Virus record (IMG/VR): IMGVR_UViG_3300042922_000313
Span: 3,079-67,078 of that record
Length of the DNA: 64,000 bases
Origin: a virus
Strand: one strand, 5' to 3'
The position numbers and the translations under genes are program-made. Below are positions 1 to 64,000 of this stretch, one piece after another (positions within the stretch are counted from its first letter, which is position 1; each line of letters starts with the position of its first letter). Below the pieces are notes generated by a model that did not search any database, was not told the origin of the DNA, and saw only the letters and a list, made by a program, of their open reading frames with translations.

Positions 1-446
1 TTTGTATACTGATTTGCAGCACGTTCTATTTTCTTTCTAAATCCGTGCATTTTTCTTATATATTCTGCCATTAACGTATATATATGTCTATCAATGATAA
101 TATCGTTAGTTTCATCATACATTACGGTTTCGTCATTATCTTTTCTACGATATACATCAAACATAGACAAATCGATATTCCCAAGTAATAAATAGGTGCA
201 TTCTTTAGTTAAAGTCTTTGACAACATAATAAATAACTCAAAATCACTTATTTCTTCATAATCTATGTCCATATCCCAAAGTACAGATTTCATATCAGAC
301 GGAATAGCAACCAAAGTTTGAGCCATTGAAAAATAACGTTCTTCTCCAAATTCAACAATATCGCCAATAGTAGGTTGTTTTATAACTATTTTATTATTTA
401 TTATGTAGTCATTCCCGAAATACAATTGCAAATCATCGATTGCCAT
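1..446 (-). CDS. Partial virion/tail-assembly protein (SPbeta YomV-like position), truncated by window edge
   Basis: Not in ORF track; ATG at 446 overlapping the previous stop, with SD GGGGTG/AAGGTG; open reading MAIDDLQLYFGNDYIINNKIVIKQPTIGDIVEFGEERYF... to position 1. Confidence 0.6.
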   Translation of the reverse strand, partial: MAIDDLQLYFGNDYIINNKIVIKQPTIGDIVEFGEERYFSMAQTLVAIPSDMKSVLWDMDIDYEEISDFELFIMLSKTLTKECTYLLLGNIDLSMFDVYRRKDNDETVMYDETNDIIIDRHIYTLMAEYIRKMHGFRKKIERAANQYT

Positions 447-927
447 TCACCTTCACCCCATTCTTTAAACTATTGAGTGTAAGATTTTTAAATTGTAATG
501 TCCTCATATGATATTCTTTTTCTAAAATACTTTCAGTGTCAGAATACAATTCTAATTCAAGACCTAAAAAATTACTCCAATTAAAACTTTCTAATATAAC
601 ACCACCTAGCACATCATATCTATTTCCCCATGCTGTTTTAATATCTGATTCATGACAAATAGCTGATATAGTAATATTGACGTTTTTATATAAATCATTA
701 TAATTAGAGCTTCGCGCGTCAAAAGCAAAACATATATAATTCTTAACAGATAATGTTATATTTGGTATTTTCATGTAAGGAAATATATTTACATTTTTCA
801 TTTGATCTGGGTTGTTTTGTGTAATTTCTGGATTATTTATTAAAGTAACTATATCTGGAATGGAGCATAATTTATTCATAATTTTATTTTTATATTTAAC
901 AACATCAGATACAACCAAATACTCCAC
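433..927 (-). CDS. Putative tail terminator/head-tail completion protein (YomW-like position)
   Basis: 164 aa, GGAGG SD, in head-tail joining cluster; assignment by synteny. Confidence 0.5.
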   Translation of the reverse strand: MEYLVVSDVVKYKNKIMNKLCSIPDIVTLINNPEITQNNPDQMKNVNIFPYMKIPNITLSVKNYICFAFDARSSNYNDLYKNVNITISAICHESDIKTAWGNRYDVLGGVILESFNWSNFLGLELELYSDTESILEKEYHMRTLQFKNLTLNSLKNGVKVNGNR

Positions 928-930
928 CTC

Positions 931-1920
931 CTATATAATTAATAATAGTTGTATACTACCTTTGTATAAATTGTTACCGTTACTTACATTTGCTTTAATT
1001 AACACGCCCAGTAAATCATAATTTTCAGCAACTTTAATTTTAGCTAAATTACCATCGTAGACTATTGTAAAGGCATTAGTATATCCTGTTGGTAATTCCA
1101 AGTTCCAAACAGCAGTCACTCCTGTAGCAACACTACCGTCAGCATTATAAAATGATGGTGTTAAAGACCGATAAACACTACTACCAATCGTTATCTCGTT
1201 ATTTGGGTTGCTACATGTTATAGTTGCATATGAAGTTCCTTCAGGTGGAGTAGGAGTAGTACTAGGATCTCTGTAATCACATATTCCCAAATCAGGTCTA
1301 TCGTCATTTTCTCCAGATGCACACTGTTCTAGCGTTAATTCAATTAACCCTTTATCACCATAAGCATATTCAACATTATTTACCTTAGTTATTTTATAGC
1401 TTCTAGGGTTAACCATGTCTCTGTCAATGTATAACCGTCTGTCTTCTCGAAGAGTATTTGTATTCTCATCAAAAGGCAATTTTATGTGTATCGTTCCATT
1501 TGGTGTCGTCAAAGTATTATTCTCATCAACACCAAGTGTATTATTAGTCGATGTAATACATGGATAGGAGAGTATAGTACCGTCTGGTGATTGGAATTTT
1601 AGGATGTGGTTGGTTAACTCCATTTGTCCATCTACATAAACTTCGCTATCAATATCAGCTTTTGTAACTAACCAAGTAGAGTTATTCCACACAATATAAT
1701 CTCCAACAGTAAAAGTTTCATTTGGTAATGATTTAATTTCTTTGATGTTAGGATTAGTAGCAGAATCTATCATTAAATGAGTATCAACATCATTAACATT
1801 AACTGTTTTATACGATAGAGAAGATTGTGAATCTTTTAAGATAGATTGCTTTAATCTGTTTAGTTCACGTTCTCTCTGTGTTGCACCCATTAGATTAATT
1901 CTTGCGGAATATCTATCCAA
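931..1920 (-). CDS. Head-closure/neck protein with C-terminal Ig-like domain (YomX-like position)
   Basis: 329 aa; PSTTPTPP linker then beta-rich C-terminal domain; synteny after connector genes. Confidence 0.5.
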   Translation of the reverse strand: MDRYSARINLMGATQRERELNRLKQSILKDSQSSLSYKTVNVNDVDTHLMIDSATNPNIKEIKSLPNETFTVGDYIVWNNSTWLVTKADIDSEVYVDGQMELTNHILKFQSPDGTILSYPCITSTNNTLGVDENNTLTTPNGTIHIKLPFDENTNTLREDRRLYIDRDMVNPRSYKITKVNNVEYAYGDKGLIELTLEQCASGENDDRPDLGICDYRDPSTTPTPPEGTSYATITCSNPNNEITIGSSVYRSLTPSFYNADGSVATGVTAVWNLELPTGYTNAFTIVYDGNLAKIKVAENYDLLGVLIKANVSNGNNLYKGSIQLLLII

Positions 1921-1924
1921 AAAA

Positions 1925-2254
1925 TCACTTCCCTTCTTTGAAGTATTTGAAGTTAATGTCTTTTAATATTTTTATACATTTAAAAACTTCTTTCTTGCAT
2001 ACATCATCCGTATAGTTTTCAGATATTAAAAACTGAATAGTATTTAATACTGTTATAAACTGAGGCTCATCAACTAACACAAACAGTAATTCTTTGTTTC
2101 CAATTAGCTCTCTTTGATAGCTTTCAAGATATGAAATTAATGTAGATGATTTTTCTTCTTTGAGTGGTAAAATCTTATATGTTTTATTTATAAGAAACTC
2201 AAAGTATTTATAAAAATTTTCATTTGGCAGTAAACCATATTTCACTTCAATCAT
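1925..2254 (-). CDS. Phage morphogenesis-region hypothetical protein
   Basis: 109 aa, translationally coupled (ATGA overlap) to upstream gene. Confidence 0.55.
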   Translation of the reverse strand: MIEVKYGLLPNENFYKYFEFLINKTYKILPLKEEKSSTLISYLESYQRELIGNKELLFVLVDEPQFITVLNTIQFLISENYTDDVCKKEVFKCIKILKDINFKYFKEGK

Positions 2255-2682
2255 GTTTTCATCACATCCATATCACCATGAATAAAAGAGTATTCATTCA
2301 TTCTTGATTTAGCTGCTTTATGAGCATCTTTATATCTACTTTGGATTGCATTTAATAAATTAGCTGGAGATATTTTTTCAAAGTCTTTTGTGTTTAGCCT
2401 ATTTCTTAGATTTTCAGCATTATTTACATACGGCTGTAACCATATCTCAATCATTGTCTCGCTAAGAATATCAATAACATCATCATCAAGTGTTTGATTG
2501 AATTGTAATAAAACATCATCTCTGTCAGCTAAATTAATTTTGCATATTCTTTTAAATCTTGTACACGCCTTATTCATAGTACTTAGTAAAATCTCATCTT
2601 GTACTGATTGGAGGTATAATAGTAGGTCTGGATCAGTAATTTTATCTTTAAAATCATCGTATACAACTTTATAGTTTGTCAT
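2251..2682 (-). CDS. Putative head-tail connector/adaptor protein
   Basis: 143 aa helical protein two genes after the capsid; resembles SPbeta YomZ-type adaptor (KDFEKISPANLL). Confidence 0.55.
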   Translation of the reverse strand: MTNYKVVYDDFKDKITDPDLLLYLQSVQDEILLSTMNKACTRFKRICKINLADRDDVLLQFNQTLDDDVIDILSETMIEIWLQPYVNNAENLRNRLNTKDFEKISPANLLNAIQSRYKDAHKAAKSRMNEYSFIHGDMDVMKT

Positions 2683-2692
2683 TTACAACCCC

Positions 2693-3331
2693 CTAGTATG
2701 AAGGCTTTAATTCAACATCAAGAGCCTTTTCTAATGCTTCAATTCTATTTGAAGAGTCCAACTCTTTACTATCAATTAATTTTTTAGCTTTAGCTGCAAT
2801 AGTGTCTTTTACGCCCTTTGATAATTTTGAAACCAATGCTTTTATTTCGTCTGGAGTTTTTGTAAATACTTCATCTAAATCTTCACCAATTATAGCATTC
2901 TCATAATATTTAGATACTTCGAGGAAGTTGTATACATCTGTTGCAGAATATTCGTCTGTATCTTCAAAGAAAATCCAATTGTTAATATAGAAACTCTTGT
3001 TTGTATTTCTCATAGACAATAATTCAGATAATTCAATATACTCAACTGAACCGTACTCATCCCATTCAACCTGATATCCATTTATCTTTCTTGATGCATA
3101 AACTAAAATACCTTGAACACCACTTCTACAAGGTATTAGTGTATCCAGTGGGATTTTCTTCTTGGTTTTGTTTGATGTATTTACATTTGATTTTTTGATT
3201 TCATTATCAGAATCTTTGGTTGTGTATTTTTGCTCAAATTCTTTACGAATCTTTTCTTCTAATTCAGCTTTTAACTGAGCTTCAAGTTCAGCTTGTTTTG
3301 CTTCACGTTGTTCCTTTGTTAATCCAGCCAT
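2693..3331 (-). CDS. Head-associated hypothetical protein (YonA-like position)
   Basis: 212 aa, AGGAGG SD, directly downstream of major capsid. Confidence 0.55.
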   Translation of the reverse strand: MAGLTKEQREAKQAELEAQLKAELEEKIRKEFEQKYTTKDSDNEIKKSNVNTSNKTKKKIPLDTLIPCRSGVQGILVYASRKINGYQVEWDEYGSVEYIELSELLSMRNTNKSFYINNWIFFEDTDEYSATDVYNFLEVSKYYENAIIGEDLDEVFTKTPDEIKALVSKLSKGVKDTIAAKAKKLIDSKELDSSNRIEALEKALDVELKPSY

Positions 3332-3354
3332 TTTGTATCCTCCTTTTATTCAGC

Positions 3355-3387
3355 AATAGGTGGACAGTGTTTAACCATCCACCTAAA
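3355..3387 (-). terminator. Hairpin after major capsid gene (attenuator/terminator)
   Basis: TAGGTGGA...TCCACCTA inverted repeat between capsid stop and next SD; no long U-tract. Confidence 0.5.
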
Positions 3388-3404
3388 GTTTAATATATTA
3401 TATA

Positions 3405-4397
3405 TTAACCAATTCTATAAGTACCAAATACTTCGCTCATAACAATACCAGTATTGTATCTCTGAGCCATTAAGAATTCCTGAGATAAATCTGCATTATC
3501 CATAGGATTGCCAGGAATAATTAAGGTGTCACCTTCAGTAACCATCTTAATAAACTTATCATTACCAGCAACTACATGAAGATCGGTGTCATTTAAAATA
3601 AAGTTAGTAGTACCAGCTTTATGTCCATTTTGCATAGCAATAACAGAGTTTGTTCCAACCTTACCAAAATAACCAACATTATATAAATCTTCTAATGCAG
3701 AATCAGCAGAAGCACCAGTAATACCAGTGATTTTCTTAACTGCTTGCTTGGAACCTAAAATATAAGCTTGCATACCAGTTGCTGCTTCAACATGATCAAT
3801 AAGTTCAGTAAGTTTAGATTCGGTAAATGTACCACTTACTTGATAAGGAGCTACTAACTTACTATATGTACCTGCAAATGCTGTATAGATATCCTGATTA
3901 GTTTTAAGCAAGAATGATCTTGCAACTCTATCAATTAAATCGTTGATATTAATTCTACCAGCTAATACTCTGTTAAGCTCTTCGTAAATCTTGATAGTTT
4001 TTAACTGAGGTGTTACATATACAGTTTCACCACCAACGATACGCTGTCTTCTAACTCCCTGAGTACCTTCAGCAGTATCAGCAACTGTAAATAAGGAACT
4101 GTCGCCAACAACGAAAGAATCCTGATCTCCAAGTGCCTTATTTCTAAAATCAACAAAATTGAAGATAGGAGAAGAAGTAGGAAGACCTTCGATTACTGTT
4201 TTTGTTACGATTTCCTCCATAATTGCGAATAACTTTTTGCACTCGCCATCTCTAATTGCTCTATAATCCAAAGAAGCTTTACCATTGTTAGCTTCAATCA
4301 AAGCCTGTCTTAAAACTTCCATAGAATCTGTAGTAGAATAATTTCCACTAACTTTACCTTTATAGCTATCAATAGCTAATTTTACAACATCATTCAT
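3405..4397 (-). CDS. Major capsid protein
   Basis: 330 aa after portal-protease-decoration, the order seen in SPbeta yonE-D-C-B; followed by hairpin. Confidence 0.8.
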   Translation of the reverse strand: MNDVVKLAIDSYKGKVSGNYSTTDSMEVLRQALIEANNGKASLDYRAIRDGECKKLFAIMEEIVTKTVIEGLPTSSPIFNFVDFRNKALGDQDSFVVGDSSLFTVADTAEGTQGVRRQRIVGGETVYVTPQLKTIKIYEELNRVLAGRININDLIDRVARSFLLKTNQDIYTAFAGTYSKLVAPYQVSGTFTESKLTELIDHVEAATGMQAYILGSKQAVKKITGITGASADSALEDLYNVGYFGKVGTNSVIAMQNGHKAGTTNFILNDTDLHVVAGNDKFIKMVTEGDTLIIPGNPMDNADLSQEFLMAQRYNTGIVMSEVFGTYRIG

Positions 4398-4430
4398 TAA
4401 ATATACCTCGCTTTCATTATAGTTTTATAC

Positions 4431-4916
4431 TTACTGTACTTCAACTACATACAGTGTCTTTGTGCCAACGGTATCAATAGCAATAACTTTACCAACCTGA
4501 GTTGATCCAACAGTTAAAGTAGTAACAACCTTCATAGTTGTAGCTGCCGCTAATTCTACAATCTTACCAACGGTAGGAGTAGTGTCAAATGCTTCTGCGG
4601 TAGCTGAGAAGATATCGCCCTTTTGCAGCACACCAACTCTAACTACAGCGTCTGCTGCATTTTCGAATTCGTCTAATTGCTTCTTTTCATCATACATAAC
4701 TTCTGGAGTACAAACTAATCCGTAATATGTAGTAGTAGCTGCCGGAGCTGCTAATTTATGAATTTCTCTTTCACCAGTTACTAAATCACCAACAGCTACC
4801 ATCTGACCATTCTGGATTGCAGTTGCGGTTGTACTAACATAATACTTACCACTCTTAATAAGAGCAGGATTTTTTGTAAAGGCTACATTGTCGAGCCTAA
4901 CGATACATTTTGCCAT
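4431..4916 (-). CDS. Capsid decoration protein
   Basis: 161 aa Ala/Thr/Val-rich beta protein between scaffold and capsid. Confidence 0.6.
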   Translation of the reverse strand: MAKCIVRLDNVAFTKNPALIKSGKYYVSTTATAIQNGQMVAVGDLVTGEREIHKLAAPAATTTYYGLVCTPEVMYDEKKQLDEFENAADAVVRVGVLQKGDIFSATAEAFDTTPTVGKIVELAAATTMKVVTTLTVGSTQVGKVIAIDTVGTKTLYVVEVQ

Positions 4917-4944
4917 AATTTAATTCCTCCTTGATTTAAATAGA

Positions 4945-6471
4945 TTATTTGTTTAAAAACTTCTTGAATAAACCACCATAAACATCTGCTTCATCATCTG
5001 TAGTTTTATCTACAGAAAATTTAACTTTTTCTTTAGCTTTTGTGTCTTTTGTAATTTCAGAATATAATCCAACTATGCACAGGCACTCTTTTTCCAATTC
5101 TTTAATTGAAAAATTCTTAGCATTAGCTTTTAATTCTGTAAATTCTTCGGTGTCACCAATTTTTTCTTCGAATTTAGAGAATATGTTCAACTCATCGTTC
5201 TCTCTTTCCTCAGATAGTTTGCTTGATTTGAACTGAACAAGAATTTCTACTTCTGAATTTGGTGTTGAATAATTAGTTTTATATTCCTCATATTCAGTTT
5301 TGATTAATTCGAATTTTGTTCTTTCCTCTTGTAACTTTGCATTTTCTTCTAAAGTTAGCCAAACTTTAACCATTTCTTCAAACTCGCCAGTAATCGTAGC
5401 AGTAAGAGTGGATTCTTCATATGAATATCCATATCTACCATACTTTGATTCATAATTATCTTTAGTCCAATGAGATTTTTCTACATAGACATACTCGTCG
5501 CTAAAATCCTCGACATAATAGTATGTTTCTTCTAAGAGATTACCGTCATTATCTCTAACAATTTCTGAACCAAAAGCATTTCTCAATGCCTCTCTTTTCT
5601 GGTTATATGTAGCCGAAAAAGTTGACTGAACTTCATCACTTTTTTTATTGTTCTCTGCAAATTCAGATTCTAATTTAGTTTCAAGTTCTTCTACGGACAT
5701 TCCTTCAATAGAAAAATTCAAAGACTCAACAGAAACATTATATTTGTCAAGAACTTTCTGTAATTCTTCGTTCAACTTGTTACCTCCTTCATTGTTGCTA
5801 TTTATATCAACTTCTTTAATAGAAGATTGATTGATATAATTTTGATATTGCTCAAGTTTTGATTTAATTTCATCAACTGAAAAATTAACTTCAATCGTTG
5901 AATTTTTCATAGCTGGAGTGACAGAATCGCCTAACGCACATGCCCCGAAAAATCTAAATTTTGTAAATACAAAATATCCGTTTTCGTTGAAATGTCCTTC
6001 ATAATAGTTCTCGTCCAACTCCATGCTTTGACCTTTGATCAAATCTCTCTCAAATATTTCTTGAGGATCATCCCATTTCGTCCAAACAAGCCCTTGACAT
6101 GTAAGAAAAGTTCTTGTTATACCATCATCACATAGTCTATCTTCAAATTTTGCATCATTACTTTCTGGAATAACACCAATAGCAGAACCTTTGTATGATA
6201 GTTTTATATCATCTTTAGTAACTTCAAGTTCAATCCTATGGTCAGAGAAATCTTTTTCGTCATTTTTATTTTTTTCTATGTAAGCTAAAATAGGAGTATT
6301 GCTTAGTGATGGTAGAGCTTCTTCAACCGATTCTTTGGTAAAATATGATCCATTTAAATTTTCTTCTAAATGTAAAATCCATATTTTAACTGGTATAAAC
6401 CTTGTATCTCCGATTTGATATGTGTTTAATTTTTCAAAACTAATTGGTACGTTTAAATCCAACTTATCCAT
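4945..6471 (-). CDS. Prohead protease/scaffold protein (YonD-like)
   Basis: N-terminal protease-like region (ILHLEENLNGSYF, GQSMEL, FFGACALG..PAM) plus acidic coiled-coil C-terminus. Confidence 0.7.
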   Translation of the reverse strand: MDKLDLNVPISFEKLNTYQIGDTRFIPVKIWILHLEENLNGSYFTKESVEEALPSLSNTPILAYIEKNKNDEKDFSDHRIELEVTKDDIKLSYKGSAIGVIPESNDAKFEDRLCDDGITRTFLTCQGLVWTKWDDPQEIFERDLIKGQSMELDENYYEGHFNENGYFVFTKFRFFGACALGDSVTPAMKNSTIEVNFSVDEIKSKLEQYQNYINQSSIKEVDINSNNEGGNKLNEELQKVLDKYNVSVESLNFSIEGMSVEELETKLESEFAENNKKSDEVQSTFSATYNQKREALRNAFGSEIVRDNDGNLLEETYYYVEDFSDEYVYVEKSHWTKDNYESKYGRYGYSYEESTLTATITGEFEEMVKVWLTLEENAKLQEERTKFELIKTEYEEYKTNYSTPNSEVEILVQFKSSKLSEERENDELNIFSKFEEKIGDTEEFTELKANAKNFSIKELEKECLCIVGLYSEITKDTKAKEKVKFSVDKTTDDEADVYGGLFKKFLNK

Positions 6472-6482
6472 GTTTCACCTCC

Positions 6483-8009
6483 TTACTTATTAGCATTTTC
6501 ATCATCATCCAATGTTTGCTCTCCAGATTCAGACAACCCTTTACCTTGTGATGCATTGGTAGGTCTACCACCTTCAGTATCAACACTAACAGTATTACTA
6601 CTTATTAATGGCATATTGAAATTATCTACGGTAAGTTTAAGGATCTTGTTTTCAAGATATCCAAGATTTTGAACTGTACTAGGAGACATACCTAGAGATG
6701 CAGCATATAATAACTTTGCACCATCAACACCATAACTTGCTCCTTTATGATACCTATTGCAAACCTCGTCTGTATTAAAAATGCTCTGGTCTAAAAAGTT
6801 TAATTCAAACATATAATGCAGATTCATCAGTTTAATTTGCTTATTGAAATACCTTTCAATCTGTTTTAATAAACCAAATGATATCTGTTCATCTGTTTTT
6901 GATGACAATCCTAAACTTGATGAACTAGTTGCTTTGGCACTACCAAATAGCAAACCACTTGTTCCACTAGAAGACCATAATTCTTCTTCTGCTTGATTAA
7001 CTTCGTTTGATTCGGCAACCGATGATTTTTGAAATGAAAAATCTGTAATAGTAAAAGGAGAGAGAATCAATCCTATACCTTCTGGTATGTTATTGGCAGC
7101 TTGATTATAGTATTTAATTGCCATGTCATAATCCATCTTTGGAATACCGTCATCATCACAATCCATTTTCATAGCAAGTACTTTATAATTATCTATTTCT
7201 GTTTTTGCTTTCTTTAAAAGCTTATAATCTTCAAGTCTTAAAATATCCAAGAAGAGTCCACAGAACATAGGAACACTAAAGAGTAAATTGTTCTCATCTG
7301 ATTTTATACAGATTCCATTTTTAGGTTCATACCATCTTAAATTCGAATTACCTTTGAATTTTAGTTCTTTATTGCCTTTATACTTCCAATAAGCTAAAGT
7401 GATTTCATCACCATACTCTGGTAATAAATATTCCTTACTTGAAAAATAGTTTAAATCCATAGAAAATACACATACACCATCTTCAATAGATGATATTTCA
7501 GCATATCTACCATCAAACTGTTTAATATAAAAAGAGTCTGACGTTTCATAAGTCAGACCATAAAAAACACCTTCAATTATAGATGCAAGCATCATTTTAG
7601 GAATTTCATGTTTTAAATTATATTTTTCAAGTTGATATATAACTTTGTTATATGTATCCTTATATGTTTTAACATTTATCTTTTTTGGAAGATTAGCCGG
7701 AACAACAATATGATTAAAAGTAGGAAGCTTTGCATAGTAATTGCACAATCGTCTATAATGACTGCTTGTAATATACAAAAAAGTACTCATAGTACGAAGT
7801 TCTTTTTCATTTGTTTGAGGATTCTCAAGCATTTGAACAACTTTTTCTATTGGGTACTTTGTAAATATTACACTTTCTTTGCGATTTTTAACCAAATCTT
7901 GAACCATTGTTTTCTTTAGATTGGCAAATGCTAGTTGGGCATACTTTTCTAATGCTTGTTGTTCTAGCGTTTTTTTATCTGGTTGGATTTCTTTGCTGTC
8001 TTGTTCCAT
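6483..8009 (-). CDS. Portal protein
   Basis: 508 aa immediately after terminase; C-terminal GGRP motif typical of portals. Confidence 0.75.
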   Translation of the reverse strand: MEQDSKEIQPDKKTLEQQALEKYAQLAFANLKKTMVQDLVKNRKESVIFTKYPIEKVVQMLENPQTNEKELRTMSTFLYITSSHYRRLCNYYAKLPTFNHIVVPANLPKKINVKTYKDTYNKVIYQLEKYNLKHEIPKMMLASIIEGVFYGLTYETSDSFYIKQFDGRYAEISSIEDGVCVFSMDLNYFSSKEYLLPEYGDEITLAYWKYKGNKELKFKGNSNLRWYEPKNGICIKSDENNLLFSVPMFCGLFLDILRLEDYKLLKKAKTEIDNYKVLAMKMDCDDDGIPKMDYDMAIKYYNQAANNIPEGIGLILSPFTITDFSFQKSSVAESNEVNQAEEELWSSSGTSGLLFGSAKATSSSSLGLSSKTDEQISFGLLKQIERYFNKQIKLMNLHYMFELNFLDQSIFNTDEVCNRYHKGASYGVDGAKLLYAASLGMSPSTVQNLGYLENKILKLTVDNFNMPLISSNTVSVDTEGGRPTNASQGKGLSESGEQTLDDDENANK

Positions 8010-8072
8010 GATAACCTCCTTTCTTGTTTTGTAGTTGTTGTGTTATGTAATAATGTTTAATATGTTTTTTGG

Positions 8073-9902
8073 TTAATATTTACGAATATTTGGCTGACGG
8101 AACTGTAGAAGAGTAGTTGGGTCAAAATTGTTCTGCTTTGGTTTTTGTAATAAATCTTCTCGTCTCATAACAGCTAATGCATATGCCGCTTCAGCAATTG
8201 TATATGCGGCATCATCGTGCATATCTTTTTTATCTTTTGCCAGTTCATATTGAACACCACCGTTAGGAGTATCATATCTGCACATATATGACAATTGTAA
8301 TTTGGCTATATTCATATAGGTCAGTGCAAGTTTTTCTTCCATAGTTAATTCAACTGTATCAAATCCACCATCTTTATTTTCAATCATAATATAATCTTTG
8401 TTATCATAATCGGTAAATTCAATTAGGTTCAATTTAACCATCTTAGATACTGCGTCATACATAATTTTCTTATATCCTTGTGGGTCTACAAGATGTACAA
8501 TCGGCATAGCATTAGTGTATTTTTTTCTAGCCGTTTCATATTGTTTATGTTCAGAATCAATAATTCCACGATGTTTCTTTCCAAATTTGTCAACCCAATC
8601 TTCCATTAACTGATCTGCAACAGCGGAAATACCACCACCGCCTGAACCAGCATCAATATAAAACTCAATATTTTCCCATTCGGCAGCACGTTCACCATTA
8701 TATTTAATCATTAACTCTTTAATTATTTCTAATTGTGCTGGCATTGGCAGAGGAGTTTTATTCTTTGTATTTGTATCAACCATTGAAACTACATTTTCTA
8801 ATCTTAGTCGATAACCAATTTCCTTATCATTTATTATCTGAAATATACTTAGAATACTACCATCGAAATTTCTAGCTGGGTCGTAGCAAAATAAAAACTT
8901 CTTTTTACCAGTATCATTATAAAGCAAAGGTTTACGAATAGTTGAATTCCTTATTAATTCATCCATTGTTACAACGGAGTTTTTACCTCCACCTTTTCTG
9001 AACTTATTAAATAATTCAACATCTGCATTATCTGGATCTTCTTCGATATCTTTCATAATTTTTTCTTCAGTCAAGTGAGGCTTAATAGGTTCTCCATTAA
9101 TAGTAGAGTGGTTTAAAATATCGTAAGCATCTATATCAAAACAAAAATAATTACTATTTCCAACTAACATTTTTTTATAAAATGTTTTATACTTTTCAAA
9201 GAATGGATATGTAACATCACCTACGGACGAAGTATATAGTATTTGCAAAGGCATTTGTTGTGGTTCATAATACTGTATTTTTTCAGTAGAAGTAGAGAAA
9301 CTTGAATCTACGTTTGCAAAATTTTCAACTACTGCTAATTCTTCTGCAGTTTTCCAAGCGGTTTCGTTAAGCCAAACCGCACCTCGTTTACCTCTAATAG
9401 CCTCAAGATTTGAGGATAAAGCTTCTAATTTTGAATTATTATACAACCTAAATTTACATGTAGGAGCTTGTAAAAAACCAGTCTCGCTATTACTACCTGT
9501 TTTATCAACTTCTCTTGCAAAGATATCAGTAGCACTCTTAAATGATGGTATCCTTTTTAATGCTATATCTTTTAACTTATTAAACGATTCTACTGATTGC
9601 GCATATGTATTTGAACTTATATATAAGCTATAATCAGGTATAAGCATCAACCTAGTCATATTATAAGCAGCAGCTAAAGTATCTTTTCCTGCGCCTCGGC
9701 ATTCTGCCCATAGGGCGTATTGAGCAATCCAAGTTTTCATAAAACAATAACTCTGATAATCTATAAGCTGTAAGCCGAATACTTGATTACAATATCTTAC
9801 GGGATTTTGTCTCCCCCACTGAACAATCTTTGATACTTTTGCATATTCTTCAAGCTTTTTTTGACTAAATTCTTTATCAGTCATGGGTATATAAATTTCC
9901 AT
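8073..9902 (-). CDS. terL: Terminase large subunit
   Basis: Walker A-like CRGAGKD, IRGKRG-AVWLNE Walker B, nuclease acidic motifs YDPARNFD, IDAGSGGG, HDD. Confidence 0.9.
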   Translation of the reverse strand: MEIYIPMTDKEFSQKKLEEYAKVSKIVQWGRQNPVRYCNQVFGLQLIDYQSYCFMKTWIAQYALWAECRGAGKDTLAAAYNMTRLMLIPDYSLYISSNTYAQSVESFNKLKDIALKRIPSFKSATDIFAREVDKTGSNSETGFLQAPTCKFRLYNNSKLEALSSNLEAIRGKRGAVWLNETAWKTAEELAVVENFANVDSSFSTSTEKIQYYEPQQMPLQILYTSSVGDVTYPFFEKYKTFYKKMLVGNSNYFCFDIDAYDILNHSTINGEPIKPHLTEEKIMKDIEEDPDNADVELFNKFRKGGGKNSVVTMDELIRNSTIRKPLLYNDTGKKKFLFCYDPARNFDGSILSIFQIINDKEIGYRLRLENVVSMVDTNTKNKTPLPMPAQLEIIKELMIKYNGERAAEWENIEFYIDAGSGGGGISAVADQLMEDWVDKFGKKHRGIIDSEHKQYETARKKYTNAMPIVHLVDPQGYKKIMYDAVSKMVKLNLIEFTDYDNKDYIMIENKDGGFDTVELTMEEKLALTYMNIAKLQLSYMCRYDTPNGGVQYELAKDKKDMHDDAAYTIAEAAYALAVMRREDLLQKPKQNNFDPTTLLQFRQPNIRKY

Positions 9903-9907
9903 TTATA

Positions 9908-11095
9908 TCACCCCTTCCAATTTTCTAAATCTATTATTTTATTTTTTAAGTTACGATTTTCTTCTTTTAATACATCTAATTCCAACTCAAATTTCTGTAT
10001 TATTTCCCTTTGTTCTTTAATAATTTCAACATAATCATTATTATCAAGAGTAAGTTGATCCATAATACTTTGGTTACTTAAATCAGCAATCTGCTTAAAA
10101 GCTTCACTTGTTTTTATGTCAAATAAATTTACTTTAATTGCTTCAAAATTGTTTTCCGACATCTCTTTCATTTTTGATGTAAGAGAACTCTGTCCTTGTT
10201 TTGAATTTTTGTTATAATTAGAAGCAATGTTATTGTCTTTTGCAATAGTTGAAATAGAAGATAGAAGTGATGATTTTGCTGTTGTTAATTTGCCTATTTT
10301 TGCATCATCCGGGTCTTTCTTTGATAATTCAATATTCATTGTTTCAGTTATTTTTTTACATTGACAATACATTATTGTTATCTCAATAACACCCTGCATT
10401 TTATTACCATCATCTGTAATACCTTCTGTATCACAATATCCAGATAGAATATTAAAACAATATTTTTTATCACTTTCAGACAACCCAACATCTTCAAAAG
10501 GATTATGTCCAATCATTGATATAACATAATTCATATTTTGGATATCTTTTTCTGACCATACTACATTCTTCTCGTCACTAGCTTTATTCTCTTGTGATAC
10601 ACTAGAAACATCTAAATATTTATTAGATATTTCTTTTTTCTCTTGTTGTTTTCTATTATTATTTTGATGAATGAAATTATCTTTTTCGGAGTCATCATAT
10701 GATTTATCTATATCTTGTCTCATAGCAATTAACTTGAAATAAAGTTGCAATAATTCTTTACCATAATATTTAACTTCTTCTTCATTTACATAAGAATGCT
10801 CTTTTTTGAATTGATTTATTGCGCTTTCAATCAAATCTTTATAATATGGTTTATCTATTTTTCTGAGAGTTTTATTTAATTCAACTTCGTTAATAGTGTT
10901 ATCTTCGTTTAATGAACAACTTATGATACAGTTTTTGCAAACGGGCACACGTTCATCAATCGAAAACAGTGGACTCTTACTGATATAAAAGTCTGTCAAT
11001 TTCTTTTCTTCATGACAACAAGTACATTGCTTTTTACCTTTTTGTTTATTAGCTGGCACTTTGTCTATTTTCTTTACGTTTGGCAAATATGCCAC
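9908..11095 (-). CDS. Zn-finger protein, candidate terminase small subunit (YonG-like)
   Basis: CTCC...CKNC zinc motif, C-terminal coiled coil, directly upstream of terL. Confidence 0.55.
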   Translation of the reverse strand: MAYLPNVKKIDKVPANKQKGKKQCTCCHEEKKLTDFYISKSPLFSIDERVPVCKNCIISCSLNEDNTINEVELNKTLRKIDKPYYKDLIESAINQFKKEHSYVNEEEVKYYGKELLQLYFKLIAMRQDIDKSYDDSEKDNFIHQNNNRKQQEKKEISNKYLDVSSVSQENKASDEKNVVWSEKDIQNMNYVISMIGHNPFEDVGLSESDKKYCFNILSGYCDTEGITDDGNKMQGVIEITIMYCQCKKITETMNIELSKKDPDDAKIGKLTTAKSSLLSSISTIAKDNNIASNYNKNSKQGQSSLTSKMKEMSENNFEAIKVNLFDIKTSEAFKQIADLSNQSIMDQLTLDNNDYVEIIKEQREIIQKFELELDVLKEENRNLKNKIIDLENWKG

Positions 11096-11113
11096 CTCCT
11101 TTAATTCATAAAA

Positions 11114-12613
11114 TTAAGCAGTTTGCTGTAATAACAAACTGCTTTCTAATTCTTCAATAAATTTATAATTAATATTTAAACTTAAATTATTTTCTATTAA
11201 CCAATCATCAAACTCACCTATATCTAATCTGTAAACAAAATCAAGAAATTGATAAGATGTATTATTTGTGTATCCGTAATTATCATGAAATAATTTATGA
11301 ATTGGTTTACACAGTGCTACACCATATCCATACTTATTATGTAATTCTTTTAGTTTTTCACTGATTGACAACCATTCTTCTCGTGAATAATCTAAAACCT
11401 TTCGTCTTACATCGATATCTAATATTTGAAAAGTTTCATTAACAATATCTCTAAACGGTATTAAATGATGAACGTTGTCAAGCCAACCATTAGTTATAAC
11501 ACATCTATAATTACAAAATTCCATTGATTTTTCTTGCCATTCTTTACTATCACTTCTTAATTCTTGATATAGATTTGTAATACCACCTTTCCAGTTACCG
11601 TTCAACTCACCAGAAAGCGGATTTTGGTATCTTGGATTGTTTTCGCCTTTCCATTTGCCTAATTTTGTATTTCTTTCACTTATCTTTTTACAATGTTGAG
11701 GAGATAATTTCTTTCCATACATCCAACCTTCATGTGTTTTGTAGTATTCTTTTTTAATTTCTGAGATTCTTTTCTTTTGAGAATCAGACATTTTCTTGCC
11801 TTTTAATTTAATAGAACATTTAATCGACCTTTGCTTATTTGCACGATTTTTTGTTTCTTCGGTTTTCAATGCGAAACCATATATACTTGCTCGAGATTCT
11901 AAAGAATGTTTTGTTCTATTAGGAAAGAATTGATTAACCAATTCTTCATTTGTATAGTCTTTATATGTTGATTTTAATAAATCTATTTCATAATCAGACC
12001 ATTTTTCAATTGGTGTATAACTATCAGATAAATAATTACCATAACTTTTATCACAACACCTACAAATATTTCTAATTCCATCTTTACATGTTTTATCATT
12101 GGGAAAATATAGATTAGTTGCTGGTAATTCTTTATCACATTTAATGCAAAATTTGTATCCTTCTTTTGGAATTTTAGTAAGATATTCTGTGAATTTCTTC
12201 CCTTTGCATTCTTTACATTTTTGTAGAAATCCATCCTTTGTATCAAATTTTAAAAAGAAATGATCCGTATCTGCTGGCAATATTCTTTTACACTCATTAC
12301 ATTTTTTGTAACCATCATGTGCCAAATATTCATTTAATATGTTAGCTCTTTTATCAAAATTGACTTTATTTGCACATTTTACACATAATGTTTTTTCGTT
12401 TATATTATGATATTTAGTAAATGTTGCATACCTAGTATCTTTAATTTCTTTACAACAATCACATTCATATATAACTTTTATCGCTGATTTATTAGTTAAA
12501 TCCTCAACTTTTACTGTGATTTTGTCACCAGATTTACAATCATAACCTTTAGATTTATACCAATTTACGACCTTACCGTCAATTTTTAATTCTACTTCCT
12601 TAGTTATTAACAT
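11114..12613 (-). CDS. HNH endonuclease with Zn-ribbon repeats and NUMOD3-like motifs (homing-endonuclease-like)
   Basis: Multiple CxxC pairs; KGKKMSDSQKKRISE and YGKKLSPQHCKKISE NUMOD3-like repeats; HHLIPF...LCKPIHKLFH HNH core. Confidence 0.75.
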   Translation of the reverse strand: MLITKEVELKIDGKVVNWYKSKGYDCKSGDKITVKVEDLTNKSAIKVIYECDCCKEIKDTRYATFTKYHNINEKTLCVKCANKVNFDKRANILNEYLAHDGYKKCNECKRILPADTDHFFLKFDTKDGFLQKCKECKGKKFTEYLTKIPKEGYKFCIKCDKELPATNLYFPNDKTCKDGIRNICRCCDKSYGNYLSDSYTPIEKWSDYEIDLLKSTYKDYTNEELVNQFFPNRTKHSLESRASIYGFALKTEETKNRANKQRSIKCSIKLKGKKMSDSQKKRISEIKKEYYKTHEGWMYGKKLSPQHCKKISERNTKLGKWKGENNPRYQNPLSGELNGNWKGGITNLYQELRSDSKEWQEKSMEFCNYRCVITNGWLDNVHHLIPFRDIVNETFQILDIDVRRKVLDYSREEWLSISEKLKELHNKYGYGVALCKPIHKLFHDNYGYTNNTSYQFLDFVYRLDIGEFDDWLIENNLSLNINYKFIEELESSLLLQQTA

Positions 12614-12652
12614 TTTATTTCACTCGCTTTCTCACTCGCCAAACATTAAAAA

Positions 12653-12718
12653 TAGTAGGAGAGTGCTGCGAGTGTTAGCACATCAGACGGGTAGCTACTC
12701 CACATCTGTCCCCTACTA
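12653..12718 (-). ncRNA. Structured RNA leader upstream of HNH gene
   Basis: Outer stem UAGUAGG/CCUACUA enclosing CAGAUG..CGUCUG and GUGCU..AGCAC hairpins. Confidence 0.5.
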
Positions 12719-12720
12719 GT

Positions 12721-12752
12721 AAAAAGACCATATCCGATGAAAGATATAGTCC
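12721..12752 (-). terminator. Rho-independent terminator
   Basis: GACTATATC-loop-GATATGGTC followed by TTTTT on minus strand. Confidence 0.7.
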
Positions 12753-12764
12753 TTGGTATTACAG

Positions 12765-12950
12765 TTAATTTATCTTTGTTCTTCTAACGTCGTTGTTTGT
12801 GACCTCGTCTTCAGTAATAATACACTCAAATGTAAGAGTATTATCTGCTCCAACAATAGAATCTTTGAATATTACATTACAATTCTTATATTCATCGCCT
12901 AACTTGTTCTTGATGAATTCTTCGTCTATATACAGCTTTAGAATCTTAAT
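12765..12950 (-). CDS. 61-aa hypothetical protein, ATT start
   Basis: Open frame IKILKLYIDEEFIKNKLGDEY...KIN-stop with AGAAGGT SD; ends just before terminator. Confidence 0.5.
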   Translation of the reverse strand: MKILKLYIDEEFIKNKLGDEYKNCNVIFKDSIVGADNTLTFECIITEDEVTNNDVRRTKIN

Positions 12951-13021
12951 AAGTATACCTTCTTTCTATTTTCACACCAAATCCTCAATTTGTAATAGTT
13001 TTATATATACTACATTAAAAA

Positions 13022-13468
13022 TTATTCTTCTTCAAATCCAAACAGAAGAATAGGCACTTCATTTTCCTCTAATTGTTCAATTATTTCCTGATTGAAATCT
13101 TCATCGAATAAGTAAGCAAGAGTAGCTTCAGAGTTAAATGTTTCCCATTCACCAGTTTCATCATTTAATCTAAAAGCTGGTTCACACCATAAATGATATA
13201 TATCATCGATAGTAAGGCAATAAACATCACCATAATCTAAACCTTCACCATCGAAATCAATCATTCCAAGTTTAACTTCATTACCATCAATAACTAATCC
13301 GTGGAAAATTCCAATTAACTCTTCAATAAGTTCAGCTTTAGCATAAACTTCAACTGATTCAAACTTTCTTAGCTGTGTAATTGCCTCAGTAATGTCGTAA
13401 GATAGGCAATCGGAACAACAAAAATCTGTGATTTGTAAAAGCTCTGTTTCCTTAAAATTATATCTCAT
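13022..13468 (-). CDS. Acidic hypothetical protein
   Basis: ORF track 13022..13489; ATG at 13468 follows AGAAGGT SD. Confidence 0.6.
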   Translation of the reverse strand: MRYNFKETELLQITDFCCSDCLSYDITEAITQLRKFESVEVYAKAELIEELIGIFHGLVIDGNEVKLGMIDFDGEGLDYGDVYCLTIDDIYHLWCEPAFRLNDETGEWETFNSEATLAYLFDEDFNQEIIEQLEENEVPILLFGFEEE

Positions 13469-13500
13469 AAAGAAAATACCTTCTTTCAATTGTTTTATAT

Positions 13501-14742
13501 TTAGTTTAATTGTACATCTTTAATTAATTCAATCTGGTTTGGTTTAGTGATAATAATAGTCTGACTTGCAATGGTAGCACATCCAAAAGCAGTACTGTAG
13601 TCGTTATATCCGCTTAAACAGCCACCAGATACAATATATCTACCTCTATTCTCAGAAATGACTCTATGATTATGCTCATGACCTTTTAGCATTAGATTAT
13701 AAAATTCTTCATCCATTGAAATGTCATTCTTTAAGTCTTGTTTATCATCTTTTGCACCTTTATCTCCATGTTTAGCTTTAACCAATAACCCGTTAATTTC
13801 TTTTACGATTTCCTTATCAGTGTGTGGTCTATCAACCACTCTAAGTCTAACCATTTGAGCCAATTCAGTGTACCTTTTAATTTGCTCTCTTACGATGGTA
13901 TCTGCATTATCTCCATCCTGATTAGCAGAGTAGTCACCATTAGTCCTATCGTGATTTCCGTAAATACTATCATATTCAACGTTACAGTATTTACATAAAG
14001 CAACTAAAAGTCTAAAGATAATTTCAATAGCATGGTTTATCTGTTGAGATTGATTAAACTCACAAAACTGAGATTGATTCTTTCTCATTGATATATGCTC
14101 AATCATATCACCTGTATTGATGACATAAACTTTTTTAATATCGTACATTTTTATGTATTTGTAGCAAGCATCAATTAACTGATCTACTCGTTCATTAGCA
14201 ATTTTCCAATTAAAATAATTACCTTTGCAGTTCTGTATAATGTAACCAATGTGCCAATCAGTGATGTGAACAATCATTTCATATTCACCATCTTCACATT
14301 CTTTTAATTTAACACTACAATATTCAGGAACATTAACAACGAATCCATTTTCTTCTTGAATTGCCGCTAATTCTTCTGCGATTGAAATTGACTTTACAAA
14401 CTCGTTTTTAAACTTATTAATCTGTTTGTTTTCATTTTGTAGTTGTTTCTTTAAAAGATAATGTTCACCGATTAACTCTTTAGCTTTTGCAATCTTTGTA
14501 GTAGAAGAGGAGTCTAATATTCCTTTCCACTTTAAATATTCAGCTACAAATGCACCACCAAATATTGTTTGTGAAGCCTTACGTATAGTATCATAATGAG
14601 CATTTACTTTATATAAGTCTTTAATTTCACTGAAATCATAATCGTTAAGACCTAATTGCCTTTTAGAAATTGTATCTAGGCACTCATCATATTGTTCAAT
14701 AGTAAGTCCGTATTTGGCAATTTCTTCTTCAAATTTATATAT
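13501..14742 (-). CDS. Calcineurin-like metallophosphoesterase (YonJ-like), about 413 aa with ATA start
   Basis: Motifs TDWH, TGD, GNHD, HGD, GHEH; frame stays open 155 codons upstream of the called ATG, to an ATA behind SD AGAGAGGA. Confidence 0.7.
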   Translation of the reverse strand: MYKFEEEIAKYGLTIEQYDECLDTISKRQLGLNDYDFSEIKDLYKVNAHYDTIRKASQTIFGGAFVAEYLKWKGILDSSSTTKIAKAKELIGEHYLLKKQLQNENKQINKFKNEFVKSISIAEELAAIQEENGFVVNVPEYCSVKLKECEDGEYEMIVHITDWHIGYIIQNCKGNYFNWKIANERVDQLIDACYKYIKMYDIKKVYVINTGDMIEHISMRKNQSQFCEFNQSQQINHAIEIIFRLLVALCKYCNVEYDSIYGNHDRTNGDYSANQDGDNADTIVREQIKRYTELAQMVRLRVVDRPHTDKEIVKEINGLLVKAKHGDKGAKDDKQDLKNDISMDEEFYNLMLKGHEHNHRVISENRGRYIVSGGCLSGYNDYSTAFGCATIASQTIIITKPNQIELIKDVQLN

Positions 14743-14884
14743 ATTAATTCATCCTCTCTTCAATCTGCAAAATAGCAGAGTAGTTGTATAATTTTTATTG
14801 ACATAACACCAAATAGGTGTATAATGATATTTGTGGAAATATTGCTTAAAATGCCATTAAAATAAAAATTAATCAAAGATACAT

Positions 14885-15160
14885 TTAATGTCGTTTTCTT
14901 TTATTGCGCTTTTTATCTTCAAAATCATCTTCATCATAATCTTCAGAAGTTGTAATATCAAAACCCATTACATGTGTATCTATTGGTTCTATTTCAGCTT
15001 GTAATTCTTGAATCTGTTTATTAAGTTTTAAAACAGGCTTTGATACGTAACCTTTTAACAATTCAAGAGCAGTAACAGCAGACTCAGCCAACGACTCTAT
15101 AATCGGTATTGCAGCTACATAAAATACTATTCCTAGTATAAAGTATTTTAATTGTTTCAT
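14885..15160 (-). CDS. Small membrane protein
   Basis: N-terminal hydrophobic helix, GGAGG SD. Confidence 0.55.
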   Translation of the reverse strand: MKQLKYFILGIVFYVAAIPIIESLAESAVTALELLKGYVSKPVLKLNKQIQELQAEIEPIDTHVMGFDITTSEDYDEDDFEDKKRNKRKRH

Positions 15161-15171
15161 GGAGACACCTC

Positions 15172-16608
15172 CTATAAATGCACAACCATATCTTTAGTTG
15201 AACAAATAACTCTAGTTGTTTTGTCCTTCTTTGATATAGATTCTTGCATATCTTTTTGTAAGTCTAGTTTCGCTTGATTATTTCCATGCACCAAAATGAT
15301 TTTTTCTGTGTTTAATTCTGATCCTATTTCAACCAGTTCTTCGTGACTCGCATGAGAACTAAAAGTTGAAAGCGTAATACAGTCTGCGCGATTAGGAATT
15401 GGTTTTTTATTAATAGTCAATGTCTTATTGTCTTTAAAATTTTTAATCCTATAAGACAAATAAGAACTATCACCACCAACATACCCAGAAAATATAATCA
15501 TATTTCTATCGTCTTTTAAGTACTCTTGTAGATATGTAACTACCCTGCCGTTGGTACAGAAACCAGAACTGCTTATTACGATTTTTGGTTTTTCATCTTT
15601 TACACATGCTGTTGAATCTGATTTTTCACTAATAAATTTAACGTTTTCCCAATTATAAACCTTATTCCAAAGCTTTAAATCATCGCCTGTGAGTACTTCA
15701 CTATATAAATCACAAATATCGCAACTTAATTTAGAGTCAACTACAACATCATAAGTAAATGATTTATCTTCGTGATATAATTCATATATTGTAGTTAATA
15801 ATTCTTGTGTTCTTGAAAATGAAAATGCCGGAAGTAAAACTTTACCCTTGCGTTCCATTACTGTATTAATTGCAACACGTAAATGCTCTATATCAAAATT
15901 TCTTGTCTTTTTATTTATTCTTGATTTTTCACCGTATGTAGATTCCATAATTGTAATCTTGTTAAAGTCTTTGCATATTTCGGTATTCTCTACATAATGA
16001 TTTTTGCTATTAGTAGAACCGACATCGCTGGTATATAATATAGATGTTTTGCCATCGTTACCATTTAATATAAGTTGTAACTGTTTGGCTCCCACGCAAT
16101 GAGAATTTCTATACCATTTAAAACTAACAACATCGTCTAATTTATATATCTTGTCGTAGTTATCAAATTCATAAACATAATCCAATGCACGATATACATC
16201 ATCCTCAATGTAAATAGGAGAGTAATCACGTTTGAATTTTTTTGTAAGCATTCTTGCTTCGGAATCCATAATAAAACTACTATTTAACAACATTGGTTCA
16301 AGGAAAGCAGCTACACTATGACAGGTAATTACTTTACCTTTAAACCCTTCTTTAATTAAACGTGGAAGAAGCCCCTGATGATCCAAATGTTGGTGATTTA
16401 TAAAACAATAATCAATTTCTTTTGGGTTAAATTTAAATTTATCTGTATTAACTTTATAAGATTCTAAAATTCCATTTGATTGAAACAATCCAATCTCTAA
16501 TAAAATTTGCTTTCCGTTATATTTAATTACGATACAGCTTCCAGTAACATCCTGAGAATTTTGTCCGACGAAGAATATACCGTCTCCAGTTAACTTTTTC
16601 TTGGCAAT
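15172..16608 (-). CDS. Metallo-beta-lactamase fold beta-CASP ribonuclease, about 478 aa with ATT start
   Basis: HQHLDH, ESTYG, SHASH, VHG motifs; upstream extension supplies the conserved VTGSC..ILLEIG N-terminus. Confidence 0.85.
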   Translation of the reverse strand: MAKKKLTGDGIFFVGQNSQDVTGSCIVIKYNGKQILLEIGLFQSNGILESYKVNTDKFKFNPKEIDYCFINHQHLDHQGLLPRLIKEGFKGKVITCHSVAAFLEPMLLNSSFIMDSEARMLTKKFKRDYSPIYIEDDVYRALDYVYEFDNYDKIYKLDDVVSFKWYRNSHCVGAKQLQLILNGNDGKTSILYTSDVGSTNSKNHYVENTEICKDFNKITIMESTYGEKSRINKKTRNFDIEHLRVAINTVMERKGKVLLPAFSFSRTQELLTTIYELYHEDKSFTYDVVVDSKLSCDICDLYSEVLTGDDLKLWNKVYNWENVKFISEKSDSTACVKDEKPKIVISSSGFCTNGRVVTYLQEYLKDDRNMIIFSGYVGGDSSYLSYRIKNFKDNKTLTINKKPIPNRADCITLSTFSSHASHEELVEIGSELNTEKIILVHGNNQAKLDLQKDMQESISKKDKTTRVICSTKDMVVHL

Positions 16609-16641
16609 AATAAAAACCGCCCTTCTATAATGTATTTTGTA

Positions 16642-16803
16642 TTACTTAACTTTAATTAGACTCCTATAAACATTTAAAAATTCTACAGCATGTTGATCCT
16701 CTGTAAGATAGTAACATTTGTAAGTTCCATGTCCATGATGAACGTGTTCTCCAAACCCACCTTTTCTTAAAGCTGTTGCTTCGTGTTTTTCAATCTTTAA
16801 AAT
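16642..16803 (-). CDS. 53-aa hypothetical protein, ATT start
   Basis: AAGGAG SD 6 nt before ATT; ILKIEKHEATALRKGGFGEHVHHGHGTYKCYYLTED... Confidence 0.5.
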   Translation of the reverse strand: MLKIEKHEATALRKGGFGEHVHHGHGTYKCYYLTEDQHAVEFLNVYRSLIKVK

Positions 16804-16871
16804 AAGTAGCTCCTTCTTTCATTATAAATTTTGATTTCACTGAAGTAGTGAAAGTTCACATAATAGTGAAA

Positions 16872-16953
16872 CGCTAACGGTAGGATTCGAACCCACAAGC
16901 CTTTCGACAAACGATTTTCAAGACCGCATCCTTTACCACTCGGACACGTTAGC
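16872..16953 (-). tRNA. tRNA-Ser(UGA)
   Basis: Acceptor GCTAACG/CGTTAGC, anticodon loop CT-TGA-AA, long variable arm, GTTCGAATC T-loop; CCA not encoded. Confidence 0.9.
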
Positions 16954-16956
16954 AAA

Positions 16957-17045
16957 CGCAGAATAGTGGATTTGAACCACTACAGCCATATAGCTTACTC
17001 ACAGTTTAGCAAACTGCTCCCTTACCAGATTAGGGTTAATTCTGC
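16957..17045 (-). tRNA. tRNA-Ser(GCU)
   Basis: Acceptor GCAGAAT/ATTCTGC, anticodon loop TT-GCT-AA, long variable arm, GTTCAAATC T-loop. Confidence 0.85.
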
Positions 17046-17046
17046 A

Positions 17047-17075
17047 TAAAAAAAGACCCTCCGAAGAAGTCTTTT
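17047..17075 (-). terminator. Terminator-like hairpin just upstream of tRNA pair
   Basis: AAAAGAC..GTCTTTT stem with UUCG-type loop and T-run. Confidence 0.55.
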
Positions 17076-17624
17076 AGTTTTATAAAAAGAGGCTGCCATT
17101 CATGACTGACAACCTCAAACAAATGGCTCACTATGGGACACTTCAATGAGAGGTGTAGTGAGAACTGTTAATGATTTACGCAACATAGCATGTTTGCGGA
17201 TAAATAATGTTGTACATATTCTAAATTGTCCATTTAAGGATTTTTTGTAAATTTAGTTTTTTATGATTAACCATACCACATGAGTAAATATGGTTTGATC
17301 CATTATTAATTTCTTTCTCAAGCAGACAGCATGACCTATATTCACAAGCCACGCCATCCACTATCTGAAAGGAGAAGAGAATGAAAATAATATAAGAATC
17401 CGAATAGGAGAGTAGTGTGTCATCAAAAGAGTATTTTATTGTTTTATATATGTTATAATAATAAAAAAATATGGGAGACACAAATTGCGTTCTTCATTCA
17501 TATATTACACTTTTTGTCAGTCCCCTTTATGTCATTATCTCTAAAAATTAATTTTAAATAAAAATCGTTACAACCATTGAAAATAGGGGCATTGTAGATA
17601 TTGTAATAATAACTTGTGTTTGAT

Positions 17625-20597
17625 TTATAAATTTTTTATTCTATTTTTTCGCATGTTTTCTCTAGTTTTCTCTTTATTCACCTCTTTAGCACATATCTTA
17701 CAATACTTCGGTTTATTATTTCTTTTTGTATTATATTCAAATCTTTCACCACATTTTTCACAAATCTTAGTTCCTTCAAGATTGCGTTTAATATTTTCAT
17801 ATATCATATCTCCAAATAACCTCCATAACGTATCTTTATTAATATCTCCTTGTAATGATTTCACTAATACATCGGCGATGTACTCCGCAGGCTCATCAAT
17901 TATCTCTACAAATCTGTCTTTTTGTTTAATTGAATCAAACTCTAATTGCAATTTCACTTTCTTTTTTTCATCTATTTCAAGACTATTTAAGTCAATATAA
18001 GATAACTTCCTTATGTTTGAATCGTTAATTGATTGGTATAACTCTATAATTTGTTTCGTTTTTTCAGTATTCTTATCTACATCTGGATTACTCATCAAAG
18101 TTTTATATGTATATTTGCCTAGTAAATCTTTAAATACTATACGGTTACTTTTAACAACATTGTAAATCCGATCTATGTTGCATTTCCCAAGAGACTCTAC
18201 TTGGTTTACAGTCTTTCCTTTAGCATAGATAAAAAAATGTGGAACCTTTTTACCACTATAATTCTTATACCGTTTTAATATATGTTTAGGTATTGTCGGT
18301 TTATATAATGTCTTAGCAAAATCAATAGTAAAATTAACATCGACACATCTTAATGCAACTATTTCTATTGCTTCTTCGACTTCTTCTTTTTTACTGTCTG
18401 GGCTAAGAGTCATAAATATTTTAGTGATCTCATTGCTAGGTGTGCCTATGTTACCGTGATGATATGCCAACACAATTCCTTCATAAAGAGTTGTATTATT
18501 TAACTCTGTTGGATTGGCTTTTGGCATTTCATAATAATTTGGTATCATCCCGTATTTCTTTTGAAACCTCTTTGAACAATCAATAATGGTGCGGTTCCTA
18601 TGAACTAGAAGTTTATCTCCATCATTATCATACATGAGAAGTTTACTCATGGTATCTTTAACTCCAATATATACACCTTTTGATTTTACCCATTGTTTAC
18701 TGTCTTCGTTATATTTGTTTTTTCTTATACAATGAGCATGATCAAGATGAGGCGATCTCAAACAATCAACTTCTTCATCATCTTCAAATAGTGAGCAGCA
18801 TACTTCATTTTCTTTTACAAATCCTAAATTATCTAAATTTCTCTCATCAGTAAACCACCACTGTAAACATGCTAAAACATCTGGAACTGCAAAAGTATAC
18901 GCGCCTTCAATGCTGAATTTCCCACTTCTAAACTTGTTAATCATGCTATTTTTCGTATTTTTCAATAGAGATTTTACATAGTAATCTTTAAGCATCTCAG
19001 GATAGAGTAGTAGTGACTTTTGTAAATAGGTTAATTTATCATTTTTATCTTCATTTGCACCAAGTACATTTAACATACATTCAACATTATTACCAATTCC
19101 ATTAAGATTGTCGATATCATATGATGATAACTCTTTAATTTCTCCATCTGTCATTTCTGTTGTCAAAGTTTGTAATATCTGGTAATTGGTTTTTGCGTTT
19201 AATTTAACCTTTTTTTCAACATTGCATCTACAAGCGTCACATTGGTATTGTTTGAAATTATCCTTATATACCTCCCAACCCGTCTTAATTACAACATTAT
19301 TATCATCTAAAATATTTTGAAAATATTTATGCATTTTAAACTGTGACTCGGTGAATATGTAATCTACATCATCGATATAGTGCATTTTCCCATATATATC
19401 AATGATTTTTTTGATTTTGATTCCATGTTTTTCACAATAATCCTTAAAAGCTTTTCTTGAAACATAGGCAATTAACCCCTTAATAAACGGAAGTCTTATC
19501 ATCGCTGATGGCATTTTTTTTAGTGAGATTCCAAAACCATCTGTAAAAGGAATTTTGATAGGCATATTACAAATACATGGTTTGTGATATTTGTTTCTTA
19601 TTTTATCTATTTCATCTAAAGTTTCTTTTTTTAGCCACCTAACATCTTTTTCATGATCAATTTCATGTTTTCCACGTCTTACACCTTTGTTTTTACTGAG
19701 CTTTATGATTCTTAACTCTTTAGAAATACCATCTAATTTTTCTTGTAATTCAATTAATTTATCTTTGTCTTCAGGTGTTTCAGTGTAAATATATCTTACA
19801 GTCTGATTAAGAATTTCATACTCTATATCTGGAACGACTATAGCTTTATCAATATCAAAACCCTTCCAAATTTCGCTGTTTGTCTGACACAAACTTGTAT
19901 ATGCAAGAAACTTATTTGTATTCATACCGCCAAGATTATTAATAATTTCTCTTGAAAGCCCACAAAACAATCTGTTAAAGTTTTCATTCAGTTTTTCCTC
20001 TGATACAAACGTACTCTTTTTACACCGTGTTTGACCTGCCCCCGCAGTAAAGAATACAAAATGTTTATCATTATAATCAAAACCTTTATGTATAATACTA
20101 TCAAATATTTCAGTATAATATGTAACTACACTAATAATATCATCACTATGTTGTAGATCTTTACAGCCAAAACATCTTGTTAAATCGCTTTCAAAAATAG
20201 CAATGTTACGAAATTGGTCTTCGTTTTTAAATTCTCTATTATCGTATATTTGACGTTTTATTCTCGTATTATTTGATAGCATGTTTCGGAATATGGATTC
20301 TGCGTAATCTTCAATTTTCTTACACTTTTGTAATTTATAATGACACATTTCTAAATGTTGATATAACCATTTATAACGAGTTTCATCTTCGTCAATATAC
20401 ATTAAAATACTTTCAATGATACTGATTGCTTTGTTATAGTGGTATTTTTTCTTTTTCATTATACCAATTTTCTTATATATCTTATATTCCTTTTCTGTTA
20501 AAAGTGGTTCAAACCCAATGTTTAATATCTCTATTATTGACTTACCATCTCCGTACTCAGGCTTTCTTAAATTGACACCTTCAATTATGTTGTCCAT
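17625..20597 (-). CDS. yonO: YonO-type single-subunit (two-barrel) phage RNA polymerase
   Basis: 990 aa with catalytic DNDGD, upstream RSPH, TDGFG and IRLPFIKG motifs; precedes the late operon as in SPbeta. Confidence 0.85.
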   Translation of the reverse strand: MDNIIEGVNLRKPEYGDGKSIIEILNIGFEPLLTEKEYKIYKKIGIMKKKKYHYNKAISIIESILMYIDEDETRYKWLYQHLEMCHYKLQKCKKIEDYAESIFRNMLSNNTRIKRQIYDNREFKNEDQFRNIAIFESDLTRCFGCKDLQHSDDIISVVTYYTEIFDSIIHKGFDYNDKHFVFFTAGAGQTRCKKSTFVSEEKLNENFNRLFCGLSREIINNLGGMNTNKFLAYTSLCQTNSEIWKGFDIDKAIVVPDIEYEILNQTVRYIYTETPEDKDKLIELQEKLDGISKELRIIKLSKNKGVRRGKHEIDHEKDVRWLKKETLDEIDKIRNKYHKPCICNMPIKIPFTDGFGISLKKMPSAMIRLPFIKGLIAYVSRKAFKDYCEKHGIKIKKIIDIYGKMHYIDDVDYIFTESQFKMHKYFQNILDDNNVVIKTGWEVYKDNFKQYQCDACRCNVEKKVKLNAKTNYQILQTLTTEMTDGEIKELSSYDIDNLNGIGNNVECMLNVLGANEDKNDKLTYLQKSLLLYPEMLKDYYVKSLLKNTKNSMINKFRSGKFSIEGAYTFAVPDVLACLQWWFTDERNLDNLGFVKENEVCCSLFEDDEEVDCLRSPHLDHAHCIRKNKYNEDSKQWVKSKGVYIGVKDTMSKLLMYDNDGDKLLVHRNRTIIDCSKRFQKKYGMIPNYYEMPKANPTELNNTTLYEGIVLAYHHGNIGTPSNEITKIFMTLSPDSKKEEVEEAIEIVALRCVDVNFTIDFAKTLYKPTIPKHILKRYKNYSGKKVPHFFIYAKGKTVNQVESLGKCNIDRIYNVVKSNRIVFKDLLGKYTYKTLMSNPDVDKNTEKTKQIIELYQSINDSNIRKLSYIDLNSLEIDEKKKVKLQLEFDSIKQKDRFVEIIDEPAEYIADVLVKSLQGDINKDTLWRLFGDMIYENIKRNLEGTKICEKCGERFEYNTKRNNKPKYCKICAKEVNKEKTRENMRKNRIKNL

Positions 20598-20624
20598 TTA
20601 ATAATCTTCCTTTCTATGATTTAA

Positions 20625-20867
20625 TTAAATTCCGTTACATTCCCAAAAAGCATCTACTGAACCATAGGCATCTGACACAATGTCACAAAATGATTCATAT
20701 CCATCTTTATTATCTTGAGCATTTTCAAGACATTCATCATAGCATTCGCAATCCTCACATTTTTTATATCTGTCGTCATATTCATCAAACTCACATGATC
20801 CCCACAAATTTAATAAATAATCATCTGTATCCTCATAATCAAATTCTTCATACTCATATTTCTTCAT
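20625..20867 (-). CDS. Small acidic Cys-rich protein
   Basis: 80 aa with CxxCxCxxxC; AGGAG SD. Confidence 0.55.
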   Translation of the reverse strand: MKKYEYEEFDYEDTDDYLLNLWGSCEFDEYDDRYKKCEDCECYDECLENAQDNKDGYESFCDIVSDAYGSVDAFWECNGI

Positions 20868-20964
20868 CTCTTCATTCTCCTTTAAATTTATATTATTTTA
20901 ATTACTACCTTTCACATAAAACCTACATTTCATAAGTTGATGTTTTATATATGCTATGCAAAAC

Positions 20965-21195
20965 CTACTTCCAACAGCAATAACACTCATTTTTATCATT
21001 CCACTCAACATAAATATACGGTAACTTATTTAGTATCAATCGCAACATTTTTCGTGTATATACGCAGCACTGTTCACCACTTTGAATGTCATATATGTAT
21101 TCGTTTGCAATTTCTTGTAGATACTCGTATTTATCTATTGTATTGGGTGGAGCAGTAGTAGTATCATATGTATCATTCCATTCATTTTGTTTCAT
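20965..21195 (-). CDS. Hypothetical protein
   Basis: 76 aa with GAGG SD. Confidence 0.5.
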   Translation of the reverse strand: MKQNEWNDTYDTTTAPPNTIDKYEYLQEIANEYIYDIQSGEQCCVYTRKMLRLILNKLPYIYVEWNDKNECYCCWK

Positions 21196-21245
21196 TTTAT
21201 TTTCCTCTTTCTCGCATTTTAGCGTATATTATAGTTTTATATTTG

Positions 21246-21542
21246 TTATGGTCTGTTTATTTGATCTTCTAGTACCTTGAATATATAGTTAACTTTACCT
21301 ATTGGATGGTCAATAGTTGGAATCTTTCGTTGTAACAATGGCATATTTTCTTCTAACATTATGTATAAGATACCATAGTCAATAGTAATACCTTTAAGCT
21401 TCTTTCCTAAGTAACCACCAATTGCAACATTATTATCCAGTAGTTGCTCAGTGATTGTTTTAAATACTTTGTTTCTGTTTTCCGCATTTGGATCAATCGG
21501 TTTGTTATTAATTCTCATATTTACATTCTCCTTATTCTTCAT
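21246..21542 (-). CDS. Hypothetical protein
   Basis: ORF overlapping end of wHTH gene; true start may be internal ATG after AAGGAG. Confidence 0.5.
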   Translation of the reverse strand: MKNKENVNMRINNKPIDPNAENRNKVFKTITEQLLDNNVAIGGYLGKKLKGITIDYGILYIMLEENMPLLQRKIPTIDHPIGKVNYIFKVLEDQINRP

Positions 21543-22455
21543 AAAAGTCGTAGTACTTAAATATACTTAAATCCTTTATTCTATCGTTTCTTGAATTGAT
21601 TTCATATTTTTCATTTAGTTCTTTAACTCCTAAATAGATTTCTTTTATTTCATTATCTTCATATGGAACCTTATTTCCATTAAGAGCGCAATTGTAGATT
21701 ACATTGTATTTCTGAGCCAAACTACGAAGATTATTTTTATTGCTGCGGCTAATTTTCTTCTGATACTTACTTTCGTAAATTACTCCGGCTTCAGTTACCT
21801 TTTTCTTATCTTTGAATCTACCATAGGTGGAAGGTATCTCACTTATTCCCCCTTCATTTTTAATAACAGAACATGTTGGTTTATGTAAATACAATAATTC
21901 ATAAGATTCTAACTTATTTAAATACGAGTATATGGTTTTTTCATTTAGTCCAATTTTTTCACTCATTGCTTCAATAGATGTAAAACCTACCCCCATTAAC
22001 TCATCGTCTTTCTTTTTATGTAAAGTGCTTAATATGTATATGTAAAATCGAATGATAGATATAGCACTAGCAAATTGATCTACCTTGGATAGTATCCATC
22101 TTATATCTGCAATATCAACATTGGTGAAAAATCCTTCTTTCTCATAAATATAAGATACGTCTGCTACACATTCACACCTCCTTTTAGTTTTGTCTATCTC
22201 TGGAACAACATTAATAATTTTATTGTCTACTAGGTTGATAATTCCATCATTCAAGCTGTCGTACATAGGTCTTAACACAGGGAAATTTCCATCTAACGTA
22301 TAAGAGAGAAGATTTGCGTTTATGTAATACTGTTTAATATTTTTCTTCATTAGGCATAAAAGTGCGAGATAGGCAACATAGCCATTGTTATTTATACTGG
22401 TGTTAATGGTTATTTTGTCCTTAATATAAAGCGTTTTCATCACCTCCTTAATCAA
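21532..22455 (-). CDS. Winged-helix DNA-binding protein, possible replication initiator/regulator
   Basis: FTSIEAMSEKIGLNEKTIYSYLNKLESYELL wHTH signature; likely start at GTG/ATG after AAGGAGG near 22440. Confidence 0.55.
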   Translation of the reverse strand: MIKEVMKTLYIKDKITINTSINNNGYVAYLALLCLMKKNIKQYYINANLLSYTLDGNFPVLRPMYDSLNDGIINLVDNKIINVVPEIDKTKRRCECVADVSYIYEKEGFFTNVDIADIRWILSKVDQFASAISIIRFYIYILSTLHKKKDDELMGVGFTSIEAMSEKIGLNEKTIYSYLNKLESYELLYLHKPTCSVIKNEGGISEIPSTYGRFKDKKKVTEAGVIYESKYQKKISRSNKNNLRSLAQKYNVIYNCALNGNKVPYEDNEIKEIYLGVKELNEKYEINSRNDRIKDLSIFKYYDFYEE

Positions 22456-22827
22456 ATGTAAATAAATGCAAATTCCAAGATAATTACGAAATTTTTCTCG
22501 CTAGGTTAAGATAGACAGGAAAAACTTCGTAAAAAACTGCCTAGTTTTGGAGTGCCTTATTATATATAAGATAAATACTATTATTAATAATAAGATTATT
22601 AAATATATAAATATATTTAATATCGCTATCTTCTTGTATAGTTTGTGTTTTCATATTTCATTTTCTCCTTTCTGATAATCATTTGTTTAATAGTTTCTGT
22701 TATATATATGCTACGTTAAAACTTTTCTATGTAATTCATTTGCTATAGTAAAATATATCACATTTCCAATTATATCATATCAAATCTCATGAGTCAATAG
22801 TTTTATATCTATTATGTTAAAAATAAT

Positions 22828-22856
22828 TTTAGGTGTAAGTTTCCCTACACCTAAAT
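22828..22856 (-). terminator. Terminator after Replic_Relax gene
   Basis: TTTAGGTGTA..TACACCTAAA inverted repeat. Confidence 0.55.
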
Positions 22857-22861
22857 GAGTA

Positions 22862-23419
22862 TTACAATTTGAAATCACTGAAGTCTGTCTTGATAAACTC
22901 ATATTTTACTTTGCTTCCATCAGGTATCTTTGCCTTATTGCTGACTACGAATACAGTTGGCATTACTGGTAGGTTAAACGACTTGTAATTATCGTTACTG
23001 TTGAATCGTTCATACTTTGCATAATTGAATCCTTTATTGCTGATTTCCACCTCTAAGAATCCCATATACCTACTTCCTCTATATTCATATCCGAATATAG
23101 CATCAGGTCTAATATCTCCATATTGAGGTTCTATCTTAAATGTAATCACCTCATTAGCTTGCTTGTGTAACTCACGATAGAAGTCTGTTACAAGTAAACT
23201 ATGTTTCAATTGTTGTGGTGGATCTTTCTTAGCATGATAGATATACTCCTGTGATACAAAATCTCTTGTGCGTCTAATATACTTATTCTGGTGTATTACT
23301 TCTAGCCGTTTATAACATGCTGCTTTACTTGGAAAGAATATCTCAGCAATAGTAGAAGTAGTAGCTACCTTATAATCTTGGATAAACTCTATTATTTGAT
23401 GATCTCTTGTGGTGAGCAT
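22862..23419 (-). CDS. Replication-relaxation (Replic_Relax) family protein
   Basis: LTTRD..II wHTH N-terminus, HSLLVTDF, RPDA..FLEVE PD-(D/E)xK-like motif; adjacent to FtsK as typical for this family. Confidence 0.75.
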   Translation of the reverse strand: MLTTRDHQIIEFIQDYKVATTSTIAEIFFPSKAACYKRLEVIHQNKYIRRTRDFVSQEYIYHAKKDPPQQLKHSLLVTDFYRELHKQANEVITFKIEPQYGDIRPDAIFGYEYRGSRYMGFLEVEISNKGFNYAKYERFNSNDNYKSFNLPVMPTVFVVSNKAKIPDGSKVKYEFIKTDFSDFKL

Positions 23420-23430
23420 AATTTCACCTC

Positions 23431-23471
23431 TCTAATACGGTTTCTAATAGCATTCTATTATGGTTCTAGTA
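23431..23471 (+). repeat. Four TCTAATA-like direct repeats, 11-12 bp period
   Basis: tctaata 23431, tctaata 23443, tctatta 23454, tctagta 23465. Confidence 0.55.
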
Positions 23472-23485
23472 TAAATGTGAGTGTT

Positions 23486-24730
23486 TTACCATCCAACAGC
23501 ATTAAAGATGTCTTCATCTGTCAATTGACCATTCTTGGTTTGTTTTGGTTTCTGTTTATTTACATAAGTGTGCTTAATCAATTCTTTACAAGGATCAGTG
23601 TCTAGGAATGGGCATTGTACTTCTATTAACTTACCACCACGTTTAAACTTGGCATGACCATTACCACGTAATTTCTCCAATCCAACTTCATCAATGATTA
23701 TGCTGCTATTAGTACTATTAATAGTTTTTAAGCCTAAAATTGATGTTATATTAGCTTTTATATCACCATCAAGTATCTTAGACGACGGACGTTGGGTGCT
23801 AAGCAAAATGTGAATGCCACAGGCTCTGGACTTCCTCGCCAATAATTTCAATAGATTCATGTCATCAGATTTTGCGTCTAAATCAGCAAATTCGTCTACA
23901 ATTAATATTTGATAATCCATCTTCTTTAGTTTAAACTTTTTATTGTATTCTTTGATGTCTTTAACATCTTTCTCGTAGAACAAATCATATCGTCTGTCCA
24001 CCTCTATACTCAGAGACATTAATAAATCATGTGTCTCTTTTGTATTTCTACAAAAGCTTGCTACCTTACTAGAATTACGAAACAAGTTAAATTCAGCTCC
24101 ATTCTTCAAGTCTACTAGGTGTAATGTTACATCTGACATAAGTATTAAATTAGTAATTATCGTTCTGATAATGGTACTTTTCCCACTACCAGATTCTCCA
24201 TAAATACCCATATGTGGTTCTCCAGATGATAAATCACATGAGATTAGTTCTTCTCTAATGTCATAACCAATAATAATAGGAACTTCACCTTTAACCTTTG
24301 TTGGCACATATTCATAGAAGGTCTTCTTATTACTATTATATACTTCAATCATTATCTCCTTATAGGTGTACTTCATATCAACTTCAGCACCAATATAGTT
24401 CTCTATAGCTTCTTTCTTGTCATCAAAGTCCTTAATGCTTAATCCTGCTGGTAATGTAAATCTGTAAATGGTGCTAATATCTGTTTTTGTCTTACCTTTT
24501 AGAATCGGATATGCTAATCCTTTACCTAATCCTAAGTTATGAAACAACCTATCAAATTTGCTATAAGTCCATGCATAGTAGGTTATTCCTGCTACTCCAA
24601 GCACTTTGAATAACTTACACATAGGAGATAGTGATGGATCAATCAATTCAAATCCAAAGCCACACATGATTGAATATGCACTGTTTTGGACGATTAACAT
24701 ACGTAAGTCTTTCACATCATTGTTTTTCAA
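23486..24730 (-). CDS. FtsK/SpoIIIE-family ATPase with N-terminal membrane segment
   Basis: PHMGIYGESGSGKS Walker A, LVDLKNG, ILIVDEFAD Walker B, RKSRACGIHILLSTQRP. Confidence 0.9.
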   Translation of the reverse strand: MKNNDVKDLRMLIVQNSAYSIMCGFGFELIDPSLSPMCKLFKVLGVAGITYYAWTYSKFDRLFHNLGLGKGLAYPILKGKTKTDISTIYRFTLPAGLSIKDFDDKKEAIENYIGAEVDMKYTYKEIMIEVYNSNKKTFYEYVPTKVKGEVPIIIGYDIREELISCDLSSGEPHMGIYGESGSGKSTIIRTIITNLILMSDVTLHLVDLKNGAEFNLFRNSSKVASFCRNTKETHDLLMSLSIEVDRRYDLFYEKDVKDIKEYNKKFKLKKMDYQILIVDEFADLDAKSDDMNLLKLLARKSRACGIHILLSTQRPSSKILDGDIKANITSILGLKTINSTNSSIIIDEVGLEKLRGNGHAKFKRGGKLIEVQCPFLDTDPCKELIKHTYVNKQKPKQTKNGQLTDEDIFNAVGW

Positions 24731-24741
24731 TATATCACTCC

Positions 24742-25014
24742 TTACATATTATCAAATGAGTCTAATAGGTTGGCTAATCCTTCTTGACGAAACGGTAAAT
24801 CATTATCCGAATGTGTATATAATGGTTGCTGTACTACTTGTGCCTGATATACATTTGGGTTTTCTTCTCGTTCTAATTTCTCATATGCAGCTTCTTTCAT
24901 AAATCCAGCTATATTAATATACATACATCTTCTTTTGATTCTGTAGTATAATTCTAATTCCTTCTGACCAAATGATACTTCTATTGATGGTGGTCTATCT
25001 TTCTTATCAGGCAT
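24742..25014 (-). CDS. ParR-like (ribbon-helix-helix) partition adaptor
   Basis: 90 aa directly downstream of ParM; strand-helix-helix N-terminus and disordered tail. Confidence 0.55.
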   Translation of the reverse strand: MPDKKDRPPSIEVSFGQKELELYYRIKRRCMYINIAGFMKEAAYEKLEREENPNVYQAQVVQQPLYTHSDNDLPFRQEGLANLLDSFDNM

Positions 25015-25016
25015 AA

Positions 25017-25940
25017 CTACCTCCTGTTGTCACATGCTCTTAATTGTGGTTCTATTTGTGATCCAAATCTTTGATAACCAACTTTATAATAACCGATTGC
25101 ATTTGCAAATTGACTATTCACCATGAGTCTAGCTGAAGGGAAGTATAGTTTAAACAAGTCATAGAATACGATAGCTGAACCACCACATAAGTATATTTGT
25201 GTATTAGCTGAAGGATAATTTAATTGGAATTCCTTTAATATTGGCTCTAGGTATTGTTTGTAAGTAGATAGTAAGAAATCAGTAGATACTTTTTCTCCGT
25301 GAAGATATAAGCCATTAGATAGAATTGTTTCTGCATATTGAATATCTAGAGTGAGATTGTACTTTTCATTTACCATATTGATTATCTTAGAATATAACTT
25401 TTGTACTCCTTGTGTCCATGTATCATACTTCTGTAATACTGGATTTCCATAGATGATTTCTAAGTAGGCTATGTCGATTGTCATTCCACCAAAATCAAAT
25501 ATGATTACATGACTATTTAACTCTTGCTGGCTTAATGCCGCACCAATACATTGAGGCATTACGAATACATCTTGGATACTGAAGTTGAATGGTTTGCCTC
25601 TGTATATAACTTCTGATCCATTGTATCCTAATATCATTTTCTTAAATTTATCTTTCTGTGATTTGTATTGTGCAATTGGTAATCCAACAACTAGATAGTA
25701 ATCATCACTACCTGTCATTGCCAGATTGGTTAGTGTTGTAACTTTGTTTATCTCGCTGTCGCTCTTATCAAACTGTACATTTCTTTCTCCGGCTCCAACT
25801 GAGTAGTCTACACCATCAATAGTAATTAATGCTGAAGCTCCTAATGATACTGTTTCTCTAGTGTAAGCTGAACGGAATATTCTCATCTCATTGTCTTTTG
25901 TGTATAAGTACCCGTGATCTAATCCTTTAATTCTGCCCAT
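25017..25940 (-). CDS. parM: ParM/StbA-family actin-like ATPase
   Basis: GLDHGYLYTK phosphate-1, VVGLP, PQCIGA, DFGGMTID phosphate-2, LCGGSA, ANAIG. Confidence 0.85.
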   Translation of the reverse strand: MGRIKGLDHGYLYTKDNEMRIFRSAYTRETVSLGASALITIDGVDYSVGAGERNVQFDKSDSEINKVTTLTNLAMTGSDDYYLVVGLPIAQYKSQKDKFKKMILGYNGSEVIYRGKPFNFSIQDVFVMPQCIGAALSQQELNSHVIIFDFGGMTIDIAYLEIIYGNPVLQKYDTWTQGVQKLYSKIINMVNEKYNLTLDIQYAETILSNGLYLHGEKVSTDFLLSTYKQYLEPILKEFQLNYPSANTQIYLCGGSAIVFYDLFKLYFPSARLMVNSQFANAIGYYKVGYQRFGSQIEPQLRACDNRR

Positions 25941-25956
25941 GTAAATAATGCCCCCT

Positions 25957-26067
25957 TACCTGATATTTCACGAAAGTTACTGATGAAATACTGTGGTAGT
26001 TATGATTTATAGTCTAATCTATGATAGGTTTTCCTGTAAGTTACCTGTTTTTCACGAAAAGTACTGA
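25957..26067 (+). repeat. Two copies of TTACCTG..TTTCACGAAA.TACTGA in parM promoter region
   Basis: Copies at about 25957-25983 and 26041-26067. Confidence 0.55.
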
Positions 26068-26111
26068 AACTGTCAAAATGCTTGTATCATATTGTGAATA
26101 ATTAATATTTC

Positions 26112-26702
26112 TTGAGACATACTAGCAATGAGGTGATATGTGTGGGATTTGAGCTAGGAATAGGATTATTACTGATTGTTATAATTGTATTCATTGATGA
26201 TATGCATAAGAAGAAGGATTATAGGAGAAGAAAGTCTACTGGAGATAAAGGTGAGAGTGTAGTAGCTAAGAGATTAAATGAATTAGATGGTGATTTTGTT
26301 GTTGAACACAATGTTTACTTTGGCAGAACACAGATAGACCATCTGGTAATTGATCATGAAGAGATGATATGTTATGTGATTGAAACAAAATATTGGGCTG
26401 GTAAGATAAGTGGGAGATGGGATGATGAATATTGGACTCAGGATAAAGGTGGTAAGGTTAGATACTATAAGAATCCGATAAAGCAGAATAGATATCATTG
26501 TACTGTGGTTAAAAGATATTATAGCGGATATAAAACTGTAAATATAGTTGTGTTTGTGGGTAATAGTAATGTGCCAAAGAGTAAATGTATTGTCCAAGTG
26601 GATAAGCTGGTTGATTATATTTATAGGACTTCCAATAAGGTATCTAATAATATATCTAATAGGGTTATAATTGATAGTAATTCAGATTGGTTGTCTATGT
26701 AG
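26112..26702 (+). CDS. NERD-domain nuclease with N-terminal TM helix
   Basis: GDKGE..V, TQIDHLVI, VIETK, KNPIKQN motifs; start probably about 26143 after GAGGTG. Confidence 0.8.
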   Translation: MRHTSNEVICVGFELGIGLLLIVIIVFIDDMHKKKDYRRRKSTGDKGESVVAKRLNELDGDFVVEHNVYFGRTQIDHLVIDHEEMICYVIETKYWAGKISGRWDDEYWTQDKGGKVRYYKNPIKQNRYHCTVVKRYYSGYKTVNIVVFVGNSNVPKSKCIVQVDKLVDYIYRTSNKVSNNISNRVIIDSNSDWLSM

Positions 26703-26939
26703 GTTGAAACCTAGTATATTCATATATTGATATATAATATTTAATCCTTTACGTACTAATTATACTCTTCATCTCCCTTTCTCTCCTTTTTCCCTTTTGT
26801 TTTTTATTTTTACTGAAATAGAATGAAGATTGAAGCGAAAAACAAAGAAGAATCAATAAGATGGATATTGAGTTATATTATGGAAAATTTATGTGAAATA
26901 ATAATTGATATTTAGATGTATAAAATTTAAGATATAGTT

Positions 26940-27680
26940 GTAAGCTTGTATAATGCGATTTAAGACAGTAATTTTAAAAGTGATATTAGATTACCTTAAA
27001 AGAGATTTAGCTTCTGTATGGTCGTTTTAGAGCGTGGAGATAAGTAGCATAAGTGGAATAATTTTCAAATTTTTAATGGTGTCTACTAGAAATAGGGGAT
27101 GCCATTTTTATTTATTAAAAAAGTATTCTCTGGAGAATGTTTTAAGGCATTAAATTTTTATAGGTATATTAGTTATCCTAAAATGTATTTGAGTGGCTCT
27201 GAGAGGCTAATAGACGTATTAAAATGAATAATAGTTGAGTGAGATAGGTGTGGATTTGATAATTGAATAGAAAATGATTTATTTGGCTTGTAAAATAAAC
27301 AATCCAAATGTAATAAATAGTGATTTGGTTAGTGAGAGCTGATGTGATTAAGTTATGATAGTATATATAAAACTATAATGCATAGAATCGATTTTAAGAC
27401 GTTATTTTTCTTTAGGTATGTTATTTATCGTCTGAATAGTTTTAGAGGCTCCTAGAGCATTATAGACGGCTTAGAATTGATTGTAGATGTGGTGGGAAGT
27501 GAGAGTTTGGATGAGATTATAAATTTGAGTAGTTTTATTGATAGATTTGATTGAGTTAGAATATTAACATAATATATATTAAATTATTATTCATAGAAGA
27601 CGTTTTAAGACGATTTTATTTGTTAGGTGAATATTTTATCAAGTGAGTTGATTTAGTGTCTTAAATTTGATTCTGGAAAG
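26940..27680 (+). repeat. Four degenerate ~90-100 bp repeats with inverted ends (TTTAAGAC core)
   Basis: Cores near 26956, 27138, 27389 and 27601, each followed by AGGT/AGTG-atatt-like and mirror-image right arms. Confidence 0.55.
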
Positions 27681-29095
27681 CGTAGATGGTATTGTAGTAG
27701 ATGGGATGTGGTTGAGATTTAAATAAATTGATCAGGTGATACCAGATTGATGATTGATTATACATATACTTCGGTGAGTGGGTAAATATGAGGTTTGAAT
27801 GGTGAGTGAAAAGTGGGAGAAAAGGTAGGAAATATAATGGTTTGATGAGTGTGAGAATGGTTGGATTTGATTGGGATTAGTGGGAGAGAATATTGGATTT
27901 ATGTTAAAAATATACCCTCATTCGACGAAGCCTTTATTTATGCTAGGTGTAGCGATTTTTGAGTCAAAAAGTGCATTTTTATACATTTTCAAAATGGCTG
28001 AAAGTGGCTTAAATAGGGCATTCTCTCGAACTCACTGTCGAACTAAATTGGTGTAAAAATAGGTAATCGATTCGAAAAATGTGAGTTACGTGTGAGTGGA
28101 ACAGATAGGCACTATTCAATGCATAGTAAACCGATATGAAATGTAAACTATGCCCCCTATGCCTGAGATAGGCTTATTTCAAGGCTTTTCAATAGTCACT
28201 TTCGTATTCTGTACTTTTCCTAAAGTGAGAATGACAGCAGAAGAGTAATGAAATGTCAAGTTAGCTCTACATATTATATAATTGTATCTGACCATACCAG
28301 AAATAACGATAATTAGCATATCTATATTGTCAGTTCGCAAATGCAATATATATCTTACATTAACTAAATTCAACAACTAAATTAGTATGTGATTTAGTAA
28401 CTATTTAGTATATAAATTTAGTGAATCAATATTCATAATCATGCATAAATAACCATCATTCTACTCAACTAAGTCCTAGTCAATCCATACCATCACATAC
28501 ATTATATACTACAATAGTATACTATATTAATTACACACTATCTATAATATTCCAATAATTATATCATAATCAAACTGGAATATATCTAACCATACTCACC
28601 AACTAGGATATCTTCACATACCAATTCACTATACTATCATAACCTATCACCATACTATGTATTAAATTATACTAATTCACTATGTTATATATCATACAAT
28701 CCAACTATGCATTAATCTGATCCAATCACCATGAGCAATAGTATTAGACTATCAATCCATCAATCACAATATTATCACACTCACTCAATCAATAGCCAAT
28801 CACAATCCGGTTATCCATTCTTAACCTCGTATATGCCTCATATATCTATTTATTTAATCATCCATACTCTAATACCTAAATCAAAGTTATCTAACTTATC
28901 AGATATACTCGAATATAATCTATATTATCAGACAATAATACTACAATATATAGTAGTAAATATATCATTATATCTTAATAATATACTATATATTGTGTAG
29001 TAAAGCTGCATAATCAAGTCAACTATATCACATATAAAACTATCACATATAACCAATAAATCTCACCTAATCAATATCTTTTGTAATATCTAACA

Positions 29096-29139
29096 TAATA
29101 TATATAAAACATTGTGCAAAATGTCAATGGTATTATAAT
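29096..29139 (+). promoter_or_regulatory. Early promoter with TAATATATATAAAAC box
   Basis: 15-bp box 29096-29110, TTGTGC, GTATTATAATGATAG -10 region. Confidence 0.6.
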
Positions 29140-29192
29140 GATAGTGTGATATAATATAAATAAAAAACGATATTTTTAAAGGAGGTTACAAA

Positions 29193-29450
29193 ATGACATT
29201 AGGTGAAAAACATATAAAAGAAAATTATATAAAAGAAGTAAGCTATGAAAAAGCCATTGAAATATCAATTATAGAAGCTAAAAGACTTGGTATTAAAAGT
29301 AGAGAAGATATATACGACAATGATTCTATTTTTGACAGTCCTATTTATCCATGCAATGCTGAATTATACGATGAATTTTGTGACGAATACGGTTTTGATA
29401 CAACAGAATATTTTCTTTTTATAGCAAAAAGAATGGAATATGAAAAATAA
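29193..29450 (+). CDS. Small acidic early protein
   Basis: AAGGAGG SD; first gene after the non-coding region. Confidence 0.65.
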   Translation: MTLGEKHIKENYIKEVSYEKAIEISIIEAKRLGIKSREDIYDNDSIFDSPIYPCNAELYDEFCDEYGFDTTEYFLFIAKRMEYEK

Positions 29451-29460
29451 TATAAAACAA

Positions 29461-29760
29461 TTAAGGGCTACACGTCAAGCGTGCATGGTATGAGTGCAAA
29501 GTCTCACAAGTCCATTAGTAACAACAACTTAATACTTCCAATCCCATTTATAGTGGTGGCTAGATTCTACCGAGTGCAATCGACTACTAGTGGATACGAG
29601 TAATTAAACTCTCGTTTATCAAAGTTGATCATGCGTTATGCTGCATTGCCTATATGGTGAGACTCCAATTTAGGTTATATCTGATTCAAGATATATAAAA
29701 CAGAATAGCATAAACCACTTTAACAAATTGACTTGTCTTTGTTATCAATGGTTAGTAAAA
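29461..29760 (+). ncRNA. Candidate highly structured ncRNA
   Basis: Locally GC-richer non-coding tract with many hairpins and long-range complementarities (GTCTCAC/GTGAGAC, TTATGCT/AGCATAA). Confidence 0.45.
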
Positions 29761-30166
29761 AATTAAATAATTAGAATGTATTTCTTAAAGCTGTAATTGC
29801 TAACATAGGATTACAGCTTTACATATTTACATTGTAACTATTAACAATTAAAATATCAAGGAGGTAACAAATAATGAAATATAATAGACACTACTTTTTG
29901 AAAACAAAGTGTATCACGGTATATAGGTATAGTCCAAAACTAGCAAAATAGGAGGTATCCACCATGAAATCATGGGATTATTCAAACGCAACTAAAACAA
30001 AAGTAGCAATCAAAGAAAACAACGAGATCATACAAGAGCATTCAAACGTAAGAAAGATATAAGAATCACAAGAGGTAATTATTTTACATCAAGGAGATAA
30101 ACAAACAGTAATAAAGAAGTAACTTATAAATCTAACATTTGGTTATATAATTTGGGGGTGTAGAAC

Positions 30167-30382
30167 ATGAAAAAAGTAACAAAAAAAGAATTAGTAAATG
30201 ACATCTTGACTGTATTAAAATGGAATGATGAAAATAATAATGAATATGGAAAGAAAATAAATATAGCTTTAGGTAATGTTACTTGGTATATGTCTTATAC
30301 ATTAATGGAAAGAGTTTTAATGCGACAAACAATAGAGGACTTAAAAATTATAAGGAATCAAATAGTAGAAGCAATATATTAA
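30167..30382 (+). CDS. Hypothetical protein
   Basis: 71 aa, GGGGGTG SD, flanked by junction sites 30126 and 30386. Confidence 0.6.
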   Translation: MKKVTKKELVNDILTVLKWNDENNNEYGKKINIALGNVTWYMSYTLMERVLMRQTIEDLKIIRNQIVEAIY

Positions 30383-30482
30383 ACAATAAAATTAAGATTT
30401 GATAGGCAGTTTTAACAGGGATATGAAGTCCGAATCTTCACTGTCTACTACGGTAATAAAACCAATATGAGGAGGTCAAGCA

Positions 30483-31226
30483 ATGGCAAGTATAGATTTT
30501 ATAACTAAACGCATCCAAGGCAAGCAAAAAGAAATTGACAAACTAAACAAGAAGCTTGAGAGAATCCAAAAAGCAAAACAATCCAATTGGACAGTTAACC
30601 CTTATTACTATGATGAATATGAATTAAGTAAAACAGAAAGAGAGTTGACTTATGCTATAAAGCAGCTTAATGAATTACAATCTGATTTGCAAAAGGCAAA
30701 CGAAAAGGCAAATAGCCGTAATGTATTAGCAATAACTCAATTTTTAGATGCATGGTTGCAAAGGAATATTGAATTTTATACGGAAGAAAAGAAAAGATAT
30801 AATATAGCATTACAAGATTATTATCAGAACGATAGAGATTACTGCAATTGGTATAATTCACAACGACATAATACTACAATAGAAGAAAGAAAAGCAGTAG
30901 AAAAAACTCATAAAGAATATAGAGTCAGTTTTACTAAATCATGGAGACATGTTACACAATTTGACCACGGCTCAAAAGAATGGCACGAAACAATGCAGAA
31001 CGATTTAAAAGAAGAATATAACCGCAAATATGATTATATCATAGAAAAAACCAATGAAATAGTCGGAACTATTACCGATGCAAGTTATTTGTCAGTAGAT
31101 GCAAACGGAAACTTGAACGGCTATATTATAGGAGATAGAGGAAAAGCAAACGTTAATACAATTGGTGCAGGCGGTTATAACATACAATGTTATCATTTCA
31201 GAACTTTAATTCATGAAATGAAATAA
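30483..31226 (+). CDS. Conserved phage coiled-coil protein
   Basis: GAGGAGG SD; C-terminal TIGAGGYNIQCYHFR motif that I recall from other phage early proteins. Confidence 0.7.
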   Translation: MASIDFITKRIQGKQKEIDKLNKKLERIQKAKQSNWTVNPYYYDEYELSKTERELTYAIKQLNELQSDLQKANEKANSRNVLAITQFLDAWLQRNIEFYTEEKKRYNIALQDYYQNDRDYCNWYNSQRHNTTIEERKAVEKTHKEYRVSFTKSWRHVTQFDHGSKEWHETMQNDLKEEYNRKYDYIIEKTNEIVGTITDASYLSVDANGNLNGYIIGDRGKANVNTIGAGGYNIQCYHFRTLIHEMK

Positions 31227-31228
31227 TA

Positions 31229-31294
31229 GCAGAGGATAGCGGATCAACTTCCGCTATAATGCGACTAGTCAAAGCGTTCCAAGTCCGCATAGAC
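31229..31294 (+). ncRNA. Circularly permuted twister ribozyme
   Basis: GCA-GAG-GA / P1 UAGCGGA:UCCGCUA / UAA-UGC-G-ACU / GCG-U-UC-C-A-AGU-CCGC; both pseudoknots (UC:GA, ACU:AGU) are complementary. Confidence 0.65.
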
Positions 31295-31555
31295 AAAGAA
31301 ATAAAACTAATAGAAACAAGGTTAAATGGTGGAGGTATTGAGAATGAGAAAGTGTAAATTTGGATATTGCACAGTCAATTGTAAATCACCTAAACGGTGT
31401 GCCGATTTTAAAGTAAGTATTGGTTGTAGTTTAGCTATAACAGAAGAAGAATATCAAAAAAGAATATCTGGAAGCAATATAGTTAGTGTAAATTTTAATA
31501 ATAAATAATAGCAGATCAAATCCTTGATTGATGCAAGGTAGAAAGAATGTAAATA

Positions 31556-31762
31556 ATGAGTAACAAGAATAAAGTAAATGTTGATATGTGGTACGGAGAC
31601 AATCAAAAAGAAGCTGATAGAATAGACGTTCTTTTTTATCCAAACGGTTGCGAATACAGAGGGAATATATATAAAGATGGAAAAACAATTGGAGATTATT
31701 CTTGTAAAGATTCTGTATTATTAGAAAAGGCATTTCCACAATTAACCTTTAATTGGGGGTAA
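31556..31762 (+). CDS. Hypothetical protein
   Basis: 68 aa between junction sites 31515 and 31770. Confidence 0.6.
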   Translation: MSNKNKVNVDMWYGDNQKEADRIDVLFYPNGCEYRGNIYKDGKTIGDYSCKDSVLLEKAFPQLTFNWG

Positions 31763-31797
31763 ATAACAAATTAATCAATTATTTGATAGGAGGATAT

Positions 31798-32193
31798 ATG
31801 ACATTTTCAAATATCTACACTGATTTATATGACAATAAATTAGAATTAACACAAAATGAATTGAACTACTTTTATAATACAGTAAATCATATAAAAGAAA
31901 AATTAAACATTGATATTGAAATAGTAAATCGTAATCATGAGACTTTAAAGGGAAAAGAAAAAGAAGCTTATGGAATTTGCTATAAATCATTACATGATAA
32001 TAACGATCTTTTTATTACAATAGATAATTTCTTTATCCACGAATGTTATGAAGAAAAATTCAATAATAAATACAATTTATCTTTTGAATCATTAGAACAT
32101 TGTATATGTCATGAGATAGCGCACATTCAGGAATGGCGACACGGTAAGAAACACACAGAACTAACAGAAATATTATATAATAAGGTAATATAA
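31798..32193 (+). CDS. HExxH zinc metallopeptidase (SprT-like)
   Basis: HEIAH....HGKKH; ATG at 31798 after AGGAGG. Confidence 0.65.
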   Translation: MTFSNIYTDLYDNKLELTQNELNYFYNTVNHIKEKLNIDIEIVNRNHETLKGKEKEAYGICYKSLHDNNDLFITIDNFFIHECYEEKFNNKYNLSFESLEHCICHEIAHIQEWRHGKKHTELTEILYNKVI

Positions 32194-32236
32194 AAAGTGC
32201 ATTTTATGATAGTTTAATGTCGAAAATATTTTAATG

Positions 32237-32282
32237 TAATATATATAAAACCGTTGACATTAACACATACTAGTATTATAAT
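32237..32282 (+). promoter_or_regulatory. Consensus sigma-A promoter with TAATATATATAAAAC box
   Basis: TTGACA 32254-59, 17 bp, TATAAT 32277-82; box 32237-32251. Confidence 0.85.
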
Positions 32283-32350
32283 GATAGTAGATAGTAAACA
32301 GAACAGAAGAACATAGAACAAATTAATATAAATTATAGGAGGGTTTTATT

Positions 32351-32605
32351 ATGAAGATAATCAGTGAGAAGAGTATAGCGGAGTTTGAAGCATGGAGCGG
32401 AGCAATAAACACGAAAGATCAGATTATAGAAGCTGGTAAAGCAGACGAATTTGATGCATATATTGAAGACTTATATCCTAATGGAATAGACGAAACAACA
32501 TTAAATGATATCTTATGGTTTGATTGTGATTCAATTCTACAGGAGTTAGGCATTGAAGAAGACGAGGAAGATGGCGAAGAAATAGAAGAAGACGAAGAAG
32601 AATAA
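32351..32605 (+). CDS. Highly acidic small protein (possible DNA mimic)
   Basis: 84 aa, poly-E/D tail, first gene after strong promoter. Confidence 0.65.
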   Translation: MKIISEKSIAEFEAWSGAINTKDQIIEAGKADEFDAYIEDLYPNGIDETTLNDILWFDCDSILQELGIEEDEEDGEEIEEDEEE

Positions 32606-32719
32606 CAGATTTTAGTATTTACTAAGTGCATTATACCAGATATAATTTACATAATGCACTTGAATAAGTATTAAAACAGTAGCCAATAAAAATAAATTAT
32701 ATTATAGGAGGATTTTATT

Positions 32720-33145
32720 ATGGAAAATAATAATATTATGGAAAGAGTGAATGAAATGAAAGAGACTAACAATTTATACGAGGCAGTTATTGAAGATGTA
32801 CTTGATGATGTAAACAGCAATGAAAACGATGTAGATTTTCAAGAGGAATTAGAGACTAGATTATCAGACATCTTAGAACACGGTTGTGTTTCTGGTACTG
32901 TTGGCAGCTTAGTATATTATGCAGACACAACAAAGTTTTATGAAGAACACAAAGAAGATATTAACGGTTTACTATATGAAATGATGGAAGAGACAGGACT
33001 TTATTCTCCTGCTGAATTATTCGGTGATAAATTCGATAAAGAAGATCCATTGTGTGTAGAACAAACTAACCAAAATTTATTAGCTTGGTTTGCTTATGAG
33101 GAAGTAAGTCGTAAATTAATGTATGAAATTAATCCTAATTTCTAA
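32720..33145 (+). CDS. Acidic Ocr-like anti-restriction candidate
   Basis: Very acidic; LVYYADT and AWFAYEEV segments resemble T7 Ocr PHYYADI and ARIYEQL. Confidence 0.5.
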   Translation: MENNNIMERVNEMKETNNLYEAVIEDVLDDVNSNENDVDFQEELETRLSDILEHGCVSGTVGSLVYYADTTKFYEEHKEDINGLLYEMMEETGLYSPAELFGDKFDKEDPLCVEQTNQNLLAWFAYEEVSRKLMYEINPNF

Positions 33146-33251
33146 TATTTTAGTGTTTACTATGCACTTTATACACGTTATAGAGTGCATGAATAAGCAT
33201 TAAATATATAATATATTAAACTAACATGATCAATTTTAAGGAGGTTTCACA

Positions 33252-36200
33252 ATGAAAACTGCTATTTCACCACCGATACATAAAACACTTCTAAATAAGC
33301 CAATAACACACGCAGAGCAGTATTATAAAACAGACTTTGACCGCATGACTAAACAGATTTATTATGACGGAGAATACTGCCAGCTATATTTTAAGAATGG
33401 AATTATAACCAACGTTAAAAACATGAAAGAGAGGTAATCAATGAACAATCTTAGACGGACTTACCCTGAATATTGGGAGGCAGCAAAAGAAATTTGTAGA
33501 GCAAAGCACGAAAGAATGATTTTTAATTCAGTAACAGAATTAAAAGATTATGTAAAACAGAATAAACATTATATACCAGATGTGGTTTCAAGTGGTGTAT
33601 GTATGGGATATGCAATAAAGTTGTAATTTGATGTTAGTTTCAATTAAAAAAATAATAAAACAATAACAGGAGGTAATAAATTATGAACACAATTGAAAAC
33701 ATTACACTTACAGAGGAACAGATTGAAAGCAAAGCAAACATATTAATGAAACAGTATATAATAGCAGCCAACAAGAAGAGAAATGAACAGAACGAAATTG
33801 GTATCAGAAAATGTTCATGTGCCGCTAATTCACTTTACAAAGTGTCATATGAAACAGAGTTAAACGGATCTTATTTACGAGAAAGCATTTTGTTTAGAAT
33901 GGCTAATGCTGATACAGATTATTATTTATTAGAAAACATTAAAAAATTATTAAAAAGATATTTTGATATGCATCCAACGAAATTAAAATGTATGGAAATT
34001 AAAAGAAAAGAATTTATTGCAAACTTTCTATTATAGGAGATATTAAATATAAAACGCTATTATTTAAATGGAGGAATTGTGATTAAAAATAAAGATGTTA
34101 TCATATTATCAGAAATAATAAGAACTAATATACATGAAATAAATAAGATATGTAATAGTAGTAATTCAGATGATTTGTTAATAGGTTTTTTATCGAGAAA
34201 ATATATAGAACGTATTAAACAAATAGAAAGGTAAAGGTAAAACTATATGAAACATAATTGTAAAACTTGCAAAGAAAGATGTGATTATAGGGGTAAGATA
34301 ATTGATGGTTTTTCAATAATATGCGAAGAGGAATGCGTAAAGTTAATATCAGAAGAAGCAAAAGAAATATGTAATGATAGTGATTTTATTCAATTACTTG
34401 ATACATTAAGGAAAAGTAACTTTACTTCAAGACCAGCAAGAATATTATTAAATAGATTAGAAGAGATGATTGTTATAGGTAATTCAACACCATTGTTCAA
34501 ATAGGAGGAATTAAATGTCATTAGAAAAAGCTTTAAGAAAAAGATATGCAACTTCATTACTAAAGAATACGTATACCAATACAATCAAGCGTAATCCATT
34601 CTATGACGATACATATTCAATTCTATATGAGTTTGAAGATGGAAGAAAAGAAGAACGCAAGCTAGTAGAATTTTCAGAAATAGAATTGTTAGAAATAAGA
34701 TATATGATTGATAAACTATTAAACAAGGAGAATTAACAATATGAAAATAGACAGTAAACATTTAATTCTTTATACAGTACATCATCCAGAAACATTTGAT
34801 ATTTCATTTCGTCATAGTAGATTTGTAGAAAATGAGTTTAGAAGAACACGAGCGTGGATAACTATTAGCTTTATGTATTATAGTTTTTCAATTGGATATA
34901 AAAAATATTTCTAGGAGGTAATAAAAATGGAATATATTAAGAAAAAAGTACTCGGAACAAAAACAACACATTGTTTAAAATCAGAAGCATCTCAACATTG
35001 TATTGAAGGGAAGTTTTGGAAGAACGTAACATTAAATATATATGTAAGAAAACCAAACAGTTACACATTAAGTGTAAGATATGATAATTCTATTGATGAT
35101 TATAGTATATGCCAAATATATATGAACAATGATGATATAAAACAATTGAGAGATGTATTAAACAATATACTTGAAAGTATATAATCACATAAAAGAATGT
35201 TTCGATGAAATAAATCAGGAGGTACACCAGATGCAATAAATAATCATTCAATTAGACTATGAAACAATCAAAAAGTGTAACAACTAACAATATCAATCGT
35301 AACATATAATAAACAATAAAAAGGAGAATAACACAATGACACAGAACAATAGCAATAGATCAAACGAGATTCAATTTGCACAGGTACTAAAAGCCACAGA
35401 CAAAGAAGTAAGAATGATGTACCTCACAGGTTCAAACAAATTTGCATCAAGATTAATGAAATTAGTTAAATGATAATAATTAAATCAGAAAGGAGCATAC
35501 ATATGCTTGAAATAGTATATCATGTAGACGGTCATTACTTCAAAGAATCAAACGGAACAAGAGAAGAGATTACGGTAGATCAATGGTTATCATATTTCAA
35601 CGAATGATATATTAAACTAAAATGCTTCAAGTGAAACATATATAAAACTGACTACTATTATAGTGGATATTAAAGCAAGTCCGAATCTTGCTAGTAGTCA
35701 TTCCGGCAATAAGCCAATTTAAAACTAAATAAGGAGGATTTTACACTAATGAACATACTAACAGAAGAACAGAAAGAACAGAACAAGAAAGAGGCTAGAT
35801 CACATTTAATTGATATTATCTTAGAGAAAATAATGGAGGATAAACAAAATGCAAGGTACAGTACACAAGTTTGAAACTAGAAATAATACATACTACTTAG
35901 GATATGGTAGAACAGCAAAAACAACATATGAACAACAGCAAGAACAGAGAGAAGAAAAAAGATACATGATAATTCAGAAGTCAATAGGAATTCTAGTTAT
36001 GTTATTTAGTGTTATATTATCAATCACATTCAACGATCCAGAGGTAAGAGGCGCATTACTATTAATATTGTTCCCTATTGGATTATTGCTAACAGCCACT
36101 AAACAACACACTTTATGCTTATAAGGAGGTTTAAATATGATAGAATATATTACACATAGAGACTATATTGAACTAAAAATAAACGGTAAAACAGAAGGAA

Positions 36201-36253
36201 ACTATGATACAAAGGAAGAAGCACACAGGGAAGCAATGAATCTAGGTTATTAA
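33252..36253 (+). CDS. Cluster of small hypothetical early genes (33252-33437, 33441-33626, 33683-34036, 34247-34504, 34515-34736, 34741-34914, 34927-35184, 35849-36124, 36138-36253 and others)
   Basis: Nearly all have a GGAGG/AAGG-type SD and tight spacing; no recognisable domains. Confidence 0.6.
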
Positions 36254-36271
36254 CAAAAATTACATTTATTA

Positions 36272-36321
36272 TAATATATATAAAACTGAGTATTGACATA
36301 CAATATTAGTAGTATTATAAT
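36272..36321 (+). promoter_or_regulatory. Consensus sigma-A promoter with TAATATATATAAAAC box
   Basis: TTGACA 36293-98, 17 bp, TATAAT 36316-21; box 36272-36286. Confidence 0.85.
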
Positions 36322-36629
36322 GATAGCAACAGAACATATTGAACAAAATATGGAAATGTGGTAGAATTAAATAATGATTGATTGGAGGGCTGAGATGGAA
36401 TACAAAGAATTTATATCACAAGGTAATGATTGTTTAATTTACAGAACAGTAAGCATTTTACCAATAGGAAATAAGTTTGCGGTCATAACTTTAACTCGAT
36501 TGTCAGGAGCATGGATTAACAACAATAATCTTGGCACTGATACAGTAAATTTTGATACAGAGAAAGAAGCAACAGAGTATTATGATAGCATCGAATATTG
36601 ATTTTATAAGAAGAAGGTGAGGATAAGTT

Positions 36630-36875
36630 ATGTTTGGTCAATTGAGTAATTTTAAATGTCCGTGTTGTAACCATACTGAGGTTATTAGATTAGGTAGAAC
36701 ACAGTTTGTAAATATTAAAGATAAAGGTGAGCATTTAGCATTAACAAACTGTCCTAAGTGCAATAAATTGATTGCTTTTGAAATGGTTGATAGAAAATCA
36801 GAACCATCATTTAGCTTTGATGTAAGAAGTATTAACGAAGATGAAATTGAAAACGCAGGAGTTATATGTTACTGA
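36630..36875 (+). CDS. Zn-ribbon protein
   Basis: CPCC...CPKC; flanked by junction sites 36590 and 36875. Confidence 0.6.
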   Translation: MFGQLSNFKCPCCNHTEVIRLGRTQFVNIKDKGEHLALTNCPKCNKLIAFEMVDRKSEPSFSFDVRSINEDEIENAGVICY

Positions 36876-37798
36876 TAAAATGATTATTTTATGTATAGAA
36901 AGGATAGGCATTTAAGTATGGATATTGAGAAATATAAAAACGATTTAGAATATCACAGAAACAAATTGAATGAAGCATTTCAGAATTCAGATTTTGAACA
37001 AATAGCAGCTCAAGCTAACCAAATTAAAGAGTTGGCTTATATGATAAGTTACTGTAATAAAAAAGATAAGTAACCATCGATATGAAATGGATTGTAACAT
37101 TGAAAAGTTAAAAACAATTGAAATGATATGTGATATTTTAAAAGGAAGAATATTAAGCTGAATAAAGTTTTCCACACCATCGCCAGAGTAATAACATAAC
37201 ATTGTTATAGGTTCTAGGATGCAAAATCAGACGATGGATTGAAGTAAGTAATCAATTAACAATTAATAGCCTAGAAAGGCAAATAAGGAGGTGTGAGAGT
37301 GAACGAAGAGTTATTAAAGATATATCGGTTAGTAGTTGAAAGAATTAATATGATAACTAAAACTGATACATATACAGAAATTGATGAATATAGAAAACAG
37401 GGTGCTTTATCCGAATTAGAGGAGTTAAAAGAATTACTAGATACAATGATATAAGTATTCAAAGCAAAGAGTAGATTGATGCTAAAATGAAAGGAGTTTT
37501 TATTATGACAAAGGAAATAAAAGTAGCTCAATATGATCAAATAGGGTATGTAGAGAATGATTACAAATATATCTTAAAGTGTAACAAATATGATAACGAT
37601 TTGGTTATTGGTCAAAGGACAGTTAGCGGAACAGAAATACTGCTTTCCATAAGACACGATAGGGTATCAGATGAAACAATTGATACTATTTGTGCAAGAT
37701 TTGGATTTAAAATAAGTAAAGTATATTAAACTATAACATCAATCAATTCATTTATGTTATATAAACAAAATATAAAACAAATAGAAAGGAATTAAACT

Positions 37799-38050
37799 AT
37801 GAAAACAATAACATATATAGACGACAGAACACCAAGGGAAAGGATATTAGAGTTCATTAAACAATACATAGAAGAACACTGTTATCCGCCAACTACAAGA
37901 GAAATAGCTGCCGGAGTTGGATTAAAATCTGCATCGACAGTATGTGAACATATTAAAACACTAATGCAATTTGGATTAATTGAAACAGATGCAGAGATAG
38001 GATCAAACAGAGCATTAAGAGTAGTAGGAATGAAAATGGTAAGAGCGTAA
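37799..38050 (+). CDS. Stand-alone LexA-type DNA-binding domain
   Basis: ILEFIKQYIEEHCYPPTTREIAAGVGLKSASTVCEHIKTL..G.I...RAL; no peptidase domain. Confidence 0.8.
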   Translation: MKTITYIDDRTPRERILEFIKQYIEEHCYPPTTREIAAGVGLKSASTVCEHIKTLMQFGLIETDAEIGSNRALRVVGMKMVRA

Positions 38051-39438
38051 AAAATAATCAAATAATATTTGATTTAGAAAGGAGAAAAATGACTGTAATA
38101 GAAAATTATAAAGGTGTGAATATTGCTTCAGCAATTGTTTGTTATAATATAAGGTATTTTGTTATGAATAAACTTTTTACACATTTTGATACAATCGAAG
38201 AAGCTAGAGAAGACATAGATAATACAATACATATGGGTATTGCTTATGATTGGATAGCGAAGAATAAAGAGTATATAAAACATATTGATTTTAGTAGAGA
38301 TGATTTAATTCAAATAGGAATAAACATTAGTAGCATGAACAAATAACTTAAAATACTTAATTGATGCATTGAAAATAAAACAATAAAGAAAGTAGGTATA
38401 ATAAATGTTAAAGATTAAAAATAAGAAAGTAGATATAAAGAATGATAATGGTGATGTTGTTGTAACAGATGGCAAAACAGAATATTACAGGGCTAATAAG
38501 TCAACACAGACTATAAGTATTGCAAATAGTATTTATTGGTCAGTCAAATATGAAGAGGTGATATGAATTGACTGAAGAAATTTGTATGGAATGTAAGCAC
38601 TGTGAGATATTAGAATATGGATATAACGGAAGATTAGGAGCAACGATTTTAATATGTAACATACTCGAAGAGGACAATGAAAATAAAGAAGAGTGTTTTG
38701 AACAAAGTACATAAAATCGGAATTTGAAGCAATAGAAAGGATGAGAAATTATGAAACTAATTAAAGGTATTTTAGTATGGTTTGGAATGATATTTATGGC
38801 AGTAACAGCTCCAATATGGTGGTTGTTAAAATATGATATGATAGTTGAAATCGATAGAAAAGGAAGACACTTTTAACATCAAACAGTCATTCGATTACAT
38901 GAAAGAAGGTATAAAATAATAGGTATTTTATTAATTCCACTATTCTTTTTAGTCTTATGGATTGTAGACATATGTCAGGCTAAACAGAGGGAAAAGGATT
39001 ATGAAGCATATCAAGAAGAAAAACGAAGAAAGGGATTGATTTAGATGAGTTATATAAAACTATCAGAGATTAAAAAGTATGAGAAATTTCAGTTAGCTAA
39101 CATTGCCGGATATAATGTAACAGAAGATAAAGAAACAGGAAGATGCTACATCGTAGGAGCAGATAATTGTATCAATAATGATTTTAGTAACATTGACGAA
39201 GTATTAAAACTGATAGCTAGTGACTTGAAGCGTAAAGGCTTTGTCGTAGCTGCGTAGGAGGCTCATATGCAAGCAATTTTGTTAGTTATAGTAATAGTTG
39301 CACTAGTAGTTACTTTAATGGATTATAAGCCATTAAGCAAGCGTATAGAAGAGGCAGATAACAATCCAAACAATAGTATTAAGAGCGATAAGTGGAAGCG
39401 AGAGCATGGAATTATAAAGTGAAAGGAGTGTAGACAAT

Positions 39439-40404
39439 ATGGGATATGCATTAGCATCTAATAATCAAAGTTATAGTAAATCAAATAAGAGAAACGTAAA
39501 AGTTAAAAGAGAAGGTAACGTGTATACTATTTCAGATAAAAAACAAAGTGGCAAACAAAAAGGTGATAAGGCATACCCATTAAAAACACTAGAAGAAATA
39601 GCTGCCGTAATAGAGTATTATGAAAACAAAGCTAATAACGCAAGATACAAACAATCAGCGGATAGAAATAAACTTTTACTAATAGTAGGATTCAATATAG
39701 GTATAAGAGCGTCTGATATAACAGAACTCAGATGGAGTAACGTGTACAATTCAAAAGGAGAATTTCTTTTACCTGATGAAGAAGAAGCGAGTACTGGCAG
39801 AACTTCAATAATAACAGAAAAGAAAACTGGAGATATAAAGAATTTAATATTCAATGATACCGTTAAGGCTGCTTTTACAGAATATGTTTCTAAATATAAT
39901 ATTGATATTTATACCGACGATTATATATTTAAAAGTAGACAAGTGAAAAAAGACGGAACATATAACATAACAGTCGATACATGTTCAGATATTATTAAAG
40001 AAGCTGGCGAAGCCTGTGGAATCAATAGAAATTTTGCAAGTCACACATTAAGAAAAACATTTTGTTGGTTTCAAATGGAAGCACATCAAGACGATGCTAG
40101 ATTCACAAGTGAGCTAATGGACATTTTAAATCACGATAATGAAGAGACTACATTGAAATATGTTGGTTTGGATTTAGAAAGAAAAATTAAATATCATAAT
40201 GATGTACAGCTTGGTAAAACTTCTACTCTTAGAAAACATGAAAAAGTTGAACTAGGAAATAGTAATTTAGTTATTGATAAAACAGATCTAGAATACTTAT
40301 TGAAACAATTGGCAGAGAAATGTTATACTTGTAATAATGAATGTGGAACGTGTTATAATTCTATGATAGCAAAGAAATATGGATATGATCTAAATACAAT
40401 TTAA
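39439..40404 (+). CDS. Tyrosine recombinase/integrase with intact catalytic residues
   Basis: GIRASD (R), EKKT (K), HTLRK (HxxR), LNH (H), TLKY (Y); C-terminal CxxCxxxCxxC extension. Confidence 0.9.
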   Translation: MGYALASNNQSYSKSNKRNVKVKREGNVYTISDKKQSGKQKGDKAYPLKTLEEIAAVIEYYENKANNARYKQSADRNKLLLIVGFNIGIRASDITELRWSNVYNSKGEFLLPDEEEASTGRTSIITEKKTGDIKNLIFNDTVKAAFTEYVSKYNIDIYTDDYIFKSRQVKKDGTYNITVDTCSDIIKEAGEACGINRNFASHTLRKTFCWFQMEAHQDDARFTSELMDILNHDNEETTLKYVGLDLERKIKYHNDVQLGKTSTLRKHEKVELGNSNLVIDKTDLEYLLKQLAEKCYTCNNECGTCYNSMIAKKYGYDLNTI

Positions 40405-40415
40405 GAGGTGATGAA

Positions 40416-40634
40416 GTGAAGAAGTATCCAAATAGATTGCAAGAACTAAGAAAAGAGTACGGACTCAAACAAGATGAATATGCAGAACAAAGTGGAGTAG
40501 CAAAGCAAACAGTTGAGAAGCTAGAGCAAGGTGTAAATAACATCAACAATGCCAGCGTAGATACTATTATAAAGCTCTCAGAGGCTCTAAGATTGACTGT
40601 AGAAGAGTTTATGAGTAAAGTTAAGTTAGAATGA
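40416..40634 (+). CDS. XRE-family HTH regulator
   Basis: RLQELRKEYGLKQDEYAEQSGVAKQTVEKLEQG. Confidence 0.85.
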   Translation: MKKYPNRLQELRKEYGLKQDEYAEQSGVAKQTVEKLEQGVNNINNASVDTIIKLSEALRLTVEEFMSKVKLE

Positions 40635-40746
40635 TTTAAGGTACTATAGAAGAGAGATTTTATATAGTAACATATCAAATGTTATTATGAAAAAATTATG
40701 TTACAATAAAAAACTATATTTATTAGATTATAAGGAGGATTAGGTT

Positions 40747-42836
40747 ATGAAGAAGTCTTGCATTTTAACTGAAGAAAATAAAAATGGAGCACAAATATTT
40801 TGGTTTGAACATCCAGATACAGAAGATCGTGATTTTAATAGAAATTATGTAAAAGTATTTTTTAATGAAAGTGATGAGCAACCATTTTTAAGATGTCATG
40901 TGTCAAATGTTATTGAAGTTCCTGAAACAGAGATCAAAAATAGATGGGGAAGTTTATATGCCTCTGATGAGTATTTTAAATCAGTAAGTGATAAATGGAA
41001 AACCGTTTAAAAAAGCAATTTTACGTGATTGGAGGATAATTAATATGAGTTTTTGTAATATCGAGAAAGCACAAATAATCATGAAAGAAGTTAATAAGCT
41101 AGACCTAGATCTTACAGAGGAAGAAGTATTCAAGCTAAAAATCGCTATTAATGATGGATTTGATCAGGTTGATAAGAAACAGAGAGAATATGACAGAATG
41201 TGGAATGAAGAATAACAACAAACTTAAATTTGATACGATGGAGATGATTTATTTTAATAGTAAAAGTAAATATTGTTTTATATGATGAAAGGAATTAATT
41301 TAATGATAAATTTTATAAATAAATTAATAAAAAGAAAATTAATCAAAAAGGATAAAATTCCATATGATGCAATGTCAAAAGGAATAACTAATACAGGTAA
41401 ATGTCGTGAATATTCAGTAAAGAAAAAATAATTGGTTGTTATACGTGATGTAATTTAAAAATTAAATTAATATAGCAGAAAGGAGGAGCTTTATGAATAG
41501 TAGATATATTATAAATGCAGATACAAAGAAAGTTGAAAAGTGGCTGTTTGAAAAAGAAGAAGGCAATAGAACTTTATTATCTAAAGGCAAAAGTCTGTTA
41601 TGGGTTGAAAGCAATTGTGTCTTTAATGAAAAAGATAAAGCCGACAATGTTGCTAAATCACTAAATTGATAATAAAATGAGAATTTGAAAGGGATATGGA
41701 ATATGGATAATAAATTTATTTGTCCGAAATGTGGTGGGAATATTAGATACTGGCAAGAGTATTCATTTACAAAAACCAAAAATATTAATCCGAAAACAGG
41801 TAAACCAGTTAAAACTGTAAGGACTAGTAAGCCAGAAATATCAGATGGTTTAAGAGGTTTTGAGTGTTGTAAGTGTGATTGGTCTGAACATGAGTGTTTG
41901 GGTGATATACCAAATGAACTGGATGGTTGGAGATCTGAACACTATGAAAATATAAAAGAGTTAACATGAAACATGAATTCGATGCTATATAGAAAGGAAT
42001 GGTAATGAAAGAAGTAGATAATTGGGAAGTCCTTAGAAAAGGAAATAGAGTAAGACTATATACTGATAATGCAAAAGTAATCTATAAAGATGGAACAGTA
42101 TTACAGGGTGCTTATGCTTCTGGTGTAACATGGGTGATATTTGATGGTGAAAGCAGAGGAACATCAGTAGATGCGTGTGATTTAATAAAGCTTATAAAAT
42201 AAACGTTTTAAGAGATAATGAAAGGAGTTGGTTATTTGAATATTAAATGTATTAAAAATTCTAATGGTAATGGAAATTTCACGATGGGAAACGAATATAA
42301 AATTGAGAAAAACAAGGATAAATATTTTGGCGATTATATTGTTACCTGTGATTTTATTCATGTTTTTGCAGATAGAGATACGTTAGATAATGTATTAGAC
42401 AAACAAAAAGGTGATCTATTTGATTTTGCTTGTTGTAAGTTTGAAGTGATATAACATGAATGAATCAATTGATGTTAAAAGAAAGGAGAAAGATATGGGA
42501 GAACTTAATGTAAAAGAAGGAGATAAGGTTTATTATGAATATGGATATTCATATAATAGAAGAGAAGAAATAACCACTGTTACAAAAGTAACACCGACTG
42601 GTAGAATAAAGGTAGAATGTAGTGATTCCCAATTTGATAAGTATGGAAGAGAAATGGGTAAACATGATAGGTGGTCGAGTAGTGCTTCAATATCAGAAGC
42701 AACCGATGAAATTATTCAAAAGGTAACGGAAAGCAATACAATCAAAGAATGTCTATCAGCTATAGGCAAACTAAACGATAAGACACTTGATTATAGCAAG
42801 GCAAAAAGTATATTAGATATTTTAAATAGCAAATAA
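40747..42836 (+). CDS. Run of small hypothetical genes, most bounded by junction sites (includes Zn-ribbon protein 41703-41969)
   Basis: ORFs 40747-41010, 41045-41215, 41703-41969, 41999-42202, 42218-42454, 42495-42836 with SDs. Confidence 0.6.
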
Positions 42837-42845
42837 AATGTATAT

Positions 42846-43721
42846 TTGATTATCTTAGTAATTTCTGATATATTATATAATAATATAAGCAAAGGCATGG
42901 TGTTTAAAATGTTAAAGAATTGTATTTCATGCAATACAGTATATGAAGGAGATATTAATTCTGAATATTGCCCAAAATGTAGAAAAGAAAAATTATATAC
43001 TTTGTATAAGAATAATCCAGAAATGTCTAAGATAGTAAAAAACATAAACAATAATGATATTGTTAATGAAGAGTCAAGTAGAAACATTAACAAAGTGTTA
43101 TCTAATAAAAAAAGTGATTACGAAAAAACATGTATATATTGTAATAAAATATTTTCAGGAAAGAAAACATCTAAGTACTGTTCTAATGAATGTAGAAAAT
43201 CAAATCAAAATAATAAACAAAAAGTTAGAAAGCAAAAAGCACGAGACGATAAAAACAAAGAAGTGAATAAAACCAGAGAAATGAAAAAGTTTATTTCAAA
43301 GAACAATAAAAGTGGTTATCGTGGAGTTTATTTTGATCAAGCAAAACAAAAGTGGAGATCACAAATAAGATTTAATAATAAATGTTATAAACTCGGATTA
43401 CATGTTGAAAAAACCGATGCAATAAGAGCAAGACAAGAAGCTGAAATAAAATTTTATGGAAAGATATTAGACGATAGTGAAATCATAAAAAGTGAAAATA
43501 CTATTGGAAAATATATTAGTGAATTAACAGATGATCAGTTGATAAACATTTGTAATAGTCTATATGATTATTTGAATAATGATTTTGTTTTACTATATAA
43601 ACAGCAAAAAGATAGTTTGATGAATATTGAAATTTTAGAGAAAATAGTGTTACAAGAGTCAGAGAAAAGGTTTTATAAATTAAATAATATTAACAAAATA
43701 ATTACGAATTTAAAACGATAA
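42846..43721 (+). CDS. AP2-domain DNA-binding protein with Zn fingers
   Basis: NKSGYRGVYFDQAKQKWRSQIRFNNKCYKLG...AIRARQEAE AP2 motif; CxxC pairs; start probably about 42898. Confidence 0.75.
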   Translation: MIILVISDILYNNISKGMVFKMLKNCISCNTVYEGDINSEYCPKCRKEKLYTLYKNNPEMSKIVKNINNNDIVNEESSRNINKVLSNKKSDYEKTCIYCNKIFSGKKTSKYCSNECRKSNQNNKQKVRKQKARDDKNKEVNKTREMKKFISKNNKSGYRGVYFDQAKQKWRSQIRFNNKCYKLGLHVEKTDAIRARQEAEIKFYGKILDDSEIIKSENTIGKYISELTDDQLINICNSLYDYLNNDFVLLYKQQKDSLMNIEILEKIVLQESEKRFYKLNNINKIITNLKR

Positions 43722-44027
43722 TTTAATCAAATAACTATTCGATGATAGTGAAAAGCACTCATGGATATACTAAAACAATATTAAACTATAAATTAAGGAG
43801 TATCACCTATGGGTTGGAAAAATCTAATTGCTTCACACTATCAGATTAATAACATAAGTACTTTTAGCATCAAAGTATACAGAGGTAGTGAATATGATGA
43901 AGTAGTAACTAAGATTTCACCATTCGAGTATCAAATAGACACATATTTTAAAGGAACTGATATACTAACAGATAGCCATATAGAGTCTAATATTAAAGAA
44001 TATATTAAACTATAGGAGGTAGTTAGT

Positions 44028-45389
44028 ATGTTAGCTGAAACAATTAGTAATTTAAACGCAGTGGTTCAGGTAGCCGGAATCGGATTAGTATCATACGGAG
44101 CATATGCACTTTGGAATGTATTTGATAACACAGATAATAAGTTATGTGATTGGAGAGAATTAAAATCTTTAATGGGTGATGGCGTATCGCTTTCTAAGAA
44201 TGTTAGACTATCGGTTAAACAAAGTAACAATCACATTTGTATGATTGCTCCCTGTGAGAGTGGTAAAAGTAGAAGATTTATCATGCAAAACGTAAATAGG
44301 TTAAAAAATTGTAGTTTAATAGTTACTGATCCTTCAGGCGAAATTGAAAAAGCTTGTAATCCTATCAAGAAGAAGTATATATTAAACCCATTTAGTAACA
44401 ATACAATAGGTTATGATCCGCTTAAAAATTGTCATAGCGAATTCGAAGTACGTAAAATTGCAAATGTTATTTTGACAAATGGAATGAATGCATATAATAA
44501 AAATAACAAGAACAGTAATCAACAAGATTGGGTTTCAATGGCTACCCCTCTACTTACATCTTATATGCTAGTGAATTACCATACTAAAAAATATACGTTT
44601 TCAGATATGATACAAAATATCTGTACGATGAATATACTTCCAGTTGTTGTGGAAAAAGATAAAGATGGAAAACCCACAAAGATATTAAGATCACTTCAAC
44701 AAGAAATATTAGATAGTGGAGTAGAGAGTGCTATAATAGAATTTCTTTCTTTTAAACAAGTTGTTGGAGCACAAGAAACACTGTCTAGTATTCGCATTGT
44801 AATGAACAGTTGTTTACAATTGTTTTTAGATAGAAGTGTTAGAAAGATATTTGAAAAAGAAAATATTGATATTGCTAAATTAAGAACAGAAGAAAGTGTT
44901 GTATATATCCAAATTCCTGAACACCATGCAGATTATTTTTCACCCCTAATAGCAACATTTTTAACTCAAATATTTGATTTCATGCTTGAAAATGATGGAT
45001 TGGAAACTTATTTTCTTTTCGACGAAATGGCGAATAATGGGATTATAAATTCAATTTGTAAGATACTTAGTACAGCAAGAAAACACAATATGTCAATCAT
45101 AGCAGCAATACAGTCTTTGAATCAATTTTTCACTGTATACGGAGAATTAGAAGGAAAAGAGTTAATCGATTTATTTAAAACTATTATTGTGTGCAATGGC
45201 TTAAAAGATAGTGCCGAATATATTTCTACATTGCTTGGTACAAAGAAATATAAAGAAAACGATATAACAAAAACAGAGCCGCTTATGACACCAGATGAAG
45301 TAAGAAGATTGAGAGATAACGAAATACTTGTAATATGTAATAACAAACGTCCAGTAGTAGATAAAATGATGGATATAGTAGTGGGGTGA
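44028..45389 (+). CDS. TraG/VirD4-type T4SS coupling-protein-like ATPase
   Basis: N-terminal TM helix, IAPCESGKS Walker A-like, IVTDPSGE, YDPL, FLFDEMAN, ARKH..IQSLNQ..YG, LMTPDEVRRL. Confidence 0.8.
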   Translation: MLAETISNLNAVVQVAGIGLVSYGAYALWNVFDNTDNKLCDWRELKSLMGDGVSLSKNVRLSVKQSNNHICMIAPCESGKSRRFIMQNVNRLKNCSLIVTDPSGEIEKACNPIKKKYILNPFSNNTIGYDPLKNCHSEFEVRKIANVILTNGMNAYNKNNKNSNQQDWVSMATPLLTSYMLVNYHTKKYTFSDMIQNICTMNILPVVVEKDKDGKPTKILRSLQQEILDSGVESAIIEFLSFKQVVGAQETLSSIRIVMNSCLQLFLDRSVRKIFEKENIDIAKLRTEESVVYIQIPEHHADYFSPLIATFLTQIFDFMLENDGLETYFLFDEMANNGIINSICKILSTARKHNMSIIAAIQSLNQFFTVYGELEGKELIDLFKTIIVCNGLKDSAEYISTLLGTKKYKENDITKTEPLMTPDEVRRLRDNEILVICNNKRPVVDKMMDIVVG

Positions 45390-45393
45390 ACAT

Positions 45394-46014
45394 ATGGCTT
45401 ATAACAAATACAATAACAAGAATAGCAAAAATCAAAAATATAAGAAACCACTTCTGAGTAACAATGCAAAGTTTATGTTAACTTTGTCAGCATTAAGTAT
45501 AACAGCATTTAGTATATCTGGAATTGATTATTTACAAGAGCAAAAGGAATTAAATAGAACAGAATATCAACAGATGGCAAACGAAGTTGTATATACCGAT
45601 ACAAAAACAATAGAACAGATACAAGATGAAGTTATTAAAGATAATGCAAAACATTATTATGCTAGTGGAATAATGAATGAATATAGCAAAGCATTCACAT
45701 ATGAAGATTATGAGTCACTTAACGATAAATACGTTGATAAGTATTTGGAGATAACTGGAGAAGTGAACAAAACACACGAAACAACAATAGACGGACATTT
45801 TTTGACTTTGATAAATGATAACCCGATAAATAATGTTTCATCTTGGGGAAAGATATACTGCTATGTGGAAGATACTGAAGATAAAAAGATTTTTGAAAAC
45901 ATTAAATCTGGAGATAAAATAACTGTTATTGGGTATTGTGATAATGATAACTTGACATTTGATGTACAAGATTGTGACATAGTCAAGATAAATGGAAAGA
46001 AAATAAATAGATAA
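45394..46014 (+). CDS. Membrane-anchored OB-fold protein
   Basis: TM helix then KYVDKYLEITGEV...IKSGDKITVIG OB-fold pattern. Confidence 0.6.
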   Translation: MAYNKYNNKNSKNQKYKKPLLSNNAKFMLTLSALSITAFSISGIDYLQEQKELNRTEYQQMANEVVYTDTKTIEQIQDEVIKDNAKHYYASGIMNEYSKAFTYEDYESLNDKYVDKYLEITGEVNKTHETTIDGHFLTLINDNPINNVSSWGKIYCYVEDTEDKKIFENIKSGDKITVIGYCDNDNLTFDVQDCDIVKINGKKINR

Positions 46015-46274
46015 AGATTTGATATACAAAATAAAAGTACCATATAATACCATTTTTAAAATTAACATAGAATATATTAAACTTTACACGCAAAAGTGTT
46101 GACTCTTAAAATTTAATGTGCTATATTATATTTACAGAACAGATATAAAACATTAAATTAAAGGACGGTGATCAACATCTTGTTTAGGTACTGAAAAATT
46201 CAAAACAGAAGGAGATTATAAAAAATGCACGTTAATAACGATGATTCGAGTTGAAAATGAAGGAGAGATTATTT

Positions 46275-46679
46275 ATGACAAATAATACAAACGAACTAGC
46301 TTTAAAAAGAGGTGATGTGTACTGGGCTTCATTGCCGAGACTAGAGAATAGTAGAATTCAAGCAGGAGTTAGACCTGTAATTATAACATCAAACGAAATG
46401 GCATTAAAACATTCACCAGTAATTCAATATATCCCAGTTACAACAGAGTTAAAGAAAATTAATTTACCAGTGCATGTTACGCTGGACTCAACATTCTTTT
46501 TACATCCATCTATGGCACTAGTAGAGCAAGAAGGATGTATTGATAAGAACAGATTAATGGAGAAAATAGGCACACTGACTGAAGACGATATGTTACATAT
46601 CGATATGGCAATTATAACACAACGAGGAATAAATATATATGATATGATACGTAATACAAAACAGTACAGCTATGCATAA
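46275..46679 (+). CDS. mazF: PemK/MazF-family endoribonuclease toxin
   Basis: KRGDVYWASL...QAGVRPVIITSN...PVTT...LPVHV...EQ...IDK.RL; ATG at 46275 after AAGGAG. Confidence 0.8.
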   Translation: MTNNTNELALKRGDVYWASLPRLENSRIQAGVRPVIITSNEMALKHSPVIQYIPVTTELKKINLPVHVTLDSTFFLHPSMALVEQEGCIDKNRLMEKIGTLTEDDMLHIDMAIITQRGINIYDMIRNTKQYSYA

Positions 46680-46781
46680 TATAAATTAGATTATATATTA
46701 AACAGTACAACAATTGTTATTGACAAAGTAACAGTTGTTGTATTATTATGGTAATATATCATATTTTATAGGAGGATAAGT

Positions 46782-48041
46782 ATGAAAGTTGATGAATCAG
46801 ATTTGCGTTCAGTGTTGCGTGAAGCACTTGCAGATGCAAATAAGAAAAAAACATCGGCAGATAAAGCAAAAAAGCTTATGTATAACATGTACAATATAAC
46901 TGTAGGCGAAGCAGCATTTATATTAAACGGGAAAACCCCTCTGGAGTTAATGCAGAGAGATATGTTGTTTAAAGTAACAAATTCATTATACGAATTAAAT
47001 AAAAGAGTTGGTGCGACTTTTGATTTTGAGAAATTAGACGTAAATAAATATTTTACAGAAGATGAAAAAATAATTTATCACCAAGCAATAGATAGAAAAA
47101 AACAGGATAAAGATATTGTTATTAAAGCTGGTAATTGGATGAAAGTTGAAGATGATCAGTATGTTATAAAAATATATCCAGATGAATTATTGAGTGATTA
47201 TATTAATAGAGATAAGATTAATTACAATCCAGAAACTCAACGTTATTTAACGACATTAAGAACGAAAAGTGGAGAAGAAATTCAAGTTATTACTTTTGAT
47301 GAAGATGCCTGTGAAGATATATTTAACGAAATGTCTAATGGACTATATATTAGCAATGTATTAGCTTTAAATGTGAATCCAGATTATTATACTCCGCCTA
47401 GGATAGTAAATGGAAATATAGTTATTCCACATGATTCAGTTATAGATTGTATAGACGGATATCATAGACTAAGAGCTGCAATTAATACTAAGTTAAGAAA
47501 TCCAGATTGGAACCAACCACTAGTCTTCTTTTTGTTTATATGTGACGTACAAAAGGCTTGCAGATATATATTAGAAGAAGATAAGAAAATTCATTTAAGC
47601 AATGAACAGACCGAAAAATCAGATGAAACAAATGCAGTAAATTTTATAATAAAGAAATTGAATGATGATGTTCATTTTGCATTAAGGAATACGATTTCAG
47701 GTAACAAATATAATGTTGTAAATAAAACAATTGCAAAATTATTTAATCCAAATAAGTTATATACACAAGAAGATAGACAAGAAGCTGTTAAACTATATCA
47801 ATTAATTAAAAATAATATAAACTCATATATTGAAAACAATGATCTATATAAGCAAGAAATAACTAAGGAAAAATGGTTTATATTATTATATATTCTTAAT
47901 TATTGCAATGACAAAGAGATAGAATTTGTAGATTTTGTAGGTAAGTTTGATATTGATTTATTATCCAACCATATGAATTTTACCAATACGCCATCTGACA
48001 AACATTATAATATTTTGAAGGAGGCAATTGAAAATGTATAA
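46782..48041 (+). CDS. ParB/DndB-like DGxHR protein (SPbeta YopQ/SroF-like)
   Basis: YNPETQR and IDGYHR motifs; overlaps integrase-fold gene as in yopQ-yopR. Confidence 0.65.
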   Translation: MKVDESDLRSVLREALADANKKKTSADKAKKLMYNMYNITVGEAAFILNGKTPLELMQRDMLFKVTNSLYELNKRVGATFDFEKLDVNKYFTEDEKIIYHQAIDRKKQDKDIVIKAGNWMKVEDDQYVIKIYPDELLSDYINRDKINYNPETQRYLTTLRTKSGEEIQVITFDEDACEDIFNEMSNGLYISNVLALNVNPDYYTPPRIVNGNIVIPHDSVIDCIDGYHRLRAAINTKLRNPDWNQPLVFFLFICDVQKACRYILEEDKKIHLSNEQTEKSDETNAVNFIIKKLNDDVHFALRNTISGNKYNVVNKTIAKLFNPNKLYTQEDRQEAVKLYQLIKNNINSYIENNDLYKQEITKEKWFILLYILNYCNDKEIEFVDFVGKFDIDLLSNHMNFTNTPSDKHYNILKEAIENV

Positions 48042-48993
48042 CGAATCACAAAAAAGAAGGTATTTAAAATATTGCGCTGATATGTATGAACCAATGACTG
48101 TTGAATTAATCGAAAAAATATTTGCATCAACGGAAGAAGCGGAAACTCAATTTGAAAAGGATGTATGCGACTTTAACCCTGTAGATGCGGTCGAGTTTCT
48201 TAGGGGTTTGGGTTCAAAATCACGAAGAAGATTACAATCAACATGTATTAGGTTAAGCAAATACTATGAGTGGTGTAAAAATGTTGAACATTTAACAACT
48301 AATATTATTAATCCGTTTGATAGTAGAGGGATTGATATAGTAATCGATGGAATTATTCCATTAGAGGACTTAAATCAAAAATTCTTTACTAAACAGCGGT
48401 ATTTAGAAATGCTAAACGAAGTAGTTGATGTATCGAATAAATTTATTTCATATGCATTTTATTGCGGATTAACTAATGAAGAAATAGCAAATTTAAAGAT
48501 AGAAGATTTGGATTTTGATAACAATATGGTACATTTAGTTTCAGGAAGAGATTTAAAAGTTGACTCACTATTTAAAAATTTGATGATACAAACAAATGAT
48601 CAAACTCAGTATTTTCCAGATGGTATTGAAAAAGAAAACAGAAACAAAATGAACAATTACGCAGACAGTGAATATGTCGTAAGATCATGTGACAAAAATG
48701 TACTAGAACCTGTTTCAAAAGGGTATATTGCGGTAAGAGTTAGAGTAATAAAGGAGCAAATGGAAAATAATTTTGTTTCTATACCAACATTATATATTAA
48801 TGGATTAATTAATTATATAAAGGAACAATATGCAAAAAGGGATATAAATTTAAAATCAGTATTTCTGGATAAGGTTGATAGTAGAATATATAAACATGAC
48901 GAAGAAACACAGAAATATATTAATGAATTTGGATCACAAAAAACAGTTAGATTTTTACGAATGGAAATAAAAGATTATCTTGACTTGCTTTAA
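48028..48993 (+). CDS. mrpR: Integrase-fold lysogeny repressor (MrpR/YopR-like), probably catalytically inactive
   Basis: MYNE.QK.RYL N-terminus, FEKDVCDF, GLTNEEIANLKIED box-I region lacking Arg; no HxxR. Confidence 0.65.
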   Translation: MKMYNESQKRRYLKYCADMYEPMTVELIEKIFASTEEAETQFEKDVCDFNPVDAVEFLRGLGSKSRRRLQSTCIRLSKYYEWCKNVEHLTTNIINPFDSRGIDIVIDGIIPLEDLNQKFFTKQRYLEMLNEVVDVSNKFISYAFYCGLTNEEIANLKIEDLDFDNNMVHLVSGRDLKVDSLFKNLMIQTNDQTQYFPDGIEKENRNKMNNYADSEYVVRSCDKNVLEPVSKGYIAVRVRVIKEQMENNFVSIPTLYINGLINYIKEQYAKRDINLKSVFLDKVDSRIYKHDEETQKYINEFGSQKTVRFLRMEIKDYLDLL

Positions 48994-48999
48994 TATTTT

Positions 49000-49022
49000 T
49001 AGGTGGTTTTGTGCCACCTTTA
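49000..49022 (+). terminator. Terminator after repressor gene
   Basis: AGGTGG-tttt.t-CCACCT followed by TTT. Confidence 0.55.
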
Positions 49023-49127
49023 AATACATAGTATATAGAATATATTAAACACTACATTAAATATAAACCACAAAAATCACAGTATTTATAATTGAATTTA
49101 AAGATTATACGTGGTAAAATAAATATA

Positions 49128-49139
49128 GAACAAATGTTC
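49128..49139 (+). promoter_or_regulatory. Firmicute LexA (SOS) box
   Basis: GAACAAATGTTC just downstream of TTGAAT-17-TAAAAT promoter (49092-49120). Confidence 0.7.
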
Positions 49140-49229
49140 TTGTTTTTGCTAAACATTTAATAAGAAAGCGACATGATTTGTCTTAGTATCATGATAATAT
49201 AATTATGGGAAAATTAAGGAGGACATGGA

Positions 49230-49514
49230 ATGAGGAACGAGATGGCGCAGAGGGTGGTAGAGCAGCTTTTAATGAATTTAATTGTCAACAGCAACGTTAG
49301 GTACTTGATAACTGGGTGTTCACAGTTATTACATGCGGATCACCAGTACATAGTTCATAGGCTTAGAGCTGATATAGAAGAAGATAGAATGTGGTTTGGT
49401 GATGATAATATACCAGACTTACCAATTAGCCTAATTGAGGATGTTGATATAACAGATACTATTATTATGATTACTTTATCTGGCGGTGGATTCATTAAAA
49501 TGGAAGTAATTTAA
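49230..49514 (+). CDS. SOS-box-controlled hypothetical protein
   Basis: AAGGAGG SD; followed by hairpin TGGCAG..CTGCCA. Confidence 0.6.
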   Translation: MRNEMAQRVVEQLLMNLIVNSNVRYLITGCSQLLHADHQYIVHRLRADIEEDRMWFGDDNIPDLPISLIEDVDITDTIIMITLSGGGFIKMEVI

Positions 49515-49568
49515 GTAGCTAAAATGGCAGTCGCAATTGGCTGCCAATATTTTTATAAATTCTTAACA

Positions 49569-49616
49569 TAATATATATAAAACACAGTTGACAAATGAAT
49601 TTATATATGGTATTAT
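49569..49616 (+). promoter_or_regulatory. Sigma-A promoter with TAATATATATAAAAC box
   Basis: Box 49569-83, TTGACA 49588-93, 17 bp, TG-n-TATTAT 49611-16. Confidence 0.8.
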
Positions 49617-49873
49617 CTGTATATCAGATAAAGAGAGGAGAGGTGAACGGTGGTGAATACAAGTTGAATACAGAGGAATTAGGAAACGGTGATGAAAGAA
49701 TGCTCAGAGCATTTATCAGGCATAACGAAAAACTTATTAAGAAGCTAAAAGAAGACGACGGAGATATAAAACTGATCAATAAATATAGAGAAAACATCAA
49801 AATACATGAAAAACAGCTCGAAGAACTGAAGAAATGATACATAGAACAGAAGTCGCAATTGATGTTATTATTA

Positions 49874-49920
49874 GGACTAGATATAGTGGTTTAACAATAT
49901 TAAAATACTAGATACAGTAC
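49874..49920 (+). promoter_or_regulatory. Tandem NrdR boxes
   Basis: ggACTAGATATAGTgg and atACTAGATACAGTac, 31 bp apart, second one abutting the SD. Confidence 0.6.
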
Positions 49921-49939
49921 ATAGAAAGGAGAAATTTAG

Positions 49940-50617
49940 ATGATATTTGTAACAGGAGATACCCATTGTCCGATAGATATACATAAATTAAATAAGGAGA
50001 ATTTTAATGATTCACAATTAGCCAAAGATGCCTATATGATTATATGTGGAGATGCTGGATTTGTTTGGAGTGGTAGAGATAAAGAAGATCTATGGTGGCA
50101 GAACTGGATTGCACAAAAGAAATTTACTACATTATTTGTTGACGGAAATCACGAGAATCACAATAGACTAGATAGTATGCCAGTAGAAATATGGAATGGT
50201 GGTAAGATTCATAGATTAAATCATTCATTAATTCATCTTATGCGTGGTCAAGTTTATACTATTAATGGGTTAAAATTCTTTACTATGGGTGGAGCAGAAT
50301 CACATGATAAAGAACATAGAAAAGAAAATGTGTCATGGTGGAGTCGTGAAATGCCTTCAGAAGAAGAATATGAAGAAGCGTTAAGTAATTTAGATAAGAA
50401 TAATTGGGAAGTTGATTACGTAATAACTCATGCGGCTCCTGATAATATTCAACATAAATTATGTCCTTGGTATAATCACAATAAATTAAGTAATTTTCTA
50501 TTTACAGTGGATAAGGATTTGAAATTTAAACAGTGGTATTTTGGTCACTATCATGAAGATATGAAACTTGGTGAGTATCATACGCTGGTATATAATGAAG
50601 TGTTACAAGTGATATAA
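49940..50617 (+). CDS. Calcineurin-like metallophosphoesterase
   Basis: TGDTH, CGD, DGNHEN, ITH, FGHYH. Confidence 0.85.
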   Translation: MIFVTGDTHCPIDIHKLNKENFNDSQLAKDAYMIICGDAGFVWSGRDKEDLWWQNWIAQKKFTTLFVDGNHENHNRLDSMPVEIWNGGKIHRLNHSLIHLMRGQVYTINGLKFFTMGGAESHDKEHRKENVSWWSREMPSEEEYEEALSNLDKNNWEVDYVITHAAPDNIQHKLCPWYNHNKLSNFLFTVDKDLKFKQWYFGHYHEDMKLGEYHTLVYNEVLQVI

Positions 50618-50663
50618 AACCGAATAAGTTATGAGGTTGATGTTAAAATTAGAGAGGAGATAA

Positions 50664-51224
50664 ATGAAGGTTATATTTCTTGATATCGATGGAGTTTTAA
50701 ATGGATATAACAAATGGACGTATAGCGCAATAAACATTTCTAAAGCACTACATATTCCTGTAGGATTTATGAGAAATACGTTGAAAATATTTGAAGTAAA
50801 AGAACGATATGTTAAGCGGCTTAGTAAAATTGTTAAAAACACAGGGGCAAAAATAGTTATGTCGAGTTCTTGGAGGCATGGGTATTGGTATACTCCGTAT
50901 GAAGAAAAGTATTATGATCAGAAGAGATTACATGATTTACTAGACAAATATCATTTAGATGTAATTGATATTACACCAAGTAGTGACAATGGTAAACGTG
51001 AAAATGAAATAAATCAGTGGCTTAATCAAACCAATTTAATAGTAGACAGATTTGTTGTGCTCGATGATGAATCATATGATTTACAGTCTTTCGTAGATAA
51101 AGAATTAGTTAAAACTAGCAAGGTAATTGAAGGTAATATGATTCAAGGTTTAGCCTACGAAGATACTGGATTAAAAAGAAAACATGTTAAACAAGCGATA
51201 AAAATATTAAACAATAGAAATTAG
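50664..51224 (+). CDS. HAD phosphatase (Swiss-Army-knife RNA-repair HAD_SAK-like)
   Basis: IFLDIDGVLN, IVMSSSWR, RENEI..WL, FVVLDDE. Confidence 0.8.
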   Translation: MKVIFLDIDGVLNGYNKWTYSAINISKALHIPVGFMRNTLKIFEVKERYVKRLSKIVKNTGAKIVMSSSWRHGYWYTPYEEKYYDQKRLHDLLDKYHLDVIDITPSSDNGKRENEINQWLNQTNLIVDRFVVLDDESYDLQSFVDKELVKTSKVIEGNMIQGLAYEDTGLKRKHVKQAIKILNNRN

Positions 51225-51250
51225 ACTGATAGCGAGATTAAGAAAGGAGA

Positions 51251-51843
51251 ATGAATTTGAAATATATTATAACAGATGGTAGCAATTATATTACATATGT
51301 TAAAACTGGAATAACGGTGTGTGGTAATATAAAAACAGCATATAAGTTTGAAAAAGAAAAGGCTGATAATGTGATGAAGTCAATACCAAAAACGATGAAA
51401 AAATTTAATTGGAAGGTAATTGAATATACAGAAGATAAGAAACAAGAAATTGAAACTTCAGTTGATATGAAAAAATTTGATGGTTTAACAGATCATATTT
51501 TAGAGAGAATGATGGATTGGGAAGGTTATATAAAACAATTAAAAGAATATATGGCTGTATTTTAATTGATTCTGAGTTGTTAAAAGTAAAATCAGAAATA
51601 CAAGATATAGAACACGCTGCTGAATTTTTTGATTTAGATATGTTTAAAGCGTGGAAACTGTATAAGATGCTTCAGGCTTCTCGTAGAAAACGAAGAAAAC
51701 TAAAAGAAGAAAAGGCTAAAATACAATACATATTAGATAGTAATTTTCAAGATTGCACAAAGAATGCTATTAGTAATTATATTAATAGTTACAATAACCA
51801 GACATATATACCAAGGGTTTATCAAGAGTTATTTAATCAATAA
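51251..51843 (+). pseudogene. Hypothetical gene apparently split by a -1 frameshift
   Basis: 51251-51565 stops at GTA-TTT-TAA; the -1 frame continues LIDSELLKVKSEIQDIEH... to 51843 without a convincing SD-start pair of its own. Confidence 0.45.
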
Positions 51844-52225
51844 TATTAACAAAATAAATATAAAACAAAGAAAGGAATATAATTATGTGGCGTTGTGCAA
51901 AATGTGGAGCCACTTATGAGAATGTAGTAGAAGTAAAGAACGAGAGAGATAACGAAGAGAAGCAAGAATCATGTGATATATATATTTTCAATGACCATAC
52001 TGATAAAACATTTGAATTATTTGAGCAGATGTTTGAGGAAGGAGGAAATGTATGATTCAGACTGATTTTGGATTATGGTATCAATTAGCACAAGTGGTAT
52101 GCTGGGGAGTTATTGGATCAGGTGCTATAGTAGCTATATCTGATGCAATTAAGAAAAGAAAGAATAGTAAGTAATACATAATGTTAGACCAAATAGTGTT
52201 TCTATCTCAAAAATAAAGGAGAACA

Positions 52226-54630
52226 ATGTTAAAGGAAAACAATAAAACGTTTAAACAAATTGACAATTACATTAGGAAACACACTCCTACAGTGTTTTCA
52301 AGAGGTTGTGGTAAATCTGGAATGGTATTAAACATGATACAGATAAATTATGGTTTGGAGTTATATAAGGATGTTGTTAGAGATGCAACAGAGTATATGT
52401 CGTTTGAGCAAGTGCTAAAAAATGTTGTTGATGCAATATATCAAGTATATAAGGAGAGTGAAGAAGATGAGGAATGATAAAAAGTATTTGGCAATTACAT
52501 ATGCGTGTGTATGGTTGTTTATGCTTAATCTAGTATGGATGGGTCTAGAGTTGTTACCATACGGAGAAGTACAACATAGGATAGTAGATGATATTATTGC
52601 AATACCAATTCTATATTCATTTTATCTAAATGGATTGTATTACATAGAAAGAAAATACGGTGAATAATCACTTAGAATTTGGATTCCATTAGAAAGGAGA
52701 AAAGGAAATTAAAATGGAGAAGCAATTATCAAATGAAATTAAAGTACTAATGTTGCTAAGCAATGGCTCAATTGGACTTAGAAAGATACATAAAGAAGCT
52801 ACATTTCCGCAAATAGTTGAACACTTAAAAGATTATCGCTCTGTCAGGAACAATATAGTACCAAAAGAAGTAGAATTGGAAACGTGGAACGGACATAAAG
52901 GCTGGAGTTGCCCTAGCTGCGGTCAGTGGTGTTATGAGGAACACAACTATAATTATTGCGGTCGATGCGGTCAGAAGTTTCTACATGAAGAAAAATAATA
53001 TAGAATGTCCGATTGTTGTGATGTTCAGAAAGAGAGGTGTAGAGTGAGGCTAATTGATGCTGACGCTATGTTAAAAAGAAATGAACATAGTATATATGAT
53101 ACAACTGACTTGAAAGAAATGCTTGATTATGAGCCTACAGTCTATGATGTAGATAAGGTTGTTGAGCAGATAAAAGAAAATGTAAAAGAAAAATGTGCAT
53201 GTGGTCTTAAATGTAAAGGATGTATTATAGAGTCAAATTGTGGGATTATAGAAACTATATCTATTGTAAAAGGAGCTATCAAGGATGAATAAACAAGAGA
53301 TTGAAAAAGACCTAGAAATATTAAAGTATTATGAATCAGAACCTTATTTCTTTTCAAAAGATATGACAGCACTACATGCATTCAGAAGAGCAATATCGGC
53401 ATATGAGCAGCAATTACATAACGGATGGATACCAGTATATGAACAATTACCCATTATACCACAAGAAAAGACTGACGAAGGATTTAATAGAGTAGCTGTA
53501 TTAGTTACATCAAAACACGAAGATATGACGGTTATTGAATGGTATGATCCAGAAGAGGGTGTCTTTTATGATGATTGGGATTTGTTGGCTAGTAAAGATG
53601 AATATGTAACAGCGTGGATGCCGTTACCGAAGCAATATACAACCAAATGAAAGATTTATTGGACGAAAGGAGATATTATGAAAATTGCTTATATATTGTG
53701 TAACAACAGTTCATTATTTGATGGGGCTGGACGTTATGATTTGGTACTAGAAGATAGAACTGTAATTGCACATCATGGATGTTCTAATCGGAGCTTTGCT
53801 AATCATGACTTAACGGTTTGGAAATTGAAAGAACTAAAAGAAAATGAAGTTAATATAGTAATGAGTGGCGATAAAGTTGTATGGTCAAAAGATGGTGACA
53901 ATTTAGAAACAATGAGAGAATTTTATATAGCTAATAACAATTACGAATCTAAACATTGTTACGGATTTTCAGAGAATTGGAATTTAAGATTACGATAAGG
54001 AGAATGTAACATGAAAACAACACTAATAGAATGGGAAGAATTTAAATATAGTAATCCAATAATCAACTTTGGATGGTATCTAGTTGTGCTAAAGCCTAAG
54101 AATTGGAAAGAATGTGAAGACGGTGAATTGGACTATGCGGATTGGGTTTCTAGTTATGGATTTGAAAAGGCTTGGTATAACAATTCAAGGTTTTATGTAG
54201 CAAATCATCATGGATATGGAACAGAAGAAGTGACTGAGAGAGTTGGATTGTTCGCAAAATTACCGAAAGTATCACTATAAAGATAATTATGTATGAAGAA
54301 CAATAACAACAAAGGTACATTCTATTGCAAAGTTAGGAGGTGGAATATATGAATCAGTATTTAGATGATATTTTTGACGCCATATACGATGAAAATAAAG
54401 ATGAATATGGAGAAATGTATTCAAGTGTTTATAAATATGAATGCCGTAATATGTGTAATACACTTGACGATATGATAAGAATTTTAATGACTTATTTTAC
54501 TATTAATGAATCTGATGTTGCTAAGTTAATTGTATTGTCAGAACAAAGGCACATTGGAAATGATTTAGAAATTGATTATAACAAACTTGAAAAAGTATCC
54601 GAAAATATACTTCTTAGTATTTTGTGTTAG
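52226..54630 (+). CDS. Run of small hypothetical genes (includes Zn-ribbon 52714-52998 and DUF551-like 53285-53650)
   Basis: CPSCG..YCGRCGQ; GWIPVYEQLP...VTAWMPLP; SDs present. Confidence 0.6.
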
Positions 54631-54689
54631 GCAAGAGTATTCTACAAAGAGATAAAAGTGCATTATGATATACAATGCACTTTAATGAG

Positions 54690-54959
54690 CTAATCTATTT
54701 GATTTATAATTTGTTCTTTAATCGTATCATATGTGCTAAAGATTTGAACTACTATGAATATATTAAACAATGGAAGTAATAGAGTACATATTGTGACCAT
54801 CAAACCATTTTTATCATATAATTTATCCCGTGCAGTATTAACTTTCTCTTTAGAATAAATCGCTTTTAATTCTTTGAACATTTTATGTTTGACATAAAAT
54901 ACTGCTAAAGTTGAAAATAATACGCTAACTATATAAGCTTGAAAAAGAATAATTGACAT
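54690..54959 (-). CDS. Small two-TM membrane protein in reverse orientation
   Basis: Two hydrophobic helices; GGTGGTG SD; convergent hairpin at 54654-54683. Confidence 0.55.
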   Translation of the reverse strand: MSIILFQAYIVSVLFSTLAVFYVKHKMFKELKAIYSKEKVNTARDKLYDKNGLMVTICTLLLPLFNIFIVVQIFSTYDTIKEQIINQID

Positions 54960-55276
54960 ATTGCAATCACCACCCGTATTTTAATATTTAATTATATTAT
55001 GAAATGGTTGAATATATGATTGCAAAAACTAATAAATCTGCAATTCGATTAGAAAGAAAAGAAAGGAGTATTAAATAATGGATGATCAAGTATTAAAATA
55101 TTTCAAGTTATGCAACCAAAGATATAGATTAGATAATGCAATCAATTATTTATCGCATTCGAATAAGAAAGATGGTTTTGAGTATGAAGTACTGGATTAT
55201 GCCAAAGATGAAATTGCTAAAGTAAATATGAGAATTAATGGAATGAAAAGAAAACTTGGCATTAGATAATATATAT

Positions 55277-55567
55277 TTACCTTAACACCCAGCGTGACTC
55301 TCGTACATAATAATCAAGAATGACTTCGTGCTGCCTACCATAATTAGTACAGAAACAGCAGTATGATATTATATTACCTTTATTAGTGAATGATTTAATA
55401 GCATCAATTTTAATGGTATGTTGTAATCCTTCAGAATCAATAAAACCGAAATGAGTAGGTCGCATTTTACCTTCAGAAGAGAATATTGCTCTAACTGGAA
55501 CGACTTTAAGTTTATCGAAATCGATTTGTTCTTTCTTAGGATTGGGATAGTTGCCAAATGCTCCCAT
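55277..55567 (-). CDS. Hypothetical protein in reverse orientation
   Basis: AAGGAG SD; VPVRAIFSSEGKMRP...YCC..W pattern. Confidence 0.6.
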   Translation of the reverse strand: MGAFGNYPNPKKEQIDFDKLKVVPVRAIFSSEGKMRPTHFGFIDSEGLQHTIKIDAIKSFTNKGNIISYCCFCTNYGRQHEVILDYYVRESRWVLR

Positions 55568-55636
55568 AGTAGTATCAACTCCTTTGATTATAGTATATCA
55601 AAATAAGTGGGAATCAACAATAAAATATTTTTAAGA

Positions 55637-55682
55637 TAATATATATAAAACTATTGACAATGATTTGTAGAGGTGATATAAT
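55637..55682 (+). promoter_or_regulatory. Consensus sigma-A promoter with TAATATATATAAAAC box
   Basis: Box 55637-51, TTGACA 55654-59, 17 bp, TG-n-TATAAT 55677-82. Confidence 0.85.
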
Positions 55683-55765
55683 ACTTATTGTAACAGAGAA
55701 GAAATTACATAGAAACAGTGAACGTAGTAAATATAAAACAGAAAACAAGAAAAAAGGAGAACGAA

Positions 55766-56056
55766 ATGAAAACAACTGGAATTATTAGGAGAATCGATGA
55801 TTTAGGAAGGGTAGCTATACCAAAGGAAATTAGAAGAACTATGGGAATACATGAAGGTGATCCATTGGAAATATTCACGGAGAATGATGGAATTATATTT
55901 AAGAAGTACAATACTGGAGAAAATATAGCAGAACTAGTTAGAGGAATTATAATTGATATCAATGACAATATGTTTGAAGTCGATATTACATACGATAATA
56001 AGCAGAAAGTGCTAATGCTATTAAAGGAAGCAACTAAAATATTAGATAATAAATAA
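55766..56056 (+). CDS. AbrB/SpoVT-family transcription regulator
   Basis: MKTTGIIRRIDDLGRVAIPKEIRRTMGIHEGDPLEIF; ATG after AAGGAG. Confidence 0.85.
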   Translation: MKTTGIIRRIDDLGRVAIPKEIRRTMGIHEGDPLEIFTENDGIIFKKYNTGENIAELVRGIIIDINDNMFEVDITYDNKQKVLMLLKEATKILDNK

Positions 56057-56103
56057 TCACAAAGAAGACTGAATTGGTTTGATAATTTGAAAGGAGAAGT
56101 AGT

Positions 56104-58665
56104 ATGGATGATATAATAGAAAGACACAGAGAAGAGTATTTTGATTGGTTGCGGTTAAGTTATGAATTAAGTCATAGTTTTGATACTTTGAGTGGAACAC
56201 ATTACATCTATCACTCACAAACTATTAATAATAAGTGTGTCAGTTTTGAGATTTTTGAAGACAAATATATATCTGGAACAAAATATAGTTTGTGTATAAT
56301 CAACAATGGATCAGCAGGAAACTTAATTGCCATACAAATAGCAGACGACTCAGAAGAAGGTGTAGATAATTTATTTAAACAGTTAGAGAGTTATGAAAAC
56401 ATAGTTAAGCAATAAAGATCGTGTATTTCACGTTAAAAAAGGAGAGTTATGGACGAATATAAAATTGAGTTTTATAAGAATGATGAAGAAATAGACATTT
56501 CAGAATTACCTGATGAATACTTAAATGGAATTATTCTATTGTGTCAAAGCGAAATTGCAAACAGAGAAAGATTAGAAAGAGTTTTTAAAAGAATGTTTAA
56601 CTAAATAATAACATCAATCTGGAATTTGGTATGAAAAAATATAAAGAAAGGAATATAAAAACAATGGGAATGTATACTCAGGTAAGAGGTTGGCTAAACA
56701 TAGACAGCATAGGAGATTATGAAGGTAAGAATTTTGAAGAGATCGAAAGAAAGTTGTTATCTGCACAAGAAGGATTTCAAAGAGATACTACTATTAAATC
56801 GGATAGGAGATGGGTATGTTATGATACATATGCACACAGAGGCGGTAACGGTAGCGTATATATTTTCTTTGGTACTGAATTAAAGAATTATGATAGCGAC
56901 GCTGAACAGTGGATTAAATATTTATTAAACTTCTTTCCGAATGCAGAAGGTAGAATCGATTTTCAGTATGAAGAAGATGAATATCACTATTATTATTGGT
57001 TGATAGCAAAAGGTAAAATAGTAAAAGAAGACACAGAAGAGATTTATTGTGAAGGATATGGAAACATGTATAAATAACCACATCAATTGTGATATTGGTG
57101 TGAAAAAAGAAAAGGAGATAGTATGGAAAATTTTGATGAAAAGTTAGTTGATTTAATACAGAAGAAAATTATTACAGATATTTCAAAACAGGAATTAGTT
57201 TCTGTGGCATATGGTGACAGAATTCCATTACCTAGCACTTTAATTAAAGAAGTGTATCAGTCATTAGATTTAGAAAAGATTAAATTAAGACTAAAAGAAA
57301 ATCTTGAAAATGAAATGGCTGATAAAATTGCAAATAAGTTGCTTACTGAATACTCGAATGATATTAAACAGATTATGAGTAACCGTGAGTTAAGAGAAGA
57401 TTTACGCCATTATGCTAGAGAAAAAATAAGAGCAATCGCAGAATCGGTTAGTGGATAAATACTTTAAATCAATTCATTAAAGTGTAAAGGAGGAATTATG
57501 GATAATAACAAAATATTACAAACAGAAAATATAAATAGTTTCTTTGTTATTGTAGCAGATAGAGATGGTGTTAGAAAGTATATTAGTAGAACTTTCCCAA
57601 GAGTGTTTCAATATACAATAAAATTAAATCAAGTACAAAGATTTAATACTGAAGAACAAGCTAATAAATTCATCAAAGGATTTAATGATTATGGCAAATA
57701 TGTAATTGAAAATCCAAAAATAAGGAAAGTTTATAAACAATTAAGATTATTATAGAAACAATATAAAACTAAGTATTGATAGTAAAATTTGAAAGGAGAG
57801 AATATGAGAAATTTTAGTGAAGAGAATATTAATAATATGGTTATTAAACCACACAATATTGTATTCGCATGGACAAGTGAACCTGATTATGAAATGAATA
57901 GAATAATGGTATTAAACAATATTGAAGGACTTGACAAGTGGGATGAATACTTAGTTTTAGAAGGTGGACACTGTAGTTGTTATGATTTTGATGAAACATC
58001 GTGGTGTGGTACTGTTTATACAAAACAAGAATTATTAGCAATAGCCAATGCTGAGTACAATAAGAATAACACATTTTGGGATATGGTGAGTAGTTATTTA
58101 TAAAATCAAATACGAATTCTAACGTATAAAGTATAAAGCAATAAAGGAGAATGAAAGAAATGAAGAAGAAAGTAATTACAGCAATATTAACAGTAGTATT
58201 AATGATTTCATTAACAGGATGTACAGAGAAAACAATGGCTAAGAATTTTGGTGGAGATATGACAATTGATTTACCAGCTAATCAGAAGTTAGAAATGATC
58301 ACATGGAAAGACGATGATTCACTTTGGTACTTAACTAAGCCAATGACAGAAGAAAATGTAGCTGAGACACATACGTTCCAACAAGACAGTTCATGGGGTA
58401 TTTTTGAAGGTACTGTAACTATTGTTGAGAGTAAGACAGAATAGGAGATTATACAATGAATAAAAAGTTATTTGGATATTCAATTGGAAATGAATTAGCC
58501 GTAGGAATTTGTAAGGCAGAAACAGTAAAAGAAGTAACTAACCATTTATATGATACATACCCATTAAAAAGAGATTTTATATTTGTCAAAGAGATTACAG
58601 ATGAAGAATTGGATGAATATGATTTAGTGGAAATTCATACAGAAGACGAAGATGAATTATTTTAA
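56104..58665 (+). CDS. Run of hypothetical genes bounded by junction sites (includes lipoprotein 58151-58444)
   Basis: ORFs 56104, 56449, 56664, 57123, 57498, 57804, 58160, 58456; LTGC lipobox in 58151-58444. Confidence 0.6.
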
Positions 58666-58716
58666 CAAATAAATGTAACATTTGATATTATTAAATCAAA
58701 ATAATTGAGGTGAAGA

Positions 58717-59265
58717 ATGGAAGATAGGGTATATCGACAAGGAAGAATAGTATTTTTATCAGGTGTAATAACACAAGAATCTGCCGGAGAAGTTATCAAT
58801 CACCTTCTCAATTTAATTCAATATGATGATCAAGAAGACGAAAAACAGAAAGAATACAAGAGAGAAGATATTAAACTATTTATTAAGTCTAATGGTGGAA
58901 CCGTGACTGATATGTTTGGGATGATTGATTTAATAGAAAGTAGTAAAACACCAATTAATACATATGCAATAGGTAACATAGCTAGTGCCGCTGTTCCATT
59001 ATTTATTAGTGGAAAGAAAAGATATATCTATAAAAACACAGAAGTCATGATACATACATGCTCCGGTGGAACTAGAGGAAAAATTCAAGATATGATTGAA
59101 ACTATTAAGAATGTAGAAGATACACAAGTAATGATTGATAATTATATTTTGTCAAAGACAAAGATTGCCAAAGAAAGATTAGTTGAAGTGAGAGAAAAGA
59201 AACTTGATTGGTATTTATATGCCGATGAAGCGGTTAAATTAGGAATTGCGGATGAGATTTTATAG
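58717..59265 (+). CDS. clpP: ClpP-family protease subunit
   Basis: RIVFLSG.I, IKSNGG.V, IASAA (Ser), VMIH (His), DWYLYADEAVKLGIADEI. Confidence 0.85.
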   Translation: MEDRVYRQGRIVFLSGVITQESAGEVINHLLNLIQYDDQEDEKQKEYKREDIKLFIKSNGGTVTDMFGMIDLIESSKTPINTYAIGNIASAAVPLFISGKKRYIYKNTEVMIHTCSGGTRGKIQDMIETIKNVEDTQVMIDNYILSKTKIAKERLVEVREKKLDWYLYADEAVKLGIADEIL

Positions 59266-59299
59266 AAGAGGTATTTTATTAGATGAAAGGAGAAAATAG

Positions 59300-61263
59300 A
59301 TGAAAGTAAATATTGAAATGAATAATCTTGAATTATTAATTCAAGAAGCTATGAGCAAAAATATTGAAACGGTTATTAAAGACGAAGTTAATAAAACAAT
59401 AAATAAAACTATTGAAAAGGAAACAAAAGGTGTAGTAGATGAAATCGTGCAAATGAAAATGAATGAGTTTGTAAAGGAATACATAGAAAAAGCAGTTATT
59501 ACAGTTGGTGGAGGATTTTACTCTAAAGAAGAAGCTCAGACATATACAGTTGAACAATACATAAGAAAAGAGTTAGCTGACGTTCTTTCATCAAAATCAT
59601 TAAAAGTCAAGAAGAACGACAGATACAATGATAGTTATGAAAGCATTTCATTTGAAGAATTTATTAAGAGATCATTTAATCCTGAAGAAATTGTAAGGAA
59701 GGAACTAACTAAATTCATAGATGATACAAAGAAAGAAATTAATCAAAAAATTAATGATACATTTACAAGTGTAACTAAAAATATGCTTTCCGAGACAGTG
59801 TTTAATGTACTTATGAAAAACGATACCTTTGTGCAGCTTAATAATAGTATTAAATGTATTACCGATAAGAAGGAATAACCTATGGAAGAAATCATTCAAG
59901 ATTGGGAAAGTTGCGAATACATACATACCACATATTATGAATATGATACGGGATATTCTGAATATGGATGTTGCCTGACTGGGTTTGGATGCTTAGGAGA
60001 TAAGTATTGTCCATTGTGTTTCAAGTATAAAAAAGATGAATAGAATAGAGGGTTTATGTTATTTTTTGAAAGGAGAAATTAGATGAAAGTTTATGTAGTA
60101 ACAACAGGAAGCTATTCTGACTATGGAATTGATAAAGTTTTTACAAACAAAGAGAAAGCAGAAGAATACGCAGAATGGTTGGAAGATTCAAACGATGTAG
60201 AAGAATATGAAACTGATGATAATGTTAGTTTTGAAAAGTTACACAACGTTCATGTTCAAATGAAGGTTTATGATAATGGAAAAGAGGATTTGAGTTATAG
60301 AGTTTATAAAACAAAAGATAAATGCAATAGTTATACTTATTTATCAGATTATCATAAATACGGAGGAGATTATATTGACATTACTCTAAGTCGTTATGTA
60401 ACTAATGAAAATTTTAATGAAGAATTCTACAGAAATAAATATACTAAAGCCATTTATGATGTACTAGCAATCATTAGAAGTAAACTAGCCGATGGATATA
60501 ATGAGAAGGAAATTAATGAATTGCTAAATAATATAGAATCAATGTGATATTTGGTGGTTAAAGTGAACAATATTAAACAATGAAAAGGAGAAAAAATGGC
60601 ATTATTATTAACTGTAGTATTTTTATTTTTTGTTATCGTGGGTTTTACAAGAGATTGGGATGAAGATGGTTGCGGTATTCTTGTAGTAGGATTTCTAATT
60701 GGATTAGTTATAACTTCAATTTTTGGAGGATTAGTTATTAACGGAAGAACAATTCAAGCTAAAATTGAAATGTATCAAGAAGAAAATACCAACATTGAAG
60801 AAAGTATGGATTTATTAGTACAAAAGTATATGAATTATGAATCTGATACATATGGTGATTTGAAGGGTGAAAGTAGTATTACACTAGTATCTCTTTATCC
60901 TGAGTTAAAAGCAGATACGTTAGTAGAGCAACAATTAGTTATTTACGTTGAAAATAACAATAAGATTAAAAGCCTAAAAGAAAAACAAATTAATATCAGT
61001 AATTATAGATGGTGGCTTTATTTTGGAAAATAACATCAATCAGGTGTTTGATGTTCTTTAGGAAGGAGATGGCAATGGATATCAGAGAAGCTCTACAAAG
61101 AATTAAACAAGATTTTGACGAGAACATTGGAGAAGAAGGTTATAAAGAAGAATTTAGCGATGTACTAGAAGCAGAATCTATATTAATACAATTTGTCAGC
61201 GCAGTATTAAAAGAACCATGTGATTTAAAATATAACTGGGAACACAGAACTGGAATAAATTAA
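59300..61263 (+). CDS. Hypothetical genes 59300-59878, 60083-60547, 60596-61033 (membrane), 61075-61263
   Basis: AAGGAG SDs; junction sites at 59262, 60040, 60538, 61035. Confidence 0.6.
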
Positions 61264-61287
61264 AATTAAAAGGAGAAAGAGGATTAT

Positions 61288-61536
61288 ATGAACTTAAATG
61301 AAACAGTAGAAATGATGAATAGTGTAGATTACAAGGAAAGATTTAGAGCAGAGTATTTACAATTAAAGATTAGAATGAGTGGATTAAGTGCAATGTTGAA
61401 GAAATACAAAGAAGGAACTTTGCCATTTATTCCGTCATGTAGTTATGATTTGTTAAATGCTCAGTTTAGAGCTATGGACTTATATGCTTCATTTCTTGAG
61501 GACAGAGCAGCGGTTGAGGATATTGATCTAAATTAA
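61288..61536 (+). CDS. crAss001_48-like small helical protein
   Basis: MNS.DYKERFRAEY.QLKIR...L..Q..AM..Y...LE.RA pattern. Confidence 0.55.
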   Translation: MNLNETVEMMNSVDYKERFRAEYLQLKIRMSGLSAMLKKYKEGTLPFIPSCSYDLLNAQFRAMDLYASFLEDRAAVEDIDLN

Positions 61537-61590
61537 CAACCAAACAAGTCTTTGATGTTATATATTAAACTATAAGAGAGGTAAAATGAA

Positions 61591-62376
61591 TTGTTAAAAA
61601 TAAATGGAGAATTAGTTGGTAATACATGTTTTCCAAACAATGAGCGAATATTAAAATCGGTTGATACTAGTGCTTATTTTAAATTTGAACTTACATACGA
61701 AGGTGATAACGATATTTTTACATTGATTATGTATAAAAGATATCTTGACGATATCTATCCAAGATCAACAAAAGAATTACATATGATGTATGTTCCTTAT
61801 TCAAGAATGGACAGAGAGATTGAAGGATTTATGTTTAGCTTAAAGTATTTCTGCCAGACTATCAATGAATTAAAGTTTGACAAAGTATATGTGTTTGATA
61901 CTCATTCAAATATAACTAAAGCATTATTAAACAGAAACCATGAGTTTAATGTATTTAACAATATTTATTACATATTCATGCAAGAAAATATAGACTATGT
62001 TTTTTATCCTGATGCCGGAGCAATGAAAAGATATTCTGAAATGTTAAAGCTGCCACTTGATACGCAATATTTCTTTGGTAATAAGAAACGTAATCTACAG
62101 ACAGGTGAGATTATTAAGTTTGAGTTAGTAGATGCGCCAGACTTAAATGACAAAACAGTATTAATAATTGATGATCTTTGTTCAAAAGGCGGCACGTTCT
62201 TAGCTTCAGCAAAAGAGATTAAGAATGTAGGAGCAAGTAAAGTACTATTGTATGTATCTCATTGCGAAAATTCAATATATGACGGAGGAGTTTTAAACAC
62301 TGATCTAATTGATAAAGTATATACAACTGATAGTATTTTACAGAATTTCAATCATCCGAAATTACATAAATTATAG
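61591..62376 (+). CDS. prs: PRPP-synthetase-like protein (NARP1 Adps candidate)
   Basis: FPNNE, YVPYSRMDR, DTHS, PDAGA, IIDDLCSKGGT PRT loop; adjacent to NAMPT-like gene. Confidence 0.8.
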   Translation: MLKINGELVGNTCFPNNERILKSVDTSAYFKFELTYEGDNDIFTLIMYKRYLDDIYPRSTKELHMMYVPYSRMDREIEGFMFSLKYFCQTINELKFDKVYVFDTHSNITKALLNRNHEFNVFNNIYYIFMQENIDYVFYPDAGAMKRYSEMLKLPLDTQYFFGNKKRNLQTGEIIKFELVDAPDLNDKTVLIIDDLCSKGGTFLASAKEIKNVGASKVLLYVSHCENSIYDGGVLNTDLIDKVYTTDSILQNFNHPKLHKL

Positions 62377-62384
62377 GAGATAAT

Positions 62385-62801
62385 ATGGATTACTATTTAG
62401 ACAACAATAACGCAATAGATAGATTAGTGGATGAATGGGTTAAATACAGAAAGATTATCGTAGCCTATGATTATGATGACACAGTGTTTGATTATTGGAG
62501 AAAAGGTAGGAAATATACAGATGTAATTAATCTATTACAAGAGTGCAGGAAATACGGTGCTTACTTTGTAGTATTTACCGCATGTGGGAAAGACCAAGAA
62601 GAATCAATTGCTAACTACCTTACAACAAACGATATTCCGTTTGATAAAATAAATGAAAACATTGACTTTATAACTTTTACTGGTAGAAAGATTTATTACA
62701 ATATTCTACTTGACGATAGATCAGGACTTAAATCAGCATACGAATGCTTATCAGAAGCACTAAAACAAATTAAAATTATAAGGAGATTAGAGAATGAGTA
62801 A
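62385..62801 (+). CDS. HAD-superfamily hydrolase
   Basis: IVAYDYDDTV, FTA, LLDDR. Confidence 0.65.
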   Translation: MDYYLDNNNAIDRLVDEWVKYRKIIVAYDYDDTVFDYWRKGRKYTDVINLLQECRKYGAYFVVFTACGKDQEESIANYLTTNDIPFDKINENIDFITFTGRKIYYNILLDDRSGLKSAYECLSEALKQIKIIRRLENE

Positions 62802-64000
62802 GAAGTTTTTTACACCAACATTATTATGCGATTTTTACAAGATTAGCCACAGAGAACAGTATCCAGAAGGAACGGAAACGATTTTCAGTACATGGACTCC
62901 CAGAACTAGTAGAAGAGACGAAATCAAAGAAGTTGTAGCTTTTGGATTCCAAGCGTTTATTAAGGAATATCTCATTGATTACTTTAATGATAACTTCTTT
63001 AGTAAGTCAAAAGAAGATGTTATAAATGAATACACTAGAGTAATTAAATATACTTTATGTAAAGAAAACGTAGATACTAAACACATTGAAGAATTACATA
63101 ATCTAGGTTATTTGCCTATTAGAATTAAAGCCGTAGACGAGGGTACATTAGTTCCAATCAGAGTTCCAATGTTAACAATCGAAAATACTAATCCCAAGTT
63201 CTTTTGGATTACTAATTTTCTTGAAACATTAATGTCTTGTCAGTTATGGCAGCCTACAACAAGTGCTACAATTGCATACCAGTATAGAAAGATTCTTGAT
63301 AAATATGCAAGTGAGACAAATGGCGATTTATCAGGAGTACAGTTCCAAGGACACGATTTCTCGATGAGAGGAATGGGAAGTTTAGAAAGTGCTATGCTTA
63401 GTGGTGCTGGACACTTGTTATCATTTACTGGAACAGATTCAATTCCAGCTATTCATTATCTTGAGCAATACTATAATGCAAACATTGAAAACGAATTAGT
63501 TGGTTGTAGTATTCCAGCAACAGAACATTCGGTAATGTGTACATATGGTAGAGAGAATGAAATTGAAGCTTACAAAAGATTGATTACTGAAGTATATCCT
63601 ACTGGATTCGCAAGCATTGTATCTGATACATGGAATCTATGGGAAGTACTAGATACGATTATTAAACCACTGAAGAACGAAATTATGAGTAGAGATGGTA
63701 GAATTGTAGTTAGACCTGATAGTGGTGATCCAGTACTAATCGTTTGCGGTGATCCTGATGGAGAGACAGAAGATGAACGAAAAGGTGTAGTTGAGATTCT
63801 CTGGGATATCTTTGGCGGCACTATTACTGAAAAAGGATATAAGCAGCTTGATACACACATTGGAAGTATTTATGGAGATGCTATCACAACTGAACGATGT
63901 GAAGAAATTTGTAAGAGATTAAAAGCCAAAGGATTTGCTTCAACTAATATGGTTTACGGAATTGGTTCTTATACATATCAATATAATACGAGAGACACGT
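62794..64000 (+). CDS. nadV: NAMPT-like protein (NARP1 Namat candidate), runs off window
   Basis: Not in ORF track; MSKKFFTPTLLCDFYKISHREQYP, HDFSMRG, GTD, PATEHSVM, SIVSDT, VRPDSGDP, IYGDAIT, GIGS. Confidence 0.85.
   Translation, partial: MSKKFFTPTLLCDFYKISHREQYPEGTETIFSTWTPRTSRRDEIKEVVAFGFQAFIKEYLIDYFNDNFFSKSKEDVINEYTRVIKYTLCKENVDTKHIEELHNLGYLPIRIKAVDEGTLVPIRVPMLTIENTNPKFFWITNFLETLMSCQLWQPTTSATIAYQYRKILDKYASETNGDLSGVQFQGHDFSMRGMGSLESAMLSGAGHLLSFTGTDSIPAIHYLEQYYNANIENELVGCSIPATEHSVMCTYGRENEIEAYKRLITEVYPTGFASIVSDTWNLWEVLDTIIKPLKNEIMSRDGRIVVRPDSGDPVLIVCGDPDGETEDERKGVVEILWDIFGGTITEKGYKQLDTHIGSIYGDAITTERCEEICKRLKAKGFASTNMVYGIGSYTYQYNTRDT

Follow-up and report, generated by a model that had tools for sequence, protein, structure and literature searches.

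Several systems of repeated sites offer themselves for comparison with the locus described here. A stoperator is a 13-bp asymmetric site that a monomer recognises; it is oriented with transcription and differs between immunity groups. Integron attC sites measure 57-141 nt, are conserved in the fold of a single strand and depend on an IntI integrase beside attI, and the pdif modules of Acinetobacter plasmids are based on 28-bp XerC/D sites. The KorB operators of RK2 and the Noc-binding sites of B. subtilis consist of tens of scattered, fully specified palindromes of 13-16 bp, at which a ParB-fold reader silences or organises the DNA. In the Cluster A mycobacteriophages, stoperators are described as dispersed repressor sites that occur by the dozen in short intergenic regions, stop elongation and keep the prophage silent (PMC9283540, PMC6550527). 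According to PMC4351075, each genome of the Cluster O mycobacteriophages (Corndog group) carries more than 30 copies of a 17-bp dyad-symmetric repeat, found cluster-wide, chiefly in the spaces between ORFs or where ORFs end, with invariant arms of 7 bp around a 3-bp centre. The PeSL cassettes of T4-type phages, composed of a strong promoter and a terminator stem-loop, are described as regulatory motifs repeated between the small non-essential genes of hyperplastic regions subject to gene gain, loss and replacement, and gene swapping by short homology at these junctions has been proposed (PMC2839356; also PMC4122927). From the same phage group comes the SPBRE, a repeated intergenic element of SPbeta reported in about 10 copies, in promoter regions or just before the SD, which serves as the operator of MrpR, a protein with a recombinase fold (PMC10516654).

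The element considered here is an 18-base loose palindrome. About 40 copies of it stand at the 3' ends of small early genes in an uncultured SPbeta-like phage and in its relatives, i.e., related uncultured phage contigs such as G006, G007 and L043. The window is the whole stretch of 64,000 nt that was analysed. The consensus, (A)AC-ATMAAA-N6-TTTKAT-G(TT), comprises two degenerate arms of 6 bp around a free centre of 6 bp, with a weak conservation of the inverted arms reaching about 11 bp. It shares with the Cluster O repeats the short inverted arms, the free centre and the location, but differs from them in the length and degeneracy of the arms, in the larger centre, and in being kept across phages that have very few genes in common. 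Unlike the stoperators, it forms a palindrome and stays the same among divergent relatives, and unlike the PeSL cassettes it includes no stem-loop and mostly no promoter. In SPbeta, MrpR binds a different box linked to promoters: the SPBRE, as derived here from the SPbeta sequence, is an AT-rich box, whose counterpart in the window is, by context, the ATATATAAAAC box and not the dyad. The one-orientation single-gene units, each ending in a recombination-type site, recall attC and pdif arrays, but neither attC folding nor an IntI integrase nor XerC/D sites were found in the window. The phage also encodes a YopQ-like protein with a ParB/Srx-like domain, which evokes the KorB and Noc systems, and KorB and Noc structures occur among the fold matches; the dyad differs from their fully specified palindromes. 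The first-pass annotation knew of no description of such a system; comparable ones in the literature are the PeSL cassettes (PMC2839356), the stoperators and the Cluster O repeats (PMC4351075).

A scoring matrix was derived from the sites of the window and then made symmetric, and local maxima were counted at thresholds of at least 9, 11 and 13. The junction dyad is confirmed as a real motif: the early arm (30-62 kb) contains 36 local maxima scoring at least 11, against 1.43 expected from 30 Markov shuffles (maximum 3), and 28 sites scoring at least 13, against 0.4 expected from Markov shuffles. A degenerate pattern, AYMRAW-N6-WTYKRT, gave 33 matches in the early arm, where 100 dinucleotide shuffles yielded 7.5 (18 in the largest). 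The letters listed by the first-pass annotation are present at all 45 places, and the enrichment check against shuffled sequence came out strongly with the symmetric matrix but weakly with the annotation's own loose pattern, ATNRA-N8-TYNAT (56 matches versus 32.6 expected, largest shuffle 51), which is fitted by 21 of its 42 N8 sites. By the matrix, 33 of these 42 score at least 11 and 36 at least 9, the weak ones being 40646, 41007, 52188, 53647, 57464 and 60040; the 53647 junction has a better register 5 nt leftward, at 53642. The features are as follows, the dyads and their variants being listed without strand.

30126-61556, + strand, early arm, bearing the array of junction dyads; about 85 small ORFs on the + strand, 36 strong and about 12 weaker sites
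30126-30143, dyad, score 12.6; next start 23 nt downstream
30386-30403, dyad, score 14.9; 3 nt past stop
31515-31532, dyad, score 16.2; 6 nt past stop
31770-31787, dyad, score 13.0; next start 10 nt downstream
32190-32207, dyad, score 13.5; stop codon is motif positions 2-4; strong promoter downstream, 32254
33615-33632, dyad, score 12.0; overlaps gene end
35189-35206, dyad, score 14.1; 4 nt past stop
36590-36607, dyad, score 15.6; 17-nt run shared with G006 13293, flanking genes unrelated
36875-36892, dyad, score 14.6; spacer as in G006 13693, which is likewise the following junction in G006
37463-37480, dyad, score 14.2
37738-37755, dyad, score 17.8
38057-38073, one-base-shorter variant (N7 class of the first-pass annotation); near-perfect palindrome
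38348-38365, dyad, score 13.7
38711-38728, dyad, score 11.8; left arm contains stop
38878-38895, dyad, score 17.8
39439-40404, + strand, tyrosine recombinase, generic Xer-like, the first-pass candidate; not co-conserved with the motif
40646-40663, weak dyad, score 8.6
41007-41024, weak dyad, score 6.7
41217-41234, dyad, score 14.0
41672-41689, dyad, score 12.3
41966-41983, dyad, score 16.1; left arm contains TGA stop
42194-42211, dyad, score 13.0
42456-42473, dyad, score 16.0
42833-42850, dyad, score 16.8
43726-43743, dyad, score 16.6
46007-46023, one-base-shorter variant (N7 class); right arm overlaps the -35-like TTGATA (46019) upstream of mazF-yopQ-mrpR
46782-48041, + strand, YopQ-like protein, ParB/Srx-like (DndB-like, DGxHR) domain; candidate binder, unproven
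48028-48993, + strand, MrpR-like protein, recombinase fold; candidate binder, the ATATATAAAAC box being likelier its operator
49846-49863, dyad, score 14.1; spacer GTCGCA identical in L034 (4348), same letters in L033 (4265)
51214-51230, one-base-shorter variant (N7 class); G007 similarity stops just upstream
52188-52205, dyad weak by matrix, score 5.1; fits the degenerate pattern
52672-52689, dyad, score 10.4
53000-53017, dyad, score 13.6; 26 of 32 nt as in L043 2848, flanking ORFs unrelated
53642-53659, dyad, score 13.9; re-registered from 53647; 90%-identical G007 block begins at 53665
54308-54325, dyad, score 11.4
55032-55049, dyad, score 14.7
56061-56078, dyad, score 12.5
56613-56630, dyad, score 17.3
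57082-57099, dyad, score 17.9
57464-57481, weak dyad, score 3.2
57763-57780, dyad, score 9.1
58105-58122, dyad, score 11.0
58669-58686, dyad, score 14.8
59262-59279, dyad, score 10.7; left arm contains TAG stop
60040-60057, weak dyad, score 5.4
60538-60555, dyad, score 15.0
61035-61052, dyad, score 21.4, the best of the early arm
61539-61556, dyad, score 18.7
12976-12993, left-arm dyad, score 15.2; 4 nt past a ATATATAAAAC box on the - strand
17422-17439, left-arm dyad, score 14.2; 1 nt past a ATATATAAAAC box on the - strand
20916-20933, left-arm dyad, score 15.0; 8 nt past a ATATATAAAAC box on the - strand

The sites are closely tied to gene ends. As first proposed, they begin at the upstream stop codon, 33 of the 41 early sites scoring at least 9 starting between -12 and +8 nt from its last base, and the early arm is aptly described as a succession of site-SD-ORF-stop units. 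Though coding sequence makes up 81% of the early arm, only 2 strong sites out of 36 fall entirely inside called genes. Grouped by the gap between genes, 1 of 20 junctions below 24 nt has a site, as have 21 of 36 from 24 to 80 nt (30 of 36 counting the weaker sites of the first-pass annotation) and 10 of 23 above 80 nt. Pooling gave 133 oriented sites; for 106 of them an ORF terminates at -12 to +23 nt relative to the start of the site, and the median distance from a site to the next start codon is 24 nt. The supposed absence of the motif outside the accessory genes is correct for the mazF-yopQ-mrpR lysogeny operon (46020-49220), in which the matrix scan detected no dyad (best score 6.8), but not wholly so for the left arm, where six sites score at least 11 versus 1.7 expected, those at 12976, 17422 and 20916 each standing directly after a copy of the ATATATAAAAC box.

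Of 106 sites, 26 contain the stop codon at motif positions 2-4, and the right arm directly adjoins the SD in G003 and G004. Such a fixed position relative to translation signals would suit an element of the polycistronic early mRNA, involved in processing, stability or translational control, which an RNA-binding protein or a nuclease of phage or host origin would recognise; genes for MazF-like and beta-CASP nucleases are present in the phage. A sense-orientation asymmetry points the same way: C occupies position 3 in 29 of 62 left arms versus 45 of 62 right arms, even with the stop lying upstream, and the G:U-compatible combination T2:G17 occurs 15 times versus 4 for C2:A17. However, reverse-complement symmetry makes sense for a duplex alone, and the RNA hairpin folds weakly, with a mean MFE of -2.2 kcal/mol versus -1.25 for shuffled sequences and values of -1 or weaker at 14 of the 36 sites. 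The arms, presented at first as complementary pairs, vary independently of each other without compensatory changes (36 window sites; 76 pooled sites). Over the 76 pooled sites, z ranges from -1.3 to +1.1 for all core pairs; pair 3/16 (AG 27, CG 18, CT 12, AT 10; z -1.1) is unable to form a Watson-Crick or G:U pair in 45. In addition, about 8 window sites follow a stop without a nearby downstream gene, and no Rfam family matched the sites. An RNA-level element is accordingly improbable. A palindrome devoid of covariation and folding weakly should therefore correspond to double-stranded DNA recognised by a protein of two-fold symmetry, and not to a folded attC-like site.

The first-pass annotation had imagined a tyrosine recombinase that cuts the central spacer and moves single-gene cassettes, in the manner of integrons or of lox/dif sites. 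The inverted arms around a centre of about 6 bp fit this geometry loosely, two proteins with a tyrosine-recombinase fold are encoded, the units follow the expected order, and a small number of junction elements persist where the surrounding genes have been replaced. Nevertheless, the sites are not attC-like because they neither fold nor show covariation of their arms, and the 6-nt spacers, nearly all different within the genome, therefore provide no lox/FRT/dif-type partners. The recombinase at 39439-40404 reaches 38.8 bits against a cut-off of 220 for XerA_Arch, the NCBI model named 'site-specific tyrosine recombinase/integron integrase'; no further integron-integrase family occurs among its matches listed at E <= 0.01, and it stays far below every family cut-off. 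A search for its homologues returned none in G006, a complete, motif-rich sequence with terminal repeats, nor in G005. The MrpR of SPbeta is reported to have lost its recombinase function (PMC10516654). The cassette array thus survives as a description, of units whose motif is kept and whose genes are swapped, but its recombination mechanism is highly improbable; the sites look like docking sites rather than integron-type recombination sites.

Conservation extends across the clade. At a score of at least 12, L043 contains 15 sites versus 0.2 expected, G006 27 versus 4.5, G007 22 versus 4.8, G005 16 versus 5.2 and G004 12 versus 4.8, all with the same stop-dyad-SD context, whereas SPbeta itself displayed no enrichment in the matrix scan (7 versus 2.8 expected). 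The gene content is almost wholly different: L043 has 16 sites in 9.5 kb and a window homologue for just 5 of its 24 ORFs. Different genomes share near-identical junction elements (runs of 17-18 nt) between ORFs that are unrelated on both sides (in 9 pairs compared, no two flanking ORFs matched at E <0.26), the genes enclosed by the successive junctions 36590/36875 are unrelated to those enclosed by G006 13293/13693, and homologous genes are accompanied by different junction elements. On the sequences compared, the elements at the junctions persist longer than the genes that they separate.

These observations, along with the PeSL precedent of T4-type phages (PMC2839356), could also be expected from junction repeats existing mainly for single-gene swaps by short-homology recombination, with protein binding as a secondary property. 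The identical-spacer matches of G000, 3 with L043 and 3 with G006, are all collinear, including one adjacent match versus 0.056 expected (P 0.054). Conversely, homology-driven exchange should favour identical sequences, and a half-site pattern with a free centre is rarely kept by selection for evolvability alone. Identical spacers are in excess (19 versus 6.6), which may partly reflect additional half-site-like words inside the spacers, and the flanks of identical-spacer pairs are no more alike than those of other pairs (P 0.15-0.20). Breakpoints are barely mapped because a single block of at least 85% identity is available among the 10 sequences. This block (53665-54279, about 90% identical to G007) begins 5 nt outside the dyad, whose proximal arm is not shared, and ends at a stop codon, so that neither edge falls in a spacer, where the cassette model would have placed it. 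Similarly, the contigs of three public runs, which cannot show rare events, contain no site-to-site joints. Linkers devoted primarily to recombination consequently appear rather unlikely.

We give about an even chance to the dyads being duplex-DNA docking sites for one two-fold symmetric, sequence-specific protein, i.e., dispersed operator or roadblock-like sites, for which both the binding and the silencing effect are inferred. Each ATMAAA half-site would be recognised separately, leaving the centre free. Some features fit this docking role less well: the arms are degenerate compared to the invariant Cluster O repeats, the left/right sense asymmetry is not predicted by a purely symmetric DNA reader, and the sites track stop codons over promoters, which known functions do not require. 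Two candidate binders are phage proteins, the MrpR-like one with its recombinase fold and the YopQ homologue with its ParB/DndB-like domain; the third, a host factor, is favoured because the motif is unchanged in phages with hardly any genes in common. The two phage proteins do not track the motif cleanly, since a YopQ-like profile search detected no homologue in the motif-bearing G004 (86% complete), and L030 encodes a 55%-identical MrpR homologue within 21 kb lacking dyad enrichment (1 site versus 0.9). To connect the YopQ-like protein with the dyad is a guess, and the ATATATAAAAC box is more likely than the dyad to be the operator of the MrpR-like protein.

For the biology of these phages, the likeliest role of the dyads, which are found at the 3' ends of nearly all early genes that are translated independently, would be the regulatory punctuation of a long early arm nearly devoid of terminators, a single terminator-like site having been found in 29-49 kb. 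Acting like dispersed operators or stoperators, the bound protein would block or silence transcription by the host polymerase across the accessory genes of the lytic phase, while the mazF-yopQ-mrpR lysogeny operon, which has no sites, would remain expressed. As a by-product, the repeated junction sequences would mark, and maybe favour, the places where genes are swapped.

The record comprises 67,078 bp, bases 3079-67078 of which make up the window, with a G+C content of 29.8%. The phage is SPbeta-like and, by its homologue of the SPbeta polymerase YonO, its nearest cultured phage is Clostridium phage D-1873 (40% identity). PHROGs annotation gives a large terminase as well as a portal protein, and an Rfam scan of the window returned two tRNAs and nothing else. 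The early arm (30-62 kb) contains about 85 small ORFs, all on the + strand and preceded by strong SD sequences. Other genes identified in both arms, among them several nuclease genes, are the following.

Genes identified in the window
9908-11095, - strand, HNH or endonuclease VII-like nuclease
11114-12613, - strand, HNH or endonuclease VII-like nuclease
15172-16488, - strand, beta-CASP and RMMBL nuclease of the RNase J/CPSF type (Pfam)
16872-17045, - strand, two tRNA genes, just downstream of the YonO-type polymerase gene
17625-20597, - strand, YonO-type single-chain RNA polymerase homologue, 990 aa, 38% identity to SPbeta YonO
21532-25940, - strand, actin-like segregation protein (ALP_N), FtsK/SpoIIIE ATPase, Replic_Relax protein and HTH_36 protein (Pfam)
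40416-40634, XRE protein
42846-43721, + strand, HNH or endonuclease VII-like nuclease
48028-48993, + strand, MrpR-like protein with the MrpR N-terminal domain, 24% identity to SPbeta MrpR

The ALP_N, FtsK, Replic_Relax and HTH_36 genes suggest a prophage maintained as a plasmid; the segregation, FtsK, Replic_Relax and beta-CASP genes of the left arm would also fit a plasmid-like prophage. The YonO homologue is 66-70% identical to those of four related uncultured phage contigs (G001-G004), and for the beta-CASP nuclease identity amounts to 88% with the G001 counterpart and to 33-36% with those of G002, G004 and G007. [quoted passage not shown]

The aligned palindromic sites of the early arm, or dyads, read A-T-(A/C)-A-A-(A/T)-N6-(A/T)-T-T-(G/T)-A-T, and this core is bordered by a left AAC and a right GTT, symmetric but less conserved. 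The strong arms measure 6 bp around a centre of 4-6 bp, weak conservation extends to -4 and +23, and the arms are degenerate, with A or C at position 3 and G or T at position 16. At all 45 places listed by the first-pass annotation the printed letters are indeed present. Its loose pattern, however, is enriched only mildly (56 matches for 32.6 expected) and fits 21 of the 42 sites with an 8-nt spacer; 33 of these 42 reach a score of at least 11 and 6 are weak. With a symmetric 24-nt matrix, the motif is enriched over shuffled sequence: the early arm holds 36 sites scoring at least 11 for 1.4 expected in shuffles (maximum 3) and 28 scoring at least 13 for 0.4 expected, compared to 6 sites for 1.7 expected at the former score in the left arm. 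Over the whole window, AYMRAW-N6-WTYKRT gives 33 matches for 7.5 expected (maximum 18 over 100 shuffles).

The location of the sites at gene ends is equally confirmed, 33 of the 41 early sites starting between -12 and +8 nt relative to the last base of the preceding stop codon, and the mazF-yopQ-mrpR block is devoid of sites, as previously noticed. Among 133 oriented sites pooled, 106 have an ORF end between -12 and +23 nt from the site start, with offset peaks at -4 (26 sites, the stop codon occupying motif positions 2-4) and +1 (15 sites), and the next start codon follows the site at a median distance of 24 nt. Where the gap between genes is 24-80 nt, 21 of the 36 junctions carry a site (30 of 36 counting weaker sites), compared to 1 of the 20 junctions with gaps below 24 nt. 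The array also contains at least four consensus promoters. Upstream of mazF-yopQ-mrpR, a TTGATA at 46019, an 18-nt spacer and a TATAAT succeed one another. A dyad variant shorter by one base (46007-46048 region), located at the end of the ORF 45394-46014, overlaps this -35-like TTGATA and could be a putative autoregulatory operator. In addition, a short motif of the AATATTAAAYTATAAG form trails several dyads and precedes the SD; it occurs in the window (61557-61585, 60556-60580 and 49864-49900), in L043 (4862-4885, among others) and in G005, two further related contigs; it is possibly a promoter-like element.

An attC site, the recombination site of integron cassettes, spans 57-141 nt as an imperfect inverted repeat, in which the fold of the single strand is conserved and not the sequence. 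In contrast, the dyad measures 18 bp and shows conservation of its sequence, without the arm covariation that a hairpin function of the attC type would predict. All core arm pairs gave z values of -1.3 to +1.1 against shuffled partners (36 window sites; 76 sites pooled from ten sequences), and at pair 3/16 the unpairable A with G is the most frequent combination (27 of 76 sites). Folded as RNA with 6-nt flanks, the sites reach a mean of -2.2 kcal/mol, compared to -1.25 kcal/mol for shuffled sequences; 14 of 36 fold at -1 kcal/mol or weaker, and an arm-to-arm fold occurs in 11 of 36. A hairpin in RNA or DNA is rejected on the basis of the absent covariation and these weak folds. A reverse-complement symmetry devoid of pairing would make sense only in duplex DNA read by a putative two-fold symmetric protein. 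Read in the sense orientation, TTTGAT/TTTGGT is matched more closely by the right arm than ATCAAA is by the left arm, even with the stop codon lying upstream; a reader with strict symmetry would not account for this bias. Two other readings were discarded: no -10 element fits a promoter, promoter-like sites being at chance level in a simple scan, and one terminator-like site was found in the 20 kb scanned for terminators.

The first-pass annotation had interpreted the array as an integron-like series of single-gene cassettes, mobilized by the tyrosine recombinase encoded at 39439-40404. Integrons possess an IntI-type integrase with a specific extra domain, encoded beside attI and the cassette promoter, whereas here the recombinase is generic Xer-like and its gene lies in the middle of the array. 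The best NCBIfam match of this recombinase is XerA_Arch, a model named by NCBI "site-specific tyrosine recombinase/integron integrase", at 38.8 bits for a cut-off of 220, and no other integron-integrase family matched it at E <= 0.01. The gene is not co-conserved with the motif, homologues occurring in one of the three motif-bearing records searched (G007, as opposed to G005 and the complete G006). Integron cassettes are promoterless, in one orientation and served by a single promoter; all ORFs of the early arm are on the + strand, but the array includes the internal consensus promoters. A core site of the lox, FRT or dif type has inverted arms of 11-13 bp on either side of a 6-8-bp spacer, which partner sites share. 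The dyads have strong arms of 6 bp, weaker conservation beyond them and a centre of 4-6 bp. Nearly all of their spacers are distinct, the commonest 6-mer occurring 3 times in the 133 sites pooled over 13 sequences, so that partners of this type are lacking within the genome.

In the one block of about 90% identity, shared with G007 (53665-54279), the breakpoints fall outside the spacer: similarity starts at the SD, 5 nt past the dyad, whose proximal arm is not common to both sequences, and ends at the stop codon, at which G007 carries a dyad of its own. Integron cassettes are excised as circles. The runs listed for the stretch are three soil metagenomes, none of them RNA, and in their contigs no site-to-site joints were found; the sides of the contig joints measure 21-38 nt, and some are read as probable short SD-region matches from other organisms. 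Owing to the absence of folding and covariation, the generic recombinase, the near-unique centres, the edges of this block and the missing site-to-site joints, neither the integron reading nor the role ascribed to the recombinase is retained.

Relatives of the phage were contigs found through YonO or MrpR, and their sites were counted at a score of at least 12.

Sites in the relatives and numbers expected
L043 (9.5 kb), 15 sites, 0.2 expected
G006 (complete, terminal repeats), 27 sites, 4.5 expected
G007, 22 sites, 4.8 expected
G005, 16 sites, 5.2 expected
G004, 12 sites, 4.8 expected
G002, 5 sites, 3.0 expected
SPbeta, 7 sites, 2.8 expected

The context of the sites in the relatives matches that in the window, and the D-1873 locus holds, as a raw count, 4 sites scoring at least 11 in 44.6 kb. 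The motif is thus a property of a clade and not of one phage. Close kin of the early arm were not detected by scans with single proteins other than YonO, the scan with the YonO homologue leading to G001-G004; a profile scan of genome contigs with the MrpR alignment found no relatives, and a megablast of the window against the phage collection gave no match. Comparison of 10 sequences gave a single block of at least 85% identity. The collections thus searched hold few close relatives of this phage. MrpR and YopQ homologues with 63-72% identity (P0003, P0004, P0025 and P0028) come from contigs of 35-91 kb.

In L043 the array is kept while the genes are almost entirely different. Homologous genes are flanked by different junction elements, and certain junction elements are found again in other genomes, with unrelated ORFs on either side. 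For example, window 36590-36892 and G006 13293-13710 share two consecutive junctions (the first by a run of 17 identical nt, the second by its centre), the ORF enclosed between the 36590 and 36875 junctions and both outer ORFs being unrelated to those of G006. All identical-centre matches of the window, three with L043 and three with G006, are collinear; one pair of matches is adjacent for 0.056 expected (P 0.054) and two lie within three sites for 0.29 expected (P 0.028). Identical-centre pairs do not have flanks more similar than other pairs do, and the collinearity and recurrence signal is small. The link between dyads and gene turnover is real as a pattern, with any mechanism a candidate only. 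One such mechanism would combine common arms with a junction-specific 6-nt centre used as an address, a recombinase swapping a gene with that of a co-infecting relative wherever the centres match. It would account for the near-unique centres within a genome, for the few centres recurring in the same order in relatives, and for the unrelated genes lying between such junctions (36590/36875 and G006 13293/13693), but we consider it very improbable. Exchange would then be restricted to the same junctions of the relative, as a version in nature of the recombinase-mediated cassette exchange that uses heterospecific sites.

Coming back to the dyads as proposed docking sites of a DNA-binding protein, the first guess for their reader was MrpR. 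SPbeta MrpR binds its operator SPBRE at about 10 promoter regions (PMC10516654). The AT-rich SPBRE box derived here from the SPbeta sequence lies upstream of -35 elements or directly before an SD. In the window, a separate box, TAATATATATAAAAC (also written ATATATAAAAC), gives 19 matches with at most 2 mismatches for 2.9 expected, always oriented with transcription.

Copies of the box in the window
29096-29110
32237-32251
36272-36286
49569-49583
55637-55651
14 looser copies

The box either precedes a consensus -35/-10 promoter by 2-5 nt or stands a few nucleotides before an SD. Because these contexts are identical to both SPBRE contexts, it is likely an MrpR-type operator or promoter element, whereas the dyad differs by its location at gene ends. 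Box enrichment is confined to the window, G007 (40 for 5.4 expected) and G005 (18 for 6.6 expected), the pattern that a co-evolving repressor and operator would show. With the SPBRE contexts filled by the ATATATAAAAC box and the dyad not lineage-specific, the dyad as MrpR operator is set back: the box would be the better MrpR operator, and the dyad would have to be recognized by a different protein or through a second mode of binding. Three late-arm dyads follow a box copy at 1-8 nt, in the place expected of a promoter core; this arrangement was not seen in the early arm.

Box-dyad-SD arrangements in the late arm
12976-13012, - strand
17422-17455, - strand
20916-20956, - strand

Phyletic profiling of all ORFs of the window against the relatives retained as shared only the MazF-like, YopQ-like and MrpR-like proteins, the YonO homologue, an 89-aa protein and structural genes, and no shared protein tracks the motif perfectly.

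Shared proteins considered
46782-48041, + strand, YopQ homologue with a ParB/Srx-like, DndB-like domain, candidate binder
54011-54280, 89-aa protein without Pfam family, shared with relatives

PF14072 is found in 18-40% of the members of the Atlas clusters matching the YopQ homologue, and on 2 of 35 YopQ homologues. Their alignment displays an invariant DG-x-HR, and in the predicted model (pLDDT 86) residues 120-271 approximately match the N-domains of ParB, Noc and KorB at Z 7.0-7.9, which are middling values. The profile had no match in the motif-bearing G004, nor in G003 and G002; a PDB sequence search with this protein or the recombinase gave nothing useful, and no function for YopQ was found in the literature searched. 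With these features the YopQ-like protein is an attractive candidate for the dyad binder, but for the missing match in G004. A host factor as reader would most simply account for the constancy of the motif across phages sharing little; no host-regulator box and no IHF-like or Hin-like half-site is known to us to fit the dyad in spacing.

With respect to other known systems, the dyads resemble stoperators and dispersed repressor operators by being numerous in short intergenic regions spread over transcription units. Stoperators, to which the prophage repressor binds so that elongation is blocked, are asymmetric and oriented with transcription, whereas the dyad consensus is palindromic with a mild left/right bias only. 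ParB-family sites (parS, the KorB operator and the Noc-binding site) are palindromes scattered over a replicon that itself encodes the ParB-fold protein recognizing them; the YopQ-like match to such proteins is middling. PeSL elements associate a strong early promoter with a terminator stem-loop, unlike the weakly folding dyads, and no room is left for such a promoter because of the short distance to the start codon. The dyad repeats of Cluster O phages (PMC4351075) have in common with the dyads at least 30 copies, short inverted arms, a free centre, a location at or near ORF ends and a cluster-wide distribution; their arms are invariant, those of the dyads being degenerate.

The observation of the dyads stands, unlike the integron reading. 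The array fits best among the dispersed junction palindromes and operators of phages, as a degenerate, clade-wide and stop-codon-linked variant with a putative reader. To our knowledge, dispersed junction palindromes are recurrent in phage genomes and, beyond stoperators and a few repressor systems, we know of no reader or function assigned to them. The motif is kept across a YonO-encoding SPbeta-like clade with almost no common accessory genes, which leaves as binder a few conserved proteins or a host factor, and the sites would link regulation with the places of accessory-gene exchange. If they are only operators, they provide a useful annotation and no surprise; should some 45 sites allow a ParB/DndB-like or recombinase-fold protein to silence about 30 kb, they would represent a new layer of prophage control.

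Follow-up and report, generated by a model that had tools for sequence, protein, structure and literature searches.

A 61-base element at positions 31228-31288 of the + strand is, with a probability that we put at roughly 0.78, a genuine twister ribozyme in the P5-open permutation, built without a P3 or P5 stem and predicted to cleave itself. It was found in a stretch of 64,000 nucleotides (the window) taken from a 67-kb record of an uncultured soil phage, where it stands between two genes of the same strand, the arrangement typical of ribozyme-punctuated phage operons. Ribozymes between phage genes have been known since 2011, and the window twister is a clean further example. It adds one more well-supported, unannotated copy to the many in phages and leaves the knowledge of the class unchanged. 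A search of the literature, with most subscription journals outside its reach, returned no paper devoted to twisters in the genomes of phages.

Architecture of the element and its match to the family model

The twister class was reportedly described by Roth et al. in 2014. According to a review of crystal structures (PMC5408937), its members fall into types P1, P3 and P5 by the position of their ends, possess two pseudoknots and about ten conserved nucleotides, and are cut at a U-A step.

The Rfam covariance model Twister-P5 (RF02684) matched 31228-31288 on the + strand over all 58 of its 58 positions (model 1-58), with a score of 35.1 bits. The E-value was 6.8e-6 in a search of 321 nt, 0.0014 for the 64-kb window searched with 4227 families, and 3.4e-7 for this single family on the 67-kb record. 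No other ribozyme family reached E<=1 in the 64-kb window. The full-length match agrees with the permuted (P5-open) core order claimed by an earlier, sequence-only reading of this DNA, which had also proposed the Rfam search as a check, and it does so at a score 2.5 bits lower than the gathering score of 37.6 bits. A gathering score is an operational cut-off that belongs to one model rather than to the RNA. Run with its default gathering thresholds, the Rfam scan reported two tRNAs only, and the twister is absent from it because its score falls just below 37.6 bits.

The element starts about 2-3 nt 3' of the stop codon UAA (31224-31226) of the upstream gene, with U and A in between. The 5' strand of P2, GCA (31229-31231), pairs with UGC (31260-31262). 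This makes a helix of three pairs, and a fourth is mismatched (A31228 opposite G31263). The outer P2 pair is unpaired in 25 of 50 distinct phage twisters among the matches listed. Next comes the 3' strand of L1, GAGGA (31232-31236), for which roles were assigned by alignment to the literature (PMC11662667, PMC5408937): G31232 takes the general-base position, A31233 is a partner in the A.A pair, and G34, G35 and A36 (positions shortened to their last two digits) form the 5' strand of pseudoknot T1. P1 is a hairpin of 7 bp at 31237-31256, in which UAGCGGA (31237-31243) and UCCGCUA (31250-31256) enclose the loop UCAACU. Cleavage is predicted directly behind it, between U31257 and A31258; together with the conserved A31259, these residues (31257-31259) align with the UAA of the Rfam consensus. 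P2, the GAG after it, P1, the UAA motif and the cut site had been named in this form by the sequence-only reading, and all of them can be read from the sequence and from the Twister-P5 alignment.

The segment 31260-31265 holds the 3' strand of P2, the unpaired G31263, and A64 and C65, the 5' strand of pseudoknot T2. The L2 linker behind it, UAGUCAAA (8 nt, 31266-31273), lacks a P3 hairpin and leads into P4 and L4 at 31274-31288, which consist of GCG (31274-31276), UUCCAAGUC and CGC (31286-31288). Within L4, the U.A positions are filled by U77 and A82; the 3' strand of T1 is made up of U78, C79 and C80, A81 comes next, and G83 and U84 supply the 3' strand of T2.

Both pseudoknots are complementary in the window twister. 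T1 comprises three pairs, G34-C80, G35-C79 and A36-U78, and A33 and A81 stand where the A.A pair requires them; the proposal of UC:GA made from the letters alone had captured a complementary part of it. For T2, proposed as ACU:AGU, the pairs A64-U84 and C65-G83 hold, and the third, U66-A82, is possible, but the family alignment does not support its conservation. The end of the element, previously set at 31294, needs to be moved, as that position lies 6 nt beyond the last paired base (31288). Every nucleotide that two of the papers (PMC5408937, PMC11662667) mark as critical is kept. At the cut this is U-A-A; behind P2, a G followed by an A; in L4, the closing G-C and both members of the U.A pair; and finally the A that makes the A.A pair. 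The minimum-energy fold yields P2, P1 and P4 by itself (-17.8 kcal/mol, z -2.56), and 2 of 200 shuffles were as good.

With the type-P5 family (RF02684), the window twister shares the order of P2 5' strand, GAG-containing L1, closed P1, U-A-A, P2 3' strand, L2 and P4/L4, as well as the conserved letters of L1 and L4 and both pseudoknots. It departs from the family in its third T1 pair and its first T2 pair, each of which is A-U and not G-C, in an extra C at the P4/L4 junction, in a P2 of only three pairs, and in the absence of a P3/P5 stem. As far as can be judged from its letters, its active-site architecture resembles that of the crystallised twisters Osa-1-4 of Oryza sativa and env22 (PMC5408937), with the invariant G-C extending P4, the U.A pair, the two bulged T2 nucleotides, and a T1 of three Watson-Crick pairs plus A.A. 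The review deals with these two as separate constructs; unlike them, the window twister is P5-open and has a bulge in P4.

The irregularity of one nucleotide in P4 that the sequence-only reading had pointed out is borne out, the strands being out of register by one when the canonical 10-nt L4 is assumed. P4 has three pairs and one extra C (85 or 86) beside the loop. It may be drawn with GCG/CGC enclosing a 9-nt loop, or with G76-C85, a bulged C86, and then C75-G87 and G74-C88. According to the crystal-structure review (PMC5408937), P4 is prolonged by the near-invariant G-C and by the U.A pair; the two nucleotides that bulge from between these pairs make T2, and the other four L4 nucleotides form T1 by three Watson-Crick pairs and the A.A pair. 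The L4 residues G76, U77, A82 and C85 are present in the window twister. Because of the one additional C after L4, what remains of P4 is only C75-G87 and G74-C88, two pairs that are offset by the bulge and no longer in register. In the middle column of P4, the window twister is the only unpaired copy of the 50 distinct ones among the matches listed.

Comparison with other phage twisters and relatives of the upstream gene

A pattern of three core hexamers (GCAGAG, UAAUGC and CAAGUC) occurred in at least 124 stretches of viral contigs. Many of these pattern matches are due to chance, and a simple P1/P4 filter was passed by 36 distinct sequences among the matches listed. Twelve of the filtered sequences, including the window, were used as seeds for a phage-twister covariance model of our own, R1. 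The three hexamers are conserved by construction in this comparison set, because the search pattern fixed them. R1 gave a single match in the window, the twister itself, with 48.7 bits, a score to be read with the window being one of the 12 seeds. In 100 + 62 sources, R1 at E<=1e-5 produced 56 matches, 50 of them distinct, among those listed.

With the nested helices aligned to R1's own structure, standard pairs filled 94.6% of 800 pair cells in the 50 distinct twisters among the matches listed, compared with 68.3 +/- 1.1% in column shuffles (0 of 500 reached the observed value) and 22.5-40.2% when the partners were slid. The covariation score of this 50-copy alignment of listed matches was 0.653 vs 0.152, and all five of the five modelled P1 pairs covaried. 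T1, which lies outside the R1 model, was paired in 99.3% of cells in the 50 listed copies, and double changes were present in three of its three pairs. The third T1 pair was G-C in 43, A-U in 5, C-G in 1 and unpaired in 1 of the 50 distinct copies among the matches listed. For T2, located by a script as the purine-C dinucleotide after P2, the first pair was A-U in 37, G.U in 9 and G-C in 4 of the same listed copies, with no mismatch.

The third T1 pair also separates high from low Rfam scores. Among the matches listed, the copies with A-U are those of the window and of loci L003, L016, L054 and L078, and they score 35.1, 35.1, 34.2, 31.6 and 30.2 bits, respectively; all five of the five are thus below 37.6 bits. 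Of the complete copies listed in which this pair is G-C or C-G or has a single mismatch, 23 of 24 are above the cut-off. Counted over 15 further loci, 23 of 27 Twister-P5 matches among those listed exceed 37.6 bits, and the four that do not are the A-U copies L016, L054 and L078 and one copy truncated where its locus ends. Covariance models give no credit for pseudoknot pairs and count compensated letters as two mutations. The low Rfam score of the window twister can therefore be ascribed to its compensated pseudoknot letters, which cost bits. L003 has a regular P4 and an equal 35.1 bits, so that the shortfall of the window does not come from decay or from the P4 defect. A doubly compensated pseudoknot pair loses enough bits to put a sound twister below the Rfam cut-off, which offers a concrete reason for a missed annotation.

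Closeness to a stop codon is common in the comparison set. With upstream ORFs of at least 50 codons, 40 of 45 twisters among the matches listed start at -2 to +9 nt from the stop of that ORF, and the next ORF after listed phage twisters usually lies within tens of nucleotides. A P5 stem was sought in the flanks and rejected: the mean duplex energy of the 14-nt flanks of 49 phage twisters among the matches listed was -2.16 kcal/mol, compared with -1.96 +/- 0.23 kcal/mol for mismatched flanks. The value for the flanks of the window twister itself was +0.6.

In some phage contigs, type-P5 twisters are crowded into dense arrays on a single strand. At least seven lie within about 4.8 kb of one 10.6-kb contig (L041/L042/L043), and L055 has five in 3 kb (one cut by the locus end), L034 four, and L066 three. 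Nearly all array twisters start at, or no more than 2 nt from, a stop codon. Mixed ribozyme classes within one phage operon were also seen. A pistol ribozyme of 59 bits, above its cut-off, is located at L022:2524-2588, about 1 kb downstream of a twister, and a twister-P1-like match of 42.1 bits (cut-off 67.2) at L013:1232-1299, 200 nt upstream of a twister-P5.

The gene upstream of the window twister (30483-31226, + strand, stop UAA at 31224-31226 from the ORF list) encodes a protein of 247 aa. The protein belongs to no PHROG, had nothing above the cut-off in Pfam and no fold match at E<=0.001 in the PDB. Its AlphaFold model (pLDDT 84) is helical apart from a small beta part at the C terminus, and the family (window and L002-L010) has a long helical N-terminal part and an invariant C-terminal motif, TIGAGGYNIQCYHFRTL. 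Among IMG/VR contigs, the protein has 11 relatives, two of them close (85% and 84% identity). In L003, where the flanking protein is 84% identical, a twister begins 6 nt past the stop of the same gene (Twister-P5, 35.1 bits). It has GCAGAGGA, UAAUGC, ACUAG and GUUCCAAGUC in common with the window; the letters of its P1 are unrelated and still paired, and it has a P3-like hairpin at the position of the L2 linker. It is evidently the orthologous copy in the same slot.

In L002, a twister of 51.8 bits (above the cut-off) precedes the gene and none follows it. The nine loci L004-L012, at 31-51% identity, contained no ribozyme at E<=1. The complete 139,975-bp genome behind L002 has exactly one twister, the 99-kb record behind L003 has one, and the single twister was the only ribozyme in the 64-kb window and in its 67-kb record (CheckV 42% complete). 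Three more distant records (G003-G005) had no twister at E<=0.01. Alignment to the upstream twister of L002 had drawn attention to a possible decayed second twister at 30400-30470. This candidate was discarded, as 125 of 2000 shuffles aligned locally with at least the same score, and a search of 30400-30470 with R1 and filters off returned nothing.

Environmental sequence runs contain the same region, with window positions 30483-32193 present in four runs as soil or silage DNA contigs and no RNA run listed among those that contain them. The window version is identical over 31059-31403 in soil contigs of two runs, and over 31205-31355 in a contig of a third soil run. In other soil contigs, an L003-type twister follows the same gene end. 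A third soil version has sequence past the stop without a recognisable twister start, and in one soil contig the first half of the twister (31229-31262) was matched behind a different upstream sequence. In several soil variants, homology breaks at 31225-31229, the boundary of stop codon and ribozyme, and the edges of the ribozyme may coincide with mosaic junctions.

Alternative explanations for the element

The element might be a decaying relic, catalytically dead or very slow, in which the extra C and the short P4 prevent docking of T1 and T2. We consider this unlikely, although several observations point in its direction. The P4 irregularity is unique among the 50 distinct copies of the matches listed, the score is under the Rfam cut-off, and the slot is fluid in relatives, with the L002 twister before the gene and a soil variant with unrelated sequence past the stop. 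In a published cleavage survey (PMC11662667), about 94% of natural twister candidates were active and imperfections of P1, P2 and P4, including bulges, were broadly tolerated; an imperfect loop-proximal P4 pair reduced cleavage, with a mean fraction cleaved of 0.58 vs 0.76. This published reduction is partial, however, and in the window twister the catalytic and pseudoknot positions are intact, two pseudoknot pairs being compensated rather than broken. The score argues little for decay, as L003 reaches the identical value with a regular P4, and identical copies in soil DNA (two runs for the longer stretch, a third for the shorter) also speak against a relic. Because P4 defects are mostly tolerated, yet loop-proximal ones cleave less on average, we grade activity of the window twister as likely, not certain.

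Much less probable is a structured RNA or DNA element with a use other than cleavage, such as a 3' stabilising hairpin or a recombination boundary, in which the twister letters would be incidental. P1 is a stable hairpin 10 nt past the stop, and the homology of the soil variants ends exactly at the boundary of stop and ribozyme. A plain hairpin, on the other hand, needs neither the conserved letters of L1 and L4 nor two compensated pseudoknots. No U-run follows P1, so that it is not an intrinsic terminator, and a ribozyme that marks the border of a cassette can still be an active one. That AT-rich DNA between genes came to resemble the twister consensus by chance can be regarded as effectively refuted. 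The match is below the gathering score of the family, but it is full-length with an E-value that stays at 0.0014 after correction for 4227 families and 64 kb, the orthologous element of L003 has a compensatory P1, and both departures from the consensus are paired changes that recur in other phage twisters.

Predicted transcription unit and possible role

The genes of the window include those for a portal, a large terminase, an exonuclease, FtsK-like and ParB-like proteins, integrases and a head protease, and the region of about 26-39 kb holds small + strand genes without known families. The gene that follows the twister (31331-31508, + strand) encodes a Cys-rich product of 54 aa, with the Shine-Dalgarno sequence GGAGG at 31331-31335, the ATG at 31344 and the stop at 31506-31508. 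Its ribosome-binding site is the next one, 42 nt past the end of the twister.

A promoter-like block on the + strand at 29097-29144, which belongs to repeat families D2, D10 and D13, consists of the AT-rich ATATATATAAAAC followed by GTATTATAATGATAG and has a weak -35 hexamer. By consensus resemblance only, it is likely the start of the transcription unit holding the twister. Resemblance to the consensus likewise suggests that a block at 32230-32287 (+ strand), with an AT-rich element and a perfect TTGACA-17-TATAAT, is likely the start of the next unit. Three blocks (about 29.10-29.14, 32.23-32.29 and 36.27-36.33 kb) have ATATATATAAAAC and the GTATTATAATGATAG -10 region in common, and the last two carry the perfect TTGACA-17-TATAAT. 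Together, these sites resemble a set of related strong promoters that include an UP-like element. The ATATATATAAAAC blocks as such extend over 29089-29144, 32230-32287 and 36265-36326, and the motif is also present at 26529, 27366, 29690 and 35637. Over the whole window, 96 promoter-like sites were found, compared with 78 expected.

No terminator-like site was found on the + strand between the blocks at about 29.1 kb and 32.25 kb. Because of the promoter-like blocks and the lack of such a site between them, the twister would lie some 2.1 kb from the start of a predicted transcription unit of small genes, about 3.1 kb long and deduced at the level of consensus sequences. The description of the upstream gene as early, made in the sequence-only reading, is only plausible; it has its basis in the small genes without family and the strong sigma-70-like promoter blocks.

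The most likely role of the window twister would be self-cleavage of a polycistronic mRNA between two genes. Its RNA would be transcribed within the message of about 3 kb, and P2, P1 and P4 would fold and then be locked by pseudoknots T1 and T2. An internal transesterification would follow at U31257/A31258, with G31232 in the general-base and A31258 in the general-acid position. The upstream fragment would contain the 247-aa gene and end in the P1 hairpin, 31 nt past the stop, with a 2',3'-cyclic phosphate; 31200-31257, its predicted 3' end, folds with -12.9 kcal/mol (z -2.66). The downstream fragment would start with a 5'-hydroxyl, 73 nt before the next ribosome-binding site; the P4 hairpin would lie close to this end, and the three small genes that come next would be on the same fragment. 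Processing had been announced for a point 3 nt past the stop, which is where the ribozyme starts, but the cut itself would fall 31 nt past it. As the cut would split the 247-aa gene from the next three genes, each half of the operon message would have a fate of its own. The analysis shows the match in sequence and structure, the covariation, the orthologous copy and the placement beside the genes; we infer catalytic activity, co-transcription with the flanking genes and any effect on RNA stability or translation.

In a reading that we regard as doubtful, a ribosome terminating about 2 nt before the twister would cover the strands of P2 and T1 and keep it from folding, so that translation of the upstream gene could control the cut. 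A switch that hides the next ribosome-binding site was considered as well and rejected. When the 3' product or the uncleaved RNA is folded, UUCC of L4 pairs with the GGAGG region, but these folds (z +1.12 and -1.20) are no better than shuffles.

In prophages, multiple hammerheads flank genes, and cleavage of long phage RNAs into mRNAs the length of one gene has been proposed (Perreault et al., 2011, PMC3088659). According to another source (PMC6765202), twister, pistol and other ribozymes lie near phage genes; it suggests that bacterial twisters and hammerheads may process polycistronic transcripts, and it describes the biological role of these ribozymes in bacteria as 'largely elusive'. The window twister resembles these phage and prophage ribozymes (PMC3088659, PMC6765202) in its intergenic position, its orientation on the same strand, the presumed long phage transcript and the proposed processing role. 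In contrast to the hammerhead clusters of prophages (PMC3088659), the record of the window and those of two relatives hold one twister each, and the twister tracks one gene. With only one twister in the 67-kb record (42% complete), the picture of an operon chopped into single genes does not apply. The glmS ribozyme (PMC6765202) is comparable as a self-cleaving RNA in an mRNA of bacterial type whose cut alters the fate of the downstream fragment. However, glmS has another fold, needs GlcN6P and is found in a 5' UTR, and the window twister gives no sign of a ligand.

In the three related phage records, the sole twister found adjoins the same 247-aa gene, before it in one and after it in two. As the twister can be on either side of the gene in these phages, cleavage would always define one end of the mRNA of that gene. 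A tentative idea, which we regard as doubtful, is that the twister is a dedicated controller of this one gene rather than a general punctuation mark of operons. A ribozyme that occurs singly and beside one and the same gene in three related phages makes a simpler system than arrays of many ribozymes for testing the effect of the cut.

The 10-nt sequence UAAUAGCAGA, composed of the stop codon and the first letters of the twister (31224-31233), recurs at 31506-31515 after the stop of the next gene. A second twister at this place was rejected, given that 31470-31620 contained no twister match at E<=10 and no match to R1. The recurrence may be a scar or a coincidence.

Two other features of the window may be mentioned. 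A stretch of about 2 kb (26703-28730) is without a 90-codon ORF on either strand, and the ORFs listed from 27000 onward have no more than 65 codons; it follows the divergent junction of a - strand block and the + strand block of small genes. On the - strand, at 16871-17046, two adjacent tRNA-Ser genes have the anticodons TGA and GCT.

Follow-up and report, generated by a model that had tools for sequence, protein, structure and literature searches.

The window analysed here is a stretch of 64,000 nucleotides of viral DNA (positions 3,079 to 67,078 of the record IMGVR_UViG_3300042922_000313; coordinates below count from its first letter). It carries on its plus strand, at 39439..40404, a tyrosine recombinase gene that was characterized by ORF analysis, Pfam and PHROG profiles, alignment, an AlphaFold model and Foldseek. 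The predicted protein has 321 amino acids, in agreement with a preliminary description made from the letters alone. It matches PF00589 (Phage_integrase) at residues 67-244 with an E value of 1.7e-15 (57.7 bits, for a curated Pfam cut-off of 27.1), and its best PHROG family is phrog_216 (E 3.3e-40, residues 34-267). The model shows the catalytic-domain fold with pLDDT above 83 across residues 45-215, and Foldseek retrieved Cre, XerA and XerH with a probability of 1.0. The catalytic residues follow the canonical order R-K-HxxR-H/W-Y (R90, K129, H202, R205, H232 and Y241), and Box I, the HxxR motif and the H...Y segment align with XerA and another solved recombinase. Five of these residues are invariant in a 22-row alignment of homologues, H202 being present in 21 rows; in an alignment extended to relatives of 23-46% identity and YopP (11 rows), all six were invariant except R205, found in 10. 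The homologues thus bear out the full R-K-HxxR-H-Y set that had been read earlier from the single sequence. Because the six residues are kept in lineages of 23-46% identity, whereas they are lost in MrpR/SroF, we infer from the sequences that the recombinase still cuts and rejoins DNA.

The protein is built in a minimal way. The catalytic domain (around residues 45-250) is preceded by a short basic N-terminus and followed by a C-terminal extension. Neither an arm-binding nor a core-binding (SAM-like) domain was detectable: Pfam is empty over residues 1-66, and ahead of the catalytic domain the AlphaFold model holds only a low-confidence beta-hairpin (residues 21-32) and no four-helix bundle. 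The apparent absence of an arm-binding domain, suspected earlier, is therefore upheld by both Pfam and the model. The same layout was seen in all seven scanned relatives from other phage lineages, in which PF00589 starts at residue 50-90 and no SAM-like domain was found. Since we know of no studied precedent for a recombinase lacking a core-binding domain, catalysis may need a partner. The conserved 70-aa protein encoded upstream (see below) might contribute the DNA-binding part that is lacking. At the other end, the homologue alignment delineates a cysteine tail, C295-x2-C298-x3-C302-x2-C305 (CxxC-x3-CxxC; codons at 40321..40353, plus strand). The C-terminal Cys-rich extension had been pointed out before, and all 18 full-length homologues retain its four cysteines. 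With the tail as query, an exhaustive phmmer search returned the clade of the recombinase only, and a search of the ESM Atlas gave no usable match. To judge from the conserved motif, the tail is probably a small metal-binding knuckle.

The recombinase gene lies amid many small co-oriented ORFs and copies of a repeated short site, and its earlier placement in the middle of an array is thus correct. Directly upstream are a gene for a 70-aa protein (39045..39257, +), conserved at this place in close relatives, and a gene for a 51-aa hydrophobic peptide (39267..39422, +), which also precedes the recombinase gene in L162, L166 and L167. The start of the 70-aa gene overlaps the repeat box nearest to the recombinase (39045-39063, matrix score 14.8). 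Downstream, 11 bp past the recombinase stop codon, starts a 72-aa XRE-family HTH gene (40416..40634, +; PF01381, E 2.2e-12), which confirms the neighbour assigned previously; this gene is missing in both close relatives with visible downstream DNA. The same gene string encodes a stand-alone LexA DNA-binding-domain protein of 83 amino acids (37799..38050, +; PF01726, E 1e-15). Since the genes are tightly packed, the transcription unit that holds the recombinase likely starts at 36271..36321 (+), where a sequence scan located a repeat box and, 6 nt beyond it, a perfect TTGACA-17-TATAAT promoter. An 18-mer at 40646..40663 (+), beyond the XRE gene, had been taken for a junction site. It has only four matches in the window at up to three mismatches, two of them within a local 57-nt duplication, and no box reaches a matrix score of 6 between 39548 and 41271. 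The 18-mer was dropped as an array motif because its matches are too few and it does not belong to the dominant repeat family.

The genes of the window mark it as part of an SPbeta-like phage. A YonO-type single-chain RNA polymerase (17625..20597, −), a marker of this group, is 38% identical to SPbeta yonO. Domain profiles identified an FtsK/SpoIIIE-like gene and an actin-like (ALP_N) segregation gene at 23486..25940 (−), which are plasmid-like maintenance features. In Clostridium phage D-1873, a tubulin/FtsZ-family gene is located about 1.7 kb from the FtsK-like gene. On the plus strand of the window follow a PemK/MazF-like gene detected by profile match (46251..46679), of a type that recurs elsewhere between recombinase relatives and MrpR-like genes, a homologue of YopQ, in the SroE position (46782..48041; phrog_5732, E 3e-38; BLASTP E 1e-9), and a 321-aa homologue of MrpR/YopR/SroF (48028..48993; PF22822 MrpR_N_CB, E 2.6e-15; phrog_5830). 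SPbeta YopQ itself matches phrog_5732, and the MrpR homologue is 24% identical to YopR over the full length (BLASTP E 4e-11). The recombinase gene lies outside the operon of these three genes, because 5.6 kb and several promoter-like sites intervene. The phage contig is only about 42% complete, and another integrase may be encoded outside it.

We then considered the relatives of the recombinase and the genes that accompany them. The two upstream genes are syntenic with the recombinase in L162, L163, L166 and L167, that is, in all relatives with enough upstream DNA; in L164, one of the two was seen, and the place of the other is taken by a small peptide gene of a different kind. Close homologues occur only on contigs of 1.3-2.4 kb; the homologues P0005 and P0013 are encoded on longer ones (61.5 and 78.9 kb). 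In the GTDB genomes, no relative exceeds 37% identity, and an IMG/VR scan with the MrpR homologue of the window returned no relative. In other lineages (L015-17, L026, L037, L039 and L040), a PemK-like gene stands 0.3-5 kb downstream of relatives of the phrog_216 type. Four of them (L015-17, L026, L037 and L040) have, after this PemK-like gene, a gene for a protein of 317-345 amino acids, which matches MrpR_N_CB and phrog_5830 in L015, and in L026 gives a sub-threshold match to MrpR_N_CB together with phrog_1, the general integrase family. Close linkage of a phrog_216-type relative to a repressor-like gene is thus found in L015, L026, L037 and L040.

The dominant repeat of the window was rebuilt, together with its matrix, independently of the 18-bp site defined previously. 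It takes the form of a box, asymmetric and about 19 bp long, around the core ATATWAAAC. The exact core occurs 57 times, 55 copies being co-oriented with the genes and 2 inverted, and 30 cores are fully intergenic although intergenic DNA makes up 19% of the window. At a matrix score of at least 10, 68 matches were found, 67 of them co-oriented with transcription, for 5.6 per strand in shuffled sequences. The boxes immediately precede sigma-A-type −35 elements or ribosome-binding sites: a sigma-A-like promoter (at least 10 of 12 positions) follows within 25 nt after 8 of 35 boxes, compared with 3.5% of random intergenic positions, and a ribosome-binding site with a start codon follows 11 of the 35. 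No dyad symmetry was detected in the boxes, and inverted partners within 150 nt occur at the null rate. Folding is not in excess either, and no hairpins were found (mean z −0.58, with 5 of 35 sites below −2).

These two placements are those of SPBRE in SPbeta, where they were seen in all six upstream regions examined. SPBRE is the operator bound by MrpR, a monomeric repressor with an integrase fold (PMC10516654). Likewise, SroF is presented in a preprint (bioRxiv 10.1101/2025.11.27.690993) as a monomer acting on an asymmetric box of at most 24 nt, at many sites and with phage-specific motifs. Lineage L026 has an oriented box of its own in the same two contexts of promoter and ribosome-binding site. 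Taken together, the position and orientation of the window boxes make them look like SPBRE-type, promoter-associated operator signals, not substrates of the recombinase, and the MrpR homologue at 48028..48993 is most likely their binder. Co-occurrence cannot tell it from the recombinase in this respect, because the box-bearing lineages carry both an MrpR-like protein and a recombinase of the phrog_216 type. Among 239 loci, none had five or more ATATWAAAC cores on one strand, and an IMG/VR scan with the 20-nt long form of the box gave one contig with a single core, a chance match. The idea that the box is a YonO promoter was set aside, the box being present in both gene blocks; the portion of the YonO report available (PMC5467207) names one start site and no consensus.

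The reading that we favor, with a probability of roughly one half, is that the gene encodes a minimal, catalytically competent recombinase of a lysogeny-control module, acting at a dedicated site, while the boxes would be of the SPBRE type and bound by the MrpR homologue. The phage would be SPbeta-like with a plasmid flavor, and the recombinase, in its lysogeny-control neighborhood, would fill the 'integrase-domain' slot, occupied by YopP in the yopMNOPQR (sro) operon of SPbeta. Its substrate would most likely be a single putative site serving integration and excision, or the resolution of multimers, of the phage genome; the boxes would be occupied by the MrpR/SroF homologue and not cut by the recombinase. 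A search for a candidate recombination site gave none, and up to 3 kb from the gene, inverted repeats do not exceed chance level.

The assignment to the YopP slot relies on context. Both YopP and the recombinase of the window are integrase-domain proteins encoded beside an XRE HTH gene in phages that also have YopQ and MrpR or homologues of these. Both match PF00589 and phrog_216, their R, K, H, H and Y residues align, and both extend past the catalytic tyrosine, where the alignment is weak. According to Brady et al. (2021, PMC8612738), the layout of an XRE protein, an integrase domain, a ParB domain and an integrase-like repressor is conserved among SPbeta-like phages, in function and not in sequence. 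There are, however, clear differences. The best PHROG family of YopP is phrog_1 instead of phrog_216, and YopP carries a lysine in place of the second arginine as well as a core-binding domain of the SAM-like type, whereas the recombinase lacks this domain and keeps the arginine. The cysteine knuckle is found in the recombinase but not in YopP, the gene order relative to the XRE gene is reversed, this neighbor is not conserved in the two close relatives with visible downstream DNA, and the recombinase is 5.6 kb away from the YopQ and MrpR homologues, whereas the YopP slot lies directly upstream of them in the same operon. No specific similarity between the two proteins was found by BLASTP (E 0.89), and a family profile of the recombinase retrieved nothing from the SPbeta genome at E ≤0.001. 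The preliminary description had offered, as its alternative, a protein of the YopP/SroE type. The context (YopQ, MrpR and linkage to the PemK-like gene) speaks for this proposal; specific similarity and domain architecture do not, and the SroE label is to be replaced, since YopP is the fourth gene of yopMNOPQR and hence SroD by gene order. By context, a YopP-type protein is nevertheless a better reading than a cassette recombinase.

Known proteins close to the recombinase are the small 'integrases' of phrog_216 in Clostridium phages phi3626 and phiCD146, Streptococcus Javan phages and Bacillus phage BtCS33, which are 28-34% identical to the recombinase over the catalytic domain. Because the matches start at query residue 47-76, the shared part does not include an N-terminus of the size of a core-binding domain. 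Like the recombinase gene, the genes of these proteins lie away from classical attP-int positions; they stop soon after the catalytic tyrosine, whereas the clade of the recombinase adds a 75-residue extension with the four cysteines. To our knowledge, the function of these small integrases has not been tested. Cre, XerA and XerH resemble the recombinase in the catalytic-domain fold and the order of motifs. They clamp DNA via an N-terminal core-binding domain on dyad-symmetric sites, and neither the clamp nor such sites were seen for the recombinase. The lysogeny switch of SPbeta-like phages is built from proteins of the recombinase fold, and the role of YopP is its least understood part. In distant clostridial-type phages of soil and gut, the clade described here retains, beside MrpR-like repressors, a recombinase that is minimal in build, has its active site intact and is devoid of a core-binding domain. 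It is now testable whether catalysis is needed in the YopP slot, and how a recombinase works without a core-binding domain. The oriented array of boxes would in turn be a ready set of operators for monomeric repression of the SroF type outside Bacillus.

Alternatively, the recombinase may be an auxiliary repressor or another DNA-binding regulator that keeps the phage in lysogeny together with the YopQ and MrpR homologues, perhaps at the boxes or next to them, without any recombination of DNA. We regard this as rather unlikely, although several observations are consistent with it. In several lineages, genes of the PemK-like and MrpR-like types accompany that of the protein, which in the window shares its gene string with the LexA DNA-binding-domain and XRE HTH proteins. 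SroD was reportedly called an auxiliary repressor in a 2023 paper in Cell Host & Microbe, which we count in favor of such a role. The YopP slot belongs to a conserved regulatory layout (PMC8612738), and MrpR/YopR/SroF (PDB 8A0A; PMC10516654), which has the tyrosine-recombinase fold and comes from the same phage group and regulatory neighborhood, is a case of this fold recruited for repression. MrpR, however, keeps the core-binding domain and has lost the catalytic arginine and histidine residues, according to the same study, while the recombinase shows the reverse; its catalytic residues are strictly kept among homologues of 23-80% identity. The missing domain is furthermore the source of much of the DNA contact of MrpR/SroF, according to the preprint cited above (10.1101/2025.11.27.690993). 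Neither PF22822 nor PF22823 (MrpR_N_CB and MrpR_C_cat) matched the recombinase in Pfam.

The first proposal made for this gene was that it acts on 18-bp cassette sites, in which case it would excise, insert or shuffle the small genes between boxes as integron integrases do at attC. If so, phages would possess a gene-shuffling system of a new kind. In its favor, the catalytic residues are all intact, the gene is surrounded by some 70 short, co-oriented sites at gene junctions, and the close relatives, on short contigs of about 10 kb in total, carry five boxes on the gene strand and none on the other. Integron IntI/attC and the window indeed share a tyrosine recombinase near short co-oriented sites between small genes, but IntI4 gave only a weak profile match to the recombinase over about 70 residues (E 2.5e-4). 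Of about 44 joint endpoints in metagenome contigs, 6 fell within 20 bp of a box, where about 4% would be expected; these joints were taken at 80% likeness, so that other organisms or the repeat itself may be their source. In these contigs, all from soil metagenome runs, an analysis to which rare variants are invisible, most joints had sides shorter than 30 letters or AT-rich low-complexity sequence. Two boxes of the phage are not joined in any of the contigs, and those in run X1 that belong to the phage are colinear with the window. The sites themselves argue against cassettes: they are asymmetric, with only 2 of the 57 cores inverted, their inverted partners and folding stay at background, and they are unstructured, unlike the foldable imperfect inverted repeats of attC. 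Their placement tracks promoters and ribosome-binding sites and matches that of a known repressor operator. Moreover, at the one variable junction visible in the short related contigs, just downstream of the recombinase, no box is present, and the conserved upstream gene pair is unlike free cassettes. We therefore consider the cassette proposal very improbable.

We give equally little credence to a broader integron-like phage system in which the recombinase would act on the approximately 70 boxes, either by itself, using the N-terminal hairpin and the Cys4 tail, or after recruitment by the MrpR/SroF homologue. In the latter variant, this catalytically dead, box-bound homologue would recognize the site and the recombinase would do the chemistry, with nicking, excision or reshuffling of small early-gene segments as the outcome. 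Finally, an invertase similar to FimB/FimE, which would flip a nearby promoter or gene segment, is suggested by the small size, the minimal N-terminus and short inverted repeats in the 112 bp of intergenic DNA that follow the XRE gene (noted partly by eye), but is the least probable of all, as no long inverted repeats flank nearby segments, the complementarity of the best pairs (70-84%) being what AT-rich DNA yields by chance, and TAACAT...ATGTTA pairs number 4 for 1.5 expected.

The open reading frame at 39439-40404 (+) is genuine and encodes a protein of 321 aa, which matches the Phage_integrase family of Pfam (PF00589, E 1.7e-15, residues 67-244) and the PHROG 216 'integrase' family (E 3.3e-40). 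Among 5.8 billion clustered proteins, 24 relatives were retrieved, all metagenomic. The window protein was aligned with 21 of them (22 rows), leaving out P0016, which is truncated, and P0023 and P0024, the weakest and shortest matches. Residues R90, K129, R205, H232 and Y241 are invariant across the 22 rows, and H202 is kept in 21 of them, the homologue P0017 having a Tyr at this position. Furthermore, Box I (GIRASD), the HxxR motif and the H...Y pair all correspond in an alignment with XerA and another solved recombinase. These data bear out the preliminary description of a tyrosine recombinase provided with its catalytic residues. The Cys-rich C-terminal extension, also described there, is present and common to the 18/18 full-length homologues (45-80% identity) as C295-x2-C298-x3/4-C302-x2-C305 followed by AKKYGYDLNTI. 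Three relatives of 250-260 aa have no Cys tail, and the sister clade of metagenome contig L166 (310 aa, 42% identity) keeps the helix before the tail and none of the cysteines. When 1.84 billion representatives were searched exhaustively by phmmer with the last 75 residues, the only clear matches were two representatives of the protein's own clade; a third, marginal match left the cysteines uncovered.

The AlphaFold2 model of the recombinase (mean pLDDT 72, pTM 0.67) is confident for the catalytic domain at residues 45-215 (block means 83-96) and poor for the tail; its Foldseek neighbours are Cre, XerA, XerH and IntI4 (best E 6e-5). No Pfam domain was found in residues 1-66, and the four-helix core-binding bundle is absent from the model, where only a low-confidence beta-hairpin (21-32) lies N-terminal of the catalytic domain. 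The lack of an arm-binding domain had thus been correctly noticed and understated, because the core-binding domain is missing as well according to Pfam and AlphaFold2. Similarly, PF00589 begins at residue 50-90 in 7/7 scanned relatives from other phage lineages, with no SAM-like domain. YopP, the integrase-domain protein of the SPbeta yopMNOPQR (sro) operon, differs in having a SAM-like core-binding domain (PF02899) and in the replacement of the second Arg by Lys. Pairwise BLASTP between the two proteins was not significant (E 0.89), and the recombinase family profile, run on the SPbeta genome, gave no match with E ≤0.001, a weak negative as the initial candidate step was empty. On these points, the recombinase and YopP have a slot and a superfamily in common and no demonstrable subfamily. 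An '...ID..DL..LL' segment in the C-terminal extension, past the catalytic Tyr, is found in several other-lineage relatives and in YopP, in a region of weak alignment. In the literature, as far as accessible, we found no experimental statement on YopP function; YopP, SroD by gene order, was reportedly called an auxiliary repressor in a 2023 paper.

The gene adjacent to the recombinase (40416-40634) encodes, as proposed, an XRE-type HTH protein (PF01381, E 2.2e-12), but the array junction site assigned to its end at 40646 did not hold. This 18-mer was rejected as a repeat family, the window containing four matches to it (≤3 mismatches), two of which are due to a local duplication of a 57-nt upstream region (75% identity, 59262-59318 and 60045-60101, +) before two adjacent genes. 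The dominant repeat of the window, detected by k-mer counts and an all-against-all mismatch scan, is a separate box with the core ATATWAAAC. It occurs as 57 exact cores, where base composition predicts about 4.6 per strand; 55 run in the direction of the genes and 30 are wholly intergenic, the intergenic share of the window being 19%. Its information spans about 19 bp over 35 junction instances, i.e. the 30 intergenic cores, four partly overlapping a gene end and one (44002) overlapping a stop codon. The matrix derived from them gave 68 matches at a score ≥10, 67 of them co-oriented, versus 5.6 per strand in shuffles. Near-perfect TTGACA-17-TATAAT promoters lie 2-6 nt downstream of the long form of the box, TAACATAATATATATAAAAC. 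At 8/35 sites a promoter with 10 or more of its 12 positions matched comes within the next 25 nt (3.5% for random intergenic positions), and 11/35 sites are followed by a ribosome-binding site with a start codon. The box lacks symmetry, its inverted partners within 150 nt are no more frequent than under the null, and 100-nt windows around the 35 sites fold no better than shuffles (mean z -0.58, 5/35 below -2). The box nearest to the recombinase is at 39045-39063, and no match scoring ≥6 was found between 39548 and 41271.

Binding of the SPbeta repressor MrpR (YopR, SroF) to its element SPBRE was shown by ChAP-seq and EMSA, and MrpR has lost the catalytic residues, according to the accessible text of PMC10516654. 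We recovered SPBRE in 6/6 upstream regions named by that paper as a common 14-mer (≤1 mismatch), co-oriented with the gene in every examined region. It lies a few bases upstream of the -35 element for aimR, yonX and yonT, and directly upstream of the ribosome-binding site for yopM, yopV and the second yonX copy. A 2025 preprint describes SroF as a monomer that encircles its asymmetric box, up to 24 nt long and present at many sites, with boxes that differ between phages (10.1101/2025.11.27.690993, available part). The oriented, non-palindromic, promoter-proximal and genome-wide boxes of the window are what the SroF model predicts, and the window encodes a matching repressor at 48028-48993 (phrog_5830; PF22822 MrpR_N_CB, E 2.6e-15; full-length alignment to YopR with 24% identity and E 4e-11). 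From this comparison, the window boxes look like SroF-type operators. A distant lineage with 42% GC, contig L026, bears an oriented box of its own, AACAAACTAA (2320-17446, +), seen in six copies, all on the gene strand, four beside a -35 element and two beside a ribosome-binding site; the logic is the same and the sequence another. On the large IMG/VR phage contig L004 (18971-19965), a 16-mer is densely repeated, with about 20 near-copies per seed at spacings of 60-190 bp, and could represent iterons or a CRISPR-like array.

The close relatives (42-80% identity) are carried by short metagenome contigs (L162-L167). An upstream 70-aa gene and a gene for a peptide of about 50 aa are syntenic with the recombinase in 4/4 relatives with enough upstream DNA (L162, L163, L166, L167); L164 has the 70-aa gene and, as second small gene, a different peptide. 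Downstream there is no such conservation, L163 and L165 carrying unrelated small genes in place of the XRE gene, and no box is present at this variable junction. The window phage is colinear with contigs of X1, one of three soil metagenome runs compared; all other joints there are ambiguous. Relatives in IMG/VR (24-37% identity) come from contigs of 46-171 kb, and several of these contigs have YonO-like genes within a few kb. A PemK/MazF-like gene is found 0.3-5 kb after the recombinase in L015-17, L026, L037, L039 and L040, and is followed in four lineages (L015-17, L026, L037, L040) by a protein of 317-345 aa. The latter matches MrpR_N_CB and phrog_5830 in L015, and sub-threshold MrpR_N_CB and the general integrase family phrog_1 in L026. 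No family match was obtained for L037 and L040, the L040 protein matching the window MrpR homologue only locally, over a short stretch. The window shows the same order 5.8 kb after the recombinase, with the PemK/MazF-like gene (46251-46679, +), the YopQ homologue (46782-48041; phrog_5732, BLASTP E 1e-9) immediately downstream, and then the MrpR homologue. The SPbeta arbitrium switch is tied to the host MazEF system, whereas the window phage itself carries the PemK/MazF-like gene. A layout of XRE, integrase domain, ParB domain and integrase-like repressor, conserved in function and not in sequence, was described for SPbeta-like arbitrium phages (Brady et al. 2021, PMC8612738, accessible text).

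The window (GC 29.8%) belongs to an IMG/VR record of 67,078 bases, a fragment with a CheckV completeness of 42%, and encodes a portal protein, a large terminase subunit and a homologue of the SPbeta YonO RNA polymerase (990 aa, 38% identity), whose best match is in Clostridium phage D-1873. Plasmid- and conjugation-type genes (Replic_Relax, FtsK/SpoIIIE-like, actin-like ALP_N, VirD4/TraG-type coupling) at 22862-25940 (-) and 44028-45389 (+) suggest a phage-plasmid lifestyle for this tailed phage. In D-1873, a tubulin/FtsZ-family gene (TubZ) lies about 1.7 kb from an FtsK-like gene, in a position comparable to these genes.

The strict conservation of the six catalytic residues in lineages that have diverged widely favours chemistry over binding alone; the repressor of the same module has lost them. 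Taken with the resemblance of the boxes to SroF-type operators, this points to a recombinase that would be a competent enzyme of the lysogeny module, acting at a single dedicated site in integration/excision or in multimer resolution of a plasmid-like prophage (probability about 0.5). A purely regulatory role, against which the same conservation stands, appears unlikely. That the protein is a cassette recombinase is very improbable given operator-like boxes and a variable downstream junction devoid of them, and is retained only because every box-bearing lineage seen has both the MrpR-like protein and the recombinase.

The gene string of the recombinase also contains, at 37799-38050 (+), a gene for an 83-aa protein that is no more than a LexA DNA-binding domain (PF01726, E 1e-15). 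Devoid of a peptidase domain, this protein could compete for SOS boxes with the LexA of the host. Directly 3′ of the YonO gene, a gap of about 1.1 kb (16489-17624, -) is poor in ORFs and holds one box with its core at 17449; the comparable position of SPbeta contains the start site of YonO together with an unannotated RNA. The late-gene block encodes a Beta-CASP/RMMBL metallo-hydrolase (RNase J/CPSF-like nuclease; 15172-16488, -), and the right end (61591-63999, +) carries NAD-salvage-type genes for a ribose-phosphate pyrophosphokinase-like protein and a nicotinamide phosphoribosyltransferase.
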